Origin: Phoronis australis
Taxonomy: Eukaryota; Animalia; Phoronida
Length of the DNA: 64,000 bases
Reading direction: 5' to 3'
NCBI GenBank assembly: GCA_002633005.1
Contig: NMRA01000979.1
Span: 1-64,000 of the forward strand
A program made the position numbers and the translations under genes. Of this stretch, positions 1 through 64,000 are shown piece by piece. The notes below the pieces were generated by a model. The model made no database searches, was not told where the DNA came from, and worked only from the letters and a program-made list of their open reading frames with translations. Each line of letters begins with the position of its first letter. Positions within the stretch are counted from its first letter, which is position 1.

Positions 1-2158
1 CAAACACGGATCACGTTCAAGTTTCGTTTCATATCGACAGGAACGACGGTGTAATACAACTGTTTAAAGTCGTGGTTCAAACGTAGGCTACGTCAAAACT
101 AGATTCTGGCAAGCTAATTGTCAGTCGTAAAATTCCCCCATCGCCCCGCCCATTCCATCTAGTGACACAATCTTAGAAAAACGAAGAAAATTACCGCTTG
201 TAATCAAGACCGTCTAACCGATATGCCGGGTGAATTGCATGATTTGTTCGTAAGCTTTACTGCGACTTCAAGGACGGCTGTGCCTTTCTGAGTAAAGATG
301 TGGCGTTTCGAAGCCAGAGAGTGCAGGGACGTTTATTTGGTCGTAAGAGGAAGACCGGGACAAGTTTCCACTGAAAAGTTGCACAGTGCGCACTTAAACA
401 CTAATTGATAATAAAACTTGCTTATTGCAACGCAGTCTTGAATGCCTATTTTAAAACCGACTCATTTTTCATGGGCCAACTAAGATTTAGGTATTCCAAA
501 ATGGCCACCTAACTCTGAATGAGCTCCTTGAACAATGTCTGCAATTGCAGCAAGTGGGCGAAAATTGATGTCTTTGATTGGTTGACAAGGTAGAGTTTAA
601 CTTCTTATAATTCATAAGAAATGGAGCGAGGATGTACGCTCAGCGTCACTAGCAAAGTCACCGGGCGGGGAGTCGTGATTCCCACGTCGGTTATCACAAG
701 TTGTGTATTTCACGACGAGACTGTTCTACGTTCATGTACTTTTTTGACAGCTATTGCGTTCTTAAGGTCGGAATAGATGGGAAGGTCTCAGCTTGCTCGA
801 CCTTCTGTGAACCCTAGCAGTTGATCTGAAATCTTGACATGAAAATCTTAAACAAAATGAGTAACACGTGTCTACAATATTTATTCCGTTAACTCACACA
901 ACCTGTGCCTTGTCCAAGAAGGAGTGGTTTGAGTGCTGTCAGCAGCAGCCTTGGACAAAGAAAACGAACCAATAAACAAACATACAAGTATACCTTTCCC
1001 TAGATAAGGAAACAGCTTTCAGTAGCGAATCTGCTAAATTCTCAACGCACAGTGCCACCATTCTCAAGAGGGCAATCAGTATAACAATATTGAAAGCGTA
1101 AGTTATACACCAAATATACCTTAACTAGGCCAACAAAACGATATTAGAAAGAAAACGCGGTTGTGTCCGCAAGTTCATAAATAAAAATCGCCGCTCTGCG
1201 AGATTCATGTTTCGCTTAACATATTGCATTTCATCACTAGGACAGCTAGAAGCTAATTCTGAAAACTGCGAAGTCTGCGTCGCCAACCATCGTTTCTTTC
1301 AACAACTTAACCAGCAGACTCCAAGAACCAATCTAAGCACAAGCTCAAGTACATGTATAAGTGACCCTTTATATGGTCGTCAAACAAAGCACTAATCCGC
1401 ATGAACATAATAACAAGCACACTGCACTAACTTGGAGGCATTCGCACAAAAAATTTCGACTCGAAGATTGGTCGTAATACATGAAGGATGGGTCACTGAA
1501 GGTAAAGAGTATTAGACTAAAATGTGAGCAGCGTCCTACTAGGCGGGTTCATAAGGGGGGGGGGGGCAAGGCGCCAGCATGCCGTTTTCAGAGGTAGCAC
1601 AAACGTTTTCCCTTAAAAGTTGCCATTAGGCCGCCCTTTCTACATCGTCGATTCGCTCCGGTACACGGCGCAGATCGAAGTTGCAGCCGTCTCGCCTGAC
1701 TTAATAACCAACTTCTTGATCTAGTGTTACTACTGTAGCGTGTAAGAAACGAAACAGGGTAGAGTCCAGTAGCTGTCTTTCGGCAAGAAAAATGTATCCA
1801 AAATCACGTGTTCTTATTGAAAATACAAGGCAGCACCTCGCGTAATTTCGCGAAGTCTTACATTTTTCGCGAGGTCCTAATGTTACTAAATTCTACCCAG
1901 TTCTACAGGGCACAAGTACGACAGATGAAACACTCACTAAGTGTAACTCCAATAGAGCTTTGACCACGTTACCAACTTTGAGTGGCCGGCCACGGGCAAA
2001 AACTTAGTGTGCACTTCACCGTTCGAATACAGCCAGTGTCGTGACATATACATCATTTTCCCGTCCAGTCAGCTGCATAATCAGGAAGTTCACTGCACTT
2101 CGGAATGCAAATAGCAAGGTTGTCCGAAATGTCGCTGCACACTGCAGGCAACGACGTA

Positions 2159-2233
2159 TTACCGGAAGTTCGCATAAGTTTCAAAGGACTCCAAAAACCG
2201 CTGGGCCATCAAATATAGAGACTTGTACTGTTC
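2159..2233 (-). CDS. RPTP terminal exon (D2 end, YANF tail, stop)
   Basis: ttttccag acceptor; [24 protein letters not shown]. Confidence 0.9.
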   Translation of the reverse strand, partial: EQYKSLYLMAQRFLESFETYANFR

Positions 2234-5200
2234 CTGGAAAATGGGAGGAAAAACATTCAAAACCACATCAAAATCAATGAAATCGTGCAAGTATAAATGA
2301 TGACGCAGTAGTTCCAAAGCCACTTCAGAACTTGTCTCACGAGTGTCACGCGTGGGTGAGAAACCGAAATATACAATGAGTGTGTACCTTTCAAATCAAT
2401 GTTTTGTTACAACTCTGTGGCATTGCCAAAAGTTTGTGTACTTCCGCGCTCAGTCGGAACACATCGGTTACAAAATGGAAACAGTCCACCGCACAAAAAG
2501 TGTGCGTGTCCGTGAACTCAAAGTACGCCTCCTGTGCAATTAAGGGACCGGAAAACGAAAAACGGACAAATTGCACTAGTCAAAATAGTTCTGTGCTACT
2601 GAAACAGAATTCAACCTGTTCACTACGTAATTTTACGATTTGTTCGTAAAGATTTTGAATTTCTGTTGATTTCACAACATTTTTCGATCTGCCAACTGCT
2701 TGTCACTTCGTTGCTTTTTCTACCTCAGGGCAAAGCACGTCTCTTTATTTGGATGGCAAGACATAGACGTAGCACATTTCTCTTATATAGAAAATGTGAC
2801 CTTTGACATTTGATGTAAACAAAACAATAGCGACTTCAAGCAGCAGTCCGTTCCAGTAAGATGCAATTGGTGTAAGGCCCAACTGTTCAAAATTAGTTAT
2901 AACGGTATCGTAGTATTAAAACATACATGCATTCCAAAATGCACTTCCAATTATTTTTTCTCGAAAATTGCTTGCTTCACTGGCTTGGCTCACTCTGTGC
3001 TATAGATCTCAGATTCAAAGTGTAATCCCACGTGATAATCTGACCTTAGTATCTATCTTCTTAGTCCGCTGTCGAATGAGGGCGTACGCGCATTTACCGT
3101 AAGTGAGAGGAAGATTGGAAACTCTGTGGTAACTAAAAAGTTTTTTCCGTGGCGGATATTTCAAAAATATAGTGAATTTTGTGATTTTCTGGAAATTTCC
3201 TCACGGGAAAAAAGTGAATAACTCTGGAGTAGACGTTGCGATATGGTACTTTCGTCGAGAATTGTTTGAAAGATATTTTTGACGAGTTTTCGCGTTCCAT
3301 GATTCCTTAAATCAAGCCGACACAGGCATTCATTCACTAACGACCCCTCTTACACGCCGCATATACAAACCGGTGCAAATTGCAGACTTGTAGATCTACA
3401 CAAATAATACGTACAGCAGAAAACCCATAAAAGCGTCCAAAAACGGTGTTATCGGCAAACATCGACAGGTGATTTGAACAGAGTCATGTCTGAAATATAA
3501 CTTACAATATCGCCGACAAACTCTGGTCTGTTTGATCGTGTACTCTTTACGGTATGGAAAACATCAACGCCCTGTTCCAATTTGATCTTATCAAACAGAT
3601 TCACCATAGCGCAGAAGAAACCGCTGCGCGTACACCCGTCTCTGTAAACGGAACAAGAATAAGTCAGAAGGCACAGCGTGGTGTGACGAATGCAGAATTT
3701 TGGGTTTATGTTGGAGAACGCGGGGCATCTCGTTATATCGCCGATAAGAATGAGTTTCAAAACATATTCGTCTTAAGAATAGATGTAACAGATTTGATTT
3801 TAGCTAGTTTTGACGCTGGGAATTGATCTTCTAACAGAGAACGAAGTGATATTCACTAGATGCATGTGATTGGTTCCAAATAACAATCAGACATTCCGAT
3901 TGGTTCGTGTTGAGAAATGCCTAGGTGTACTTGCTTCACAACCCCCATCTGTTGCTACTCGCAGTCGTTCCAAGCACAAGATCATCCATTCTACGCAAAC
4001 TCGTGTTTTTCAATTGGCACAAGCACAGTTTCAAAACGCCAGACAAAACAAGAAAACGATCAACTATACGGTGTACATTAGAGACTTTTCAGCAACATAT
4101 GCATGGGTGGCGCACCACTGAAAAAAGTGGGGGAGCTATAGCCCCCAGCCCCCTATGGTGCGCCGCCCATGATATGTCTAGGACAGACGTCCTAACCCCG
4201 ACATGGGTACTGATGGCCACACACAGAATTTCGTGTGTCAATCATTCCATAGGACCACAATACCCGTGTACTGTGGGTAGGTGGCGCTGTGATACAGAAG
4301 GACAGTTTTCCCAGTGAATGCAAAAAGACGGTGAATAGATTTTCTGAGATTGCACAACTGATTTCTTTGATTTCGACAAACTTCACACAACGAGCACAAT
4401 TTCGGCTACTTCATCGTTTGGTTGACCACAACACACAGTTTGCTTGACCAGCCGAACTGATCACGCTTGAGGCCAAAATTCAACCTCTGTTCTAAATTTA
4501 AATTAAACTGGGTCAGTTTCCCTATTTTTGTGCCAGAGGATGTTTACGTACAGGTTTGGAGGAACCGTGCATAAATTTTCTCCAAGACTAGGTCCAAGTT
4601 CAGTGGTATAGGTATACTGGTAACAGTTTTCGAAAGAAAAAATCGCGTCACCCTTAGGCATGATGCAGGGAATTGTTACTTTTTTTGTCGTACCCATAGA
4701 TCTGCCAATAAGGTACTCACAAACAATGAATGGTAGCTGGTTTCTTGTCCGTTTTCCTTAGTCGGTTTTCCACAAGGTCGTATAGTTCTATGAGTGCAGG
4801 CTGAATAGCAGAAGGCGGTATTCTTTGGTTAGTGGGCCAGTTGGTGAGTTCAAATTGCTCGATCTGGCGAGGAGGACTGCTCGCCTACAAAACAAGCGCA
4901 CAATAAACTCTTACACACCTTCGAACATGTGATGCGTAACATTGGGGGAAGTTACGGTTTGTTTAAAGAGCAACAAGTCTGAGGAACTGAAAAGGCATCC
5001 CAGAAATTTTAATACTAGATATTAACTATGATACGGAACTCGGATAAGGAATACTCACCGTCTTGGTGTCCATAAAATTAAACGTTCTGTGAATTATTAG
5101 CTCGTTGTGCTCGAACCTTTTAGCCACGGTCTCGATTCTGAAACGTCCGTACTGAACTGCACCCTCTTCAGCCCAGTACCGGGCAGAGGTCTACAATACA

Positions 5201-8200
5201 CAAAAAGCTAGAAAAAGGAACAGTGATCTTAACACCGCGACACTGTATGTCATCTACCGCATAAAATTGTTTCCCCATGTTCCACGACGGGGGCAAAGAG
5301 TTTGGCTACAGACACACCGTGGTGGAGTTAACCCGGTTTTACAGCGGTTACTGGACCCTGACTCCACGACTCTACTGGACATTGAAAGGGAGGTAAATGT
5401 TCCCTGACCAGCGTATGGTCGACGTGTAAACTTGGTGATGGCATTCGTTTACCGCTAGGCTATTTCGGCAGTGTACAGGGGTGTGGTTGACAAATTTACG
5501 GATGGTACAGATTTCCTACGGTTAGCTCACCTACGTGTTACTGGTCTTCGGCGCTGATAAAGATTAGCTAGACTTGGAACATCATTTAAAGTATTTAGAT
5601 GGATGGCAAGACGTTCTGGACTCCCAGAAAATAGGTTGAAATTTGAATCCCATGTCAAACCCGTTGTCATCACCACACGGCAGTTCATCCTTTGTAATTT
5701 CCTGCTTTGGATAAATGTTGCGCCACAGATTGGTTTGTTCTTCACACACCTCATTCACTATTCCAGTAAGAGGATCTCTGTTTTTTTGGAAACATTTTCT
5801 TGTTTTTTATAACAATTATGTCTTTCAGTACCCTCGAGCTCGTTCACACCATTCCAGAGCGCGTTCTGCAGATTGTCTATTCGGTGAGCTTCAAATAACT
5901 AATTTTCATTCGCCTAGTTTTGTTCAACTTTACATTTTAAGTCCCCTGCTCTAGCTTACAAACATATTTTACGACTAGCTAGACTCTTTGAAACAAAAAT
6001 ATGCTACATGTATGTAACCCTAGTAAACACCATGTTATATCCCACAGGGTAAATAATATAATCGAAGGTGGCAGAACACACTTCGGTTGAAATCATTAAA
6101 GCAGGGAACTGCTACACTTGTGACAGGCAGCTCAGTGCATATCGAACGTATCCCTTGGCAACCTTGAGAGCTTTAACCGGAAGCAGTATCCAAACGAAAC
6201 GCAGCCAGCGGTACTCACACAATACAACCCTCACGTACCCTCCCTTACCTTATCATCACCATCACTAGCGTTCAACATGACAATGGTGCTACTGTCGTGG
6301 TCGTACATCATTCGCCAGAAATCAAATACAGTATTCGGCAAAGGCATTTGGGTGACTATGAACGTGTCCCGGTGTTGAAACCCCTAAAACATCCAGTATA
6401 CGAAAAGATGTACATGTATTGTTATTAATATTTGATTTCAATCGTATAGATAAATACAAGAGATGGCGTTACTGCCCACAAACAGAATTACCATTAAACC
6501 GGTGCAAGATCGCGTCTTCCAAATTCACCAAAAAGTTAATGCAGCCCCTTTTCTGAAATTTGCACTTTAGATCGTCTCCAAAGGCTATAGGATATAACCA
6601 CTAAACTAGCAAATACTTCCTAATCCTAATGTGTACGTGGAGCATGTGAGTATTAGCACTTTAAAATAATCCAAATGCTGAAGGAAATCAGACTCTAGTT
6701 AAAGGTTGGAAATAAAGAGAGCATTCTAAGACTTGTTACTTACGTTCACAAAGATGGCGTTGATGTAGTCAGTCGACCCATCTCCACCCGGGGTCAGTAG
6801 GTACGGACGTGCCCGACCAACTGAAAGAGAACAGGGCAGAGTTCAGTAACGCTAGGACCTCGCTAAAAAGCAAGACTTCGCGAGATTACGTGAGATTTTA
6901 TCGTGCATTGGCTAGATTTAAGCAAGGTGTTAGCATAGGTCCTAGCGTTACTGAACTCTACCCTAGCTGGTCGTATGGAAATAACAGTATGATCTTGAGA
7001 TGATAGCAACAGTTCCGGTGTCAAAAGCAATCCGTTGGGAAGAATCGTAAGTGCAACTACCATGAGTCAAAGTAAGAGAGAAAATTGTTTTCCTAGTTTG
7101 CTTCACTGATGAGGCACAGTTCCATCATCAATAAGCAGATTTTGAGATTCTGAACTGGATAAAATGCTCATGTGAATGTAGTTTTTCGAGAAAGTCAGTC
7201 TGGTGTTCCGAGTACTCACGGCTACACGGCTGAAATTGATGAATTATTGAATTTTGTTCAGAGATTCAAACAAAACAGAAGACTATGAGCATTAAATCTA
7301 GTTCGTTATTGTCAGCTCTGTATCCAAATCAGTTCTGTCCAGTATTCCGATTTGCAAGGGTGCCTTTGAGTGAAAGTGATCAATTTACAATTGAAACCTC
7401 TTTCGAGGAGAAAGGGTGGAGCGGAAGCAGAATCGTAAGGCAGTTAACAGGAAACAGTTTCACAAACTCTAATACTAAACGCAATTTACGTCAGCAAACG
7501 AATTTCTTGCTAAAACACGAATACAGCTATTAAATGATAAGTTATTTTTGTGTAGTAGTAACTGTTTCAAGACAGGTCCTTTTTCTCCAACCACACAATT
7601 TTTGTTCCACGTGCACTCGGTGTAACTGCACCGACAGTGACAGAGGAATCTTTAGGAAAGCCTTTCTGTTTATTACTGTTGCATGAATGTTGCTGGTATC
7701 TCTATAAAATTGTCGTAGCATTACACTATACATAGCCTTTTAATAAAAGCAACGAACCACAGAAAGTCCATACGACAGAAAGTACCTAGGGGAGATAACA
7801 CAGGCCTACTCGTTGCATTCCAAAGTTTGCGTCGCTGTAGACTGTTGAGGACGGAGGCCATCAACATGGCGACAGTTCTGGCGCAAATGACCTACCAGTA
7901 AAGGATGACTGTTTCAGGATTTCTTACCAAGAAAAAGAACTATGAGTTTGTTATATACTGTTACTGAAATAATTACATTCTACAACAGCAAAGCAATACA
8001 ATATTTTCCTAATCACAGAAATAACTCACGAGGCAAGATTTGGGGGAAACGATTCTTTTTCGCATTCACAGGAAGCCTTCCCGCTGCACATTCCTCCGGA
8101 TCACACGATGGACACAGACGTTGGAGGGTCTGCAATACAAATCGGAAATTCTAACTTAGTGAAAAATATGTTGACTATTTCAAAAGGTAGACCGCTCAGG

Positions 8201-11200
8201 CAATAGACATGGAACCAAGGAGCCTGCAGCATGCCAGTGTAAAGGTTAGTAGAGGCTATGAGAACATTTCACCAATTAAAATAGTAGGATGTGTTCAATC
8301 AGTCGGACACTATAATATAAACGTTTCTTAAGTTTCACTAGTTCGTGTTTCATTTATTTTACGATCAAATTTATATTTTTATGAATCGGACTGGGTTTCC
8401 GCGGAAACCTCAGTACATATGGCGGCAGATGAGTAAGAACCCATCATGCATAGATCACCTGTGGTGTTCCACTGAATGTAAACATGAAATTTAAAAATTC
8501 AATTAAGTTTAAAAATATTTAGATTTGTGTTGAATGTTCATCTTTAGGATTAGGTTTCGACAGAAATAACCTGCGTTAAATCTTTTTTTTGTGAAATTTT
8601 TACCTACAATGAAGCGGAAAACAATTTAATAAGCAGGTGGTCGAAATGTAAAATTTATAGGTGGTATCTGCGTGAAACAAATGTTCACCGACAAAGGGTT
8701 ATCTTGATTGCAAATTCCTGCTAAGAATGAACATGTGACCAGAGCAACATCGTATCTTCAGTAATTTTCAGATAAAAAACAGTAAAGCTCGACTAAGATT
8801 TCCGACAGTGAAACGAAATAAAATATATTACATGTACAAAGTTTCCGTTACTCGTTAATGATGTTGTCAAAAATCGGCTGTCGTCTGCTAACGTATCAAA
8901 ACTAACCTCTGGGAAAGTTGTCTTGATAACTGTTACTGATGGCTGCCTCACACAGCGTCTCTTTATCGTTTCATTTCGAACTTTTTGCCATGTTCACAAC
9001 TATTTCCGTCATAGACTAGTCAATACATAACCTATGGTTTCATACAAGAAGACTGCCCGCTATGCGTTTAGCAAATCTCTGTGATATCGATGGCACTGAC
9101 TGTAATATAGTCGTGAGATTGAAGTCCCGCAAATGTGCATGTTCAACTCGCCCGAGGGGAACACTGAGGTTTCGAAAGTACCGCTGACCTCCTCTCAAAA
9201 ATGAGTAAAGTGAATGCGAAAGGCCGCACACGGCATACATTAATATGGACGGAGCAAAAATAAATATTTAATGATCCACGATCCAGCTATCGATAGCCTA
9301 TCAATGGATTTTGGGGGAACAATGGGCGGAGCAAAACTAAGCGATGACCGACTTTGATTTCGTTTCCCGTTTGTGTACGAACAGTAACAGTTCAGACCTG
9401 TCTGACGCTTGTGTGAGAATGGCTAACGAACAATTAGAACGGATCACATATTCGGATTGGAACAAGTTGAAACCAGGGGATCATTTGCTGTTTAATAATG
9501 GATGGTTTATCCACCATGCCATTTTGATTGAAGTCAATATTAAGAGGCGTCAGTTAAAGGTTATTCACTACTCGAGAAATTCATCTTTGAATAGTTCTCC
9601 CAGTGGACTTTCGCGCAGTTGCGGGAGTACGTCCGGTGGGTCGTCCCTTAGCTCAAGCAGTTTGTCCAGCAAGTCCAGTGCACCGTGGCTCAGTTTAAGT
9701 GGATTGATGTGGTCTATTGGTGGTGGTATGGTGCCCGGACTTTTCATGAGCGTAAATGAAGAATGGGTGGACGTGGGTCCCGAGGAAGTTATGGAAAGAG
9801 ACGTTAGTCCCGCCGAGTATCCGCCAGATGAAATAATTAAGAGGGCAAGACAAAGATTGGGAGAAAGCCAGTATAAACTATTCATGAATAACTGTGAACA
9901 TTTTGTTCAATACGTAAAGCGAGGTGTTTCTGAAAGTACCCAAGTGAATCGTTGGCTGCGGCCATATCGCTATTTCTTCCCTAAGCATTACTAAATAAAC
10001 CAAGGTAACAGTTTTCTTAGATCTATTTTCAAAACAGATGTCCCTGGTGACAACTATAATGTCTGTCGGTGTTCACGGCGCAACGTCTCAACAGGCCCGA
10101 TACCCAGAGGTCTACAACGTGTGTGGAGCACGACGATATACATGTACATGTATGCCTCAAGAACTGTTCTCGTGAAAGCAAGAATTTTTGTCACCGTCAG
10201 TGTCAGTCGAATGCATTTTGAAAGGGTAACGATAATCACAGCGACACTTGCAAACATTGCTGAGAGCATAGAGGGTGCAGCTTTTACGTATTGGACCCTA
10301 TTGCCTTTGCTCTCATATGCACCTGTCTTGGGTTTTCCAAGAAATTTAAACTAGCAACTGCATGAATGAACTTCAAATGCAGTGATACTGACGTGTATTT
10401 TAAGGCCATTGTTGATCTATGTGAACAACAGCTTGAGTGTATATGCTGACTGAAATCTTGAATGAGACCAAAGAATTGATGGCCTACATATGTTATATCG
10501 ACGATTTATACAATGTATGTATTGGGAAGTCACTGAATTCCGTGAGTCCCCCAGAGGATCTTTACCGGTTATGTCAACCGATGTTTACAAAAAATGTTCA
10601 GATCTCCCACAAATGTTTAACAAAATTGTTATTTTTTCTAAATGGTTGTAAAGGGTATGACTTGAATGAAGATGGGGTTTCATTCGAAATAGTTTCACAA
10701 TTTCGTTTTAATATTAAACCACTTTCTTTGAGTATATAGACCCTGACTGTAAAATAGGTATTGATTTATTTGTATTCATATTCATATTTACATTTAATAC
10801 ATATCATTATAATCTTAACATTAGTTCATCAATTGATGTATGTGTGTATAATTGTATATAGATTTCTTTGTATAGTAGTACTTTGCACAGATAGATGACC
10901 TTTTATGTTTTTCATATTTCCATTAACTTTGTTCAGATAACGAGCTTGGTCAGATTTAGACGGATGTGCACAGTCCAGTTTAGTATCAATAGCGGACATG
11001 TGGTTGAAGAACGGGTACTGTAAATCTGAAAAAACGCGAACCCGTCAAAATGTAAAATGAGCACGTAATTGGTTACATGTTATGTTTTGTAATATTGGCC
11101 AATGGCTTTATTACCTGAAAAATGACTAAAATGCAATGCGACGCACCTTCGTGGCATACCTGATAGAACATAGCGTAGTCCAATAGCGTGATCAGGCTCA

Positions 11201-14200
11201 CCTGTGGTCACGCACACGAAGTAGGTGGGGTCGTTCATTCCATTGGCGATGGGTAATAGTGTAGGACAATGAATTAAACGGTACAAACGAGGGTAAGAGA
11301 ATCTTTACAAATCGCAGGCCCGTAGCCAGGGGGTTTCGAAGGGTTCGATCGAACGTCCAGTCCATAAGGATATAGATGGGCGACAGTGATAACTAAGTTA
11401 AACATTATTTTGAAATTGCTTCTCATTCAAAGCGCTTCACGTGGCATCGGGCCGTACCCCGAAACTTCGGCAGAATAGTGTTTGTACAGATGACAGGAGA
11501 TCGTGCAGACGATAAGAGGAGGCTTGATAGTGCGGTAAAGTGCAGGCATTTTCAAATTTTGAAAAAAATGATCATCAAATATGCAAATAAGTTGTTCATC
11601 GACTGTCCACTCTGTGGATTGATGGATTGACATGCATGCGTGTACACGTGTGTGCGTTTCCTTTCTCTTAAATTCAGTACATTCTGATAGTTCACTACAG
11701 GCAGTCCTCTCTCGTGCTCAAAAACCAGATATTCATCTATTGTGTTTCCTTGCACTGCGAAAACTCCATCAATCATTTTCACCTTATTAAGGAAAGGAAG
11801 GCCTAGGCCTCAAGTTAGGTCAATGAATAAAGTCTCCTCTTGTCAATCAGTGTCCATGGTGTACAACCCCCAGACTTCATTCGAGCAACAAACTTGATGG
11901 AAAACATTTCCAAGGTTACATGTCAGGCTACTTGTATGCCGAAGATTCACTACTCCAAAGGCTCACTATGACTCCGAAGATTCTCCACCTTCGAAAATTC
12001 ACGAATTTCCAAACCAGAACTTCGAGAGGTCACTACTCTGATTGTCTGCTCATGACTCATTCTCAAACATGAAGAGAAAACATCTGGGGCATGGATACAT
12101 GGGCGGTGTACCATAGGGGACAGCGAAGCCCCCACTTATTTCGGTGCTGCGCTGCCCATGGGCAAAGGTGGAGCGCACCATAGGGGTCTGAGGGGCTATA
12201 GTCCCTCATATATTTCATTGCTGCGTTGCCCATGAGATCAGGGATGCGACGACCAACGACGGTTTTAAATTTAAGAAGACTGAATGGGACTCCCTGATTT
12301 CTTGAAGACAGGCAGGACAGGGTGGCCCACTAACTACATTTAGTTTCGACTCGGCATGCGCGAGGTTCCTTGGGTGAGGTTGAAACGCAGCGGTCCTAAA
12401 CTTTTCAGTCGCGCTGCGATGCGATTTTGAGATGAATTTGATGATTGAGTCGTGGTTGATAATTCCTCAATATTTCTACTTTGTATTCTGTTAAAAATGC
12501 AAATGCTTACTCATTTTTCCGTGTTAAGACATGAGGGCAATTTCGCATGCACATTGAAAATGAATTTAGACAGTGACCACCATATCTACATGTAGTTGTA
12601 CTGGCCAGCTAGACGGCATGCGCGCAACCGGGGGGGGGGGGGGGGGGGGGGNAAAAGGCAGGAACTACCAAATTCCGCGAATGCATAATTCTTAACTCTG
12701 GACGTAGCCTCTTTTTAGTAAAAGGTCTCCCATTGTTTAGGCTGAGTGCGCGCATGGTCGGTAGTCACTGTCTACATGAAATTCAAACAAAGTGTTTTAG
12801 TACCCGGGCGTTGTTTAAGATACATCTGCTAACAGAAGTTTCGTTTATTTGTTGCATGTGAAAGTATTAAAATTACACCTACATGTAAGTCAGAAAGTTT
12901 AGATATCTTTAGAGCAGTGAACCTGAGGAGTAGCGAATCTTCAAAGTCATGAACCTTCGGAGTAGTAAACCCTCGGAATAGTGGGCTGTTCCCATTTCCA
13001 GCGATGTAAGAAACTTCAGTAACGCGCAAAACAACAAGTTAAAAAAAAATTCGTCAAGTCGTTCCCTGACTAAAATTCATTTTTCCGTCCGAGCATGTAA
13101 TGATGTGTAATCAACCATTTAAGCAAGAATGATTTGAAATTTTGGCAGGGGGTAACGAGAGACCGTTCTCTTGCTGGACCACCTTACATCGTAATTTGTC
13201 ACCTGTGTCCCGTTCTTTGCGAGCAACCGTAACAGCACCCTCATTTCTAGTATTACAAGCTCCGTCTCATCTCAGAAACATCTCAGAAACATACATGTAG
13301 AGCTGGGAGTCATCGTCGTGTGTACAGATTTTCCTTCCCCCTAATTAAGCTGCGTCAAAGGCCTTACCGAAAACACTACACAGTCGATGTTTGTAAAATA
13401 TCAAACGTCCACCGTTCTAGAAAATCGAACCACCCCTCGCACAATGCTGGCTACTGACCTGGATCGCCATACATGCCTCAGCACCAATAGGGATCGTGGC
13501 AGGTCCATACTATCAATAATGTACCAGCAACCGTTGGACCCCCTGAAACTACATGTAAGCAAACGCTTCGGAAGCGCGATACGTACGCCACGACAAACAG
13601 AGTGAAGAAGACGGCGGGTCGTCATCGAAGGGCTCTCTATTTGTGAGCGCACAGTAACATTTCACTGACGTTGATTTGGGCCTCGAATATCTATAATGAC
13701 CTTGGAGATGAAGGTTTCAATGGCATAACGTACTGGGCAAACGAACAAAACAGGAACGTGAAGGAGAACTGTCTACACATTTGACATTATGCCTTCACTA
13801 TCAATTTCAATCAGTTTCGAAAATAAAAAAAATCCCTTGTATCAAGAATCCGCTTAAACGCACTTTTCCCCTTCATTTTAATAAAAACTTTACAAAACGG
13901 GCTTCAACGCAAATTGGAAATTAAAACCCAAATAATTTTCTTTCAACAGGTCATTCACCGAAAAATAACTAAACACATTTTAAAGCTACATGCTCCTTGT
14001 TTACCTGGCAAAGAAACGAAACTGAAATTAGGCTTTAAACTCTGAAAAAGTCGGTCTCAAAATTCCTTGCCACGAAAGGACTTGTTTCATGTGAACGAGA
14101 AGACTATATAGTAAGTCAAGAAACGCGTTGGAAAATTGTCGTGCATATCATTTTTCAAGCAGACTGACGAAATGTCGTCGATTACCCCATCAAAGATACT

Positions 14201-17200
14201 ATATCTTTGAACACATGTTGATATGTAGTTCTTTGTTAGCCGAATCTAGGACGGGACGGTTTCGACATTAGATGATCGACTTACGATCAGCGTACGAGAA
14301 CAGATAATCGCGAAGTTGGATAGCTTAATGGAATATCACGCTCGTTATCATAATTTACTTCAAAACCAAGGGCTTTACTTTACATAAATACAACTATTCA
14401 TGGATCTGCAGCGCGTTTTCACCAGCTATTTTAGATTTTTCTTCTTTGACGATGACAAATGTTTTCTGATCGGAGATCTAGGAATATTTAATGTGTGTTA
14501 CGTACTCATGAACTTATGACCGCTTCAAGTTGTTTTCGCAATGAATATTGAACAGTCGCTACATCGTGTGCCTGTACAAGAGCGTGTGTTGTCCCGAGCT
14601 CACCAGAGGACTACGAGAAAACTGCAATGCACCAAAGCACGTGCAGTGTTCAGTAGCTATTGTGAATATCCTTAACCGTAAAAGTGGCATCTCACGGACT
14701 AACAAACCAATAGCACATAAGCCCAATGCCTCGTTGTTCTCTCAGCATACAAGCAAACAAGGATTTTAGTGACCGGATATACACCCGAGGTACAGGTGTT
14801 AAATATCACCAGTTATTAAGAAAGACATTTTATAAACCAAAAGGATAAAGACAAATTTACTTCTTAATAATCTTAAATTCCATCTTTAAGCAAAAAGTAA
14901 ATTTTCGGTGGTTGTGTAATCGCTGACTTGTACCAAATATTGTATGAAAAACTGTATTCCATGTGATATGGACGCACTTGTAATGCCACCGAGAAAAATG
15001 AACAAAGAGTTGCGTAGTTCTGCCTTTTGAACTGACGTTTAATGCATTGTTAAAACAACAAACACCATTTGTGACCTAGTTTCACAATAAGATTGTTTGA
15101 AGGTAAAAACATCACTCTTGATATGTATTAAAAATGTACCTGAAATTCTTTTTGAAGAATATATTTCTCTTCTTTGAACAGCACGGAAAGAGTTTTCTCA
15201 AAATCTTTTGATGGTATGAACGTGTCACCGCAGTGAATGTTTTCAACCATGGCAGAATGGATGAATTGATATTGAGCCTGTAAAAGAAAAACATGAGGTG
15301 GCAGCGTATTTTAATCTAGATGCTAATTCTGGAAAACTGAAGTGGTAGAATGGGTGCAGTCAAAAGTGGTTCATCAAAGTGAACAGTTTCTTTGGCAGTC
15401 ATGTGAACTGTCCTTGTCATTTGCTTCTCACTTGCTTGTATTAGTATAAAGGCAAACGACACGTACAAGTATATCGAAGTTGCCCTGACCGTAAGAGTAA
15501 CTAACATTTCATACCAAGTAAGATTGTTATCATCTTCGCTAATCCAACTGAAGGTATTACAAAAGCAATACATCTAGAGTGGCACCATTCTATTTCGACA
15601 GGAATCGATTTGTCCACGAATAATTAAAAAAAAATGTTTGACATGGTATTTACAAAGTGATATTACTTTCGGCTTTGCGAACGGAGAATTCGAATCCAAT
15701 TGTATAAGCACAACGGAAGTTATTTATAATATAACACACTTACGGCAGTCTGCACCATGTTAACTCTCTGTTGTCGCAGCAAGTGCACTTGTCCCAGAAT
15801 GTCCACGACATTCTCATTTCTCACTTGTTCACTTAATATATCCATCATGATGAATGTGCCAGTCCTGCCTACGCCAGCACTTAAAGTTAACACGATTTAA
15901 TGATTATAGGACAATAAGGATGGAAAGGGAACATGAGTTATCTCTTTTCGTTCAGCTTGTGATGTGCGTTAATTACACAACGGGACAGAGTGGTAGGAGT
16001 CTAAGACCTCAAATTTGTCACAGTCTCTGATTTTGCCTCGTTTTCCAACATTTTTCTGTTTTCTGTCAGGCGTCAAATGCATAATACCAAGTCATTATTT
16101 CAAGACATGCACATTAGAGTACGACATCTGAAATTACTTCAAAACAAGCAACCAGGTGGACGTTGTAGACCAAAGAATTAATATTCAACAGACCTTGGAG
16201 TAATGAATCAAGTCAACAAACCTGCAGTGGATGATCGTCGGGTTGTTATCTCCATCACGTGCAATACGTCCCTTGACGACACGGTAGAATTGCCAGAGAG
16301 CTGACGAGCTATTTGGAACATCATGATCCGGCCACGACGTGAAGTGGTAGTGAACCAGTTCTCTTGATTGGTGTTGTTTTGGCTGTTGGAAACACGGGAA
16401 AACAGTCCAAATTTCTTTATTGCGTTTCACATTTTTATTAGTAAGTAGAAAACCTGCCTTTCTGTATTTGATTGACGCATCTGGTCATGGTGAACCTGTG
16501 ACGTAACCAGGTGACAAGCGTGACGGTCACTTCATCACGAACCAAAGGCGATTATTCACAACGAAGTACATGTACCGTATGCGATCGCATTGTATGGGAT
16601 GTTTTGACATCTATTTAAATAAACAGCGAAAATTTTGTTTTCTAAGAATTTTCACATTAAGGTACTTGAATACAACATCAGTATTCATTAAATGTCAATC
16701 GATCACATTTACTGGTTCATATAGATACATAAGTGTTTTTACGATTCAAGGCGTTTCCCTTTCGCAAATAAAGATTCTTCTGAGATTATGTACTTGTTAT
16801 TGGTTGTATAATCAAAATGACACTTAATCGTATTTGGTGGCTTTACCGAAAATTGCTTCCACTACAGTACCCTTACCGCTGTAAAAGTAGTACATCCCGG
16901 AAAGATAAAATCATTGTTTACCTAAAAATATCACTGTGTGACAAAATGTCTCGGTGGTTTGTGCAACCCCTTCTTACATTCGTCCACGGACTCGCCCGAT
17001 GCGTTAAACACAGTAGTTGCCGATAAAGCATATTTTGTAAGAAGTTGTCGAACCCTGATGAAGCTTTTAGGGAATAGCAAGAGCCTACAAATCATTGTTC
17101 TGTTTTGAAGACTTTACTTAACATTTAATATCGGTTAACATTTAAAATCCGGGTTAAGTTACATGTAAGTGCCAGTCTGTATATACGTGTGGGTGCGTGG

Positions 17201-17260
<60 letters not shown>

Positions 17261-20200
17261 NAATGAATATGAAAAGTGATCGCCAAGTGTTTTGTCGTTT
17301 CTTTTTCATTTACGTTGAACTCTGTGCATTTACTAACAGAAAACCAAATGACAAACCATAACAAAGTGACCAACACATGTGACCTGCTGTCGTAATGCGT
17401 CCAGTCACGAGAATGCAGCCTGACCTCTCACCAGATGTTTTGTACTTTCCGATATCAATTGTCGAAAATTGAACTCTTCAATTTACAGATATTGCAAACA
17501 TGAAATAAAAGAAATCATTTACACACTAACTTTTACACACACAGTATCTCTCTCATCAATTCATCTGTATCCATATTGATTCCATTTCTCATAATGGAAT
17601 TTTTTGTAAGATGAATTCGCTCAAAGGAGATCGCCGTTCCTTAGGCACGACCCAGCTGCATATGAGGTAACTAACCCCAGAAATAGCAAAACTCATGTGT
17701 TCGAACGAAACCAGGTTCCCGGGTCTTTCATGCTTGTATTTGAAACGAACACGAAATTATTTTGGCAATTTCTCTGCTCCATTTGTGCGAACTCAAGATA
17801 AGTAGTAATCAGACTGTGTTCAAATGCATTATACTGTAGTTTATGCATTTGGGTTTCTAGTTCAAGTTTGCACTTGAAAACCCTTATATTCGTGCTACAA
17901 AGTCAAGTAGAAACAAAAAAATTGGAGTTCCAACTGGAACTTTTAGCCTTAATGTTGGGTGTATCAACCGCAAATTAGGACTAATGAATTATTCACGTAA
18001 GTCATTATGTACTCAACCATAGAATAATAGACACTTACTTTGAATTCCCAAAAAGAAGAGTAGAAAATGCCACAGTTTATTTAATATAATTTTGAGAACC
18101 AATTCGAGTAAAACGTTTAGAGACCGAGCCCAAAGAAATGCAAGAAAACGTGTACTCACAGTGGTTACCTTGAGTACTTCAAAAGTTCTTGTAATGTAAT
18201 CGGGTTTCGTCTCCTTGCTAGTGAGCGTGACGTTGATGTGGCCGTATCTTTCCACCTCATGCGAGTCTGGCCAGTACTCTTCGCATTTTCGCTATAAAAA
18301 TGGTAGAAGGCAAGTACGTACATTTATATATTTATTTATTCATGTATGCATGCATGTGTGTGCGCGCACCTGTGTGTGTGCATGTTTGTGTATTTGTTTT
18401 AAAACGCATAATTCTATTGGACATCTGATTCTCCAATAGGTGGAGCCTGAAGTTGCATCACTGAGACATGCAGTGCTCACCTTCCCGTTTTCGACAGGTT
18501 TGGTCAACATAACTATCCTGGTTACGTTTTCTTGCCACACCATTCGCCAAAAGTCTTTTACAGAGTGAGTATTCGGGCCTAGAAAAAAGACCAACTTAGC
18601 TCAAACCTCTTTCCAATTCAAAGTAACAGAAACTGAATTTTTAGATTAAAGAGAATAAAGTGGTACTGTTTTGAAAATCTGGGGAGAAAATTTGGAACAC
18701 TTCTGCATAGAACATGTTCACGTCTTTTAGAGTAAGGCAGTAAAGGGTTTACCCGTGTGCTGTTGCTTAACATATTCAGGCCTCACCCATTGCAGCAATG
18801 AAGGCCCGGGGTTTCTTGTAGCCATTGATGTAGCTCGCATTGATGAAGTCCGAGTCGGGTTTATTCGTTAGATCAGGAAGAACAACACGGTTCTTGTCAT
18901 CTGTGAATTCCAAAAATCAAGTTATGTTTGCCGTGTACAGAAATGCTTAAGCTGCTCTTGTAATAAAATTTCACAAAAGGCGAGCATCCAAAACCGTATC
19001 GTTTTAATAAAATCTACCACAACATCATATATATCACATAACCTGTTAGGTTTCTGGATGATAATCAGGCATTTATATACAGAATGCATTTCATTGACCT
19101 GTTGGATTATTTGCATCATATGAAAACGATTTTAATCAATATGACAAATGGAACCGACGGCATAGCTTGCAACAAAATAAAAAAACAAAAACAATAACAA
19201 AAAAGAGAATTACCTACTGACTCGTAGGCTTCAGGATTACATACCAGTAACTTTACTATAGCCTTTAAATAGCATTTTAATGTTTATTTCAATGAACTCA
19301 TAAATGGCCGATTATGCGCCTTGCAGTTGGACACAACTCTAGTTACTTGGTGTAGAGAGACTGTGTGCTATTTCCACCTACAGGGTACAATGTTGTTGAA
19401 ACGATTTTTCCTCTTGTTGTCTTCCTTCAAAGCTGCATCTCTCGCGAAAATCAGACCACTAGGTAAATTCTAAAAGGATAACAAATGCGACACCTTTAAA
19501 TTACAGTAAATAGGAAAAATCAGATATCAGTGAATCTACTTTGGGCAAACTCACCTCAGAGTTAGTCAAAGTTACGACATGGAGGTCAGATGCAAAATTG
19601 CGCCAAATCAATGCAAACAACAAGTCATAGTTTTCTGTTGTTTACTGCTAGAACAAGTTTATCGGTGATAATATTTACTTCTTGCGTATAAAACGTGATT
19701 AATGGAAACTATAAGTCATACCCTGTATTCCTCATCGAGATTGTCTTCGCTCTGTCTTCTGGCTACATACGAATCTAATTCATCGATAGGTATTGGTTTA
19801 CTGACGTTGGAGTACACCGGCTCAGCGGGTGGGGGTGCAGTGCCCTTTGGTTTAGTTTGGGGTACTGACTTCTCCTTGGGTCTGGAAGGCTCACCTTGGG
19901 AAGTGTCCCGCAGATCTTTGAACGCGTCTAGTTGGAGGGACAAAACGAACATTTGTACCTGGGTTTTATATATCCCACTTCAACTTTGTAGGAGTTACGT
20001 CTTGTTAACCCTACCGTAGTTTTAAACATCATATAGGACCAAAGCCAACAAATCGCCACACTACACTTTCAATATACCTATGTAAATCGTAAACTGGCAT
20101 GGAAATGCAGGTGTAACTCGTTTTAAGACTTGTCACCCCGTTACCTATTGGCCACACCACGTGACCGGTGGTCCCGATGGCTCAATGGACTAGAGGGTGT

Positions 20201-23200
20201 ACACGGTTAGCAGATGGCAACGGGTTCAAGTCCCGGTTGAGGCAGAAATCTTTTCAGACTTATTTTCATTAGGTCACGTGATGTGGCTAACAGGTGGCAT
20301 GCTGACCAGACTAAAAATGTTTGCTATTACCTTTTAATTTCCCATTAGGGGTACTTCGTTTACTGAAGCTTCGCCGAAGCTTTGCTTATTTACCTTTCCA
20401 AGTTAATAGCGATATCGAAGTTATCAATGACAACAGATGGCGTAGATCATTCGTATTCTCAGAGGAATATCGAGTGGTAGGTTCGAGGCTGACTGAAAAT
20501 TATTCTTCTGCCATTTACAAGTGTTCTTGACAAAGATCAGTGTCATTTTTCATCAAATATGATTATTTCTTTTTTTATTATTCTACGTCTATTGAGAATA
20601 CGTCAGCTACGCTACAATAACAAGGAAAACGTTTTTCGAGTCTCTCGTGTTCTTACATCGTTGCCACGACCTCTACCGATAACCTGAACGAAGCTTCGCT
20701 TTTAAATCCTATTACTTTAAGCGAAGTTTTACTTACAGATTAACTCACGGAGTTAACCTTTCCCATTTACCCAAACTTTGGTAAACGTGAACTTTGGCCT
20801 CTAATTGGAAAGCTACTTACAGTGTAAGTGAACTAAGTTTTAGTCATGCGGAGACTACTTGATCCCTTGCTCACAAGCCAAGAGCGGAATTTCTATTATG
20901 TGATATGTCACGCAGCGATTTGGTAGTGATCACAACAACGATGATATTAATGCTATTTAGGACCTTTATGAACGACCTCAACTCTAAGTCAAACATCGAA
21001 AATACTATGCCTTTTCAACCATTAAAAGAATATATGTTCGGAAAGGAGAAACATGGTTTTGAGACATAACGTAAAGTTTTCATTTAAAAATGTTTAATTA
21101 AAGTCGGTTGGGGTTATTTTGTTAGGATTGTACATTTCTTGTACAACTTAAATGTGGTTACGTGACAATAATAAAGACACAACAGTAAGAAGCATGTATA
21201 CTTTTAATGATTGGCAAAGATAGTTTTTCGATCTTTGACTTAGAGTTGAGATCGTGTATATAACCTTATGCAAAATATGATTTTAAGCATCCACTTACGG
21301 GAACTAGATCCTTCATTTGTAGATATATCATGCATCGGCAGTTGATCTGATGATGAAGGGTTCTTGGACGCTTGTCGTCGTCTCCTACAGGTTGATGGTA
21401 CTGAATTGTAAACAACACAGAACACACTCATGCACGCAAGCACCCACGCACGAACGCACGCACACAGCATCTTCTAACGAGGTTTATTCATAACGTTTAA
21501 TACATGATGCGTCATTAGCTTTTTCCATCAACATTTGCAATACATGTATATTCAGTACTTTTAGAATGTCCACATAATCTATCCAATCACGTGTGAACAC
21601 ATGACAGGGTACCATTGCAGCTTCAGGTTCGTATGATCAGATTTTCCAATATATCAAAATTATTCTATTCACACATCAAAATATATGTTGTTGAACAATT
21701 TCCAGGATTTTTGAAGATAATGTCTGCCCAGAGAAGCAAGTTAAGTTTGGTGCCAGTAATAATTGCTATCTGCAGTTACTGTCATCGTCACCATGACCAT
21801 TATTATTATTATTATAATCATCACCATTACTATTTCTAATAGCACTATAGACGAATACACTAAAATATTCTTCCACTTATGTTATTGCTCACCTATAAAA
21901 CACCAAGCCTATGATGACCAACACCAAAAGTACTGCAACAAATGAACCTATGCCAGCTCCTATCACGGTGTCTTTGCGCTCCTTTTTCCAGTTCCTTACT
22001 GAAAACACGTTTTGTAAAACTTAGTGATAGGAAGCCGTGAAAGTAACAGTAAATGTCAGTGACAATAAGAACAACTGAAGACATTTATTAACTACAGATA
22101 AAATTCCAATAGACAATAAAAAAGAGACAGTAGCAGCAGCGGCGGCTATGGCAGAAGAAGGCAGAACCAGACTTGCGTACCCAGCATTCTTTCAAGTCAT
22201 GTGCGAGTACCAGCGAAACATTCAGCTGCACTACAGGTTGAAGAATTTAGAGTCCCCTGATACGACGTAAAATGTAACAATTTCGTAAAATGTAACAACT
22301 GTTGAATTTTAGGAGAGGTTTAGCAACGTAAAATGTAACAATGATGTAATAAAAAAATGTTACATTTTACGGCGTATCAGTGCCCCATTAAATGTTCTTT
22401 AAATGATGTCAGTCGGGAGCATTAGAGAATACATCACTACCTTGGTGAGTTTCTGCTTCAGCCATGTCTTCAAACTGTAGGTACTGGTAATGCTCTTTCC
22501 TTTCCTGTCACGATTGAGGAGAATTGTTAGGCTGGATGACTCGATATTCATAACGTGACGAAGACATGAACAGATCAAGAGCGGAAAGCATCTCACCAGT
22601 GTGATAGCATTGTTGGCTTAAAATGGTTGCCATTTAAATAGATTTGTTTCACCAACACTACCATTACGCGCTCTTAATGTTTACACAGGAGGTCCATTCC
22701 TAGTCACTCACTAAGTTAACTCAGCGTACTTGAAGTAACTGCGTTGCAAACGGAGGTACACTAGAATACCTGAAAACTACTTGAAAAACACATCAAAAAC
22801 TACACACTTTCAACAATACGTGGTTCCAACTCTCTTTGAATATAAATAGAAGAGCATAAAAATTCGTTTACTAGTCTGACAATTGACTGTCTAGAACCGC
22901 AAGGTTAAATTTGTAAAAGCGGTATTAAGCGGGTACAAACACGGCTTCTGTTACAAAAAGGAGTTTAGATTGACACAACTTTACGTAATGGAATTGTTCT
23001 CAATTTTTTTCTTATTCATACATACGAGATTGATTTATTGGCTTCAAGAGAACAAATGGCTCAAGGTTTGTTTTTGCTTGATACCAGACTTCACAAAATC
23101 CTTATCAATGTGCGTCATTTTATTCACCAAGCAGGGTCTAGAATGAAAATGAGCAATATGGTGAACATTTAGGGTATGAAGTTAAGGTCCTATTTGAAAA

Positions 23201-26200
23201 TGTTTCATGCAACGAGGCACAAGGGACTCAACTCACTGATGTACATGAAGGAGGAATTGTCGAACGGTATTAGTCAACCGTAATTTAAGACGACTTACAT
23301 TCACTACGTCATTTTCCATGACGATACCAAATATGAATCGATACCAATCTCCAGTTACCAGCTGTCCATTTAGGAATCCACCATAATGCTTCCCGTCTCC
23401 AATCACAAATATTTGTTCGTTGGCTACAGTCGTAAAGTTTGCTGTGATGTACAGGTCTGCTGTACCACCCGAATACCCATGCAAAGATTTGCTGTCTAAG
23501 TCGATGTAGCTTCGTCGACTCTTAGATGACTGCTTCGCTCTTTCGACAACAACGAGATAGAACCTATAAAAGCATAAGCCTATCCTTAGGATTTAGAACA
23601 CAACACAAAAATAGAAGTGCGTATGAATTACATCTGAATAATGAAAAAAACGTGCATTTCCGGCGGATTACTATTGTTTAATTTGATCTTACGTTCCACT
23701 CAACTATTTCTGAAAAATGTTTTAAATCTCAGTGTAGCAGTAGTACAACGCTTCAGATAACTTATCCACTTAATGGCTAGTTAGTGAGTTATTCGGTGTA
23801 TTCTATTTATAACCTGTCACGTGATCATAATTACATAACTAAGCCTTGATTCAGTAACTTAAAGTGGCAACGTAACATTCACTTTCTAACTTAAATCTTT
23901 TAAGATTTAACTGACTTAAAAAGTCAGTTTTTGTGAAACCTACGCCAGGAGGGATATAAAGTCTATGAACACAATCGTGTCCACATAGTCTAAATGACTG
24001 TTGCTCACTTAATGTTGTCTTTATTTGGGTAACCTCTTGGAGGAGACAAGACCACCTTCACGCTGTGCTCTGTCATGTCCTCCTTTTTGATGACTGGCAT
24101 GAGAATCTTTGGAACGTCTACAAAGACAAGAAGAAGTGATAAATACTGGGAATTAGTGAACACGTGAATAACTAATGTAGGCCTACGTATGTAACACTTT
24201 CATGAATAGAAACTGTTCACTTGCGAGCATTGCAGAAACCATATACTTACGCATGGGTTTCCTGAATTAAATGCCAGGTCATATAAAAGAAGGCACAAAG
24301 AATACTGTAGCCAATGATCAGCTCAAAAAGCGCTGAAGCTACATCGGAAATGTTTCACAATTTTGTGCACGTAAATCAGAAGAATGAGGGAAACACTTGT
24401 TGAGTGTGCCAGTAGTAGCCACATCGAATTCCCTTAGGTATTTTGGAAAAAAAGAACGATCTTACCTGATTATTTTTGCGTTTTATTACCTTTACCTAAC
24501 AACGACGAATCAAACCACTTGTTATCTTGAACTCTCAGGCTTTGACTAATGACGTCATATTATAATTAGCAGTGACCTGAATGTCACCCAATGAGCGAAG
24601 TGAAAGCTTTAGTCCACGAGTTGACCGCTATGTGGAAAATGCAAAATGGCTGAGTGGCAAGCGATAACTAAAACGACGTGTCTTCGAGTGAAAAAGTTCT
24701 TTTGAAGGGTTTGATTTGCAGGAGGTTGCACCCGCCTTATTATTTTTGCAGATAGATGCTCTCACACGATTGTGATTTCGAATTGTTTAGGTTGACATTT
24801 GACGAGCAATTCGCGTGTGATAGGTATGACAGCAAATTGTACACTATCAATGTACAGATTTCCGGTTTAGCGACTAAGCAGACTGCGAAGCTTCGGACAA
24901 TTATTGCCTTAGTGAACGGTAATGGGTGTGGACAGACATTTCTGACATAATGATACATTTTTGCTTTACCTGGCAGTGCTGTCCAGCACGTTATCTTGGC
25001 GGACGATCCCTCTCCAGCCGATGTTCGGGCAGACACGTGAATTTCATAAGGTGTGCCAGCAACAAGATTCGACAATACCGAGCTAAGGTTGTAGGTTTTC
25101 GCACTCTTTTGCTGTGGCCATTTTATCTGAAAGTTGAATTCCGTGAGTGTGAAATATTTTTCCAGAAACAGGAACCAAATTCTTGCCTATGTCTTTTTTT
25201 CGGCTTGAGCTGGGGAGCCGAAGCTTTGCATAAAACTTCAGAATTTTCCTACCAGCAAATGCTGGAGTAGGCGCTGCGCAAAAATTGTTCAACGCTGCAC
25301 ATCAGTATTTTCCGATTGTGCGTCAATTTCTCGCCCGACTGATGTATTCCGCAGGGCCGAGTTTTTTCACTTTGGAGATGTGTATCGAATTCTACTAAGA
25401 TGCCGATTGGGGAATATTCCCAGCGCCTACTATAAACGTGCTTGAATTCACACATGTAAGACCTTGACTCATGTCTGGTCAGCTCAGGAAGGCCATCTTT
25501 ACATACATTATTTAACGCCTCGTCACACTTCACTGGACTATATGTAAATGCAACGAGAGTGGAGAAAAATGCTGTGACGGCGCCGAAAATGTTTGGGCTA
25601 AAATCTTATAATATGAGCACCAGCTGTATTTTTGAGCCGCAAAGTTTGAAATTCCTGCCTCTTTTGGGAAACGTGTTTGAGGCTTGTTTCCAAGAAACAC
25701 AAAATATTAAAATACCCCTTGAAAACGGACACAAATGAAACCAACAACAATATATTTCAAAAAAAAAAAAATAATAAACATCATGTCCATGAATTTAAAC
25801 CGAATGACTATTGTCTGGTCTGCGGAAACTTAAGAGTCAACACATCCAGACGAATGGTGGCTGTCTACGTAGTAGTGGACGCAAGGGATGAGAACACAGA
25901 GACACGTGCATGCACTGAGAATCTTCTCTGTTCTGCCTTTAAAAAAGATTTTTAAAGCTGTACCATTTAAATTCCCATCTTTGAATATTGCGTTAACACA
26001 TTCTTCATCTTCAACACTTCAGCCTAACGCAACCTATCTACGCACAATCAATTAGCCGAATAGCTAATTAGGAGACTTTCATGTTTTACCTTGTAATCTA
26101 GAATGATACCGTTTTTGACTAGAGGCTGAGACCACGTTATTCTGACAGAAGTCTGTTTGAGGGATGTTGAGCAGGTCAGCGAACCGGGTTCACCCGGAGC

Positions 26201-29200
26201 TGCAACAAGAACACATTTTTTTCCAATTGATACATTCACTGGAGGACAATAATAAAATGTTACAAAAGAGTCATTAGCAATTGACTTGATTTGTTGTGAA
26301 TCTAAATTCATTATGAAGAATACACATCATGTATACAGTACAAATAAAAACTAACAGCTCCTTTTCAGATGATACACTCGGTTTTAGCTAGATAAAATTA
26401 GTTTTGCCCAATAGGTTGCGCATGTTGTAACAACATTTTCTGTTGCCCACACTGCAGTTTGAGAAAAGAGCACAATGGTATTAATGTGGTCGATCAGTAT
26501 ATTTTAATCGTATGGAATCAAGATAATGGATAATCGTTGGAACACACCCTGTCACATTTGTTGCAGGTCTACATCTATGAATTCTTACCAGATTCTTGAA
26601 TCCTTTCCTCTACAAAAGGACTCCATTCTCCCCACTTGACAGTTCGGGCTTTAACCTGCAACAGGGTTGACATGGAAACTGTAGTGAACGCAAACGAGAA
26701 CTGCTCCGAAGTGGGGAGACTACACCTAAGGTGGTCTCAGGTGGCATAATTAAATGAAAAAAGTGACGTTAACGTCGTCCCCTATGGCGCGCCGCTCATG
26801 TTTTTTCTTATCATCAACACCCATCGTCATCGTAAACATTTACCGTAAGTGTCGTGTCGCCGGCACCACCATTACCACCGTCATGCTCACAATGTCTTGA
26901 CTTATGCATGTATTACATGCGTGGCATACGCGTATGCTATACTTACCCGAAAGTTGTAGTTTACATATGGTCGAAGACTAGGAAGCGTAATTGTTGTACA
27001 GTTTTCGCAGGTTGAACTCCCTTGATGAGTTGAGTTATCCGACAGCCCAAGTAAAGCACGGTCGGTTTTGTTACTGATCTCGTAGGAAACAAGGTATCCA
27101 GTGACTTTTCCTCGGGGTGGACACGGTGCATTCCAGGAAAGTTTAACTGCTTCGGGATTGCTGTCCACCACAGAGAGATTGGTCGGCGCTATCGGTGCTG
27201 TAGTGACATAACAGAAAGTACCATGTTCTTACGTGCTATAGTATTTTCAGAAAAAGAGCACTGCGATTATCTGTACGACTTAGGGGTCGCAGACCAATCA
27301 GGTGTTTAACAAGAGTTGTAGTAAATTGGTGGGAATTAATCGCATAGTGCTTCAACTATAGTACGAGATGAATTCTCCCTTCCAACATATCTATGTCAAC
27401 GCTTTCCGAAATACAACCAAGAGCACGACGTAGCCAATGTTAGGATTGTTGCAGTCAGAAACCGGTGTTACCTACCAGTGCTGGCTTTAATCTACATGTA
27501 TGCTTTGTCAAGTAACGGGTTTCAAAGAAATCTGAATTGTTCTACCTTCACAGCTGCTATGGAGCTTACCTGGATCGTAAAATGATCATTCACTGATCTA
27601 CTCACTTGTGAGTTGCCAATCACAAAATTTGGAATCCCAATTTAAAAAATTGTCATTAAAAAGTCAATTTTCAAAACGACCACGTTTCAACTTCAGCAAA
27701 TTGAAACCTTTGGAGACTACACTAGTTTTAAACAGGTCAGTAGGTGAGTTGAAACTGGCTAAATGTGTTTTTTACTTTTGACGTCGTTTCTCAAATCGTG
27801 TCATCAACTTTTTGATAGAAGACTACCAATGATAAAACGTCCTGAGGAACAAAAGATTTGTGTGTTGGTTTGAGCAATGCAACTATCCACGATAAGGCTT
27901 TGATTTCAATTACACATTGTGGGGAAATTTGTGTTCCAAGGGGTAACTACCTACTCTAAAGTATCTGCCAATAGTTAATTACAATCAAGTTGTGTTTGTA
28001 GATTGTCGCAGCCGAAAGTGATACGCTAGATCGTGTATGGTAGTCGGAAAATGTGAGGACGATAACATGTTTCGTCAAAGCATGGGGGCTAGCACTGGCT
28101 TGTCTCGTTTGTCGCAAAATATATGTAAAACACAACAGTAGAAATTTACACATAATATTAAATATTGACATTAAGTACGCTTAGAATAATTTGATGAACT
28201 TCGACCTCTTAACAGCACAAATTGGGCCAACATTGAGTATCAAAAATGCATATTTTCTTTTAAACCCTCAAAAGTACCAGGTTAAAGAACACAAAGCATT
28301 ATTAATGGAACAAGAAGACGAACTTTTTAAAATAACTTCAAGCAACAGAGCCTTCTAATGGTAGGGCTTTCGGGATAGAGAAGATCCCGAGTCGCACTTC
28401 AAAATATAAAAGTATAAATCTTCGAGCCAACTAACTGTCCAGTTAATCAACTGCCCGTATTCCAACTCACCACTCTGATCTGTCGTAATGTTGATCCAGT
28501 CAGTCCACGGTCCAGCCAACTGTCGCACCGACGCCTGAACTCTGAATGCGTACTCTGTGTACGGCGTCAGGTTTAGGAAAGTGATATCACGACTACCTGT
28601 TTGATTTATGTAGACATTAGCCAAAACGCACGGACCGTTTTCGTTACGTATGCTGTATCTGTAGTTGCTTACATTTCCATTTTGTTTCATACATTCGACT
28701 TCGTCCCATGTAAAGGACAATGACGAGTTCGATTTACTGATCAAACTTGCGTTTCGTGGAGGTGCGAAAGGGGCTGAAAAAAGAACGTACATGAATAGCA
28801 CTGTCACTAAGAGAACTCACCCACTAACAGTATACATTTTACGAACGGTGACAAAACAAGGACCTGCATACACTTGGGAAATTGGACAGATCTATAATAA
28901 AAAAGCCTCGTCAGTGAGATTGTGTTTTTCGGCTCAGAATATTTGGGTTATAGACCATTCATAGAACAGATCCTTACTACAGTAGGAAATTCGTCAAACA
29001 ACCCTAATTCGTCATGCGCGGGACCAACACGAACGTTAGTCCAGATGACATACAGTACTATCAACGTCTCTTCGGGATGCAAACTGTGCTGACCAAAGAC
29101 TTAGATTCCATGTGAACTTACCATTTTCTACACTAAAATATCGGTTACAACCACGCAATGACATTGATACGATTGGCAACTGAAAAGTGCACGAAAATTC

Positions 29201-32200
29201 ACAAATGTTTATGCAAATTAGAAGACTGACATCTAAATTCCCAATCCTGTGAGTTTCTAGGTCTGGCAATACCTTCACGAATCAAACAGTCCTATTCATC
29301 ATAAAAACACAGTGGATCTATTTAAAGACAACCAAACTATTCGAAAACATGGAACATCTTGAGAAACCAAAATTACCAACAACTGTGTAATGCAGTTGGA
29401 TCTATCCGAAAAAGCAGCAGGAGCTGGCGCCCCTCAGCCTAGTAGGTCAACGTATTGTGTAGTATAGCTAAAATAACTCCTACATCGCGTGTATCATAAA
29501 ATTGTCAATAGACGTGGTGCAGAAATCATCTCGATCTGAAAAAGCAGGAGTGAAAATAAATCTGACTAAACGGTGGAAGCTTTATAGGGCGTATACAAAG
29601 CGACTAATCTTTTAAAAATTGACTTTTATTCCCGTGCAATCCTGTCTTTTATTACCCTTTTCTTGTGTAGTGACATTCATCTTCTCAACATGCCCAGTTA
29701 GCGTTGGTCCCACTGGAGCAACTTCAATGACGTATGAGGAAAAGGGAAATGCTTTCAACGATGCCTGATCTTCGTTTACAGACATCCAATTCGAAGAAAC
29801 TTCAGAAGATCCAGGACACTGAGATCTAGACAACATTCTGTATCGCCATACATATCCCCTCAGTTGACATCCATCGTCTTGTGCTGGCGACGTCCACTTG
29901 ATATGTAATTCGTCATTCAATTCCTCAGTTTTTAGTCTTTGAACTTCACGCAGACGTTCTTCTTGCGAGCTAAATATTGATTCAATTGTCCAAGGTCCGG
30001 GACCTGTCGCTGTGTACGCCCGCAATATCACGGAGTAATTTGTGAACGGAGAAAGGTTTGATAACCAAATAGATGTATTCACTGTTGTGTAAGTGTTTTT
30101 GAGGAATGCCACTGAACACCCCGTCGACAGCGTTGTTAACCGTACACTGTAATTTGTTATTATGCCGTTCCGTAAAGTGCAATCTGGTCGCAGCCATGAC
30201 ACATGGGCAGACCTGGCGGAAGCACTGATGCTGACATTTTGTGGCCCAGTAGATGGCGCTAAAATAAACAGTGAAATTGAGTGAAAGACAAAGACATTGG
30301 GAAGCATAATAGCTCAAATCATGCCAAGACAAAACTATATCATACAACTAGATGCATGTTCGTTTTAATGTTTCAAAAACACATAAACTACATGTACAGT
30401 TTATTATGGCTTCAGAAGCCGATTACTGAATACTTAGCAAACTACCATGCATGAACTATATCAGTGTCACCAATTTTTCGACCTAGTAAGTGTCACCAGA
30501 ACGCATTCACAACAAACATAAAATGTAGAGCACAACCTGGAGGAGGTATTTCAGTTCACTAATTCGTTAGAAAACGAACACCCGAGAAAATACCAAATAT
30601 GAATTTACCCCAAACGACAGTTGTTTCATTTAACCATTGGATATGATACCATGGAGACCCAAGAACACGACGAAACAAAACTTGAGTAGTAAATTACCTC
30701 TCGGATGGATAAATGGCATTAAAAATGTCAGTGTATGAAAGGCAACACTAAATGAATGGATATGTGACCGGTGGAAGGAGGGAAAGCTAGCGTTAGGCAC
30801 CCACAAGAGGTGTTGTATATGGAGGTAGAGAAAGGAATAAACCTTCACCTCTCACATATTTAAGCCAAAATGCGATTACCTTCTTCTTGTGTAGTGACAT
30901 TCATCATGTCAACCTGCCCAGTTCGCGTTGGTCCCACTGGAGCAACTTCAATGACGTATGAGGAAAAGGGGAATACTTTCAACGATGTCCGATTTTCGTT
31001 CACACACGTCCAATTCGAGAAAGCTTCAGAAGTTCCAGGACACTGAGATCTAGACAACATTCTGTATCGCCATACATATCCCCTCAGTTGACATCCATCG
31101 TCTTGTGCTGGCCCCGTCCATTCGATATGTAATTCCCCATTCAGTTCCCCAGTTCGTATTTTTTCAACTCCACTCAGACGTTCTTCGTGTGACATAAATT
31201 TTGTTTCAATTGTCCAAGGTCCAGGACCTGTCGTTGTGTACGCCTGCACAATCACGGAGTAATTTGTGAAAGGAGAAAGATTTTGTAACAAAACAGACGT
31301 ATTCACTGATTTGTAAGTGATGTTTACGAATGCCACTGAACACCCCGTCGACAGCGTTGTTAACCGTACACTGTAATTTGTTATTATCCCGTTTCGTAAA
31401 GTGCAATCTGGTGGCAGCCATGACACATGGGCAGACCTGGATGACACACTAATGCTGACATTTTGAGGTTCAATAGATGGCGCTACAAGAAACAGTGAAA
31501 TAATGTCAATGACAATTACAATGCGAAGCACAATGGCTCACATCACACAAAAACCACAAACACAATAACCTAAAAATAGTTATATCGTACAACTCGATAC
31601 ATTTTAATATTCAAAACAGCACATAAGCTACAGTTGATCATGACTTAAGATTCCCATTGCTGAATGCTTAGTAAAATATCAGACATAAACTATCACCAAT
31701 TTACCAATCTAGAAAGTGCCACCAGATTGCATTTATAACAAACAACAAATGAATAACATAATCTAGAGGAAGTCTTTCATTCACTAATCCTGAGAAAACG
31801 AGAACCCGAGAAAACACCAAATGATGAATTTCCTCCAAACGACAGTTGTTTCATTAATCATCCGATATGAAACTGTGAAGACCCAAGACCATTACGAAAC
31901 AAAACTTTGAGATGTAAATAAGCTCTGGGAGGGATAAATGGCATTAAAATGTCAGTGTATAAAAGACAACACTAGACAAATGGATATGTTAACGTTGGAA
32001 GGAGGTAAAGCTGACGTTAGGCACCCCCAAGAGGTGTTGTATATCGACCATGAGAAGGGAATAAAACTTCAGCTCTCACCATTTTCAGACAAAATTTGAT
32101 TACCTTCTTCTCGTGTAGTGACGTTCATCATCTCAACCAGCCCAGTTCGCGTTGGTCCCACTGGAGCAACTTCAATGACGTATGACGAAAAGGGGAATAC

Positions 32201-35200
32201 TTTCAACGATGTCTGATTTATGTTCACATACGTCCAATTCGAGAAAGCTTCCGAAGTTCCAGGACACTGAGATCTAAACAGCATTCTGTGTCGCCATACA
32301 TATCCCCTCAGTTGACACCCGTCGTCTTGTGAGGGTGCCGTCCACTGGATATGTAATTCGCCACTCCGTTCCTCACTTTGTATTCTTTTAACTCGACTCA
32401 GACGTTCTTCGCGTGAACGAAACTTTGATTTAATTGTCCAAGGCCCGGGACCTATCGCTGTGTATGCCCGCAATATCACGGAGTAATTTGTGAACGGAGA
32501 AAGGTTTGGTAACAAAACAGAGGTATTCACTGTTTTGTAAGTGGCGTTTACGAATGACACTGAACACCCCAAAGACAGCGCTGTTAACCGTATACTGTAA
32601 TTAGTTATTATACCGTTCCGAAAAGTGCAATCTGGTGGCAGCCATGACACATGAGCAGACCTGGCAGAAGCACCAATGGTGATATTTTGTGGAGCAGTGG
32701 ATGGTGCTACAAGGAACAGTGAAAAGTGTCATTGATATGGATTATGAGAAGCGCATAGGCTATAATCATGCACATACCATAAACCAATTAACTTATCATT
32801 AGACAAATCATACAAGTATGTATCGCAGCAATATAAATATCCTAAGTTTTTCATTGTTGGTTGGTCTTCAAGCATAAGCTAACAATGTCACTAATTTTGC
32901 CAATATTTTATTTGTCATCGAAACAAATTCACATCGATTGCGAATGAGAAAATCCTTCAAACGGAATTGTTCATTTTAATCAGTTTCTGAGATATTTTCA
33001 AGCCACACGATCATGGGAAGACGATACCTAAAAGATTTACTACCAACCGGATAAATGAGTATCAGGAAGAACCACCGGTGTATAAGAAATAGCAACAATG
33101 AACTGAGCAGCATATGAAAGGTGGAAGGACTTTGGGCACCCAAAAACGGTGCTTTACGAAGCATCAGAAACGAATAAAATTTGGTTTACCATCACTCTAA
33201 ATGAGAATTTGATTACCTTCCTCCTTCGTAGTGACGTTTATCTTCTCAACTGGCCCAGTAAGCGTAGGTCCCACTGGAGTAACTTCAATGGAGTATGTGG
33301 AAAAAGGGAATACCTTCAATGATGCCTGTGTGTCATTCACATACTCCCATTTTGAGACAGGCTCAGAAGTTCCAAGACACCGAGATCTAGACACCAACGT
33401 GTATCGCCACGCAAACCGCTTCAGTTGGCACCCATTGTCTTCTGGAGGAGACTTCCAACTAATATGTAGTTTTCCATTGCGTTCGAAGGCTTTTAATGTT
33501 TGCACTCCACTCAGACGTTGTTCGTGTGTAGTAAACCTTGTTTCAACTGTCCAGGGCCCAGCACCTCTTCTTGTACACGCTCGCACTCTCACAGAATAAT
33601 TGGTGAACGAAGAAATGTTTGAAAACAGAAACGACGTATTTGTTGTTTCATAAATGATGTTGATGGATGAATTTGAACACCCTGCGGAGAGTGTTGTTAA
33701 CCGTAAATAGTACTTCGTTATTACCCCGTTGCGTGAAGAGCAATTTGGTTGGAGCCATGACACGTGGGCAGAGCTGACTGAAGCATTAGTGCTAACACTT
33801 TGTGGAACACCAGATGGAGCTAGAGGGAATATAGGAAATGATGATGCAGAGTATTAGGAGTGATGTATCTATGCCATCTACATACCACAAATGTACGAGT
33901 CCTCATCAGAACCTGATCAAAGTAAGCCTGCAAACTATAAACATGACAAATGGAGCCTCGGGACCCTGTAGTGTGAGATTGTCAGAAATCTAAGATTTCT
34001 AAGATGGATACGCATGAAATCAATATGAATTCCGCTGACCCACGCGTGGAAATTCTGCAGTCCCGGACTAAAGATTAGCATACACTGATTCTCAGATATC
34101 AGACAAGATGAAGCAAAATGATGGTATCTTTCCATATTTCAAAAACTAAAAAAAACTGTTAAATTATAATAAGGCTCTCATTAAAGTAAATAAGGAACAA
34201 TGACGGTTTCAAGTATATGTCTTGTTTGTACATTCTTCAAGCTCACCATCTTCAAGAGTAACTCCCTCTATCGACCTTTCTTCGCCCATAGATTCTGTTT
34301 TAGCCACAACCTTGATCTCATACTTAGAATTTGGCTGGAGAGCAGTGATGTTCTTCCTGGTCGATTTAAGAATTTCTTTAACTTCGTTTCCAGTTTGCAA
34401 ATCTGCACACTGCACCACTTGAACCAGGCTATGCGTTAACTCGTATCCCATGATGGAACAACCATTATCTTCGGGTTCCTTCCACATAATCACCATAGAG
34501 CGGCTGGTTGTGTTGGAGGGATGTATAATTAGATTCTGTACGGGGCCTGGTGCTAGAGAACAACACACAAAAACTAACTGAGTGTTTCAATAACTCGTAC
34601 TTAAGATAACAACATGATCAAAATGTAGGGTGCAAAATGAATCAAGACTAATCAGCCTATGTGCATTTTTGGCACTGAGAATGAACAACCTGACAATGTT
34701 AATCCACTAGAATAACGTGTGAAGTGGATTGCCATCGTCGTGACTGTGATACCGCGTGAACATTCCTGAAAAGCTAGACCAGTAAACAAACACAATGACA
34801 AAGGAATATAGGCACAGCAGATGCAAAATTGAAAAAAGCGACACCAGTCGGAATAATTGACTAAAGTCATCTCCATCGCTAGAGAAATACCTCTATTCCT
34901 GCTAGTAATGGTCTTTTCATCGGACAGGCTTGACATGTGTTTATTGAAGGCTCTGATTCTTACTCGCCAGGTGGTGCACGCAGCCGTATACAGTGAGGTA
35001 CTACTCGATGTAACGTTGGGCAACATAATCCACTTGCTACCTGTTGTTGTGTTGATATACTCTATTACATAATAGCCAGGTGTTCCGCATCTCCAGTTAA
35101 ATAGGTCAACCTGAATGTGTCAGAAAGGAAATGGATTATACATGAACATGAAAAGAGATTTCGCCAATATTAATTTTCTTGAAGGAGATCGTTATCTTTT

Positions 35201-38200
35201 TGAAGGCCTCATATTTTCATTTTGACACATTTTACCTAGGTTAACAGGTATTATGAACCTGACAAAAATTACCGAAACCTTTGTAGATTTGTAATGTAAA
35301 GCTTATGGGCTAGAGGTTACCTTGCTATACCCCGGCCACTTTCTGAGAGTTTAATATATCAACTCAGATGACATATGATATTCATGACTTTTTACGACCA
35401 GATACAGTAATCAATGCGAGAATTCCAACATACGTTGGACATGAAAATGTCTGCAGTTGGGCATCGTGTGTACATTTTAGCCACAGTATAGACTAGTTTA
35501 GAGGTCCACAACAATTCTAGGTCGAGTTCCTGTCATTCTATAAGTGACGTATATCAATGGCCAGTCTTCAATATCGGCCTGTTAAACGTCCTGGCGACAT
35601 CACTAGAAAGACGAGTACGCCCATCAAGTTCTGCTTGAACAAAGACATGTTGTTTGAACGTTTGAAACCAAACGAAATACGAGCATGGATCCACTTACAT
35701 CCGTCGCTGACCTAACGACCCGCGTGACGACAACTGCGTTCGACATATTGGTGCCGTCACCCGGATCTTCTAATATAATGCTCAGATGAACTCGGGCACT
35801 TACTGCAGACTGGATACAGTACCCAACATGATTGTTAATTAGCAATGTTTTTTAAATGAAACAAATCTTACCAAAATGGTTATGTTAGCCGAGTCAATCT
35901 CCCTGTTTGACAATGTGAACTGGGGGGTTTCTGGTTCTGAAATGCATAATTTGATTGAATATCACACAATAAATGCAGGAACAGTAATGCAAAAATTACA
36001 CTTTGTCTTTCAACCACACTGGTCTTTATGTAAAATCCCAAACTTTCCTGACTTTTTTTACGTTTTACAGGCTTTTTTTCTTGTAAATTGTTATTTATGT
36101 AAACACCATTGTGAAACAAGGCTACTACGTTCGTACCATCCCGATCGTAGCATCACACTTACCCTAGAACGGAGCTTTAACCACGCATCTGAGGACATCA
36201 TAAATCAAGTAAATCACGTGACTTTCAAAGTGGGAAATAACTAGCGGGATTACTTTCATCCATGAAGGGAATCGAGGCGTCGGAAATATCCTTGATAGTC
36301 CGGATTCTAACGTACCTGCGCAGACTTCTACTTCAGGACTTGCGTTCCCAAGGAGATCATCTCCAATCTTGATCCGTATCCTTACTTTGTATATCTGGGT
36401 AGCGTTCGCTTTCGAGATATTGCAAGTAAAAACTGTCTCATTCCTAATATTGACAACTTCTTTTGATAGCCAGCTCTTATCATCCTTCTGTTTGTACTCA
36501 ACAACGTATTTTTCCACATGTCCCACGCCATGGCCAGTCCCACTCCGCCACCGAGTCCACCGGATGTATAAAGCTTGCCCTGTTCTGGTAACGACAGTCG
36601 GAGGTTGCTTGAGTCTGGCGATTTCTGTAAAGAGGTATATTCAAAGAAAAGTAATCTCTAAGAATCATGTTCTATTAAGAATCAGACGATGTTTTGTTCG
36701 TACATGTACAATAAACTAGCGGTCGATTAACCTTAAAGCAAATACTTAGGCGGCAGTAAAGCTACCTTCCGTCAGAGAAATCCACCTCTTATTTTTCAGA
36801 CTACTTGCCGTTAAGAAGTTGGCGAAAATTTATTGCAGCTTTAAATGATTTAAATACTGAAATACGCTTAGCATACTTAATTTGATGTCATTTCATGTTA
36901 TACTTAATTATTTTGATGTCATTTCATGTTTACCAACCTGTTCGACAGTATGGGTATGTCATGTACCCAGGAGCACAAGCACCATCTGGACAGTGACCAG
37001 TATAAGGACTACAGGTGGCGTTACTGTCACAATGGCCGCACGTCTGCTCACAGTCAGCACCGTAATATCCATGACTGCAGCCTTAAAAGTTAACCCACAA
37101 AATAACAGGACATGCAAACAAAAGTTGACAGCATTTGACCAAGAAAAGGAAACCACTTTCTTTTATTCACCATATTTGTAACCAACTCAACATTATTATC
37201 AAGATTCCAAAATATTGTTCCTATATCTTGTTTTGAGAAACTTCATCAAAACCTATTTAGGATTTTCTTTCTTGTTTCTTTTTTGTGCACCTGTAGTGTA
37301 TTTGAGCTTGCAAGAATTGAATTATTGCGGATAAATAAAACAAAACAAAAATAATATATGTTTTAGGCTGCATTGGGAATTTCAGGGTCACTGCTCTACA
37401 ATTAATTATTTTAGAGAAGTTACCAGATGGGAACCTTAATTACAAGAGATAACAATACCCAATGTGTAATTGAGTATCGAATACTAAGTGGCAGACCGCA
37501 GTATAAAACCAAATGAATACATAATATCAAATGGGTATTGACCGATTGCCTACCAAGTGGCTCGAGCAAAACGGCAAATTCAATAATAAGTACCAACTGG
37601 GTGCAAACTGCCAAATGGGAAATATCACTGACATGGCTGCAATTACAAATTGAATAGCTTGCACACGAGTCTGGTCATTTCAGCAGTCAGAGCTTGAAAC
37701 TTTTTTTAAAAGAACGACATTGTACACCTGGGCCTGAGAATTAATCTATACTCGAAGCTCGACCTGAAATTTGATCAAGTACAGTGCTCTTACAAAGTAA
37801 ACTTTCAAATTTGTATTGAATAGGAGTCTGATTTGAGTTTAAAGAACTCGATGTCTCGGTCTGTGTACAACGCAGCACACAATAAAATACCAATGCAATT
37901 TTGCATACAATAAATGGTCACAAACCTTGACTGCACGCCATTCCCTTGAATCCAGCAACACACGAACACCCGTATGGATCATTGGTACACACATACTTTC
38001 CTCGACACCCGTCCACGTGACCGTCTTCCGAGCAGGAAAATGAGCAGTTACTTCCAAATCGGTTGCCTCCACAACCTAACGGCGCAAAAGAAGTATCTCC
38101 AGTCAGCTATTAGTGCTTTTTAACGATAACACTATCTTTCAACAAAAGTAAAATCGCAATTGCCAGGGCAAGAAAACTGACTGGATTTTGGCTCCTCAAA

Positions 38201-41200
38201 ACTGTTTTTAAGTTATTTAACAAGCACAGTGTAGCTCAGTTCAAATTGTTTGTGAAATGAGAGTTTATGTAAGATTACTAATTAGACGAGTTGTCGTTAG
38301 AAAGCAAGAGACGACTGTTCTCGCCAATCTTCAGTGCCATGTTACCTTTGAAGGAGGCGTGATACCTCCGACGTTATAAGAGTGTTTTTTGCGAGTATTG
38401 CCCAGCAGACCTGATTGAATTCGAATTCAATGATCTTTCCCGGATCGATCAACACCTACATTTCATTAATCACGTGGTCATTGTCATTGAGCTGGTTAGT
38501 TAGTAGTATTTGCAGTAGTGTAAGGTAGTGCTTACGTTTTATAGTGACTTTAAGTAGGCCTACAGCCTGCACATCAATTCCAACAACATATGAATTGTAA
38601 TAAGAATATGTACACAGACCGAATTAGGCCATTTGTCATTCAACACACGACAGGAGAGCAATGAAGAAAGTATTAATATAATTAAGTCTATGCTTCCACG
38701 CGGACTTGACTAATCTTGAAAATTATCCATGACAAAGGTGGAATATTAATGTTAGGCACTAAGTTAATCATAAACTGAACCATCAAATGTTGCAATCCAT
38801 CTTAATTGTGAATGAGATACAACATACACGTAACCTTTCATAGACAGCAGTATATGACATGTTATCCCATACGCGTTGAATCTATCGAGGGAAATACGGA
38901 CATTTAATATTCGTTTTTGTATTCACCTGCCGCACTACTTTAACAGTGACCTCTGACATGGATAGTTCAAAAGCCAGGTAGGGCAATGTCGACTCGACAT
39001 CGTTAGGTGGTTATGTAATCAAACTTTCCGAAAATAGCTTAAAGTGATACAATTGCAGCGGTGTAAATAATACTCAACATGTAATCAGGTCTCAATCGTA
39101 ACATCTGGAACAGGGTTGTTAATTATATGACAGTTCTGTCTCAGTTTTCATTTCCTAATTATTATATCGTCTGCAACTAAGGTGCCGATTCCTCGGTATC
39201 TACGATATCAAATGTTGTTTTTATTTAATTATTTTCAGTAGACGTTACAAGTTCAGTGCAAATTTGCCGGTGTTCTCCTCCCTGTTATCTCTTTTCAAGT
39301 AATACATCGTTACATTTAAAACTGTTTCTTTTGCTACAAAAACTTGCAACCTAACGCACAAGTACATACATATAGGATGTGATCCGCCACGTGAGCAGTC
39401 TGAGTGAAGTATTTAAAAAATCTGTGGAAAACTGAAACAAACTTAGGAATTCGAAGCGTATCGACATTATTCTGCATTTCGACCTCGACCTTCGGTCTCG
39501 GTCGATACGCAGAATAATGACTCGTAGGATATTACATCATGTACGCCACTCTTGGTGCGCTTTGTGTATTTATGTATGTCATAACGATAAGTTTCCATGA
39601 GAAGATTAAGAGTTACAGCCCTATGCTTGGCCAATAGGGAGCGCTGGAAACGTGACCTATAATGTTTTATACATTGTGAGTTGCATGCCAATGCTTGAGT
39701 AAAATATAATTGTTTATGCGAATCATCACGTGCTTTCACCTATCGAACAGATATCTCCGCGAAATCCCGGGGGGCATATACACTCGCCCGTGATGTCGTG
39801 ACAAACACCTCCGTTCTCACATTGCGGACAGTCGTCTGTGCAGTCGCCACCAAATCTACCTCGACGGCAAACTAGAAAATGAATTGAAATCAGATTATAC
39901 AGAGTCAAAATATTTACATTACACCCTACTGACCCTCAGTTACGGATCTTAAATCTTACAGTGTGACGGGACATTGAAGGAGAATGTCAGCCTGAAAGCA
40001 ACCTATTTTTGTATCAATTTAAATCGAGTAGTTCCACTTGATAATAGCCACTACAGCTCTGTTACTTGACACCTGACGACAGACGGAGGTGTTGAAATTA
40101 ATTAATGACGTCAGAGGTTTGAACACAGTGAAATCACTGTCGGTAAAATGCCGGCCACTGACGGATACGGAGAAGTTTCACGGCCTCACACTTGGTATTA
40201 ACGGCGTACGTTTCCTTTATCGTTACTGCGAGCTTCTTTCGGAGCATTATGGGCTCTCGAGGAAATCGAAAAACGATATACCAGCTTTCTTCGCAGCTTC
40301 ATAGTTCGCACAAGCGGGAAAGATACACCACACCATTGCGTCACTCACTCTGCAGAAGAACCATTGACGTAGCGGCATCGTTTCTTATCTCCCTCACAGG
40401 TTAACGCGGCAAATATCGACTAGATAAGATTGACCGTATACGAGGTTCTGCTGGTATAGACCGATTAAGACAGTAAAAAATACTAATTAAATCGGGTGGC
40501 ATTCTCCTTTAATGACGCTCTGACCTTAATGCAAGCATATTTTTTAATCATACCACACAGCACTGAACCCAACGTCGATTATTCAATCGTGCAGAGCTAT
40601 TCAGAACAATTTGCTTTGTTACAAAATGGAAAGATGTAATGTATACAAATATGATTTGTTAAAACATTGTTCCAGACATAAAAAACATAGTTGAAGAAGA
40701 CCTTGTAACAATTTTTTTTTAACAGCGATACATATTTTCAACCTCTAACAATTAGTCGAGTAATCCCAAGCACTTCTCCACTTGACAGACGGATGGTGTA
40801 GACTCCACCGTGTCCCTCCTCTACGCTGTCGATGCTGTTTGTTAGACTTCCCTGCCAGCTACTTATGTATCCCTCATTGTAAAATCCTTGGTTGTCTTTT
40901 TGCCACTGTATACCTAATGGGCCTATACCGTCGAATGTTATTGTTGCGCGATCTCCGACGCTAACTCTCGTTGCTAGAGCGCTTGAAGCTTGTAAAAGAT
41001 CAAGGAAACCAACATGTCAGGCTTATGAGAAACAAGCATTTGCCTTAAAGATAAAATCAAATATTTTATTGATGCTATCATTGAGTAGGCCACATGTTGA
41101 GCATGGAGATATAAAATCGACAAAAATGAAATTCAACCGTTTTCGAACTGGACTATGTTGAGATACAAGCACAAAACTGGGACATACGTGTATACTCACT

Positions 41201-44200
41201 TCATTTCAACTGCAATCTGTTTCAATTTTGGCTAAAACTTGACACCGATTTCTCACCAAACTGACAAAATTGCGACAGCATATTCCAAAAATATACATGT
41301 ACAACATTAGTAAACAGTTAGGGGTAAGGTGTATTAACTTCACATAAAACTTCCACAAAGCTTTGACAAAAACGTCTTTATTATTGCGACGAAGGTTCGA
41401 TTATGCTGCCAACTAATTTTGTCAAGATGGTAGAGTTCTGTTAAAGTTTGTCTAGTTTATTTTTGAAATTACTATCTACTCAAATACCTGCAATCACTGG
41501 TTTCCCCCACACTTCCACTTCACACAAAGAAAGCGTTTCTGATTTGCTGTTGCCATTCTTTATGATGTACAGATATCTCCCAATGACGGGACGGTCACAA
41601 GCTATATACACTGTAGTGGCGTCACTAATGTTGCCGGTGTGGTGTTTGCACAGAGCGTCGGTAGAGGTCGCTGATGGAGTGTCACTTGTATTGGAGACCC
41701 GGACTTCAAAATCTTTTAAAGATTCGTCAAGATCTGGATGCACATAGCAATTCTTATTCATAATTAAGTACATGTACCATAAAATTGATATCAATCTGAA
41801 ATTGTTATGACGAGCACGGGAATACATGTATTTTCGTGTAGATGCTCAAATACTTTTCGTGTTCTGCTGTTTCAAAAAGAGTACTTTCTGAGTACGGAGT
41901 CTCACTCTATGTCGTTGTAGTCCACAGAAATCCGCTTTGAAAACCGGGTCTGAAATATTTCTCCGTAGCTAATTAAATCTTATGTCACACACACTTAATG
42001 GCACAGAACTCAAGTCCTGGAATATCAACTTCGGTCTGGCGTTGCTGAGGTTACGCCACGCATGCGTGGCATTTCTTTGCATGTGTTTGTTCCGGTGTTG
42101 CTCATTCCTGTGGAACTTACTGGCTCTAAAACTCTTTGGAAATCTGCCGCTTTTCAACTGAATTGCAAAAAGTCATATTACTAGAAGGACTTGAAAAATT
42201 GTTGATGGTGAAGACCGCAGCAGAAGCAAACGTTAAATAATTTAATTCATTAAAATCATCATTTCGCATACCTGACAGATTTAAAATGTTTTTTTTTTAA
42301 TTCTAAAAACCTAAAGTGTCACCAAAATTGAAAAAATAACAAGGCGTAATAGTACCTTAAACAGCAACGCTGAACGTTGATATCGCATATAGTGCAGATA
42401 GAAAATATTGTCACACATTTATACATGCTCACTCATAAAGAATTAAAAGTGACACTGATGCACAGTGGCAGTCAGATACGTCCAAACGTCACCTGTTGTC
42501 ACCCTCATAGAAAAATGCTTGCCAAATTTCACAAAGACCCAGCAGGGAGAAACACCTGAGGATGCAAAGATAACAAACTGCCATTAGGGGGCGCTTAAGT
42601 AGTCGAACTGTAAAACATTGTCAGCAATTCTCTTCCTACCAGGGACACATTTACTGATTTCCATAACAATTAGTAGAGTGCTTTGGCCGATAGAGTGATG
42701 GACGCCAAAGACAGCAACTCGGAGGCGTACTTTAAGTAAAATCAATCTGAAAACAAAAAGTGTCATCGAAGTTTACCAAATTTCATAAAAATCTGCCAAG
42801 GAACTCCTGAGGATAACGGAGAAAAATAAAAAGGCCACACACGAACACAGCGTTCATTGGATAAGTCCAAAGGTCGTTGTCACATGTTGTTACCTTCATT
42901 AATACAGATAAGGTATAGAATATACAGCTAAGAACGCAACAAAGAGAAAATTGCAACTAGGAGGCACCACGGTAGTGGGCGCCGTCCAAACATCATCGTC
43001 ACATGTCCTTTTCCAAGAAAGAAGATATAATTATCCTAAGAGTGGTTTGGATGACACAGAGGCTGACGCCAAAAGCAGACTCAAAAATAATAAAAAGGTC
43101 ACTAGGTGGCGTGTACAACGTCAACTCCTTGTGAAAACAGAAAGATGTCATCGTCTATTCACCAAATTTCATGCAAATCCGGCCAGAAACTCCAAAGACA
43201 CATAGAAAAACGGAAAAATACAATTGCCCCTAGGGGACACAGGAGTTGATGAATACGTCGGAAAGTCGACATCACCTGCTGTTGCCTTCATATAAATACA
43301 CCTGCCAAACTTAACAAAAATCCTGCAAAGGAATTAACAGATACAACCACGGACGCAAAAACAAAACTGCCACTAGGAGGAGCCACTGGAGTCGGAGCTG
43401 TCCGAAAATCATCGTAAGCCGTCAACTTCCTAGTAGGAACATCTGTCATAATCAATGTTATTGTGGTTTGGTCAGTTGACGGGTAGATAGCAAAACCAGA
43501 CTCGAAAACCGTAAAAAAAAAAGAAAAAACAAAACAAACGGCCACTAGGTGGTGCAAGATAGTCTAATCCACTTGAAAACGTAAAAATAGCGTCATATTT
43601 TTAATACATGTAGATACCTATTTGCCAAATTTCGTGAAAATTTATCGAACACCGAAGATACGGAGGCAAACTTAAACTACTGAATTTGGCACTAGGAGGC
43701 ACACCGGTAGTCGGTGATACTGGAACAGGTATTGTGCATTACCTTAAACAAGAGACATTGGAAGACATCTTTTAAGATAATGTTACTAAAGAAAGTGGAC
43801 TGTGCAAATTAACAATATGCATGGCAAAAAGACAAATGAACACCTGTTCCACAGATGTCATCATTTGAGAATAAGAACACGGGGGAACTGGACATAAAGG
43901 CGGGAATTCAAGATAAAATGCAAAACATTTGGTTCTATGCCAAAACGCAAAAGTGTAATGTTCCCCAATAGACAAGAAAACATCAGCGTTTTTTTCGAAC
44001 CCGAATTATTACACGCAAAATCGCGCGATGGCTTTTTTTAAAGTCAAATTCTCAATTCCAGGTTAATAAAAAATCATGAACCTTGTCGTTTTTTCTTTTT
44101 GGTTGAACAGGGAAATACTGCTATGTAGTGTGAGAAATTACAGTGTCGCCGTGTGTCAAAAAGCGGGATATTTTGATCGTGCGACGAAATGTCAGGATTT

Positions 44201-47200
44201 TTTACAAGGTTAACTTTACATTTTTAAATTTTATTTCCGTTGTTGGTCAGTGTTCGAACATCACCGAATAAGTGTGCTGACACGCCGTGCCAGTTAGTCT
44301 GAAAATTTACTGGCCTGGCTGCCAAATTGCTTTTAAATGTTACTGACCCAGCTGCAAATCCAATGGCCCCGGGCCAGGCCACCGTGTATTTCGAACACTG
44401 GTGTAGGTACAACAGATAATATTCACTGTCAAATCACCTGGGTAACAGGTAAACATTCTAGAAATCAATTATTTTTGAAACAATTGAAATGAGTAACAGG
44501 GTATGCAAAAACAAACTAACCCTAACCCTAAAACTTTAATTCTTTAAATACATTGAACACATCGAAAATGGGAAGGAGTTCGTCCTCTCTCAAGATTATT
44601 TTTCCAAATTTTATTAAAATCCGTTAAAGAACTCCAAAGATACAAAGGCGAACGTTAAAAAAATACCAAATGCCGTCGCCGTCGTTGTCTGTTGTCAACT
44701 TCATATCAATACACTTGCCAAACATAATGAAAATCCTGCATAGAGATGCAGCAACATATGCAAAACACTGTCACAAGAGGTACATCGGTAGTCCGAATGG
44801 TCCGAAAATCATTATCAGTCATTCGCTTCAAAATGCCAGTGGTTTATTTGATATAGCGTCGGAGGCCAACAAACAGACCAGAAGACAGTAAAAATGGCCA
44901 CTATTTGACGCAAAATACGTCGAGCCTACCCGAAAACGGGAAAATGTCATCAATTACCAAATTTAATAAAAATCCGTCAAGAAACTTCAGAGAAACAGAG
45001 GGATACGGAAGAAAATGAAACTGCCACTAACGTGAACAAAGTTCTTAGAATCCGTCTGAAAGTCGTCGTCGTCCGTTTTCAAATTCATAAAAATACACCC
45101 GTAAGTTCAATAAAAATCCTGCAATGAGCTAAGGAGATAAAGCTATGGGCGCAATTACAGAACCACACTGCCACTAGGAGGCACCACAGTAGTCGAAGTC
45201 GTCCAAAATCATCGTCAGCGATCCTCTTCACCTTAGGAACATATATCCCTGTTTTCACAATCATCCCTAGAGTGGTTTGGTTAGTAGAGGGGTGGACGCC
45301 AAACAACAGACTGGGAAACAGTAAAAATGGCTAATAGGTGGTGGAAAATACCCGGAATCCATACGAAAACAGGAGGATAGCGTCATCCATTACAAGATGT
45401 CGATGTTCCGAATTTCATGAAAATCCGTTGAAAACTTTGGAAGATGCAGAGGTAAACGTAAGAAATGTAAATTACAATTAGGAGACGCACAGGTTGTAAG
45501 ATCAGTCCGAAATTCGCCGTCATCATAGAAATACATCTGACAAATCTTATCAAGATCCTGAGGGGCTTAGAAGATTAGCTGCGGACGCCCAGCGGACGAT
45601 AGACACCCACACGCCCGCCAGACAAAGATGAAGGTAATACGCACCCACATATAAATGGGGTAGGTGCATAATAATATAACAAAGGCGACATCTTTGACTG
45701 TGTGTACTGCCTGTCGTCTAAACCTGTATTTTATCAGAAATTTCGACCTTTTGAAATTTGATCGTGGTTTGTTAGCACACTGAAAGCTGGCCCAATGAGT
45801 TCAGGGTCTTGGAAATATCAAATTTCATCCCCGATCTGTCATCAGTTTCACAAGTCAAACATCAGTCACCAGAAGAATTTTGTAGTCGTAAAACTAAAAC
45901 AGTTAATACAACGGCAACCGCTCTACGTACGCATTAAACTTGCAGAAAGGCAACTTTCGATTATTTATTTTCTGCAGTTTACATGCAGGTTCAAATAAAA
46001 ACAAAACTAGATACTTTTAACAGAGAGGACGGCTACACAGTTACGGAGATTTTTTGAAGTTTTTGTCTGGTTTTGCATTCTTTTAGGATTAGGAAAATAA
46101 ATAAAATAGTTACTTGAATGGTATCAAAATCGAGAGTAAAATCTGAAGAAACGTAATTTAAATTATGGAACATTTACGATTGTCAGTTTGAATGAGTTTT
46201 TATGTGCCTGGTACATCTCGTCAACGTTGACGCAAATCCACATTCAATCTACATGTAATACCTGAACACAAGCTCACGTTGCAATGCTTCCACCGAACAG
46301 AAACAAGGTAACACCACGGTCCACCTTCCGTGTCGTCAGGATTCCGACAGAAATTTTCATGGGATTTCGGTTTCTTAGTGCTTTTCCACATTTTACATTT
46401 TTCGCCATTGCTTGCTGTGTTGACTTTGCCCATGTAATCCTTCCCGAGTTCTGTATACTTGCAATCATCTAAATTGACATTGTTTAAAAGCGAGGCATTT
46501 ATCATTGTGCATTCATCTCACGGACGACACTGAACAACAAACATCTTGGCGATCTTTTGAGATACTATTCTGAAGAGTTTAATAAAAATGTCATGTTGAA
46601 AATTAGAATTCATATACAACGTGTCATTATTGATAAAATTGATGTCAGAGACAACCCAACGCAGACAATTCAAAACTGTTTAGCTAAATCAAATAAATCA
46701 ACAATGTAGGACAACGTAACATTCAAAATAGGCTTAAAAAATCACAGTGCCACCTAGCACTAAGTTGAGTTACCATAAATTCACCGAGACAATAAAGAAA
46801 AGTTGACATTTGTTCAGTTAAAAGAGGTGCAAGATGGTGTAAGGTGTTCATGGAAAATATGCTTACATTTTTATTCAACGTTTTCTTGGTTATAGATTAT
46901 GGGTCTGGGTAAAAGAAAACCAAGATTTGCTTATGGTTTGATAACCTTTTAAGCTCAGACAGTTCCGTTATAGCCTTGGACAATCGTACGAATAGAATCG
47001 TATAATCCTAGTCAAATCATAATCGTATCGTAATAACATCGTAATTACAAAATGTGCATCATAGTCATATCGTTATCACATCTTAATTACAACGTAATCA
47101 AGTGCACCTCTTCCCGACAAAGGCGATTTGTAAAAAAATGGCCACGGTTGTTTAAAACTATTTTAGTAAAAGGTTCTGTGGTGATTGGCAAAAGAACAGG

Positions 47201-50200
47201 TCACCTAAGGCAAGTGAAATTAAAGAAATTACACAGCAAGTGCCACTACAAAAACACTCACGAGAGCCGTTTCCACTGGTTATGTGTATCCCGTGAACAA
47301 CGAAGGTTCCATTGAATTCCGCTCTCCACCACGGATTTTGCAGATGACTTCTCTTCAATGTATGTGAACAAGACTTTCCCTTCAAGAAGTCTGTAGAATG
47401 ACTGCCATCAATGGCCTTCCCGGCGTCAGCAGTGAAACTGAACGAGTGAGAAACAAGACTCAGCGTCGACGACTGGTCAGCTTTAGAGAGAGGAATTTTA
47501 CCTACATTTGAACAAAACAGGTATTGTACGCATGCTTTCTGTAAACAAGGTAACTGGTGAATAGATGAAGACAGGCCGGAGAAAGTAATTACAACTTGAT
47601 ACGCATGTTTCCCTAAATTTTAAAAATAAAAGCGATATCTGAGGTTGTTACAGTGATCCAAAATACAGCACCGGCAGCTATCAAACAAAGAAATATTCGG
47701 ATAATTAAGGGGAAATCTAGTATATGCAAAAATAACATATTCCATACGTGCGCACTTCTTGACTCCCACGCCATTTTACCAAATGTACATTTGTCGAAAA
47801 GTTATGTTCGTGAGTTGAGAAACGACGTCAAAAGTAAAGAAAAAACAAATTTCGTCACTTTCAATTCAACTACTTGCTTATGTTTTACTAAAATGAGCAA
47901 GGAAAGGGCAGTAGTCGTCGAGAATTTCAACTAGCGCAAGTGGAAACAGAAAATGGAGTCGTTTTTTTCGGTAAAAGGTCGAGCAATGAAGCAATTCGCA
48001 TGGTACCAACTTGAAGATCGGTAAGTGGACTTCCTGGCATGCAAATCAAAATCTCCCGACCATAGAATCACCCTGACCATCAACTAAAACACTGCACATC
48101 ACTGGTTGCAAAAATGACAACAATTCAAAAATATTGTCCATTACAACACGATTTTTTAATTCTTCCACTGTGGTTGTCGGGCAAAATAATCCACCCTTAA
48201 CGATGTCGCCGAGTATATGCTACTAACAAACGAAAGCCATTGAAACGTTAGCAGAGGAATCCGATTATATTTGCTGTCGGGTACAGTAAGGTATTACCAT
48301 AGTGGGGGCTCACAACCCTAGAATACAAGTTAGTCTTGCTTCCAGTAGCCGTGAAGACGTTTACACCAGTGTGTATATGAAACTCCTTGTAGTCTAGTCT
48401 GCTTGATATTGACTGGACTTCTGACGGTGATAACGTTGAGACACTTGCATCATACACGCTGGCTGATATGAGGTCAGTGGCTAGGTCAACGTTACTTCCG
48501 CCGTAGACGCGGACAGTTCCGGAACCCATTGACGAAAGTGTACTCAGACGGTAGAGTGGCTCTGAAAATTTTTTATGAGATATTTTATCCGTATGTGAGG
48601 CTACTCGCGCTCAGGTCATTAGAACGTGTATCAATTGCGTCATTAAATAATAAAAACAAATTGATAAAATGAAAAGTAAAATTAGTTAAAGATACATGGA
48701 ACGCGAAAAACAGACTCAATTGGAATATTGGAAGTGGTTCCGTGACACTAAAATGGAATTGAACCTGCTCACACGGTGTTTTTAAGGTTAGTTCGTAATG
48801 GTTTTTAATTTCTGTTGATATAAAACCATTTTCTTTTAGTTTCAAATTTCAGAAAAAAAAAACAATTTGTAAACTGCTCGCCCCTTCGCCTATTTTCTTC
48901 TACAAGGCAAAGCAGACATCCTTATTTGTTATGGCAAGACACAGACGTAGCACACTCCCCTAATATGGAAAATGTGATCTTTGACCTCAATGGACTTCAA
49001 GCATTTAACTGTGAGCGCATGCATGTACTTATCATGAGTGGGAGGTAGATTACAAATTCTGTGGTGACCACAGAGCCATTCCTTCGTGCATGGTTCAACC
49101 GTGCGCGCACCCAGGGTGGGGGGGGGGGGGGGNNNNNNNNNNNNNNNNNNNNNNNNNNNNNNNNNNNNNNNNNNNNNNNNNNNNNNNNNNNNNNNNNNNN
49201 NNNNNNNNNNNNNNNNNNNNNNNNNNNNNNNNNNNNNNNNNNNNNNNNNNNNNNNNNNNNNNNNNNNNNNNNNNNNNNNNNNNNNNNNNNNNNNNNNNNN
49301 NNNNNNNNNNNNNNNNNNNNNNNNNNNNNNNNNNNNNNNNNNNNNNNNNNNNNNNNNNNNNNNNNNNNNNNNNNNNNNNNNNNNNNNNNNNNNNNNNNNN
49401 NNNNNNNNNNNNNNNNNNNNNNNNNNNNNNNNNNNNNNNNNNNNNNNNNNNNNNNNNNNNNNNNNNNNNNNNNNNNNNNNNNNNNNNNNNNNNNNNNNNN
49501 NNNNNNNNNNNNNNNNNNNNNNNNNNNNNNNNNNNNNNNNNNNNNNNNNNNNNNNNNNNNNNNNNNNNNNNNNNNNNNNNNNNNNNNNNNNNNNNNNNNN
49601 NNNNNNNNNNNNNNNNNNNNNNNNNNNNNNNNNNNNNNNNNNNNNNNNNNNNNNNNNNNNNNNNNNNNNNNNNNNNNNNNNNNNNNNNNNNNNNNNNNNN
49701 NNNNNNNNNNNNNNNNNNNNNNNNNNNNNNNNNNNNNNNNNNNNNNNNNNNNNNNNNNNNNNNNNNNNNNNNNNNNNNNNNNNNNNNNNNNNNNNNNNNN
49801 NNNNNNNNNNNNNNNNNNNNNNNNNNNNNNNNNNNNNNNNNNNNNNNNNNNNNNNNNNNNNNNNNNNNNNNNNNNNNNNNNNNNNNNNNNNNNNNNNNNN
49901 NNNNNNNNNNNNTTTTTTAAATGATAGTTTTAAGTGTAGAATGTATTTTTGACGAGGTGAAAACTCGAAATCGGTAACACAAATCCGGTCACGACCCGTT
50001 TGAAATACACTGAAGTAACGAAATGAGTACAGAAAGCGAATGGAAGTATTGTAGCCCCTAGATGGCCCCGCGTTGGTTTGAATGCGCTAAATCTCCCCTT
50101 ACTCCCAGCTCTCCTAATGTTGTTTATCCATTTTTCACGAAATTCTTGGCTTGCAGGGAACTCATAAAATTCAGATTTTTATCTCTCTTGTTGTTTTTGA

Positions 50201-53200
50201 AGCAGCCAGGAACACAACAAGTGTATCCGCCGTAAGTTTTCTTCGCGCTCACCGCTTATTATGCTTGTTACTATGGCCGCTTTCGGAATCCTGACCACAG
50301 CACCCACAATGCACCATTTTAACCTAATTTCAATATGGCGTCGCTGCAAATCCGCTATTGTCCGAGCATAATTTTGTTGTTAATATTAGGTAAAAAGTCA
50401 GAAGTCGAAAGCATATGAAATTTAAACCAGAATAACTAAAGTCAAATTGATGGAAGATAATAAATAATGGTCGTTTTTTGAATCAGTTTTCACTTAATTC
50501 ACAGTGAATAAAAATTAATTCGGTCACTTACCAATCTTTCTGGCCGACACGAAACGTTTGCATTTCCATCGGTAATGATACCTGTAAACAATTTGTTGAA
50601 CGAATAATGCTCCATCCGACCGTAACATTTACTGTACGTGATGTATTTATGATAGTTAGTGGCATTTGTTTCGAAATTATCCATTCACGGTTTTTATAAT
50701 GCAGTCATAGAAGTCATGTGATACCGGTCCGTCGGAAAGCATTTAACATTTTTGACGGATGGGCCAAGCTGCTACTGAGTGCTTGAAACGTGATATTGAG
50801 CAACGGGATAGAAAGAAAATTGTGCAATCTTGCAACCTCTCCCCGTCAGCTTTTCTTCTCTCCACAAAAGTTTACACATCCACTTGCCGATCGTAATAAA
50901 GTCGTAACCCTATTGCGACCAACTTCCCGTGCCCAACACCGCGTCAACTTAACCTTTACGATTCAGTTAATTTTCAGAAAACATTTTCCGGTAACGTCAT
51001 TTTAAATAATGACTTCTGGGGGACTATTGGATGCTAAATGTTTTTAAGACTCATAAAGGTTTTTTAGAAAATTATCCGCAACAACAAATAACATATTATG
51101 ATTTATAATGATACTGAACCATATTTTATTGTGTTGACCCCAAATGTTTCTTTCTCCTGATATTGTGTTATTGGTGTATCCCTGGAGGTTGGACGTAATG
51201 TTCAGCCAAAACATTATGTTCACATTTTCATACACGGGTTCGCTTGTTAGAGGCGCACGACCACTCTGATCTTCCCACAGTCTTAAATCAACTCACCAGA
51301 GCCGTTAGTCACGCTTTTAATTTAGATCATTTATAAAAGACAGGTGGAGCTTCAATCAAACGGTTGAAGATTGTCCGGCGAAGGTCAACACAACATTATT
51401 TTTTTCAAAGCTTTTGTGTTGTGTTTCATTATTATCCGTCAAGAGTAAACATCCAAGGGCAGTGTCCTTTTATCTGATCGAAGCAATGCTTTGATTTGAC
51501 ATGTGACTATTAACCTAACTTGAGTTCCACTTTATTATGGAGCATTAATTGAAAGTCAAGTACCAGAAAAAGTAGGCTGTGTCAACTAGTAAAAGTACAT
51601 ATTTTCTAAAAGAAAAAAGATCACGGATTATAAGAAAAACTATACTTACATATCATTTTATTATAACTGGACCTCTTTTTAAGTGAAATTTTTTAAGTGA
51701 AACTTTTAAGGAAAATTCCTTTAAGTAAAAACTTGCCGATAACTCTAAACAACTCTGTTAGGAACTTTCGATGACCCATTTAGTTTAGTTTCTGCGCCAA
51801 ATTAACTCGCAAAAACTAAGGCATTTTGGCAAAAAAACAACAGTCGTAGTCGTCTGTAGCACCGTCGTTTAAAAATTCCTAACAAGGTTTTTGTGTTAAC
51901 ATTGGGAAGATTCAGTGAAGTCGACACTTCATTGTTGTAGGCAACTTTTGAAAGTCGTACCGGGAAGACTGATATTAAGAAACCAAGTACGACATGATCA
52001 ACATCCAGAATTAAAGCGCAGAGAGAGTTAGAGAACGAAAAAGTGAAACGTCAAATTTCCGATGAAATTAATTACTTTGGGTGAGGATTTACCTTTTGTC
52101 ACAACTCGCTGCTTTCGTGAAAAGAAAGTGCCTGATGCCGTGCGGCGGAATAGTATGCACGCAAACCCGTAACTCCATCAGTATCAAAACCATGATTTGT
52201 CGCCATTTTCCGAGGCATCTTTCTATGCTATACACATCTCGTTGAATGAAGAATATGTCAATGAATAAAAGGACTGTGAAGTCTGGAGATTCGATTTGAG
52301 TGTCGGCTCAATAACTTTTGAACTTCGATTAAGTTGCCAACAAATTCCCACGCGGTTCAAGTGGGTCGGGGAAATAGAATTTTTCCTACCATAAACAGAC
52401 AAGATGTGGATTTGCAAGTTAACTAGAAATGAGGATAACAGATTTATCAGGAATTCAATGTGGCAAAAAAAAATTTAAAAAAATAATATTGCATAGTCAT
52501 AGAAATAGTCCCAACGAACGTGTCAACATCGCAAAACAAAGGAGTCGTAATACGTACATGTGGACACATCAGCCGACCTCAAGAAATGCGAAATCATATA
52601 CATGCAACAACACCTTTTCCCAATTTTGTTAACCACCCATAGAGTTCAAGGGGTCGTAATGTTAACGTGTTATTTACCCGTAACTCCGTCCAGCGCCGTA
52701 ACGAAATGATGCGATATACGAAGTTCTAACTGGAGCTGTGCAAGTCGTCCATCTAACTGTTCTGTCAGAGTCGTTATCGCTCCAGGGCAAGATACGTCCG
52801 TCGTGCCACGCCGCACGACAGACTTTGGAGTCCTTTAGAAAAAATCGGATATAAGACATAGGTTTTAGACGTATACCAAAGGCCACTATAACAGAGTACC
52901 ATATAAAATTAATACAATATATGGTAATTTTATCCAAAATATTCAATTACGTTCGAATAACGATACACTGTGTGTGCACTGGGGCAAACGATCACTGGAG
53001 CAATAAGTGCGTGTACAGGTTATACCACATACATAGGAATACTACTGCCATATCCTATCTCCCATTCCTTTCATCTGGGAATGTCCCATCTCGACCGAAT
53101 TATCCCGCATATATGGACTTACAGGGCCGTAGGAAGAGGGGGAGGGGGCGGGGGGGCACGGGCCCCCCAAAAAATTTTCAGGCGTCTGGGTTAAACCGTG

Positions 53201-56200
53201 GCAACCGACATAGGCGTGGTGCCGGGGACAGTTGAGAAAAGAAAGACCGCGAAAAACGAATAAGAGAAAAAATTCAAGAGGACATTTAACAAATCAGCAT
53301 CAGTGCATGGTTTACCTTTTGAGGACCCTGTTCTCACTGTTCACAGCTGTCTAGGCTACTATTTATAATGATCGTGTACATGTCGAAAGGGGTACACCAT
53401 AGACATCTTAATACTATGGAGCGGGCGCACGCGCTACTGCAGCTGACAACTTGACGCCATATTGGAGAGTGCTACTAGTCACGTGACACGGATATTTGCC
53501 ATGTAAACAAACGGGGTAAATTGTCTTTTTCAAAGCGCGATATCCAACAAATAAAGAGGCCGAAGAGTGTGATTTTCTCCAGAAACATACATGTACAAAA
53601 CATGTGATGTAGCACTTACATGCGTTTTTTTAGAGTTAATCAGTCGATAAGGAAAAAATCGAACTATTAGAATATCGCAACCAGTGGATACTCGAGTGGC
53701 CTGAGCGTGTTAATCCACTGCGAGCGTTTTATTTGTTTTCTTTTTTTCAAGAGAAACCAGTAAGATCACGCAAACTTATCAGTTAATTCGTGTCGCTCGT
53801 TGCAAATACATTATATCCAGGGGACGCGCTGCTCACTTGGGACGTACTTTTGTGTGCCCCAATAAGCCTTAGTTTTCAGTATTGGAAATGACCCGGGTAA
53901 CTACGTAAAATCAAAATACGACCCAGGTCGCATTTAAAGGGGGACCGTTTAAATTTAATGTGAACTACTGTTGGAGTCATATAGATAAATAACAGGTTTT
54001 TAAAGTTCATTAGGGAGTTCTCCCGTTCGACCAGACGTACAGCCGTTGTGAACGTGTGATAGTCTTAACATGGGTTGTATAGTTGGTCGATTTTGGTGAT
54101 TCAAAAACTTTAAGCATGACAAGTATTTGATGGGGAATTCAGAAATGCCATTCGTTTATGTTCAAACATTTTATAAGTTAACTTATTTTAACACCACAGC
54201 CCAGCTAGTCAATAAGATACGATCTTATTGGAGATTAGAGCAACTATCGAACAAAAGAGAGCTGACCCTCGAACCCTAATTGCCAGAATGGACTTAATCA
54301 GTCGTCGGTGTAAGCTATTGGCTAACAGTGGTCATCCGCCCAACTTGTGCTATACGGCAACCTAACAAGTTACACTAAAGGGGAGAACTCCGTAATCTAA
54401 AAACCATAGAACACAGACCCAATTCCTCTCCTGCGCATCGCTCGGGATTGCCAACGGACAAATATTCTTCTCTCACGCACGGTATTCCTCTCTCACGGAC
54501 CTGAATTCCCCCCGATCATTCACCAGGCACTTGTCGGCCTTTTGTAGTATCCCCACACCGTGTAATTGTGTGCTCACAAAGAGATCAGTTCCGCTCCTAT
54601 ACATTATTTCGAACCGTTCCTATCCACTCCCGCCCTTAACTGAATATGTACTGCGCGTCCCTCAGCCGCCGAGAAATTTAAAATAAATTCTTCTCCCACG
54701 CACGCTTGGCCTCAGTTCTCACGATTACAAATTTGACTTTCATAATAAGAACACTTGGCTGCGATAGGAAGATTCTTAACATGTGGCCAAGTATTTTGGA
54801 TTTGTCTTCATGCAGTTCAATAGTCAGATATTACATCTTGGCACGAGCAGAGTAAAAATGCCCAGTTGCCAAGTTGGGCAACTGAACGACGGACTGTTCG
54901 AAAAATTGTGATTGTTTTTGCTTCAGCCCAGCTTCTCTACATCATATTCCCGGTCTGCACGCCGTTCAGTACTTTCACTCTCTAATTGAGGCATATATTG
55001 AAAAAGCAAGATTTCCCTTGCCGCGCGTTAATCAGGTGACCCCCATACCTAAGCATCCGCGTATCGAACATTGTTGAAAGATCGCCAATTGCGGGTTTCG
55101 TGCCTGCTTATCCCAACCCCCTGTTGCAGAGGAACCCAGTGGCGGATTTAGAGGGGCCAAGACCCCTTTATCCCAGCTTCCATTTGACAGTTCGGGGTGC
55201 GAAAGTCCGACGGGCAAAATCCTGGCTAATACATGNNNNNNNNNNNNNNNNNNNNNNNNNNNNNNNNNNNNNNNNNNNNNNNNNNNNNNNNNNNNNNNNN
55301 NNNNNNNNNNNNNNNNNNNNNNNNNNNNNNNNNNNNNNNNNNNNNNNGCTCCAATGAGCCGAATGAGCCCCCATTTGACCAAGTGGGCAAAAGGTCCTTC
55401 TAAGAGAAACAAAAAGTCCGAGGAAATGAGACAAAAGTCGCGAATGCACAATGAGCGGGGTTGAACCAAGTACCCCATTTTTTAGTACTCATCGTCTTGC
55501 TCCAGTAACAGGTCCACATGTCCGCGAAATTCGAACCCCCTCTATATTTTAGGCTGGGTACGCGCATGTAATCCTCTGCCTTTGCCCCCCTAAATCAAAA
55601 TTTTTAATCCACCCCTGGAACCGTTGAATAATGACGGGTTTTCACGGACGGGAGGTCATTTTTTCATTGGCTAAAAATTCTTCACATTAAATTTAGACCC
55701 TGTGAAAAAATAGCCCCGGTCATTTTTCACGGAGTCATTACTTAATGCTACACCGACTCGGTTGGTTATATTTCCACTCGGTTTCGAGTGGGAAATTCTG
55801 TATTTTGTGTATACGTTGGATGCGCAATTCAGTCGTACAAGTTTCATATATTGGTTACTATAAATTTTACTTCTTTTGCGCAAGTTTTGAGTCACAAATA
55901 AAGAACTCGTAAGCAAGCAGTGCAAAACCACAAAATTTCCTATATCAAATTTAACACAAGTACAGATTTTGCAGGGGTATGTTTGTTTTAATACAACAGA
56001 AGAAATCTGATTTTGGAATACTTATTAAGAAATGAGTTTTTAAAACAGTATATGTTTCAACAGAGAATACATTCTTCACTTAGATGTACTGATTTTGATG
56101 GCTTGCGAGTAAGTTCGGGGATATTATTTTTCAGAACAATTAAAAATATATATGATTGTCATTGATACTGAATATTTATTTAAATATAATTAGCAAACAG

Positions 56201-59200
56201 CATCATCATTGGATAACAGCATATGCTGGTCAATAAGTATCTTTTAATTGATCTTACATGGTCTCATGCACCAAGACTAGTGTGGAAACAGCGCATAATT
56301 GCTCCCCTTATACTATGGTGGCAGAACATAAAAACCTAATGGCAGCACCTCTTAACTCCATGGTCGAACCAAAAAACTCATGACTCAAAGGCAGGACCAA
56401 AAAACTTAACCCTTTGGGTGCAAGCATAACACTGCGAGCCCGCCGATTTTCTGACTGATGCTGTAGGGCTAACAGTGTTTTCCGCCATTTTTGTTCTGAG
56501 TAACACTCTCCAATATGGCGTCATATTGACGACGCGAACTGCATGTATCTGAGTAGCGCGCACCCGTTCTATGTGATGTCTATGGGGTACTCAAACAACT
56601 CTCGCAATCATAAACAAAAATTTCAACGTTTTTTTGTCAGTGGAGTTCAAGTTTACATCGTGAACCGTTGTAGGTACCTCTTAATACGTATACCTCGTCT
56701 CCCATATTCCCCCGCTTACCCGTCAAAAGTCTGCAACCATGCATGCGGAAATTCGTTGGTTTCTGATTTACTTGTTTATGTATCTACGAATATCGATAGA
56801 TCCATAGATGATTTTTGACAATTAGAAGCTAATCTTGTAAGACTTGGTGATAATTCAGTGAATTTAATTGCTGCTTGAAGTTGGAAAAACTCTATCTGAT
56901 CCCAAAATAGTAAAGTATACCTAGACGATTTTTGCATGTCTAAAATAACTCTCAAAGACATCGATGAAATTCATACACACAAACTGTAGATAGAAAAAAC
57001 GTTTTAAAAATACTTAAATAAATAAAATCAAACTCATTGTTTGGAAAGGTTGTCTTCGCAGTTCCTTGGTGTTTTTAGTTTCCAGTAGTATTGAGTAATG
57101 AAGTTTTGTTCTCCAAAACTGAATTGATTGCTTCCCTGATTCGCATGACTGGCGTATCCACGTTAAAAATGCAGTAGGCCGCGCAGACTCCCAGTGATAA
57201 CCACAAGAACTGAATTTGAACTACAGGCATTCAGGGAGTGTGAACATTTTTGGGACACACTATCCTTTCCCCAGCCACCAGAAACTGAACTACCGGTCGT
57301 GTTTCAACTAGGGATTTTGAAACAGTCGCTAAGGTACTATACCAGGGACTTCGGGGCCTCACCTTTAAAAAAACTCTTTCAAAGAATTACCATAATGAAA
57401 TAAAGTTTTCCCGAAACTGGATCACAACAAAACGAATCTTGACCTTAGAACGAGCGCAGACGGCCGGCACGAGCTAAGCTGCCCGTCTCAAGTGAATCAT
57501 AGTTGAGCTGACCAGCAACTAGCTTTAGTTCATCGGGAATTTCGTATTTTCACACTGTTAGATCTCAGCTATAGCTACTTGAGGCAGCTCCTCGCTACAG
57601 GTCAGTGTACTTACNAGGGGTGGGGGGTGGTAGCAGAGGTGGTGGCGATGGGGGAGTTATTTAGCGACGTCGAAATGGTTTGTGTTCCCCAATAATTTTT
57701 GCCTTCCTAAGGGCCTGACTTATTTGCATCATCTTGGCAATACTTCCTTGGCATGTGCTCCGGCTTGTTGTTATACGACGCCATACAGTGTATGCCAAGT
57801 ACGGTACCCAAGCCGGTTAAGCGACAACACTATATGAGAAAGTGTTGAAAAGCTAGTGAAGTTTTATTTCATAATGAACTGATCAGAATTTTATGTTTGT
57901 GAAACATACAAGTTAAAGAACTGAACCATTCAAAAATGTCAAAAGTTTGTCGGAAACTTAGAAACAATCAATCCAGGAATATAGAATCTGAAAAATTCCT
58001 TGAACGGGGTTGTGCAGCAGTGTGTCCTTTTCGATAAATTTCTTTAGTTTTCTTGGTATATTTTCGTGTGTTAGCTTCTGGACTGTAAATAGTAATAAAC
58101 GCATTTCCCCGTGTTGATCACAGCATTAGAACATAACGGCGGAAACTCTGATGATTTGCAGAACTTGAGGTAATGACTGTACCGCAAAAAGCAGATGGTA
58201 AACTACGTACTTTGAACGCTGTGTCGAGCAGACGATTGGTTCCATAAAAACACATACTCGTTATTTAGTCTTAATTTGTCGTAAATACCTTAACCCCTGT
58301 GTAGTTATACTACCTGCATACATGAAGAAACGTTTTCCAGTGGCGGATCTACGTCGTTTTCAGTAAGGGGGGTTTAGGATTCCCGCNGGGAGGTCGGGTA
58401 AAACCCCTCCCGTGTAAGACAACTTTTTGTTTTTACAGCCAAACAGTGAAATTTCCATGCATCCTGGTACGTTTCTGGCACTTAACATGTCCCTGGAATT
58501 TTCTTAAGATAATCAAAAACCCTTCTCGATTTCTTCACATGAACTTGGCTCATAAGTTTCGCGAAACCATATTTGTGCACATCTGGGTATGAGTCACACC
58601 ACCAGCAAAAAATTTTGTTGGAACTTCGGCTTACACGCACCTTTTAGTGTACGAAAAAGTGTGGTGTGTATACAGGGGTTTAGACAACTAAAAATATTCA
58701 AGAGCATAAGGAGCACCGACGGAGCGTAAAAAACTTGAAAATCAGATGATTGCAACAACCTCAAGCTGTTTAAGAACGAAGACCTGTACTGTTAGTCCGG
58801 AAATAAACATGTTTTATGTCTCGTTACGAGAAAAACTGGCGAACGACGGTGATCTCAGCTCATAATCTATTATTAAAAGCGACAACAAACTATTAAGTAT
58901 CACTTTATTAAGCTGAGTCACGTTGGCAACAATTGAAAAACGTCAAATGTATAAAGAAACAAATCATCTGAAAACAGTTTCACGAAACCAAAACATCGTG
59001 TGCACATTGGTGAAAAGATATACTGGACTAGTTTGCAGAGGGACCAGATGTACACTGAGAGTACACAAAAAGGCTGACCTGGTCCGTCACGAGACCTTAA
59101 GCGTACTTTGCAAACAATTTTGAATTGAAAACTTCTCTCTAGACACTTTTTAATCCCCAGTGGTTGCTCATACGTGTAGTTTACACATCTGGTGGTCAAC

Positions 59201-62200
59201 TGCGAGAGGTTGTCTAGGAATGGTTTTTGCACCGTTCTGTAGTACCCAGTACCCCTGGAAGAAACAAGTATTGAGTACAGATTTAGCTACGCACTAAGTG
59301 AAATAGATTTTGGATATGAAGCAGATAGACTCAGGTGGAAATACAAACCAGAATCAGTTTCTGTGCGCTCGTAGACCCTCTGCTGTACTGGGTAAATTTG
59401 GCATGTCCAAAATAATTTCTATTTCGTTTTCATTGTACACAAGCATAAAAAACCGACATTATTACAAACTGTGTAAAATTATAACTTATTACCTGGGCGT
59501 TTCTCCTGGAACGTTGGTCCTATCTTTCTGTTGTTCAGACTGCCGAGGAATCTGTATATCGGATCCAATGGTTTGCTCGTCTTGGAACCATTCTACCCAG
59601 ACATCTTTGATGTTTATTCCCAACACTTGCACTTCGTCAACTGCTCTGTCAATGAGCTTGTACGCCTCTACAATGCCAGCATCTTGTTTCGCAGCTCAGT
59701 TGGCACTAAGCCCACCGAGGTTACCAAGTCCATTCAAAAGACTTACATCATGCGCAACTAAATTGGATCCGTTTATCACCGACTACTTCAAACCTTGACG
59801 ACGTATCACAGGACTCATTTGTATCTCTTGTAATTTTCAAAATAAAGGTCCCAATGTCTGAACACTTGAAACCTGAAGTACTAACGTCAAATAAATGCCC
59901 ATAGACATGGGCGTTCCGTCGGGTGAACCTTTCTGCGGAAATTCCCAGTATAAAAAATGGCAGTGTTGCTTACTGCAGGTAGAAAGACGGTAGGTGTTGA
60001 GGTCGGCGCTTCGGGCGCCTTAGGAGGCCTATTGAACATCGCACGAGTCCCGCAAGACTTTGTTGTGAAAATACAGCCTGCAAGCAAATTTTTGGTACTG
60101 TACATTGTTCGTAAATGCGGTCACTCTGTCAATGTGAGTGCCCCCTTTTTCATTCCTTGTATAGACATGAATTGTTAGAGGGCATCTTCAAACAGACTCG
60201 CGACCAGACCACGGAGCCCGCCACAATAGCAATTCTTCGGAAACAAGGTTTATTTTCAACAGTATTACATGTGCATGTACACTGTATGGTATTGCGCAAG
60301 ACAACTTTACTATACACCAGTCAAATTCGAGTTACAAACGTGTGGGGTGTAAAACGATGACACGGCACGGCAGATGAGGTAAAAACGTTGCACGTCAACT
60401 CGCCTGATTATCAGGGTTGCGGCACCACAGTATTTCCCGTAATCAAATCAAAAAATATCTTAGAGTAAAGAAACTAGTTACCTAAAGAAATCAGCTATAG
60501 AGCTGCTCTTTCAGCGGTGGATCCATCTAAAATGCTTGGCTAGTTTACTTAAGAAGTGTCGACGGAAGCGTGCGCACAATTGATCTCCGGGGTTTTGCCG
60601 ATGAGCCCCGAAGACTCGAAATGCGTTGATTTTCATCACAGCAATTCACATTGCAAAAAACGTATTTTCAGAGTGAACCCTACCTTATTTTTTCCAAGTT
60701 GATTTACTTGGCGTTTACACACGCTGGCTGTGCCGTTTTTGTTTTGTTGGAGACGTTTTTTTAATTTTTGTTTCCTGGCCCGAGGGTGGGGTTAAACCCC
60801 CTGAACCCCTCCCCCCGTAGATCTGCCACTGTTTTCGTCAGATTTGAGTTAAATTTTTGACTGGTTTTGCTGCCCGGGACGCTACGTAGCTTGACCTATT
60901 TATGATGACCCAGACTGAAACTTCAGTGAGGCCCAACATTTGCCGCCTGATCACCGTGCGTCGGAATTCTCATCGGTACATGTATTTACAGCAGTAAAAC
61001 TGCTGTGCGTGAACCTGGACTCCTGCTTAATCTCAATATTTAGCGGAAGCGAGTGTTGCGTGAACTTGGAATTGAAAATTCTTTAAGGCAAAAGGGTACA
61101 ATTTTTGTTCGGTGAAAAGATTTCTTCTAATTATTGGCCTCGCGATCAACCATTTTCTCCTTTACCGTAAGTTGTGTCGCTGAACCGGAGGGATATGTGA
61201 ATGGCTAAATCGATTGTTATTTGGTGAAACTGATCGCCCGTAGTTAAAGAGATTGATAAAATTGATACTATTTTATTCAAATGTAACTTGATTTAGTGCA
61301 GCGCAAATTTTGATGAACATGAACGTGATTATTTCAGTGACCTTGTCAAGTTGCCTCGAGTATTCCAAGCTCACGCAAAACTCATTTCCGCTTATTCTTT
61401 AGATTAAGCAGGATTCCAAGTTCACGTACAACAAAACTGCTTTTTCAGGAAGGACACCTTAGACTGAAGGTTTGGGTTACCCAAAACGAACGATCACAAT
61501 CTCATTTGACATGCATTTACTTGACAAGGAGACTGCTCACCAACCGTATACAACATCCGTATTTTCAGATATATGGGTAAAAGTAAGATATTTATGGTCG
61601 CATTACGAGCGCTGTAGGCACACACACACGGACACACACGAACGCACACGCACGTTCACAAACACACGTTACGCTGTGCACAGGACGCAGATAAAAACGA
61701 CATTGAGAACCGTACTAGTGGCACGCACAGCGGAATAAGACGGACCACTATACTGGTAGGACGCACAATGTACGTAGTCAGGTGGAATGCTATTCCTGTA
61801 GAAAGCACACGGAACACTACATGTATGTTTGTCGGACGCAAAACCTGAGCACCGTACTCACACTACACCCAACGTATATCCATTCCATCAAGACGCACGC
61901 GTAATCAAGCCAGATCTCTAAAAGAAGTGTAACTTATCCACACGTGACGCCTATAGGCTGTAGTTGCAGGAGGCACAGTGTACTTACATGGAGCGGCACA
62001 TTTGCAAGACGCATGACGTAATCATACAACGCCTCATTATTGTGACCATATGAAGTGCTATAGTACATGTATGGGGCACAACGGAATCTCAAAAATCGGC
62101 ATTCGTAGGACGCGGAGCACCGTGCTTTAAGTTTGAGTCTCTCATCTGTTCTATGATAAGACGTCTTGTCTGCCTTCCAGCGAGGTAACATTGACGTCAT

Positions 62201-63860
62201 ACAGACAATGTGTATATAAATACAAAATGAACAGATTGTTGTTTAGGCAGATTTTTTTAATTGGCTATAGCAATGTTTGCGAAGGACACATGCATGGAAT
62301 AGAGGATGTTTCTTTAACCCAGGAATGCTTTGTAAAAACGGCAATGAACTAAATGTATACATTTCTTCGAAACTAATGCATTCTAAAGTCATATTTGTAA
62401 GGAGTTGTCTTTTTACAGATTTCGCATTCAATGGGTCAAATCCAAAGTAAAGTCAGTTTATCGATAACAACTTACGTTCGTATAGTAATACGCGCCAAAC
62501 ACAGACGTGGCTCTTGGACACTCACGCTTGGGGCAGACGTAGTCCGTGCTGAAATCGTCAGAACAAAACAAAACGTATAAATTACAACACGATTACAGTG
62601 AAAAGCAGACTGTAGAGAAGCAGTCATACTTTGATTTCAACAGTGTCGAAATTACAGTTTGCTCGGAATTTGTTTTGAGCGTCTTCATTTTGTTCAAGGA
62701 CTACAGTCGGCCGAAACAAAAAACATGCACCCCGACCTAAAATCAAGTTTGTCTTACTTGCACGAAGTCTGGGCCGCTTTTCCCCCATAATGTTTATGAA
62801 TTGTGAATGAAATAAACCGCGTCTACGTTGTAAAGCTACGTGTATTATTAAATTAGCAATTCCAACATGTAGTAGTATATCAGAAAAAACCAAGATGCAC
62901 ATTTAACTACTTTTCGTTAGATATTTCAAAAATAATTACGTTTTAACCAAATGGAATTGTTGAGTTCAATGCAACTGCTCGCACGACTACATCTTGTGAA
63001 CAACACAGACCCAATTTCGTACACCAAGTTTCTAGTGATAAAAGGGAGACCTCGCAAGACCACGTAAAATTACACGAGTGAAAGCTGAGTGAGTAGGCCT
63101 ATGCTCGAGATTTAATTAAATCCAATCTGGCAAACTAAAGGCCATTGAATTGTTCGGTTGGTGCGTAGATGATAGAATTAATAAAGTATGGGATGGAATT
63201 CGCCTTTCCGGGCAATAACCTGAAATTTCTCACCGAAGCTGCTGGTCTGTCTCTGGACTACAGCACGCAGGCCTGGTGCCCAATTGTAGATAACAATACG
63301 CCCAAAAATTGAATCACACAAGTCTTCACAAAATACCCCCATGCATTATATGTGGAGTACGTGATCACACTAGCTATACTGGCGAGATCCCTGCGTCTCA
63401 GAAACTCAATCTTGCAGGACCATAATTAAGCTCCAATTCGAGTCGCACGGCTACATATGCTTACAATAAGTGTTCATTTGAATATTTGCTGACTTTTGTT
63501 GACGGTAGTTCTTGATGTGACAAGTCCAATACTGCATGTTGTATTTTCACTGCGCCGAGAAAAATTTGATGGCCACAAACCTGCTGCATGCACTGTTTCG
63601 TGAAGTAAAAAAACCGAGAGTCATCGCTGCACAGGTGTAATATTCTGGAAGAACGAGAGTTTTCACCGGAATTTGCACCGGAACAGTGATGGTCAAGATC
63701 AATTTTAGATTTGCGATGGGCACACTGTGTTCAAATCTCATCATACAAGTGTTCCTACGAAGCAGAGGCCAATTAACTTACTTATCTTTTTTATTTCTAA
63801 ACTGCGTCTCACATGTTAAGTCCCCATCTGACGTGGCTGGGATCTTTAGTACACCATCTA
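2159..63860 (-). CDS. Receptor-type protein-tyrosine phosphatase, 45 traced exons, 5'-partial: LCCL-(unknown)-FTLD[kringle]-Ig-EGFx3-FN3x~14-TM-PTP D1-PTP D2
   Basis: Hand-spliced exons with GT/AG borders and matching phases give one open frame (8,699 nt) ending [27 protein letters not shown] motifs: [44 protein letters not shown]. Joins above 48561 cross an N-gap and a 9.6 kb intron and are less certain. Confidence 0.9.
3506..3641 (-). CDS. RPTP D2 exon (degenerate P-loop)
   Basis: (HCL)[45 protein letters not shown]; cag/gtaagt. Confidence 0.92.
4102..4171. mobile_element. 70-bp MITE with 5-bp TSD
   Basis: CATGGGTGGCGCACCA...TGGTGCGCCGCCCATG with ATATG on both sides. Confidence 0.8.
4721..4884 (-). 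CDS. RPTP D2 exon
   Basis: [23 protein letters not shown]...KPATIHC; tag/gtgagt. Confidence 0.9.
5059..5190 (-). CDS. RPTP D2 exon
   Basis: [22 protein letters not shown]...[10 protein letters not shown]; tag/gtgagt. Confidence 0.9.
6249..6383 (-). CDS. RPTP D2 exon
   Basis: [38 protein letters not shown]; tag/gtaagg. Confidence 0.93.
6744..6820 (-). CDS. RPTP D2 exon
   Basis: [25 protein letters not shown]; cag/gtaagt. Confidence 0.92.
6834..6963. mobile_element. MITE / fold-back with ~27-bp TIR
   Basis: GGGCAGAGTTCAGTAACGCTAGGACCT...AGGTCCTAGCGTTACTGAACTCTACCC. Confidence 0.8.
8030..8129 (-). CDS. RPTP first D2 exon
   Basis: [33 protein letters not shown]; cag/gtgagt. Confidence 0.9.
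9344..9994 (+). CDS. LRAT/PLAAT (HRASLS)-family permuted NlpC/P60 acyltransferase/phospholipase, single coding exon, nested antisense in the RPTP intron
   Basis: 216-aa ORF with KPGDHL, HHAI, VIHY and [22 protein letters not shown] (His-His-Cys catalytic set). In-frame stop just before the ATG; AATAAA at 9994-9999. Confidence 0.92.
   Translation: MTDFDFVSRLCTNSNSSDLSDACVRMANEQLERITYSDWNKLKPGDHLLFNNGWFIHHAILIEVNIKRRQLKVIHYSRNSSLNSSPSGLSRSCGSTSGGSSLSSSSLSSKSSAPWLSLSGLMWSIGGGMVPGLFMSVNEEWVDVGPEEVMERDVSPAEYPPDEIIKRARQRLGESQYKLFMNNCEHFVQYVKRGVSESTQVNRWLRPYRYFFPKHY
12098..12234. mobile_element. Two adjacent copies of the CATGGG MITE family seen at 4102
   Basis: catgggcggtgtaccatagggg...gctgcccatg, then gcgcaccataggggtctgaggggctatag...ttgcccatg. 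Confidence 0.7.
12617..12756. mobile_element. MITE (CATGCGCGCA termini) inside a small inverted-repeat element (~12568-12774)
   Basis: TIR CATGCGCGCA/TGCGCGCATG; flanks GACGG/GTCGG; outer arms tagacagtgaccacc / ggtagtcactgtcta. Confidence 0.65.
15140..15277 (-). CDS. RPTP D1 end / interdomain linker exon
   Basis: [22 protein letters not shown]...LQKEFQ; cag/gtacat. Confidence 0.92.
15744..15879 (-). CDS. RPTP D1 catalytic exon
   Basis: (HCS)[15 protein letters not shown]...[12 protein letters not shown]; aag/gtaagt. Confidence 0.95.
16222..16382 (-). CDS. RPTP D1 WPD-loop exon
   Basis: [20 protein letters not shown]...PTIIHCS. Confidence 0.95.
17186..17260. repeat. (GT)n microsatellite
   Basis: Direct inspection. 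Confidence 0.95.
18169..18291 (-). CDS. RPTP D1 exon
   Basis: [23 protein letters not shown]...[10 protein letters not shown]; second in-frame donor 9 nt further on. Confidence 0.93.
18481..18578 (-). CDS. RPTP D1 exon
   Basis: [33 protein letters not shown]. Confidence 0.95.
18787..18900 (-). CDS. RPTP D1 exon
   Basis: [38 protein letters not shown]. Confidence 0.95.
19382..19469 (-). CDS. RPTP D1 first exon
   Basis: [29 protein letters not shown]. Confidence 0.92.
19722..19927 (-). CDS. RPTP intracellular juxtamembrane/wedge exon
   Basis: ...[38 protein letters not shown]; phases 1 to 0 fit neighbours. Confidence 0.88.
20170..20243 (+). mobile_element. tRNA-derived (SINE-head / pseudo-tRNA) sequence
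   Basis: A-box-like TGGCTCAATGG and B-box GGTTCAAGTCC at tRNA spacing; acceptor and anticodon stems do not pair cleanly. Confidence 0.6.
21299..21384 (-). CDS. RPTP post-TM exon
   Basis: [29 protein letters not shown] (basic stop-transfer); tag/gtaagt. Confidence 0.85.
21893..21998 (-). CDS. RPTP transmembrane exon
   Basis: [27 protein letters not shown]; cag/gtgagc. Confidence 0.92.
22257..22380. mobile_element. Fold-back element with internal repeats of CGTAAAATGTAACA
   Basis: CTGATACGACGTAAAATGTAACA...TGTTACATTTTACGGCGTATCAG; three direct copies and one inverted. Confidence 0.75.
22441..22504 (-). CDS. RPTP extracellular stalk exon
   Basis: [21 protein letters not shown]; the phase 0-to-1 candidate I found bridging its neighbours. 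Confidence 0.65.
23299..23563 (-). CDS. RPTP membrane-proximal FN3-like exon
   Basis: [18 protein letters not shown]...YITANF...[17 protein letters not shown], typical RPTP juxtamembrane motif. Confidence 0.92.
24009..24117 (-). CDS. RPTP membrane-proximal exon
   Basis: [36 protein letters not shown]; tag/gtgagc. Confidence 0.85.
24970..25126 (-). CDS. FN3 exon (C-half)
   Basis: [23 protein letters not shown]. Confidence 0.9.
26090..26199 (-). CDS. FN3 exon (N-half)
   Basis: [10 protein letters not shown]...[19 protein letters not shown]. Confidence 0.9.
26589..26655 (-). CDS. FN3 exon (final strands)
   Basis: [22 protein letters not shown]; cag/gtaaga. Confidence 0.85.
26947..27197 (-). 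CDS. FN3 exon
   Basis: [10 protein letters not shown]...[20 protein letters not shown]...[10 protein letters not shown]. Confidence 0.92.
28471..28773 (-). CDS. FN3 exon
   Basis: APFAPPRN...[18 protein letters not shown]...[14 protein letters not shown]. Confidence 0.93.
29656..30258 (-). CDS. Double-FN3 exon, tandem copy 4 (603 nt)
   Basis: Phase 1-1; APSTGPQNV...[18 protein letters not shown]...VTTQEK. Confidence 0.93.
30880..31482 (-). CDS. Double-FN3 exon, tandem copy 3 (603 nt)
   Basis: Phase 1-1; APSIEPQNV...VTTQEE. Confidence 0.93.
32104..32706 (-). CDS. Double-FN3 exon, tandem copy 2 (603 nt)
   Basis: Phase 1-1; APSTAPQNI...VTTREE. Confidence 0.93.
33217..33819 (-). CDS. Double-FN3 exon, tandem copy 1 (603 nt, most diverged)
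   Basis: Phase 1-1; APSGVPQSV...VTTKEE. Confidence 0.93.
34247..34552 (-). CDS. FN3 exon
   Basis: APGPVQNL...[16 protein letters not shown]...[13 protein letters not shown]. Confidence 0.93.
34891..35110 (-). CDS. FN3-like exon (C-part)
   Basis: [18 protein letters not shown]...WRVRIRAFN; phase 0 to 1. Confidence 0.85.
35872..35936 (-). CDS. FN3-like exon (N-part)
   Basis: [22 protein letters not shown]; tttcag/gtaaga; phase 1 to 0. Confidence 0.8.
36316..36624 (-). CDS. FN3-like exon following the EGF repeats
   Basis: LKQPPTV...LYIRWTRW...[12 protein letters not shown]...YKVRIRI. Confidence 0.88.
36938..37081 (-). CDS. EGF-like exon 3
   Basis: [45 protein letters not shown]. Confidence 0.92.
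37926..38075 (-). CDS. EGF-like exon 2 (TIE-type)
   Basis: [14 protein letters not shown]...[26 protein letters not shown]; the DPYGCSC motif is shared with TIE1/TIE2 EGF2. Confidence 0.93.
39740..39871 (-). CDS. EGF-like exon 1 (TIE-type)
   Basis: [41 protein letters not shown]. Confidence 0.94.
   Translation of the reverse strand, partial: FAVEVDLVATAQTTVRNVRTEVFVTTSRASVYAPRDFAEISVR
39978..40508. mobile_element. Kolobok-like non-autonomous DNA transposon
   Basis: AGGAGAATG(T/C)CA TIRs; flanks TTGA / TTAA. Confidence 0.6.
40743..40988 (-). CDS. Ig-like exon resembling TIE2 Ig2
   Basis: [13 protein letters not shown]...IQWQKD...HGGVYTIR...ITRLIVR; not in the ORF track; phase 1-1. Confidence 0.88.
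41488..41733 (-). CDS. F-type lectin domain, C-terminal half
   Basis: [10 protein letters not shown]...LC...[14 protein letters not shown]...[10 protein letters not shown]. Confidence 0.92.
42338..45680 (+). repeat. Complex degenerate repeat, Helentron/HINE-like
   Basis: Recurrent ccaaattt(c/a)...aaatcc and gccactagg(a/t)ggc motifs. Subterminal inverted match gcgtaatagtacctt / aaggtaatacgc. 3' GACG-rich tract and gcaccc...ggtgc hairpin. Confidence 0.55.
44248..44400. mobile_element. hAT-like MITE with decayed 8-bp TSD
   Basis: CAGTGTTCGAA...TTCGAACACTG; flanks TTGTTGGT / GTGTAGGT. Confidence 0.7.
46262..46468 (-). CDS. Kringle domain exon (207 nt, phase 1-1)
   Basis: [27 protein letters not shown]...[16 protein letters not shown]...WKHCNVSLC; six Cys. 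Confidence 0.92.
47262..47501 (-). CDS. F-type lectin domain, N-terminal half
   Basis: ADQSST...AGKAIDG...SCSHT...NPWWRAEF...VHGIHITSG; tag/gtgagt. Confidence 0.92.
48298..48561 (-). CDS. Unassigned 88-codon ectodomain exon
   Basis: ttttcag acceptor, open phase 1-1, gtaata donor; [22 protein letters not shown]...VVSPHY; no domain recognised. Confidence 0.7.
49133..49912. other. Assembly gap (N run)
   Basis: Ns following a poly-G tract. Confidence 1.
50532..50581 (-). CDS. LCCL domain exon d
   Basis: tttacag/gtaagt; [16 protein letters not shown]; phase 2 to 1 bridges neighbours. Confidence 0.65.
52678..52832 (-). CDS. LCCL domain exon c
   Basis: [14 protein letters not shown]...[10 protein letters not shown] matches LCCL S-x-I/V-C-x-A-A-x-H-x-G. 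Confidence 0.8.
55137..55617. mobile_element. MITE with 5-bp TSD nested in the P-like element
   Basis: CAGTGGCGGATT...AATCCACCCCTG; GAACC on both sides. Confidence 0.75.
55236..55347. other. Assembly gap (N run)
   Basis: Ns. Confidence 1.
58338..60831 (-). mobile_element. Decayed hAT transposon with 5-bp TSD
   Basis: TIR CAGTGGCGGATCTACG / CGTAGATCTGCCACTG; TTTTC on both sides; transposase relics inside. Confidence 0.85.
59040..60526 (-). pseudogene. hAT transposase pseudogene (PRKRIR/THAP12-ZMYM1-like), internally deleted
   Basis: Ordered fragments [55 protein letters not shown] and ERSF...RLRS, with stops and frameshifts. Confidence 0.8.
61619..61668. repeat. Imperfect (CA)n microsatellite
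   Basis: Direct inspection. Confidence 0.8.
62476..62548 (-). CDS. LCCL domain exon b
   Basis: tttcag/gtaagt; [24 protein letters not shown], in phase with exon c. Confidence 0.75.
63782..63860 (-). CDS. LCCL domain exon a
   Basis: ttttgttttcctatag/gtaagt; [25 protein letters not shown]; phase-1 start implies an upstream exon outside the window. Confidence 0.7.
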
Positions 63861-64000
63861 CTATAGGAAAACAAAACATAACAAGCTACGAATACAATGT
63901 TGCACGACACGTCAAACATTCTTGAATGCAAAACATGTTTGACCAGTAATGATGGGTTGGCAGCTGGAGATGTGAAGAGAAATCTTTCATATTTCGCATT

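Follow-up and report, generated by a model that had tools for sequence, protein, structure and literature searches.

Does the long minus-strand gene in this stretch of a Phoronis australis contig (64,000 nucleotides in all, hereafter the window) encode one receptor phosphatase that carries several recognition modules, and what would such a receptor bind? A preliminary description had placed a receptor-phosphatase gene at 2159..63860, with LCCL, F-type lectin, kringle and TIE-like modules on a long fibronectin type III (FN3) stalk. Translations and splice-site scans confirmed its extent, from an acceptor at 63860 on the minus strand to a stop codon ending at 2159. The G+C content of the window was about 40%, and it contained three longer or single-base groups of N. 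We modelled 44 coding exons, all with AG acceptors, separated by 43 introns, all with GT donors. The preliminary description gave 44 introns and no exon list. It had also claimed one continuous spliced frame. Exons 4-44 (41 exons, GT-AG) did form a single frame, which runs for 2779 residues to the stop codon at 2159, but the LCCL exons did not join it, as their direct splice to exon 4 reached a stop after residue 114. Exon 1 is probably an internal exon. Only 140 bases of the window lie 5' of it; they include an in-frame ATG at 63919, accompanied by a short hydrophobic run, where a signal peptide might start instead.

The domain order in exons 4-7 was 87 residues of unknown family, the N-terminal half of an F-type lectin, a kringle and the C-terminal half of the lectin. 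From exon 8 on it was an Ig domain, three EGF repeats, 14 FN3 domains, a membrane-proximal FN3-like domain, a transmembrane helix, and phosphatase (PTP) domains D1 and D2. The features are as follows.

63813..63860, minus strand: exon 1, the first within the window, where the LCCL region starts; AG acceptor rich in pyrimidines, GT donor in phase 2.
62476..62548, minus strand: exon 2, N-terminal part of LCCL; phase 2 to 0, spliced exons 1-3 match tick LCCL.
52678..52832, minus strand: exon 3, LCCL core; phase 0 to 2, LCCL matches and same-strand RNA depth.
48298..48561, minus strand: exon 4, site of the frame conflict; open end to end solely in phase 1, same-strand RNA depth.
47262..47501, minus strand: exon 5, N-half of the F-type lectin; matches to FBP32, eel agglutinin and Pfam PF22633, RNA joint to exon 6.
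46262..46468, minus strand: exon 6, kringle; symmetric phase 1-1, Pfam Kringle E 1e-13, RNA joint 47262/46468.
41488..41733, minus strand: exon 7, C-half of the F-type lectin; matches to FBP32, eel agglutinin and PF22633, RNA joint 41488/40988.
40743..40988, minus strand: exon 8, cysteine-free Ig (the second Ig of TIE-type heads); matches the tick Ig2 profile, RNA joint 40743/39871.
39871-39740, 38075-37926 and 37081-36938, minus strand: exons 9-11, three TIE-type EGF repeats; Pfam EGF matches.
24970..36624, minus strand: exons 12-24, 14 FN3 domains; Pfam fn3 matches for most exons.
22441..24117, minus strand: exons 25-27, membrane-proximal FN3-like domain of receptor PTPs; weak PTP_tm and Fn3_PTPRU matches.
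21893..21998, minus strand: exon 28, single transmembrane helix, from hydropathy.
15140..21384, minus strand: exons 29-37, PTP D1 preceded by the juxtamembrane segment; Y_phosphatase matches in Pfam for five exons, and motifs.
2159..8129, minus strand: exons 38-44, PTP D2 and C-terminal Y-x-N; WPD-loop Asp replaced, stop ending at 2159.

The kringle, EGF, FN3 and PTP modules of the preliminary description were thus each matched exon by exon in Pfam. The model is loosest next to the membrane. A short phase 0-to-1 exon is required 5' of the membrane exon; out of about 47 candidates, 22504-22441 was taken as the likeliest exon 27. The membrane-proximal exons scored 66 bits against relatives, with the choice of exon 27 nearly tied with others.

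RNA from the same species label was available as three raw-read runs (X1-X3) of one study. A first alignment at 90% likeness was dominated by repeats, and none of the gene's joints were among the rows listed. In a second alignment, of 37801-53000 at 95% likeness with about 18-19% of each run read, seven introns of the gene were expected. Three were recovered: lectin N-half to kringle (47262/46468; 4+2 reads), lectin C-half to Ig (41488/40988; 5+1 reads) and Ig to first EGF (40743/39871; 6+8 reads). All three joints had minus-strand GT-AG ends and first mates on the plus strand only. In the usual stranded library, a first mate on the plus strand marks minus-strand RNA. The other four of the seven expected joints, between exons 3-4, 4-5, 6-7 (46262/41733) and 9-10, were not among the rows listed. 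The junction check proposed in the preliminary description therefore ties the lectin and kringle exons to the receptor through three of seven introns. These exons are transcribed and spliced toward the receptor, and the gene is expressed. The 36 introns outside the RNA stretch and the LCCL link rest on sequence and homology.

The gene's joints were present in X1 and X2 and none were seen in X3, which suggests that expression differs between these samples of the same study. Several intronic repeats (about 58100-60700, 49900-50700, 53400-56000 and 42700-45400) showed deep RNA coverage, mostly on both strands, and a joint at 59171/59511 within one of them recurred in all three runs. Two exon-like open reading frames in this region, 59695-59492 (no Pfam match) and 59286-58921, were rejected for their deep two-strand repeat RNA coverage.

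We then asked whether the LCCL exons belong to the same protein. Exon 3 alone matched Pfam LCCL weakly (E 0.17), and a PDB search with it returned irrelevant repeats alone. Against a local tick LCCL profile it reached E 5e-7 among 3388 six-frame fragments. With a profile built from 15 tick-type receptor heads, the spliced LCCL exons scored 44 bits, and they matched P0123 at E 1e-7 in a 10-protein database. The LCCL module of the preliminary description was borne out by these scores, which place the LCCL of exons 1-3 in the subfamily found in tick receptor PTPs.

Exon 3 ends in phase 2, and exon 4 is open solely in phase 1. An in-frame LCCL therefore needs a 1-base indel or a missing exon. Read in the phase-2 frame, the first 11 or so codons of exon 4 extend the LCCL alignment gap-free to its last conserved strand, although this tail is weak (23/500 shuffles reach its score). 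A 780-base N gap (49133-49912) lies within the intron between exons 3 and 4. The simplest readings are a surplus base near 48530, in the assembly or in an allele, or an exon hidden in the gap. A third option, a weak non-consensus phase-1 donor at 52685, would restore the frame but is not preferred; this variant scored 41.1 bits, against 45.5 for the preferred end of exon 3.

In its open phase-1 reading (87 aa), exon 4 had no Pfam family, no Atlas match and no signal peptide, and its single-sequence fold was uninformative (pLDDT 34). In profile tests it did not match the first Ig domain. It is possibly a decayed second LCCL: 5/1000 shuffles reached its score in one of 12 tests, HHalign gave a probability of 2% with 3/150 shuffles, and the pairwise comparison gave 268/2000.

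An alternative reading is that the LCCL exons lie outside the receptor protein, making a 114-residue LCCL product or marking a null allele, while the receptor begins at a different first exon, not seen here. Splicing by the strongest donor and acceptor does give the early stop in exon 4, and the support for the phase-2 tail is thin, as the shuffles show. Neither an exon 3-4 joint nor an indel in exon 4 was among the RNA rows listed, at a depth in exon 4 of about 1-3 as estimated from bins. In X2 and X3, exon 3 was covered by same-strand RNA; in X1 it was not, although downstream exons were. Against this stand the LCCL subfamily, which is that of the head of tick TIE-type PTPs and lies here on the same strand and in the same order, and the missing signal peptide of exon 4. 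In addition, the intron holds the N gap, and a single base would restore the frame. We consider a separate LCCL product unlikely. The preliminary description had named transcripts that place the LCCL and F-lectin exons in a separate gene as one outcome that would undo its proposal; the F-lectin exons proved to be RNA-joined toward the receptor, and no LCCL joint was among the rows listed. Our preferred reading keeps the LCCL exons in the receptor.

The F-type lectin was recovered in two pieces. Exon 5 matched FBP32 at E 6e-12, residues 27-78 of eel agglutinin and positions 1-38 of 91 in PF22633. Exon 7 matched FBP32 at E 7e-5, eel agglutinin residues 112-151 and PF22633 positions 46-89 of 91. 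These matches to eel agglutinin and bass FBP32 uphold the F-lectin module of the preliminary description. A profile that included the window's own halves found one lectin N-half and one C-half in the window. The preliminary description had listed the kringle beside the lectin; the kringle instead splits it. Aligned with sea-star F-lectin domains, the kringle exon, an insert of 69 residues, falls at the Arg79-Arg86 (R-x-D...R) sugar-binding loop.

In the available text of PMC5712786, the fucose site of F-type lectins is formed by His52, Arg79 and Arg86. The window's lectin keeps the calcium/cation motif h2DGx and the fucose His, but both fucose-binding arginines and the vicinal cysteine pair are absent. 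Of the fucose motif H-X24-R-X-D-X4-R/K the His remains and both Arg are gone, with the kringle lying within the segment. Departures from this motif are taken there to suggest changed or lost sugar binding (PMC5712786). Fucose recognition, as claimed in the preliminary description, is therefore not supported under that definition, since the kringle insert breaks the basic triad. Eel agglutinin (1k12) and bass FBP32 (3cqo) share with the window the F-type fold sequence, the calcium motif and the triad His. They are soluble and have an intact Arg79-Arg86 loop, whereas the loop in the window carries the kringle and lacks both arginines. Because the kringle sits at the sugar-binding loop and both arginines are lost, the head likely binds proteins rather than fucose.

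In a predicted complex the two lectin halves scored 0.47, against 0.02 for the best control, with at least 93% of contacts agreeing between runs and a partner pLDDT of at least 63. The mark used for half-pairing was reached by 51/78 solved and 2/108 mismatched pairs, and passes at or below 0.60 count as weak. The model thus lends weak support to pairing of the halves, and the score may reflect likeness to solved F-lectins.

The kringle has six cysteines and the kringle core, and it matched the kringles of plasminogen and HGF; its middle loop is about 10 residues shorter than that of plasminogen. A lysine-binding kringle site consists of two acidic residues, an Arg and an aromatic trough. Aligned with plasminogen K1 and K4, the window's kringle has counterparts of the first Asp, of both aromatic walls and of the Arg. 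Where the second Asp would be it has Thr, with Asp and Glu beside it, a departure from the plasminogen pattern. The kringle would thus have most, not all, of a plasminogen-type lysine pocket.

A glycan pattern-recognition receptor, in which the F-lectin and LCCL bind fucosylated or microbial sugars and the protein signals in immunity, was the proposal of the preliminary description. The F-lectin fold, the calcium motif and the His are kept, as this reading would have them. Receptor PTPs with a galactose-binding-type domain and EGF repeats occur in a schistosome-resistance locus of a snail, according to the available part of PMC12297450. A 'PTPRF-like' coelomocyte surface marker, which may or may not belong to this family, is reported from Asterias in PMC13409769. 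However, the triad has lost both arginines, the vicinal cysteine pair is missing, and a 69-residue kringle occupies the loop; departures of this kind are read in PMC5712786 as suggesting changed or lost sugar binding. By analogy with these animals an immune role is plausible, but glycan recognition of this kind appears improbable.

The Ig and EGF core resembles the TIE head. Exon 8 scored 32 bits against the tick Ig2 profile (0/1000 shuffles). For EGF exons 9-11 the highest scores (114-125 bits) were to TIE-headed proteins of echinoderms and ticks. Ig2, TIE-type EGFs and FN3 follow one another in the window in that order. No match to the first Ig domain was found among 3388 six-frame fragments, with a control profile of low sensitivity that found 2/15 tick heads, and in the RNA exon 7 splices directly to exon 8 with no Ig1 exon between. 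The TIE-like head of the preliminary description thus stands for Ig2 and the TIE-type EGFs and lacks an Ig1. TIE receptors have a kinase, Ig1 and Ig3. Vertebrate TIE1 and TIE2 share Ig2 and EGF repeats with the window, which has tandem PTP domains where they have the cytoplasmic kinase.

Among the RNA-versus-genome differences listed, all four in exon 8 (40743-40988) change the amino acid, and three of the four elsewhere in the coding exons leave it unchanged. This hints that the Ig exon is evolving fast, as far as the best-supported rows go.

Exons 16-19 (29656-33819) are four tandem 603-nt exons of two FN3 domains each, 73-89% alike in DNA. Among copies 17-19 the likeness is 86-89%; introns 17 and 18 have the same length, 621 nt, and are 78% alike. 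By this tandem exon copying the FN3 stalk was lengthened recently. The ectodomain has 60 N-glycosylation sequons.

Two phosphatase domains follow the membrane. The single transmembrane helix had a 19-residue hydropathy of 2.9, against 1.06 for the next best segment elsewhere. In D1 the WPD aspartate, the Q loop and a canonical CX5R loop are all present, and it is predicted to be an active phosphatase domain; its pTyr-loop tyrosine is Phe, as in the sea-star receptor P0239 described below. D2 is degenerate, with the WPD-loop Asp replaced. An active D1 with a regulatory D2 is the usual RPTP pair, according to the available text of PMC7959691. The tail ends in Y-x-N, as in 34/36 relatives. Tail tyrosines are phosphorylated in R3 receptors (PMC5336234, available part), and the tail tyrosine of PTPRA recruits Grb2 and Src (PMC7959691, available part). 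With one frame, a membrane helix and intact D1 motifs, the gene agrees with the predicted receptor phosphatase of the preliminary description, with several modules on a long FN3 stalk.

At 9344-9994 the plus strand carries an intronless open reading frame, some 216 codons long, that encodes an LRAT domain (Pfam E 3e-17) and has an AATAAA signal at its end. It sits antisense in the 7-kb intron between the D1 and D2 exons and is a nested gene or a retrocopy.

We examined relatives to see which parts of this layout are known. Of 152 proteins first gathered, three, all from echinoderms, combined TIE-type EGFs with tandem PTP, and in one, from a tick, LCCL was accompanied by a TIE head. A search with this tick head covered proteins of 1087-3462 residues that have words in common with it, and gave 134 matches, of which 120 were examined. 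LCCL, TIE head, FN3 and PTP occurred together in 16 of these 120 listed relatives (10 named ticks, 6 unnamed). An F-lectin-type domain was combined with PTP in one (Patiria P0239) and with a kinase in one (P0204), and no kringle was found among the 120. The kringle core motif was likewise absent from all 277 proteins scanned.

The tick receptors (e.g. XP_077499778.1 of Amblyomma americanum, P0160) share with the window the LCCL subfamily, Ig2, TIE-type EGFs running directly into FN3, one membrane helix, tandem PTP and the Y-x-N tail. They keep Ig1 and have no F-lectin or kringle, and the D1 of the window falls outside the tick clade on a long branch. Ticks carry an expanded LCCL-TIE-FN3-PTP family (P0159-P0193), several per genome and under unrelated vertebrate names; receptors of the P0160 type are annotated 'PTPRU/T/K-like'. 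No paper on this tick family was found in the literature searched.

In Patiria miniata XP_038048244.1 (P0239) and XP_038048240.1 (P0204), an F-type lectin lies ahead of a TIE head, as in the window. P0239 continues into FN3 and tandem PTP, and P0204 has a kinase instead. Their lectin is uninterrupted (P0239 keeps the His, Arg-x-Asp and Arg), Ig1 is present, and LCCL and kringle are absent. These two proteins have near-identical signal peptides and F-lectin/TIE heads on a tandem phosphatase and a kinase end, respectively, and from their sequences an opposing receptor pair is possible.

Other likenesses are more distant. Echinoderm XP_063963207.1, XP_033636860.1 and XP_038066639.1 share TIE-type EGFs, a long cysteine-bearing FN3 stalk and tandem PTP about 40% identical to that of the window, and are without LCCL, lectin and kringle. 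Byrum's work of 2006 is said to have described lectin-bearing RPTPs of the sea urchin. The vertebrate RPTP subtypes R2A and R2B have an FN3 stalk and tandem PTP, as does the window, but carry at the tip three Ig domains and a MAM domain plus Ig, respectively (PMC10815196, available text); the exon scan of the window found neither. The SudRes1 receptor PTPs of Biomphalaria sudanica have a galactose-binding-type domain, EGF repeats, one transmembrane helix and tandem PTP; their stalk is of multiple EGFs, and kringle and LCCL go unmentioned in the main text (PMC12297450), the comparison with the window being by description alone.

The best identity of D1 to relatives was 49%. In a D1 tree of 48 rows, the window grouped with 42 others against five outgroup rows (96/95), the outgroup being mostly PTPRQ-named or PTPRQ-like and without R2A, R2B, R4 and R5 sequences. 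The branch of the window was long and fell neither within the echinoderm clade nor within the one that contains the ticks. Ortholog searches in proteins of up to 2000 aa gave 0/65 candidates with exon 7 and two generic matches with exon 16. A wider search with exon 16 gave 3073 matches, and the best 150 of these had 23-33% identity and included no ortholog.

Contrary to the preliminary description, the scaffold is not lineage-specific: ticks have catalogued proteins of the layout LCCL-TIE-FN3-PTP, and Patiria has one of the layout F-lectin-TIE-FN3-PTP. The novelty that it claimed for the combination fared better: no kringle-bearing version was found among the 277 proteins fetched or in the literature searched. 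That literature, which included few subscription papers, held no description of this layout and no report of a kringle combined with an F-type lectin domain or inserted in a fucolectin. What is known is a scaffold of LCCL or F-lectin with TIE, FN3 and PTP, catalogued but apparently unnamed, and what is new is the nested kringle. The exact three-module head is so far known from a single genome. As no ortholog was found, the nested lectin-kringle unit rests on that one genome. Judged by its sequence, the receptor appears either to belong to a still unnamed group of TIE-headed invertebrate receptor PTPs, which swaps its outermost modules, or to have copied the design of that group.

On balance we favour the following reading and consider it fairly probable. 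The locus is one expressed gene for a type I receptor PTP, its F-lectin split by a kringle and stripped of the fucose arginines, whose head would bind proteins and which would signal through the predicted active D1. The two lectin halves would fold into one jellyroll, a pedestal holding the kringle on the former sugar-binding face. The LCCL exons would be part of the same protein, with the frame break due to an assembly or allele indel or to an exon missing because of the N gap. The glycosylated stalk of about 14 FN3 domains would hold the head tens of nanometres out from the cell. There it may bind proteins through the kringle, the LCCL and the TIE-like core, and binding would alter receptor clustering or position and so tune D1. 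D2 would be regulatory, and the tyrosine of the C-terminal Y-x-N may dock SH2 proteins, by analogy with PTPRA.

A broader version of this reading, which we regard as rather doubtful, makes the receptor a member of an old bilaterian family that joins a TIE ectodomain to a phosphatase and uses the F-lectin sugar loop as a phase-1 socket for exchangeable recognition modules. Here the lectin would have become a pedestal for a lysine-binding kringle in the socket, which would sense cut or microbial proteins, the response being dephosphorylation. The remaining alternative treats the head modules as mostly passengers of exon shuffling on a bulky phosphatase that, as do the vertebrate R2/R3 receptors, serves mainly in adhesion or spacing, by means of its long FN3 stalk and its TIE-like core of Ig and EGF domains. 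For it speak the loss of Ig1, the decayed look of exon 4 and the recent growth of the stalk by tandem exon copying; vertebrate RPTPs are described as acting in adhesion and through exclusion by size (PMC10815196, available text). Against it, the kringle retains its six cysteines and most of the aromatic and basic residues of the pocket, and in both lectin halves the frame is open and core residues are preserved, a sign of selection on the head. We consider this alternative very unlikely.

Under the reading of a protein-binding head, a lectin domain has been re-purposed within a signalling receptor, with a whole binding module inserted exactly at the former sugar site. TIE-headed receptor phosphatases are common to ticks, echinoderms and this animal, and are mislabelled in databases as PTPRT/K/U/F-like; the literature searched contained no account of them as a group. 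Since related lectin-fold phosphatases lie in a parasite-resistance locus of a snail, the ligands of this TIE-headed group are worth finding.

Follow-up and report, generated by a model that had tools for sequence, protein, structure and literature searches.

How does the ligand-binding head of a Tie receptor kinase come to stand on a receptor phosphatase, and what would it do there? The question is raised by a Phoronis australis locus for which the first-pass annotation of the window (the whole stretch of DNA analysed, 64 kb) claimed a TIE/TEK ectodomain module wired to a phosphatase. The motifs quoted for it lie on the minus strand where they had been placed: GGVYTIR and TRLIVR near 40803-40744, one EGF motif near 39821, and DPYGCSC with GFKG near 37980-37950. 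By hand, we built a predicted gene model around them, a 41-exon minus-strand open frame of 2,773 residues with tandem PTP domains at its C-terminal end, which contains the following parts:

48298..48561, minus strand: X0, the first recognised exon, 88 codons, no cysteine; phase 1-1, open, in frame, RNA depth as in other exons
47262..47501, minus strand: F5/8-type (F-type-lectin-like) domain, N-terminal half; PF22633 positions 1-38 of 91, E 0.013, below the cut-off
46262..46468, minus strand: kringle exon between the F5/8-type halves; PF00051, E 1e-13
41488..41733, minus strand: F5/8-type domain, C-terminal half; PF22633 positions 46-89 of 91, E 0.012
40743..40988, minus strand: Tie Ig2-type Ig domain, no cysteines; from profiles, family alignment and structure model
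39740..39871, minus strand: EGF1 of the Tie module, 8 Cys; Tie2 189-229, E 4e-9
37926..38075, minus strand: EGF2 of the Tie module, 8 Cys, with DPYGCSC; Tie2 236-277, E 2e-5
36938..37081, minus strand: EGF3 of the Tie module, 8 Cys; from position and family alignment
23299..36624, minus strand: stalk of about 15 FN3-like domains directly after EGF3; 9 by Pfam fn3, the others by pattern
29656..33819, minus strand: four tandem 603-nt exons, two FN3-like domains each; 57-79% protein identity among them
21893..21998, minus strand: transmembrane exon; hydrophobic run, then basic residues
15140..19469, minus strand: PTP domain D1; PF00102 on five exons, motifs
2159..8129, minus strand: PTP domain D2, to the stop codon; PF00102 on four exons, motifs

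The predicted linkage of head to phosphatase rests on one open frame across the 41 exons, whose phases are compatible throughout and which contains zero stops; no kinase motif was found in six frames of the 64-kb window. The four module exons (40988-40743, 39871-39740, 38075-37926 and 37081-36938) have lengths that are multiples of three, phase 1-1 and AG/GT ends, and the Ig exon has an alternative in-frame TAG acceptor at 40973. Two RNA runs (X1 and X2), picked by species label, were used for coverage of 29.4-49.1 kb. In 18 of the 21 exon-bearing bins of this interval the RNA is on the expected strand at low and even depth per exon base (1.7-10.9 in X1, 2.2-8.7 in X2); the other three bins, one of which contains EGF1, are swamped by repeats. 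It could be argued that head and phosphatase are two neighbouring genes, or that the main transcript leaves out the head: the acceptors of the Ig and EGF3 exons are weak (AAG), a short exon with a weak donor upstream of the membrane helix (22256-22211) is a candidate only, and no exon-exon junction occurs among the 15 RNA joints listed of 85 in the run data for 29.4-49.1 kb. Fitting phases, the uninterrupted frame, even depth between X0 and the fourth tandem FN3 exon and 13 database proteins with an equal head-to-PTP layout make such a split very unlikely.

Is the head Tie-type, or does it consist of ordinary MEGF10/SCARF-type EGF repeats beside an unrelated Ig domain? Scores for the whole module are bimodal, 106-164 bits in 69 proteins and no more than 87 in the others, and they place the module with Tie and not with MEGF/SCARF; MEGF10/SCARF-type proteins are not its best matches, and similarity to Tie Ig2 is present. 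Tie matches had been expected for each of the four exons, and EGF1 and EGF2 do match Tie2 in the PDB, whereas the Ig and EGF3 exons find no match singly. For EGF2 alone, Tie2 is the sole PDB match below E 0.3 (E 1.9e-5, chain residues 236-277). The best single-stretch PDB match of EGF1 is likewise Tie2 (39 bits, 189-229); the listing, ranked by summed score, is headed by a five-repeat WIF1 match. Both EGFs align to Tie2 in the same order, and exactly three EGFs follow Ig2, in Tie order, where MEGF10/SCARF scavenger receptors have a long and uniform EGF array and no Tie Ig2.

The Ig exon alone gives no Tie match in the PDB at E<=10, and EGF3 alone gives no PDB match at E<=1; because of profile and position we assign both to the Tie module. 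With a profile built on two Ig2 domains of vertebrate Tie receptors, the Ig exon reaches 18.5-27.5 bits; generic Ig domains stay at 7.1 or below. A nine-kinase Ig2 profile yields no separation (30.3 bits against 30.2 for the best generic decoy), the generic Ig decoys having been found with a profile that contained this gene's Ig exon. Compared with bowfin Tie2, 24 of 81 positions are identical in Ig2 and 63 of 131 in the EGFs. When the Ig exon was compared with P0001 by pairwise BLAST, no significant match resulted. Word-index protein searches retrieved a single protein with EGF1 and none with the Ig or the EGF2 exon, blanks that we attribute to the low sensitivity of these searches.

A first Ig fold, from a two-row alignment (pLDDT 63), was jelly-roll-like with meaningless matches and was discarded. 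The later model (pLDDT 83.5) superimposes on Tie2 125-209 with Z 9.0 and an rmsd of 2.1 over 73 residues at 27% identity; by fold it scores level with Dscam, other Ig domains and Tie2, and Foldseek returned Ig domains with no Tie2 among the matches listed. Although the tie with Dscam and the blank PDB search of the Ig exon would suit the MEGF10/SCARF reading, as would the nine-kinase profile, the EGF2 match, the bimodal module scores and the vertebrate Ig2 profile refute it, and we consider it extremely improbable.

The head differs from its Tie relatives at both ends of the module. No Ig1 was found before Ig2: the family Ig1 profile, which recovers vertebrate Ig1 at 31-47 bits with those rows left out, does not exceed 7.6 bits in any of the window's six frames (896 N bases unreadable). 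The gene itself scores 2.3 bits, against at least 20 bits (left-out) for 44 of the 53 family rows with room for the domain. Between EGF3 and FN3 there is no Ig3 (Ig3 profile maximum 6.6 bits), an fn3 exon following directly after the EGF3 exon. X0 was rejected as a Tie Ig1 (0.5 bits) and has no Pfam, PDB or Atlas match; no signal peptide was found upstream of it, where an N gap occupies 49133-49912.

With the kringle removed, the two F5/8-type halves align as a single domain to P0035 (E 5e-6); the 64-kb window holds no further F5/8-type half, and none of the 150 proteins examined gave a kringle match. F-type lectins bind fucose through the motif H-x26-R-x-D-x4-R/K. It is absent from the F5/8-type domain with or without the kringle exon, and the kringle occupies the place where the fucose-binding loop would be. 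These observations bear on a reading as a glycan-sensing immune receptor, comparable to the Biomphalaria subgroup 1C / SudRes1 lectin-EGF-tandem-PTP receptors that are linked to schistosome resistance (PMC13712769). The broad layouts are alike, with a galactose-binding/fucolectin domain, an EGF region and two PTP domains (PMC13712769), and expression in coelomocytes is described for one sea urchin Tie (PMC6494969). The snail proteins are, however, described as SCARF/MEGF-like, with neither an Ig2 nor a long FN3 stalk described, a distinction drawn from descriptions only, and together with the missing fucose motif this leaves glycan sensing improbable for the present gene.

In Tie2, the strand Phe161-Glu169 carries angiopoietin binding (PMC8294587). 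Aligned by the C-strand anchor, its equivalent here keeps one of nine residues, the Phe at the first position, and the Tie2 binding-strand motif occurs in only two of 70 alignment rows, both from bony fish. The proposal that Ig2 of this phosphatase binds fibrinogen-related proteins is therefore unsupported, and for a head without the Tie2 ligand site a different, lineage-specific partner is likely. Across 69 rows, conservation within Ig2 is lowest in the loop that follows the C strand. Among the 40 of 544 rows listed, all three differences between RNA and assembly in the Ig exon change a residue, two of them in this loop; their cause may lie in variation between populations or paralogues rather than in selection.

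A fibrinogen-domain ligand could bind via residues outside the angiopoietin strand. In its full form this alternative supposes that the head binds a fibrinogen-related protein of the host, in the way that angiopoietins are bound by Tie2, and that the phosphatase counteracts a Tie kinase with the same ligand. The Ig2 homology is real, Tie heads occur on a PTP as well as on a kinase in each of Patiria miniata, Acanthaster planci and Branchiostoma lanceolatum, the amphioxus Tie kinase model P0149 has a fibrinogen C domain of its own, and VE-PTP, which dephosphorylates Tie2 (PMC5146956), is a precedent. Yet VE-PTP is without a Tie head, Tie1 has the layout of Tie2 and no identified ligand (PMC5146956), and the binding strand is lost as described, so that we judge the alternative unlikely.

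The long stalk, predicted to be glycosylated, has 62 sequons in 2,083 residues, and its last FN3-like domain resembles the membrane-proximal domain of RPTPs (PTP_tm E 0.045). D1 is predicted to be an active tyrosine phosphatase: WPD, HCSAGxGR and the Q loop are intact, and KNRY reads KNRF, a Tyr-to-Phe variant common to four other family members. D2 keeps CX5R (HCLDGCTRSG) and has WPT in place of WPD. D1 is 38-45% identical to that of invertebrate Tie-head RPTPs; in a single-exon PDB search, one D1 exon scored 35-42 bits on single domains of many RPTP subtypes, none of which stands out. The transmembrane segment, juxtamembrane wedge region, full-motif D1 and D2 without WPD are as in LAR/R2A, PTPRM/R2B and PTPRA/R4, whose heads are an Ig array, MAM or short and glycosylated, whereas the head here is Tie-type. 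With Tie2/TEK and Tie1 (PDB 2GY5, 2GY7, 4K0V, 9LV4) the gene shares the Cys-less Ig2, three 8-Cys EGFs, FN3 domains and one membrane helix; it differs in lacking Ig1 and Ig3, in about 15 FN3 domains against 3, in a tandem PTP instead of a kinase, in the angiopoietin strand not kept and in the extra F5/8-kringle unit.

Which tails carry the head elsewhere? Among the 69 database proteins with the module, 13 end in PTP (spider, scorpion, four echinoderm classes, amphioxus; two come from Logan contigs of about 5.5-5.7 kb) and 10 in kinase. The N-terminal add-ons differ across the family (LCCL, C-type lectin, PAN, F5/8). Examples known from databases only are XP_035698254 (amphioxus), XP_038066639 (sea star), XP_030852447 (sea urchin), XP_067124638 (scorpion) and GFQ89280 (spider); such proteins are annotated as PTP delta/mu/kappa/T-like and share the Ig2-EGF1-3 module, FN3 stalk and PTP tail with this gene, but most of them keep an Ig1-like domain, which this gene lacks, and it has the kringle in addition. 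Judged from sequence, the Tie head is an old module of a broad invertebrate receptor family whose tails are PTP, kinase or neither, and its pairing with PTP is widespread in invertebrates, this gene being a variant and not unique. Our literature searches found no paper that describes a Tie Ig2-EGF head on a PTP; the sea urchin phosphatase survey of Byrum et al. 2006 reportedly names lectin-bearing RPTP groups and may already describe Tie-head PTPs.

Exchange of the Ig2-EGF3 cassette between kinase and phosphatase receptors, as the first-pass annotation had it, is borne out in so far as the module occurs on both and one amphioxus PTP/kinase pair has its whole ectodomain in common, which, provided that both gene models are correct, shows an exchange of tails. 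No such exchange is supported for this gene, which has no supported place in the module tree, no supported sister in either that tree or the D1/D2 tree (which contained no vertebrate reference PTPs) and no close orthologue. Repeated tail swapping across the tree was not upheld: with the amphioxus PTP left out, one ancient split that leaves the kinase-borne modules in a single clade was not rejected (p 0.12-0.14).

We favour, at a probability of roughly 0.55, a single-pass receptor with Tie-type head, FN3 stalk and two PTPs that acts as a brake on tyrosine signalling, its D1 switched by a lineage-specific protein at a variable tip and not by angiopoietin. The Ig2-EGF core would be a compact platform, as in Tie2, and the post-C-strand Ig2 loop, the kringle and the X0 domain would form the recognition surface to which that protein binds. 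Ligand-driven clustering would then change the access of D1 to its substrates; alternatively, exclusion of the long glycosylated stalk from tight cell contacts would alter it. D2, without the general-acid Asp, would be regulatory, and the predicted-active D1 would dampen tyrosine signalling. A wider picture is tentative and rather doubtful: the Tie head may be a mobile recognition platform in an undescribed invertebrate family where, much as in paired immune receptors, ectodomains that are nearly identical carry tails of opposite effect, a kinase for on and a phosphatase for off. Vertebrate Tie kinases would be one surviving branch in which the angiopoietin site became fixed, and this gene the platform rebuilt by exon shuffling, with Ig1/Ig3 dropped and a kringle in the former sugar-binding loop.

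For the family, the Tie2 ligand-binding head is then no longer a speciality of the vertebrate vasculature but an old module that invertebrates carry no less often on phosphatases than on kinases, which suggests that the angiopoietin site was added late. Database fragments from scorpion and sea urchin that bear the names 'angiopoietin-1 receptor-like' or 'Tie-1-like' can be phosphatase heads. Should kinase/phosphatase pairs with shared ectodomains prove real, they would allow paired on/off signalling to be tested directly in the immune or coelomic cells of invertebrates.

The gene was modelled by hand on the minus strand, with exons joined by splice signals and phase. The model comprises 41 exons from 48561 to 2159 (8,324 nt), encoding 2,773 residues with a single stop at the end. 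Its order is an N-terminal domain of 88 residues (no match in Pfam, PDB or Atlas searches), an F5/8-type half, a kringle, a second F5/8-type half, the Ig-EGF module, a stalk of ~15 FN3-like domains, of which Pfam scores 9, a membrane helix and the phosphatase domains D1 and D2. The stalk is lengthened by four tandem 603-nt exons (protein identity 57–79%), and one short exon preceding the membrane helix is a candidate only. No signal peptide was found in the model, immediately upstream of which lies an N gap. D1 carries the motifs [17 protein letters not shown] and VQTAAQY, and D2 keeps CX5R and contains WPT; from established PTP chemistry it follows that D1 is predicted to be active and D2 to be regulatory. 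No kinase motif occurs in the six frames of the window. An intronless LRAT-family ORF (9344–9994, plus strand; PF04970, E 3e-17; NCEHF motif) is nested on the opposite strand inside the intron separating D1 and D2. At 51292–51047 (minus strand) a short open stretch contains the tyrosine motif PVYENV, which resembles PVYSNV in the juxtamembrane region of the gene; the stretch may be part of a neighbouring receptor gene, or be due to chance.

Exons of the module and the kringle in the window
46262–46468, minus strand: kringle exon, inserted within one F5/8-type domain at the sugar-binding loop position
40988–40743, minus strand: Ig exon, multiple of three, phase 1 at both ends
39871–39740, minus strand: EGF1 exon, multiple of three, phase 1 at both ends
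38075–37926, minus strand: EGF2 exon, multiple of three, phase 1 at both ends
37081–36938, minus strand: EGF3 exon, multiple of three, phase 1 at both ends

The first-pass annotation had proposed a Tie-type module here, and its motifs were recovered on the minus strand between 40988 and 36938. The proposal holds: in PDB searches EGF2 alone retrieved Tie2 (E 1.9e-5) and no other match below E 0.3. The best single-stretch match of EGF1 was Tie2 (39 bits); the Ig exon alone gave no Tie match and EGF3 alone no match. That these exons are generic EGF repeats is very improbable.

The Ig domain was assigned by profile and structure. A profile built from the Ig exon, the EGF1 exon and one scorpion protein was searched against 1.84 billion representatives and gave 1,699 matches at E<=0.001. 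Among the best 150, whole-module scoring placed 69 proteins at 106–164 bits and the others at no more than 87; W, GxY and RLIVR are kept in 59–68 of these 69 per position, and likewise in the Ig exon. With a profile of bowfin Tie2 and lamprey Tie, the Ig exon alone scored 27.5 bits (best shuffle 4.0; 871 of 1,000 reported), and in the full model 18.5 bits, with generic I-set domains reaching no more than 7.1. An all-family Ig2 profile gave 38.8 versus 28.7 bits for generic domains; a nine-kinase Ig2 profile was non-discriminating (30.3 versus 30.2). The predicted structure, folded with 36 family rows (pLDDT 83.5), matches Tie2 residues 125–209 over 73 residues (Z 9.0, rmsd 2.1); among the 50 matches listed, Tie2 ties with Dscam in Z and has the highest identity (27%). 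These tests are not fully independent, since the profile that retrieved the family rows contained the Ig exon. The Ig exon encodes a divergent Tie Ig2. Five database proteins (P0009, P0069, P0046, P0037, P0022) hold two or three Tie Ig2-type domains each, which means that the module is duplicated in tandem as well.

RNA from two runs chosen by species label (X1, X2) maps to the expected strand across 29.4–49.1 kb. In 18 of the 21 bins that contain exons, depth per exon base ranges over 1.7–10.9 (X1) and 2.2–8.7 (X2); the remaining three are swamped by repeats. Repeats in the introns around the module (37284–45824) draw in many RNA reads, 90–95% identical, that stem from other parts of the genome. 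No exon junction appears among the 15 of 85 RNA joints listed. A split gene, with head and phosphatase separate, is improbable. All five exonic RNA-versus-assembly differences (40787, 40874, 40877, 30908, 33280) among the 40 of 544 rows listed, a subset from which no rate is derivable, alter an amino acid, and two of the three in the Ig exon fall in the Ig2 tip loop.

The N-terminal part departs from the family. A family Ig1 profile that detects vertebrate Ig1 at 31–47 bits with those rows left out reached no more than 7.6 bits anywhere in the window; of the 53 family rows with space for an Ig1, 44 score at least 20 bits when left out in turn, versus 2.3 for this gene. Ig3 is also absent. An F5/8-type domain occupies the place of Ig1, and its halves align as one domain (E 5e-6) once the kringle is skipped; the kringle exon, being phase symmetric, could be skipped. 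The fucose-binding motif of F-type lectins, used as a test, is absent from this domain with or without the kringle. We regard a glycan ligand as unlikely.

Tails of the 69 module holders (among the best 150 of 1,699) were PTP in 13, kinase in 10 and neither in 46, many of the last being fragments (Pfam). Looking up 30 proteins by name gave the sources. On the PTP side these are one spider, one scorpion, one sea urchin, two amphioxus species and two each of sea star, sea cucumber and crinoid, with two Logan proteins in addition; the kinase tails belong to bowfin, lamprey, an acorn worm, one sea urchin, two sea stars and four amphioxus models. Three species carry both, and a sea urchin Tie kinase was already known (PMC6494969, in part). 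Fragments named 'angiopoietin-1 receptor-like' (P0159, scorpion) and 'Tie-1-like' (P0167, sea urchin) cluster at 90% with the full-length PTPs P0118 and P0141, respectively, so heads of phosphatases can be misnamed in this way. The amphioxus kinase model P0149 (KAI8490900) has a fibrinogen C domain in its own ectodomain. The sea star kinase P0137 (XP_038074861) combines an F5/8 domain with a membrane-proximal FN3 of PTPRU type, a hint that a kinase tail was put onto a phosphatase stalk.

The annotation had also held that the Ig2-EGF3 cassette was swapped between kinases and phosphatases. A tree was built from the 24 modules whose tail is known (this gene plus 13 PTPs and 10 kinases; the 46 tail-less modules were left out), and in it an amphioxus PTP groups as sister to an amphioxus kinase (support 100/99). 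Up to the membrane helix the pair is 63% identical over 1,049 columns, with 88% in the head; beyond the helix the two are unrelated. Placing all kinase-borne modules in a single clade is rejected (p 3e-21), but no longer after the amphioxus PTP is dropped (p 0.14; 0.12 with more rows removed). One recent head/tail swap is thus indicated, on two predicted gene models; for the Phoronis gene the idea finds no such footing, its module and its PTP domains having no supported sister.

The annotation's fibrinogen-related ligand found no support. Tie2 Ig2 binds angiopoietin fibrinogen domains chiefly via Phe161, Ile162, Val165 and Pro166 (PMC8294587; PMC8560823, both in part). Anchored on the C strand, FYNEGYISS here keeps 1 of 9 residues of Tie2 FIHSVPRHE, and the angiopoietin-strand motif occurs in two of 70 rows, both bony fish (one by pattern, one by eye). 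Tie1, with the same layout, has no identified ligand (PMC5146956, in part). Across the family Ig2 (69 rows, among the best 150 of 1,699) it is this loop that varies most. A fibrinogen-related ligand combined with opposition to a kinase is therefore doubtful, if less so than a glycan. Together with the RNA differences in the loop, these observations favour a lineage-specific protein as the ligand over the four alternatives, with a probability of roughly 55%.

On sequence, the gene belongs with the tandem-domain receptor PTPs and would work alike; it is not a member of the Tie kinases. The nearest published analogue, snail lectin-EGF-tandem-PTP receptors, is set apart by its SCARF/MEGF-like classing (PMC13712769, in part). 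The available parts of PMC5336234, PMC11925454 and PMC8662651 do not mention the pairing, and no description of a Tie Ig2-EGF head on a PTP was found in literature outside subscription journals and the Byrum et al. 2006 sea urchin phosphatase survey. The Tie head on a phosphatase is a real feature of this gene, which belongs to a widespread invertebrate group that is apparently still without a name.
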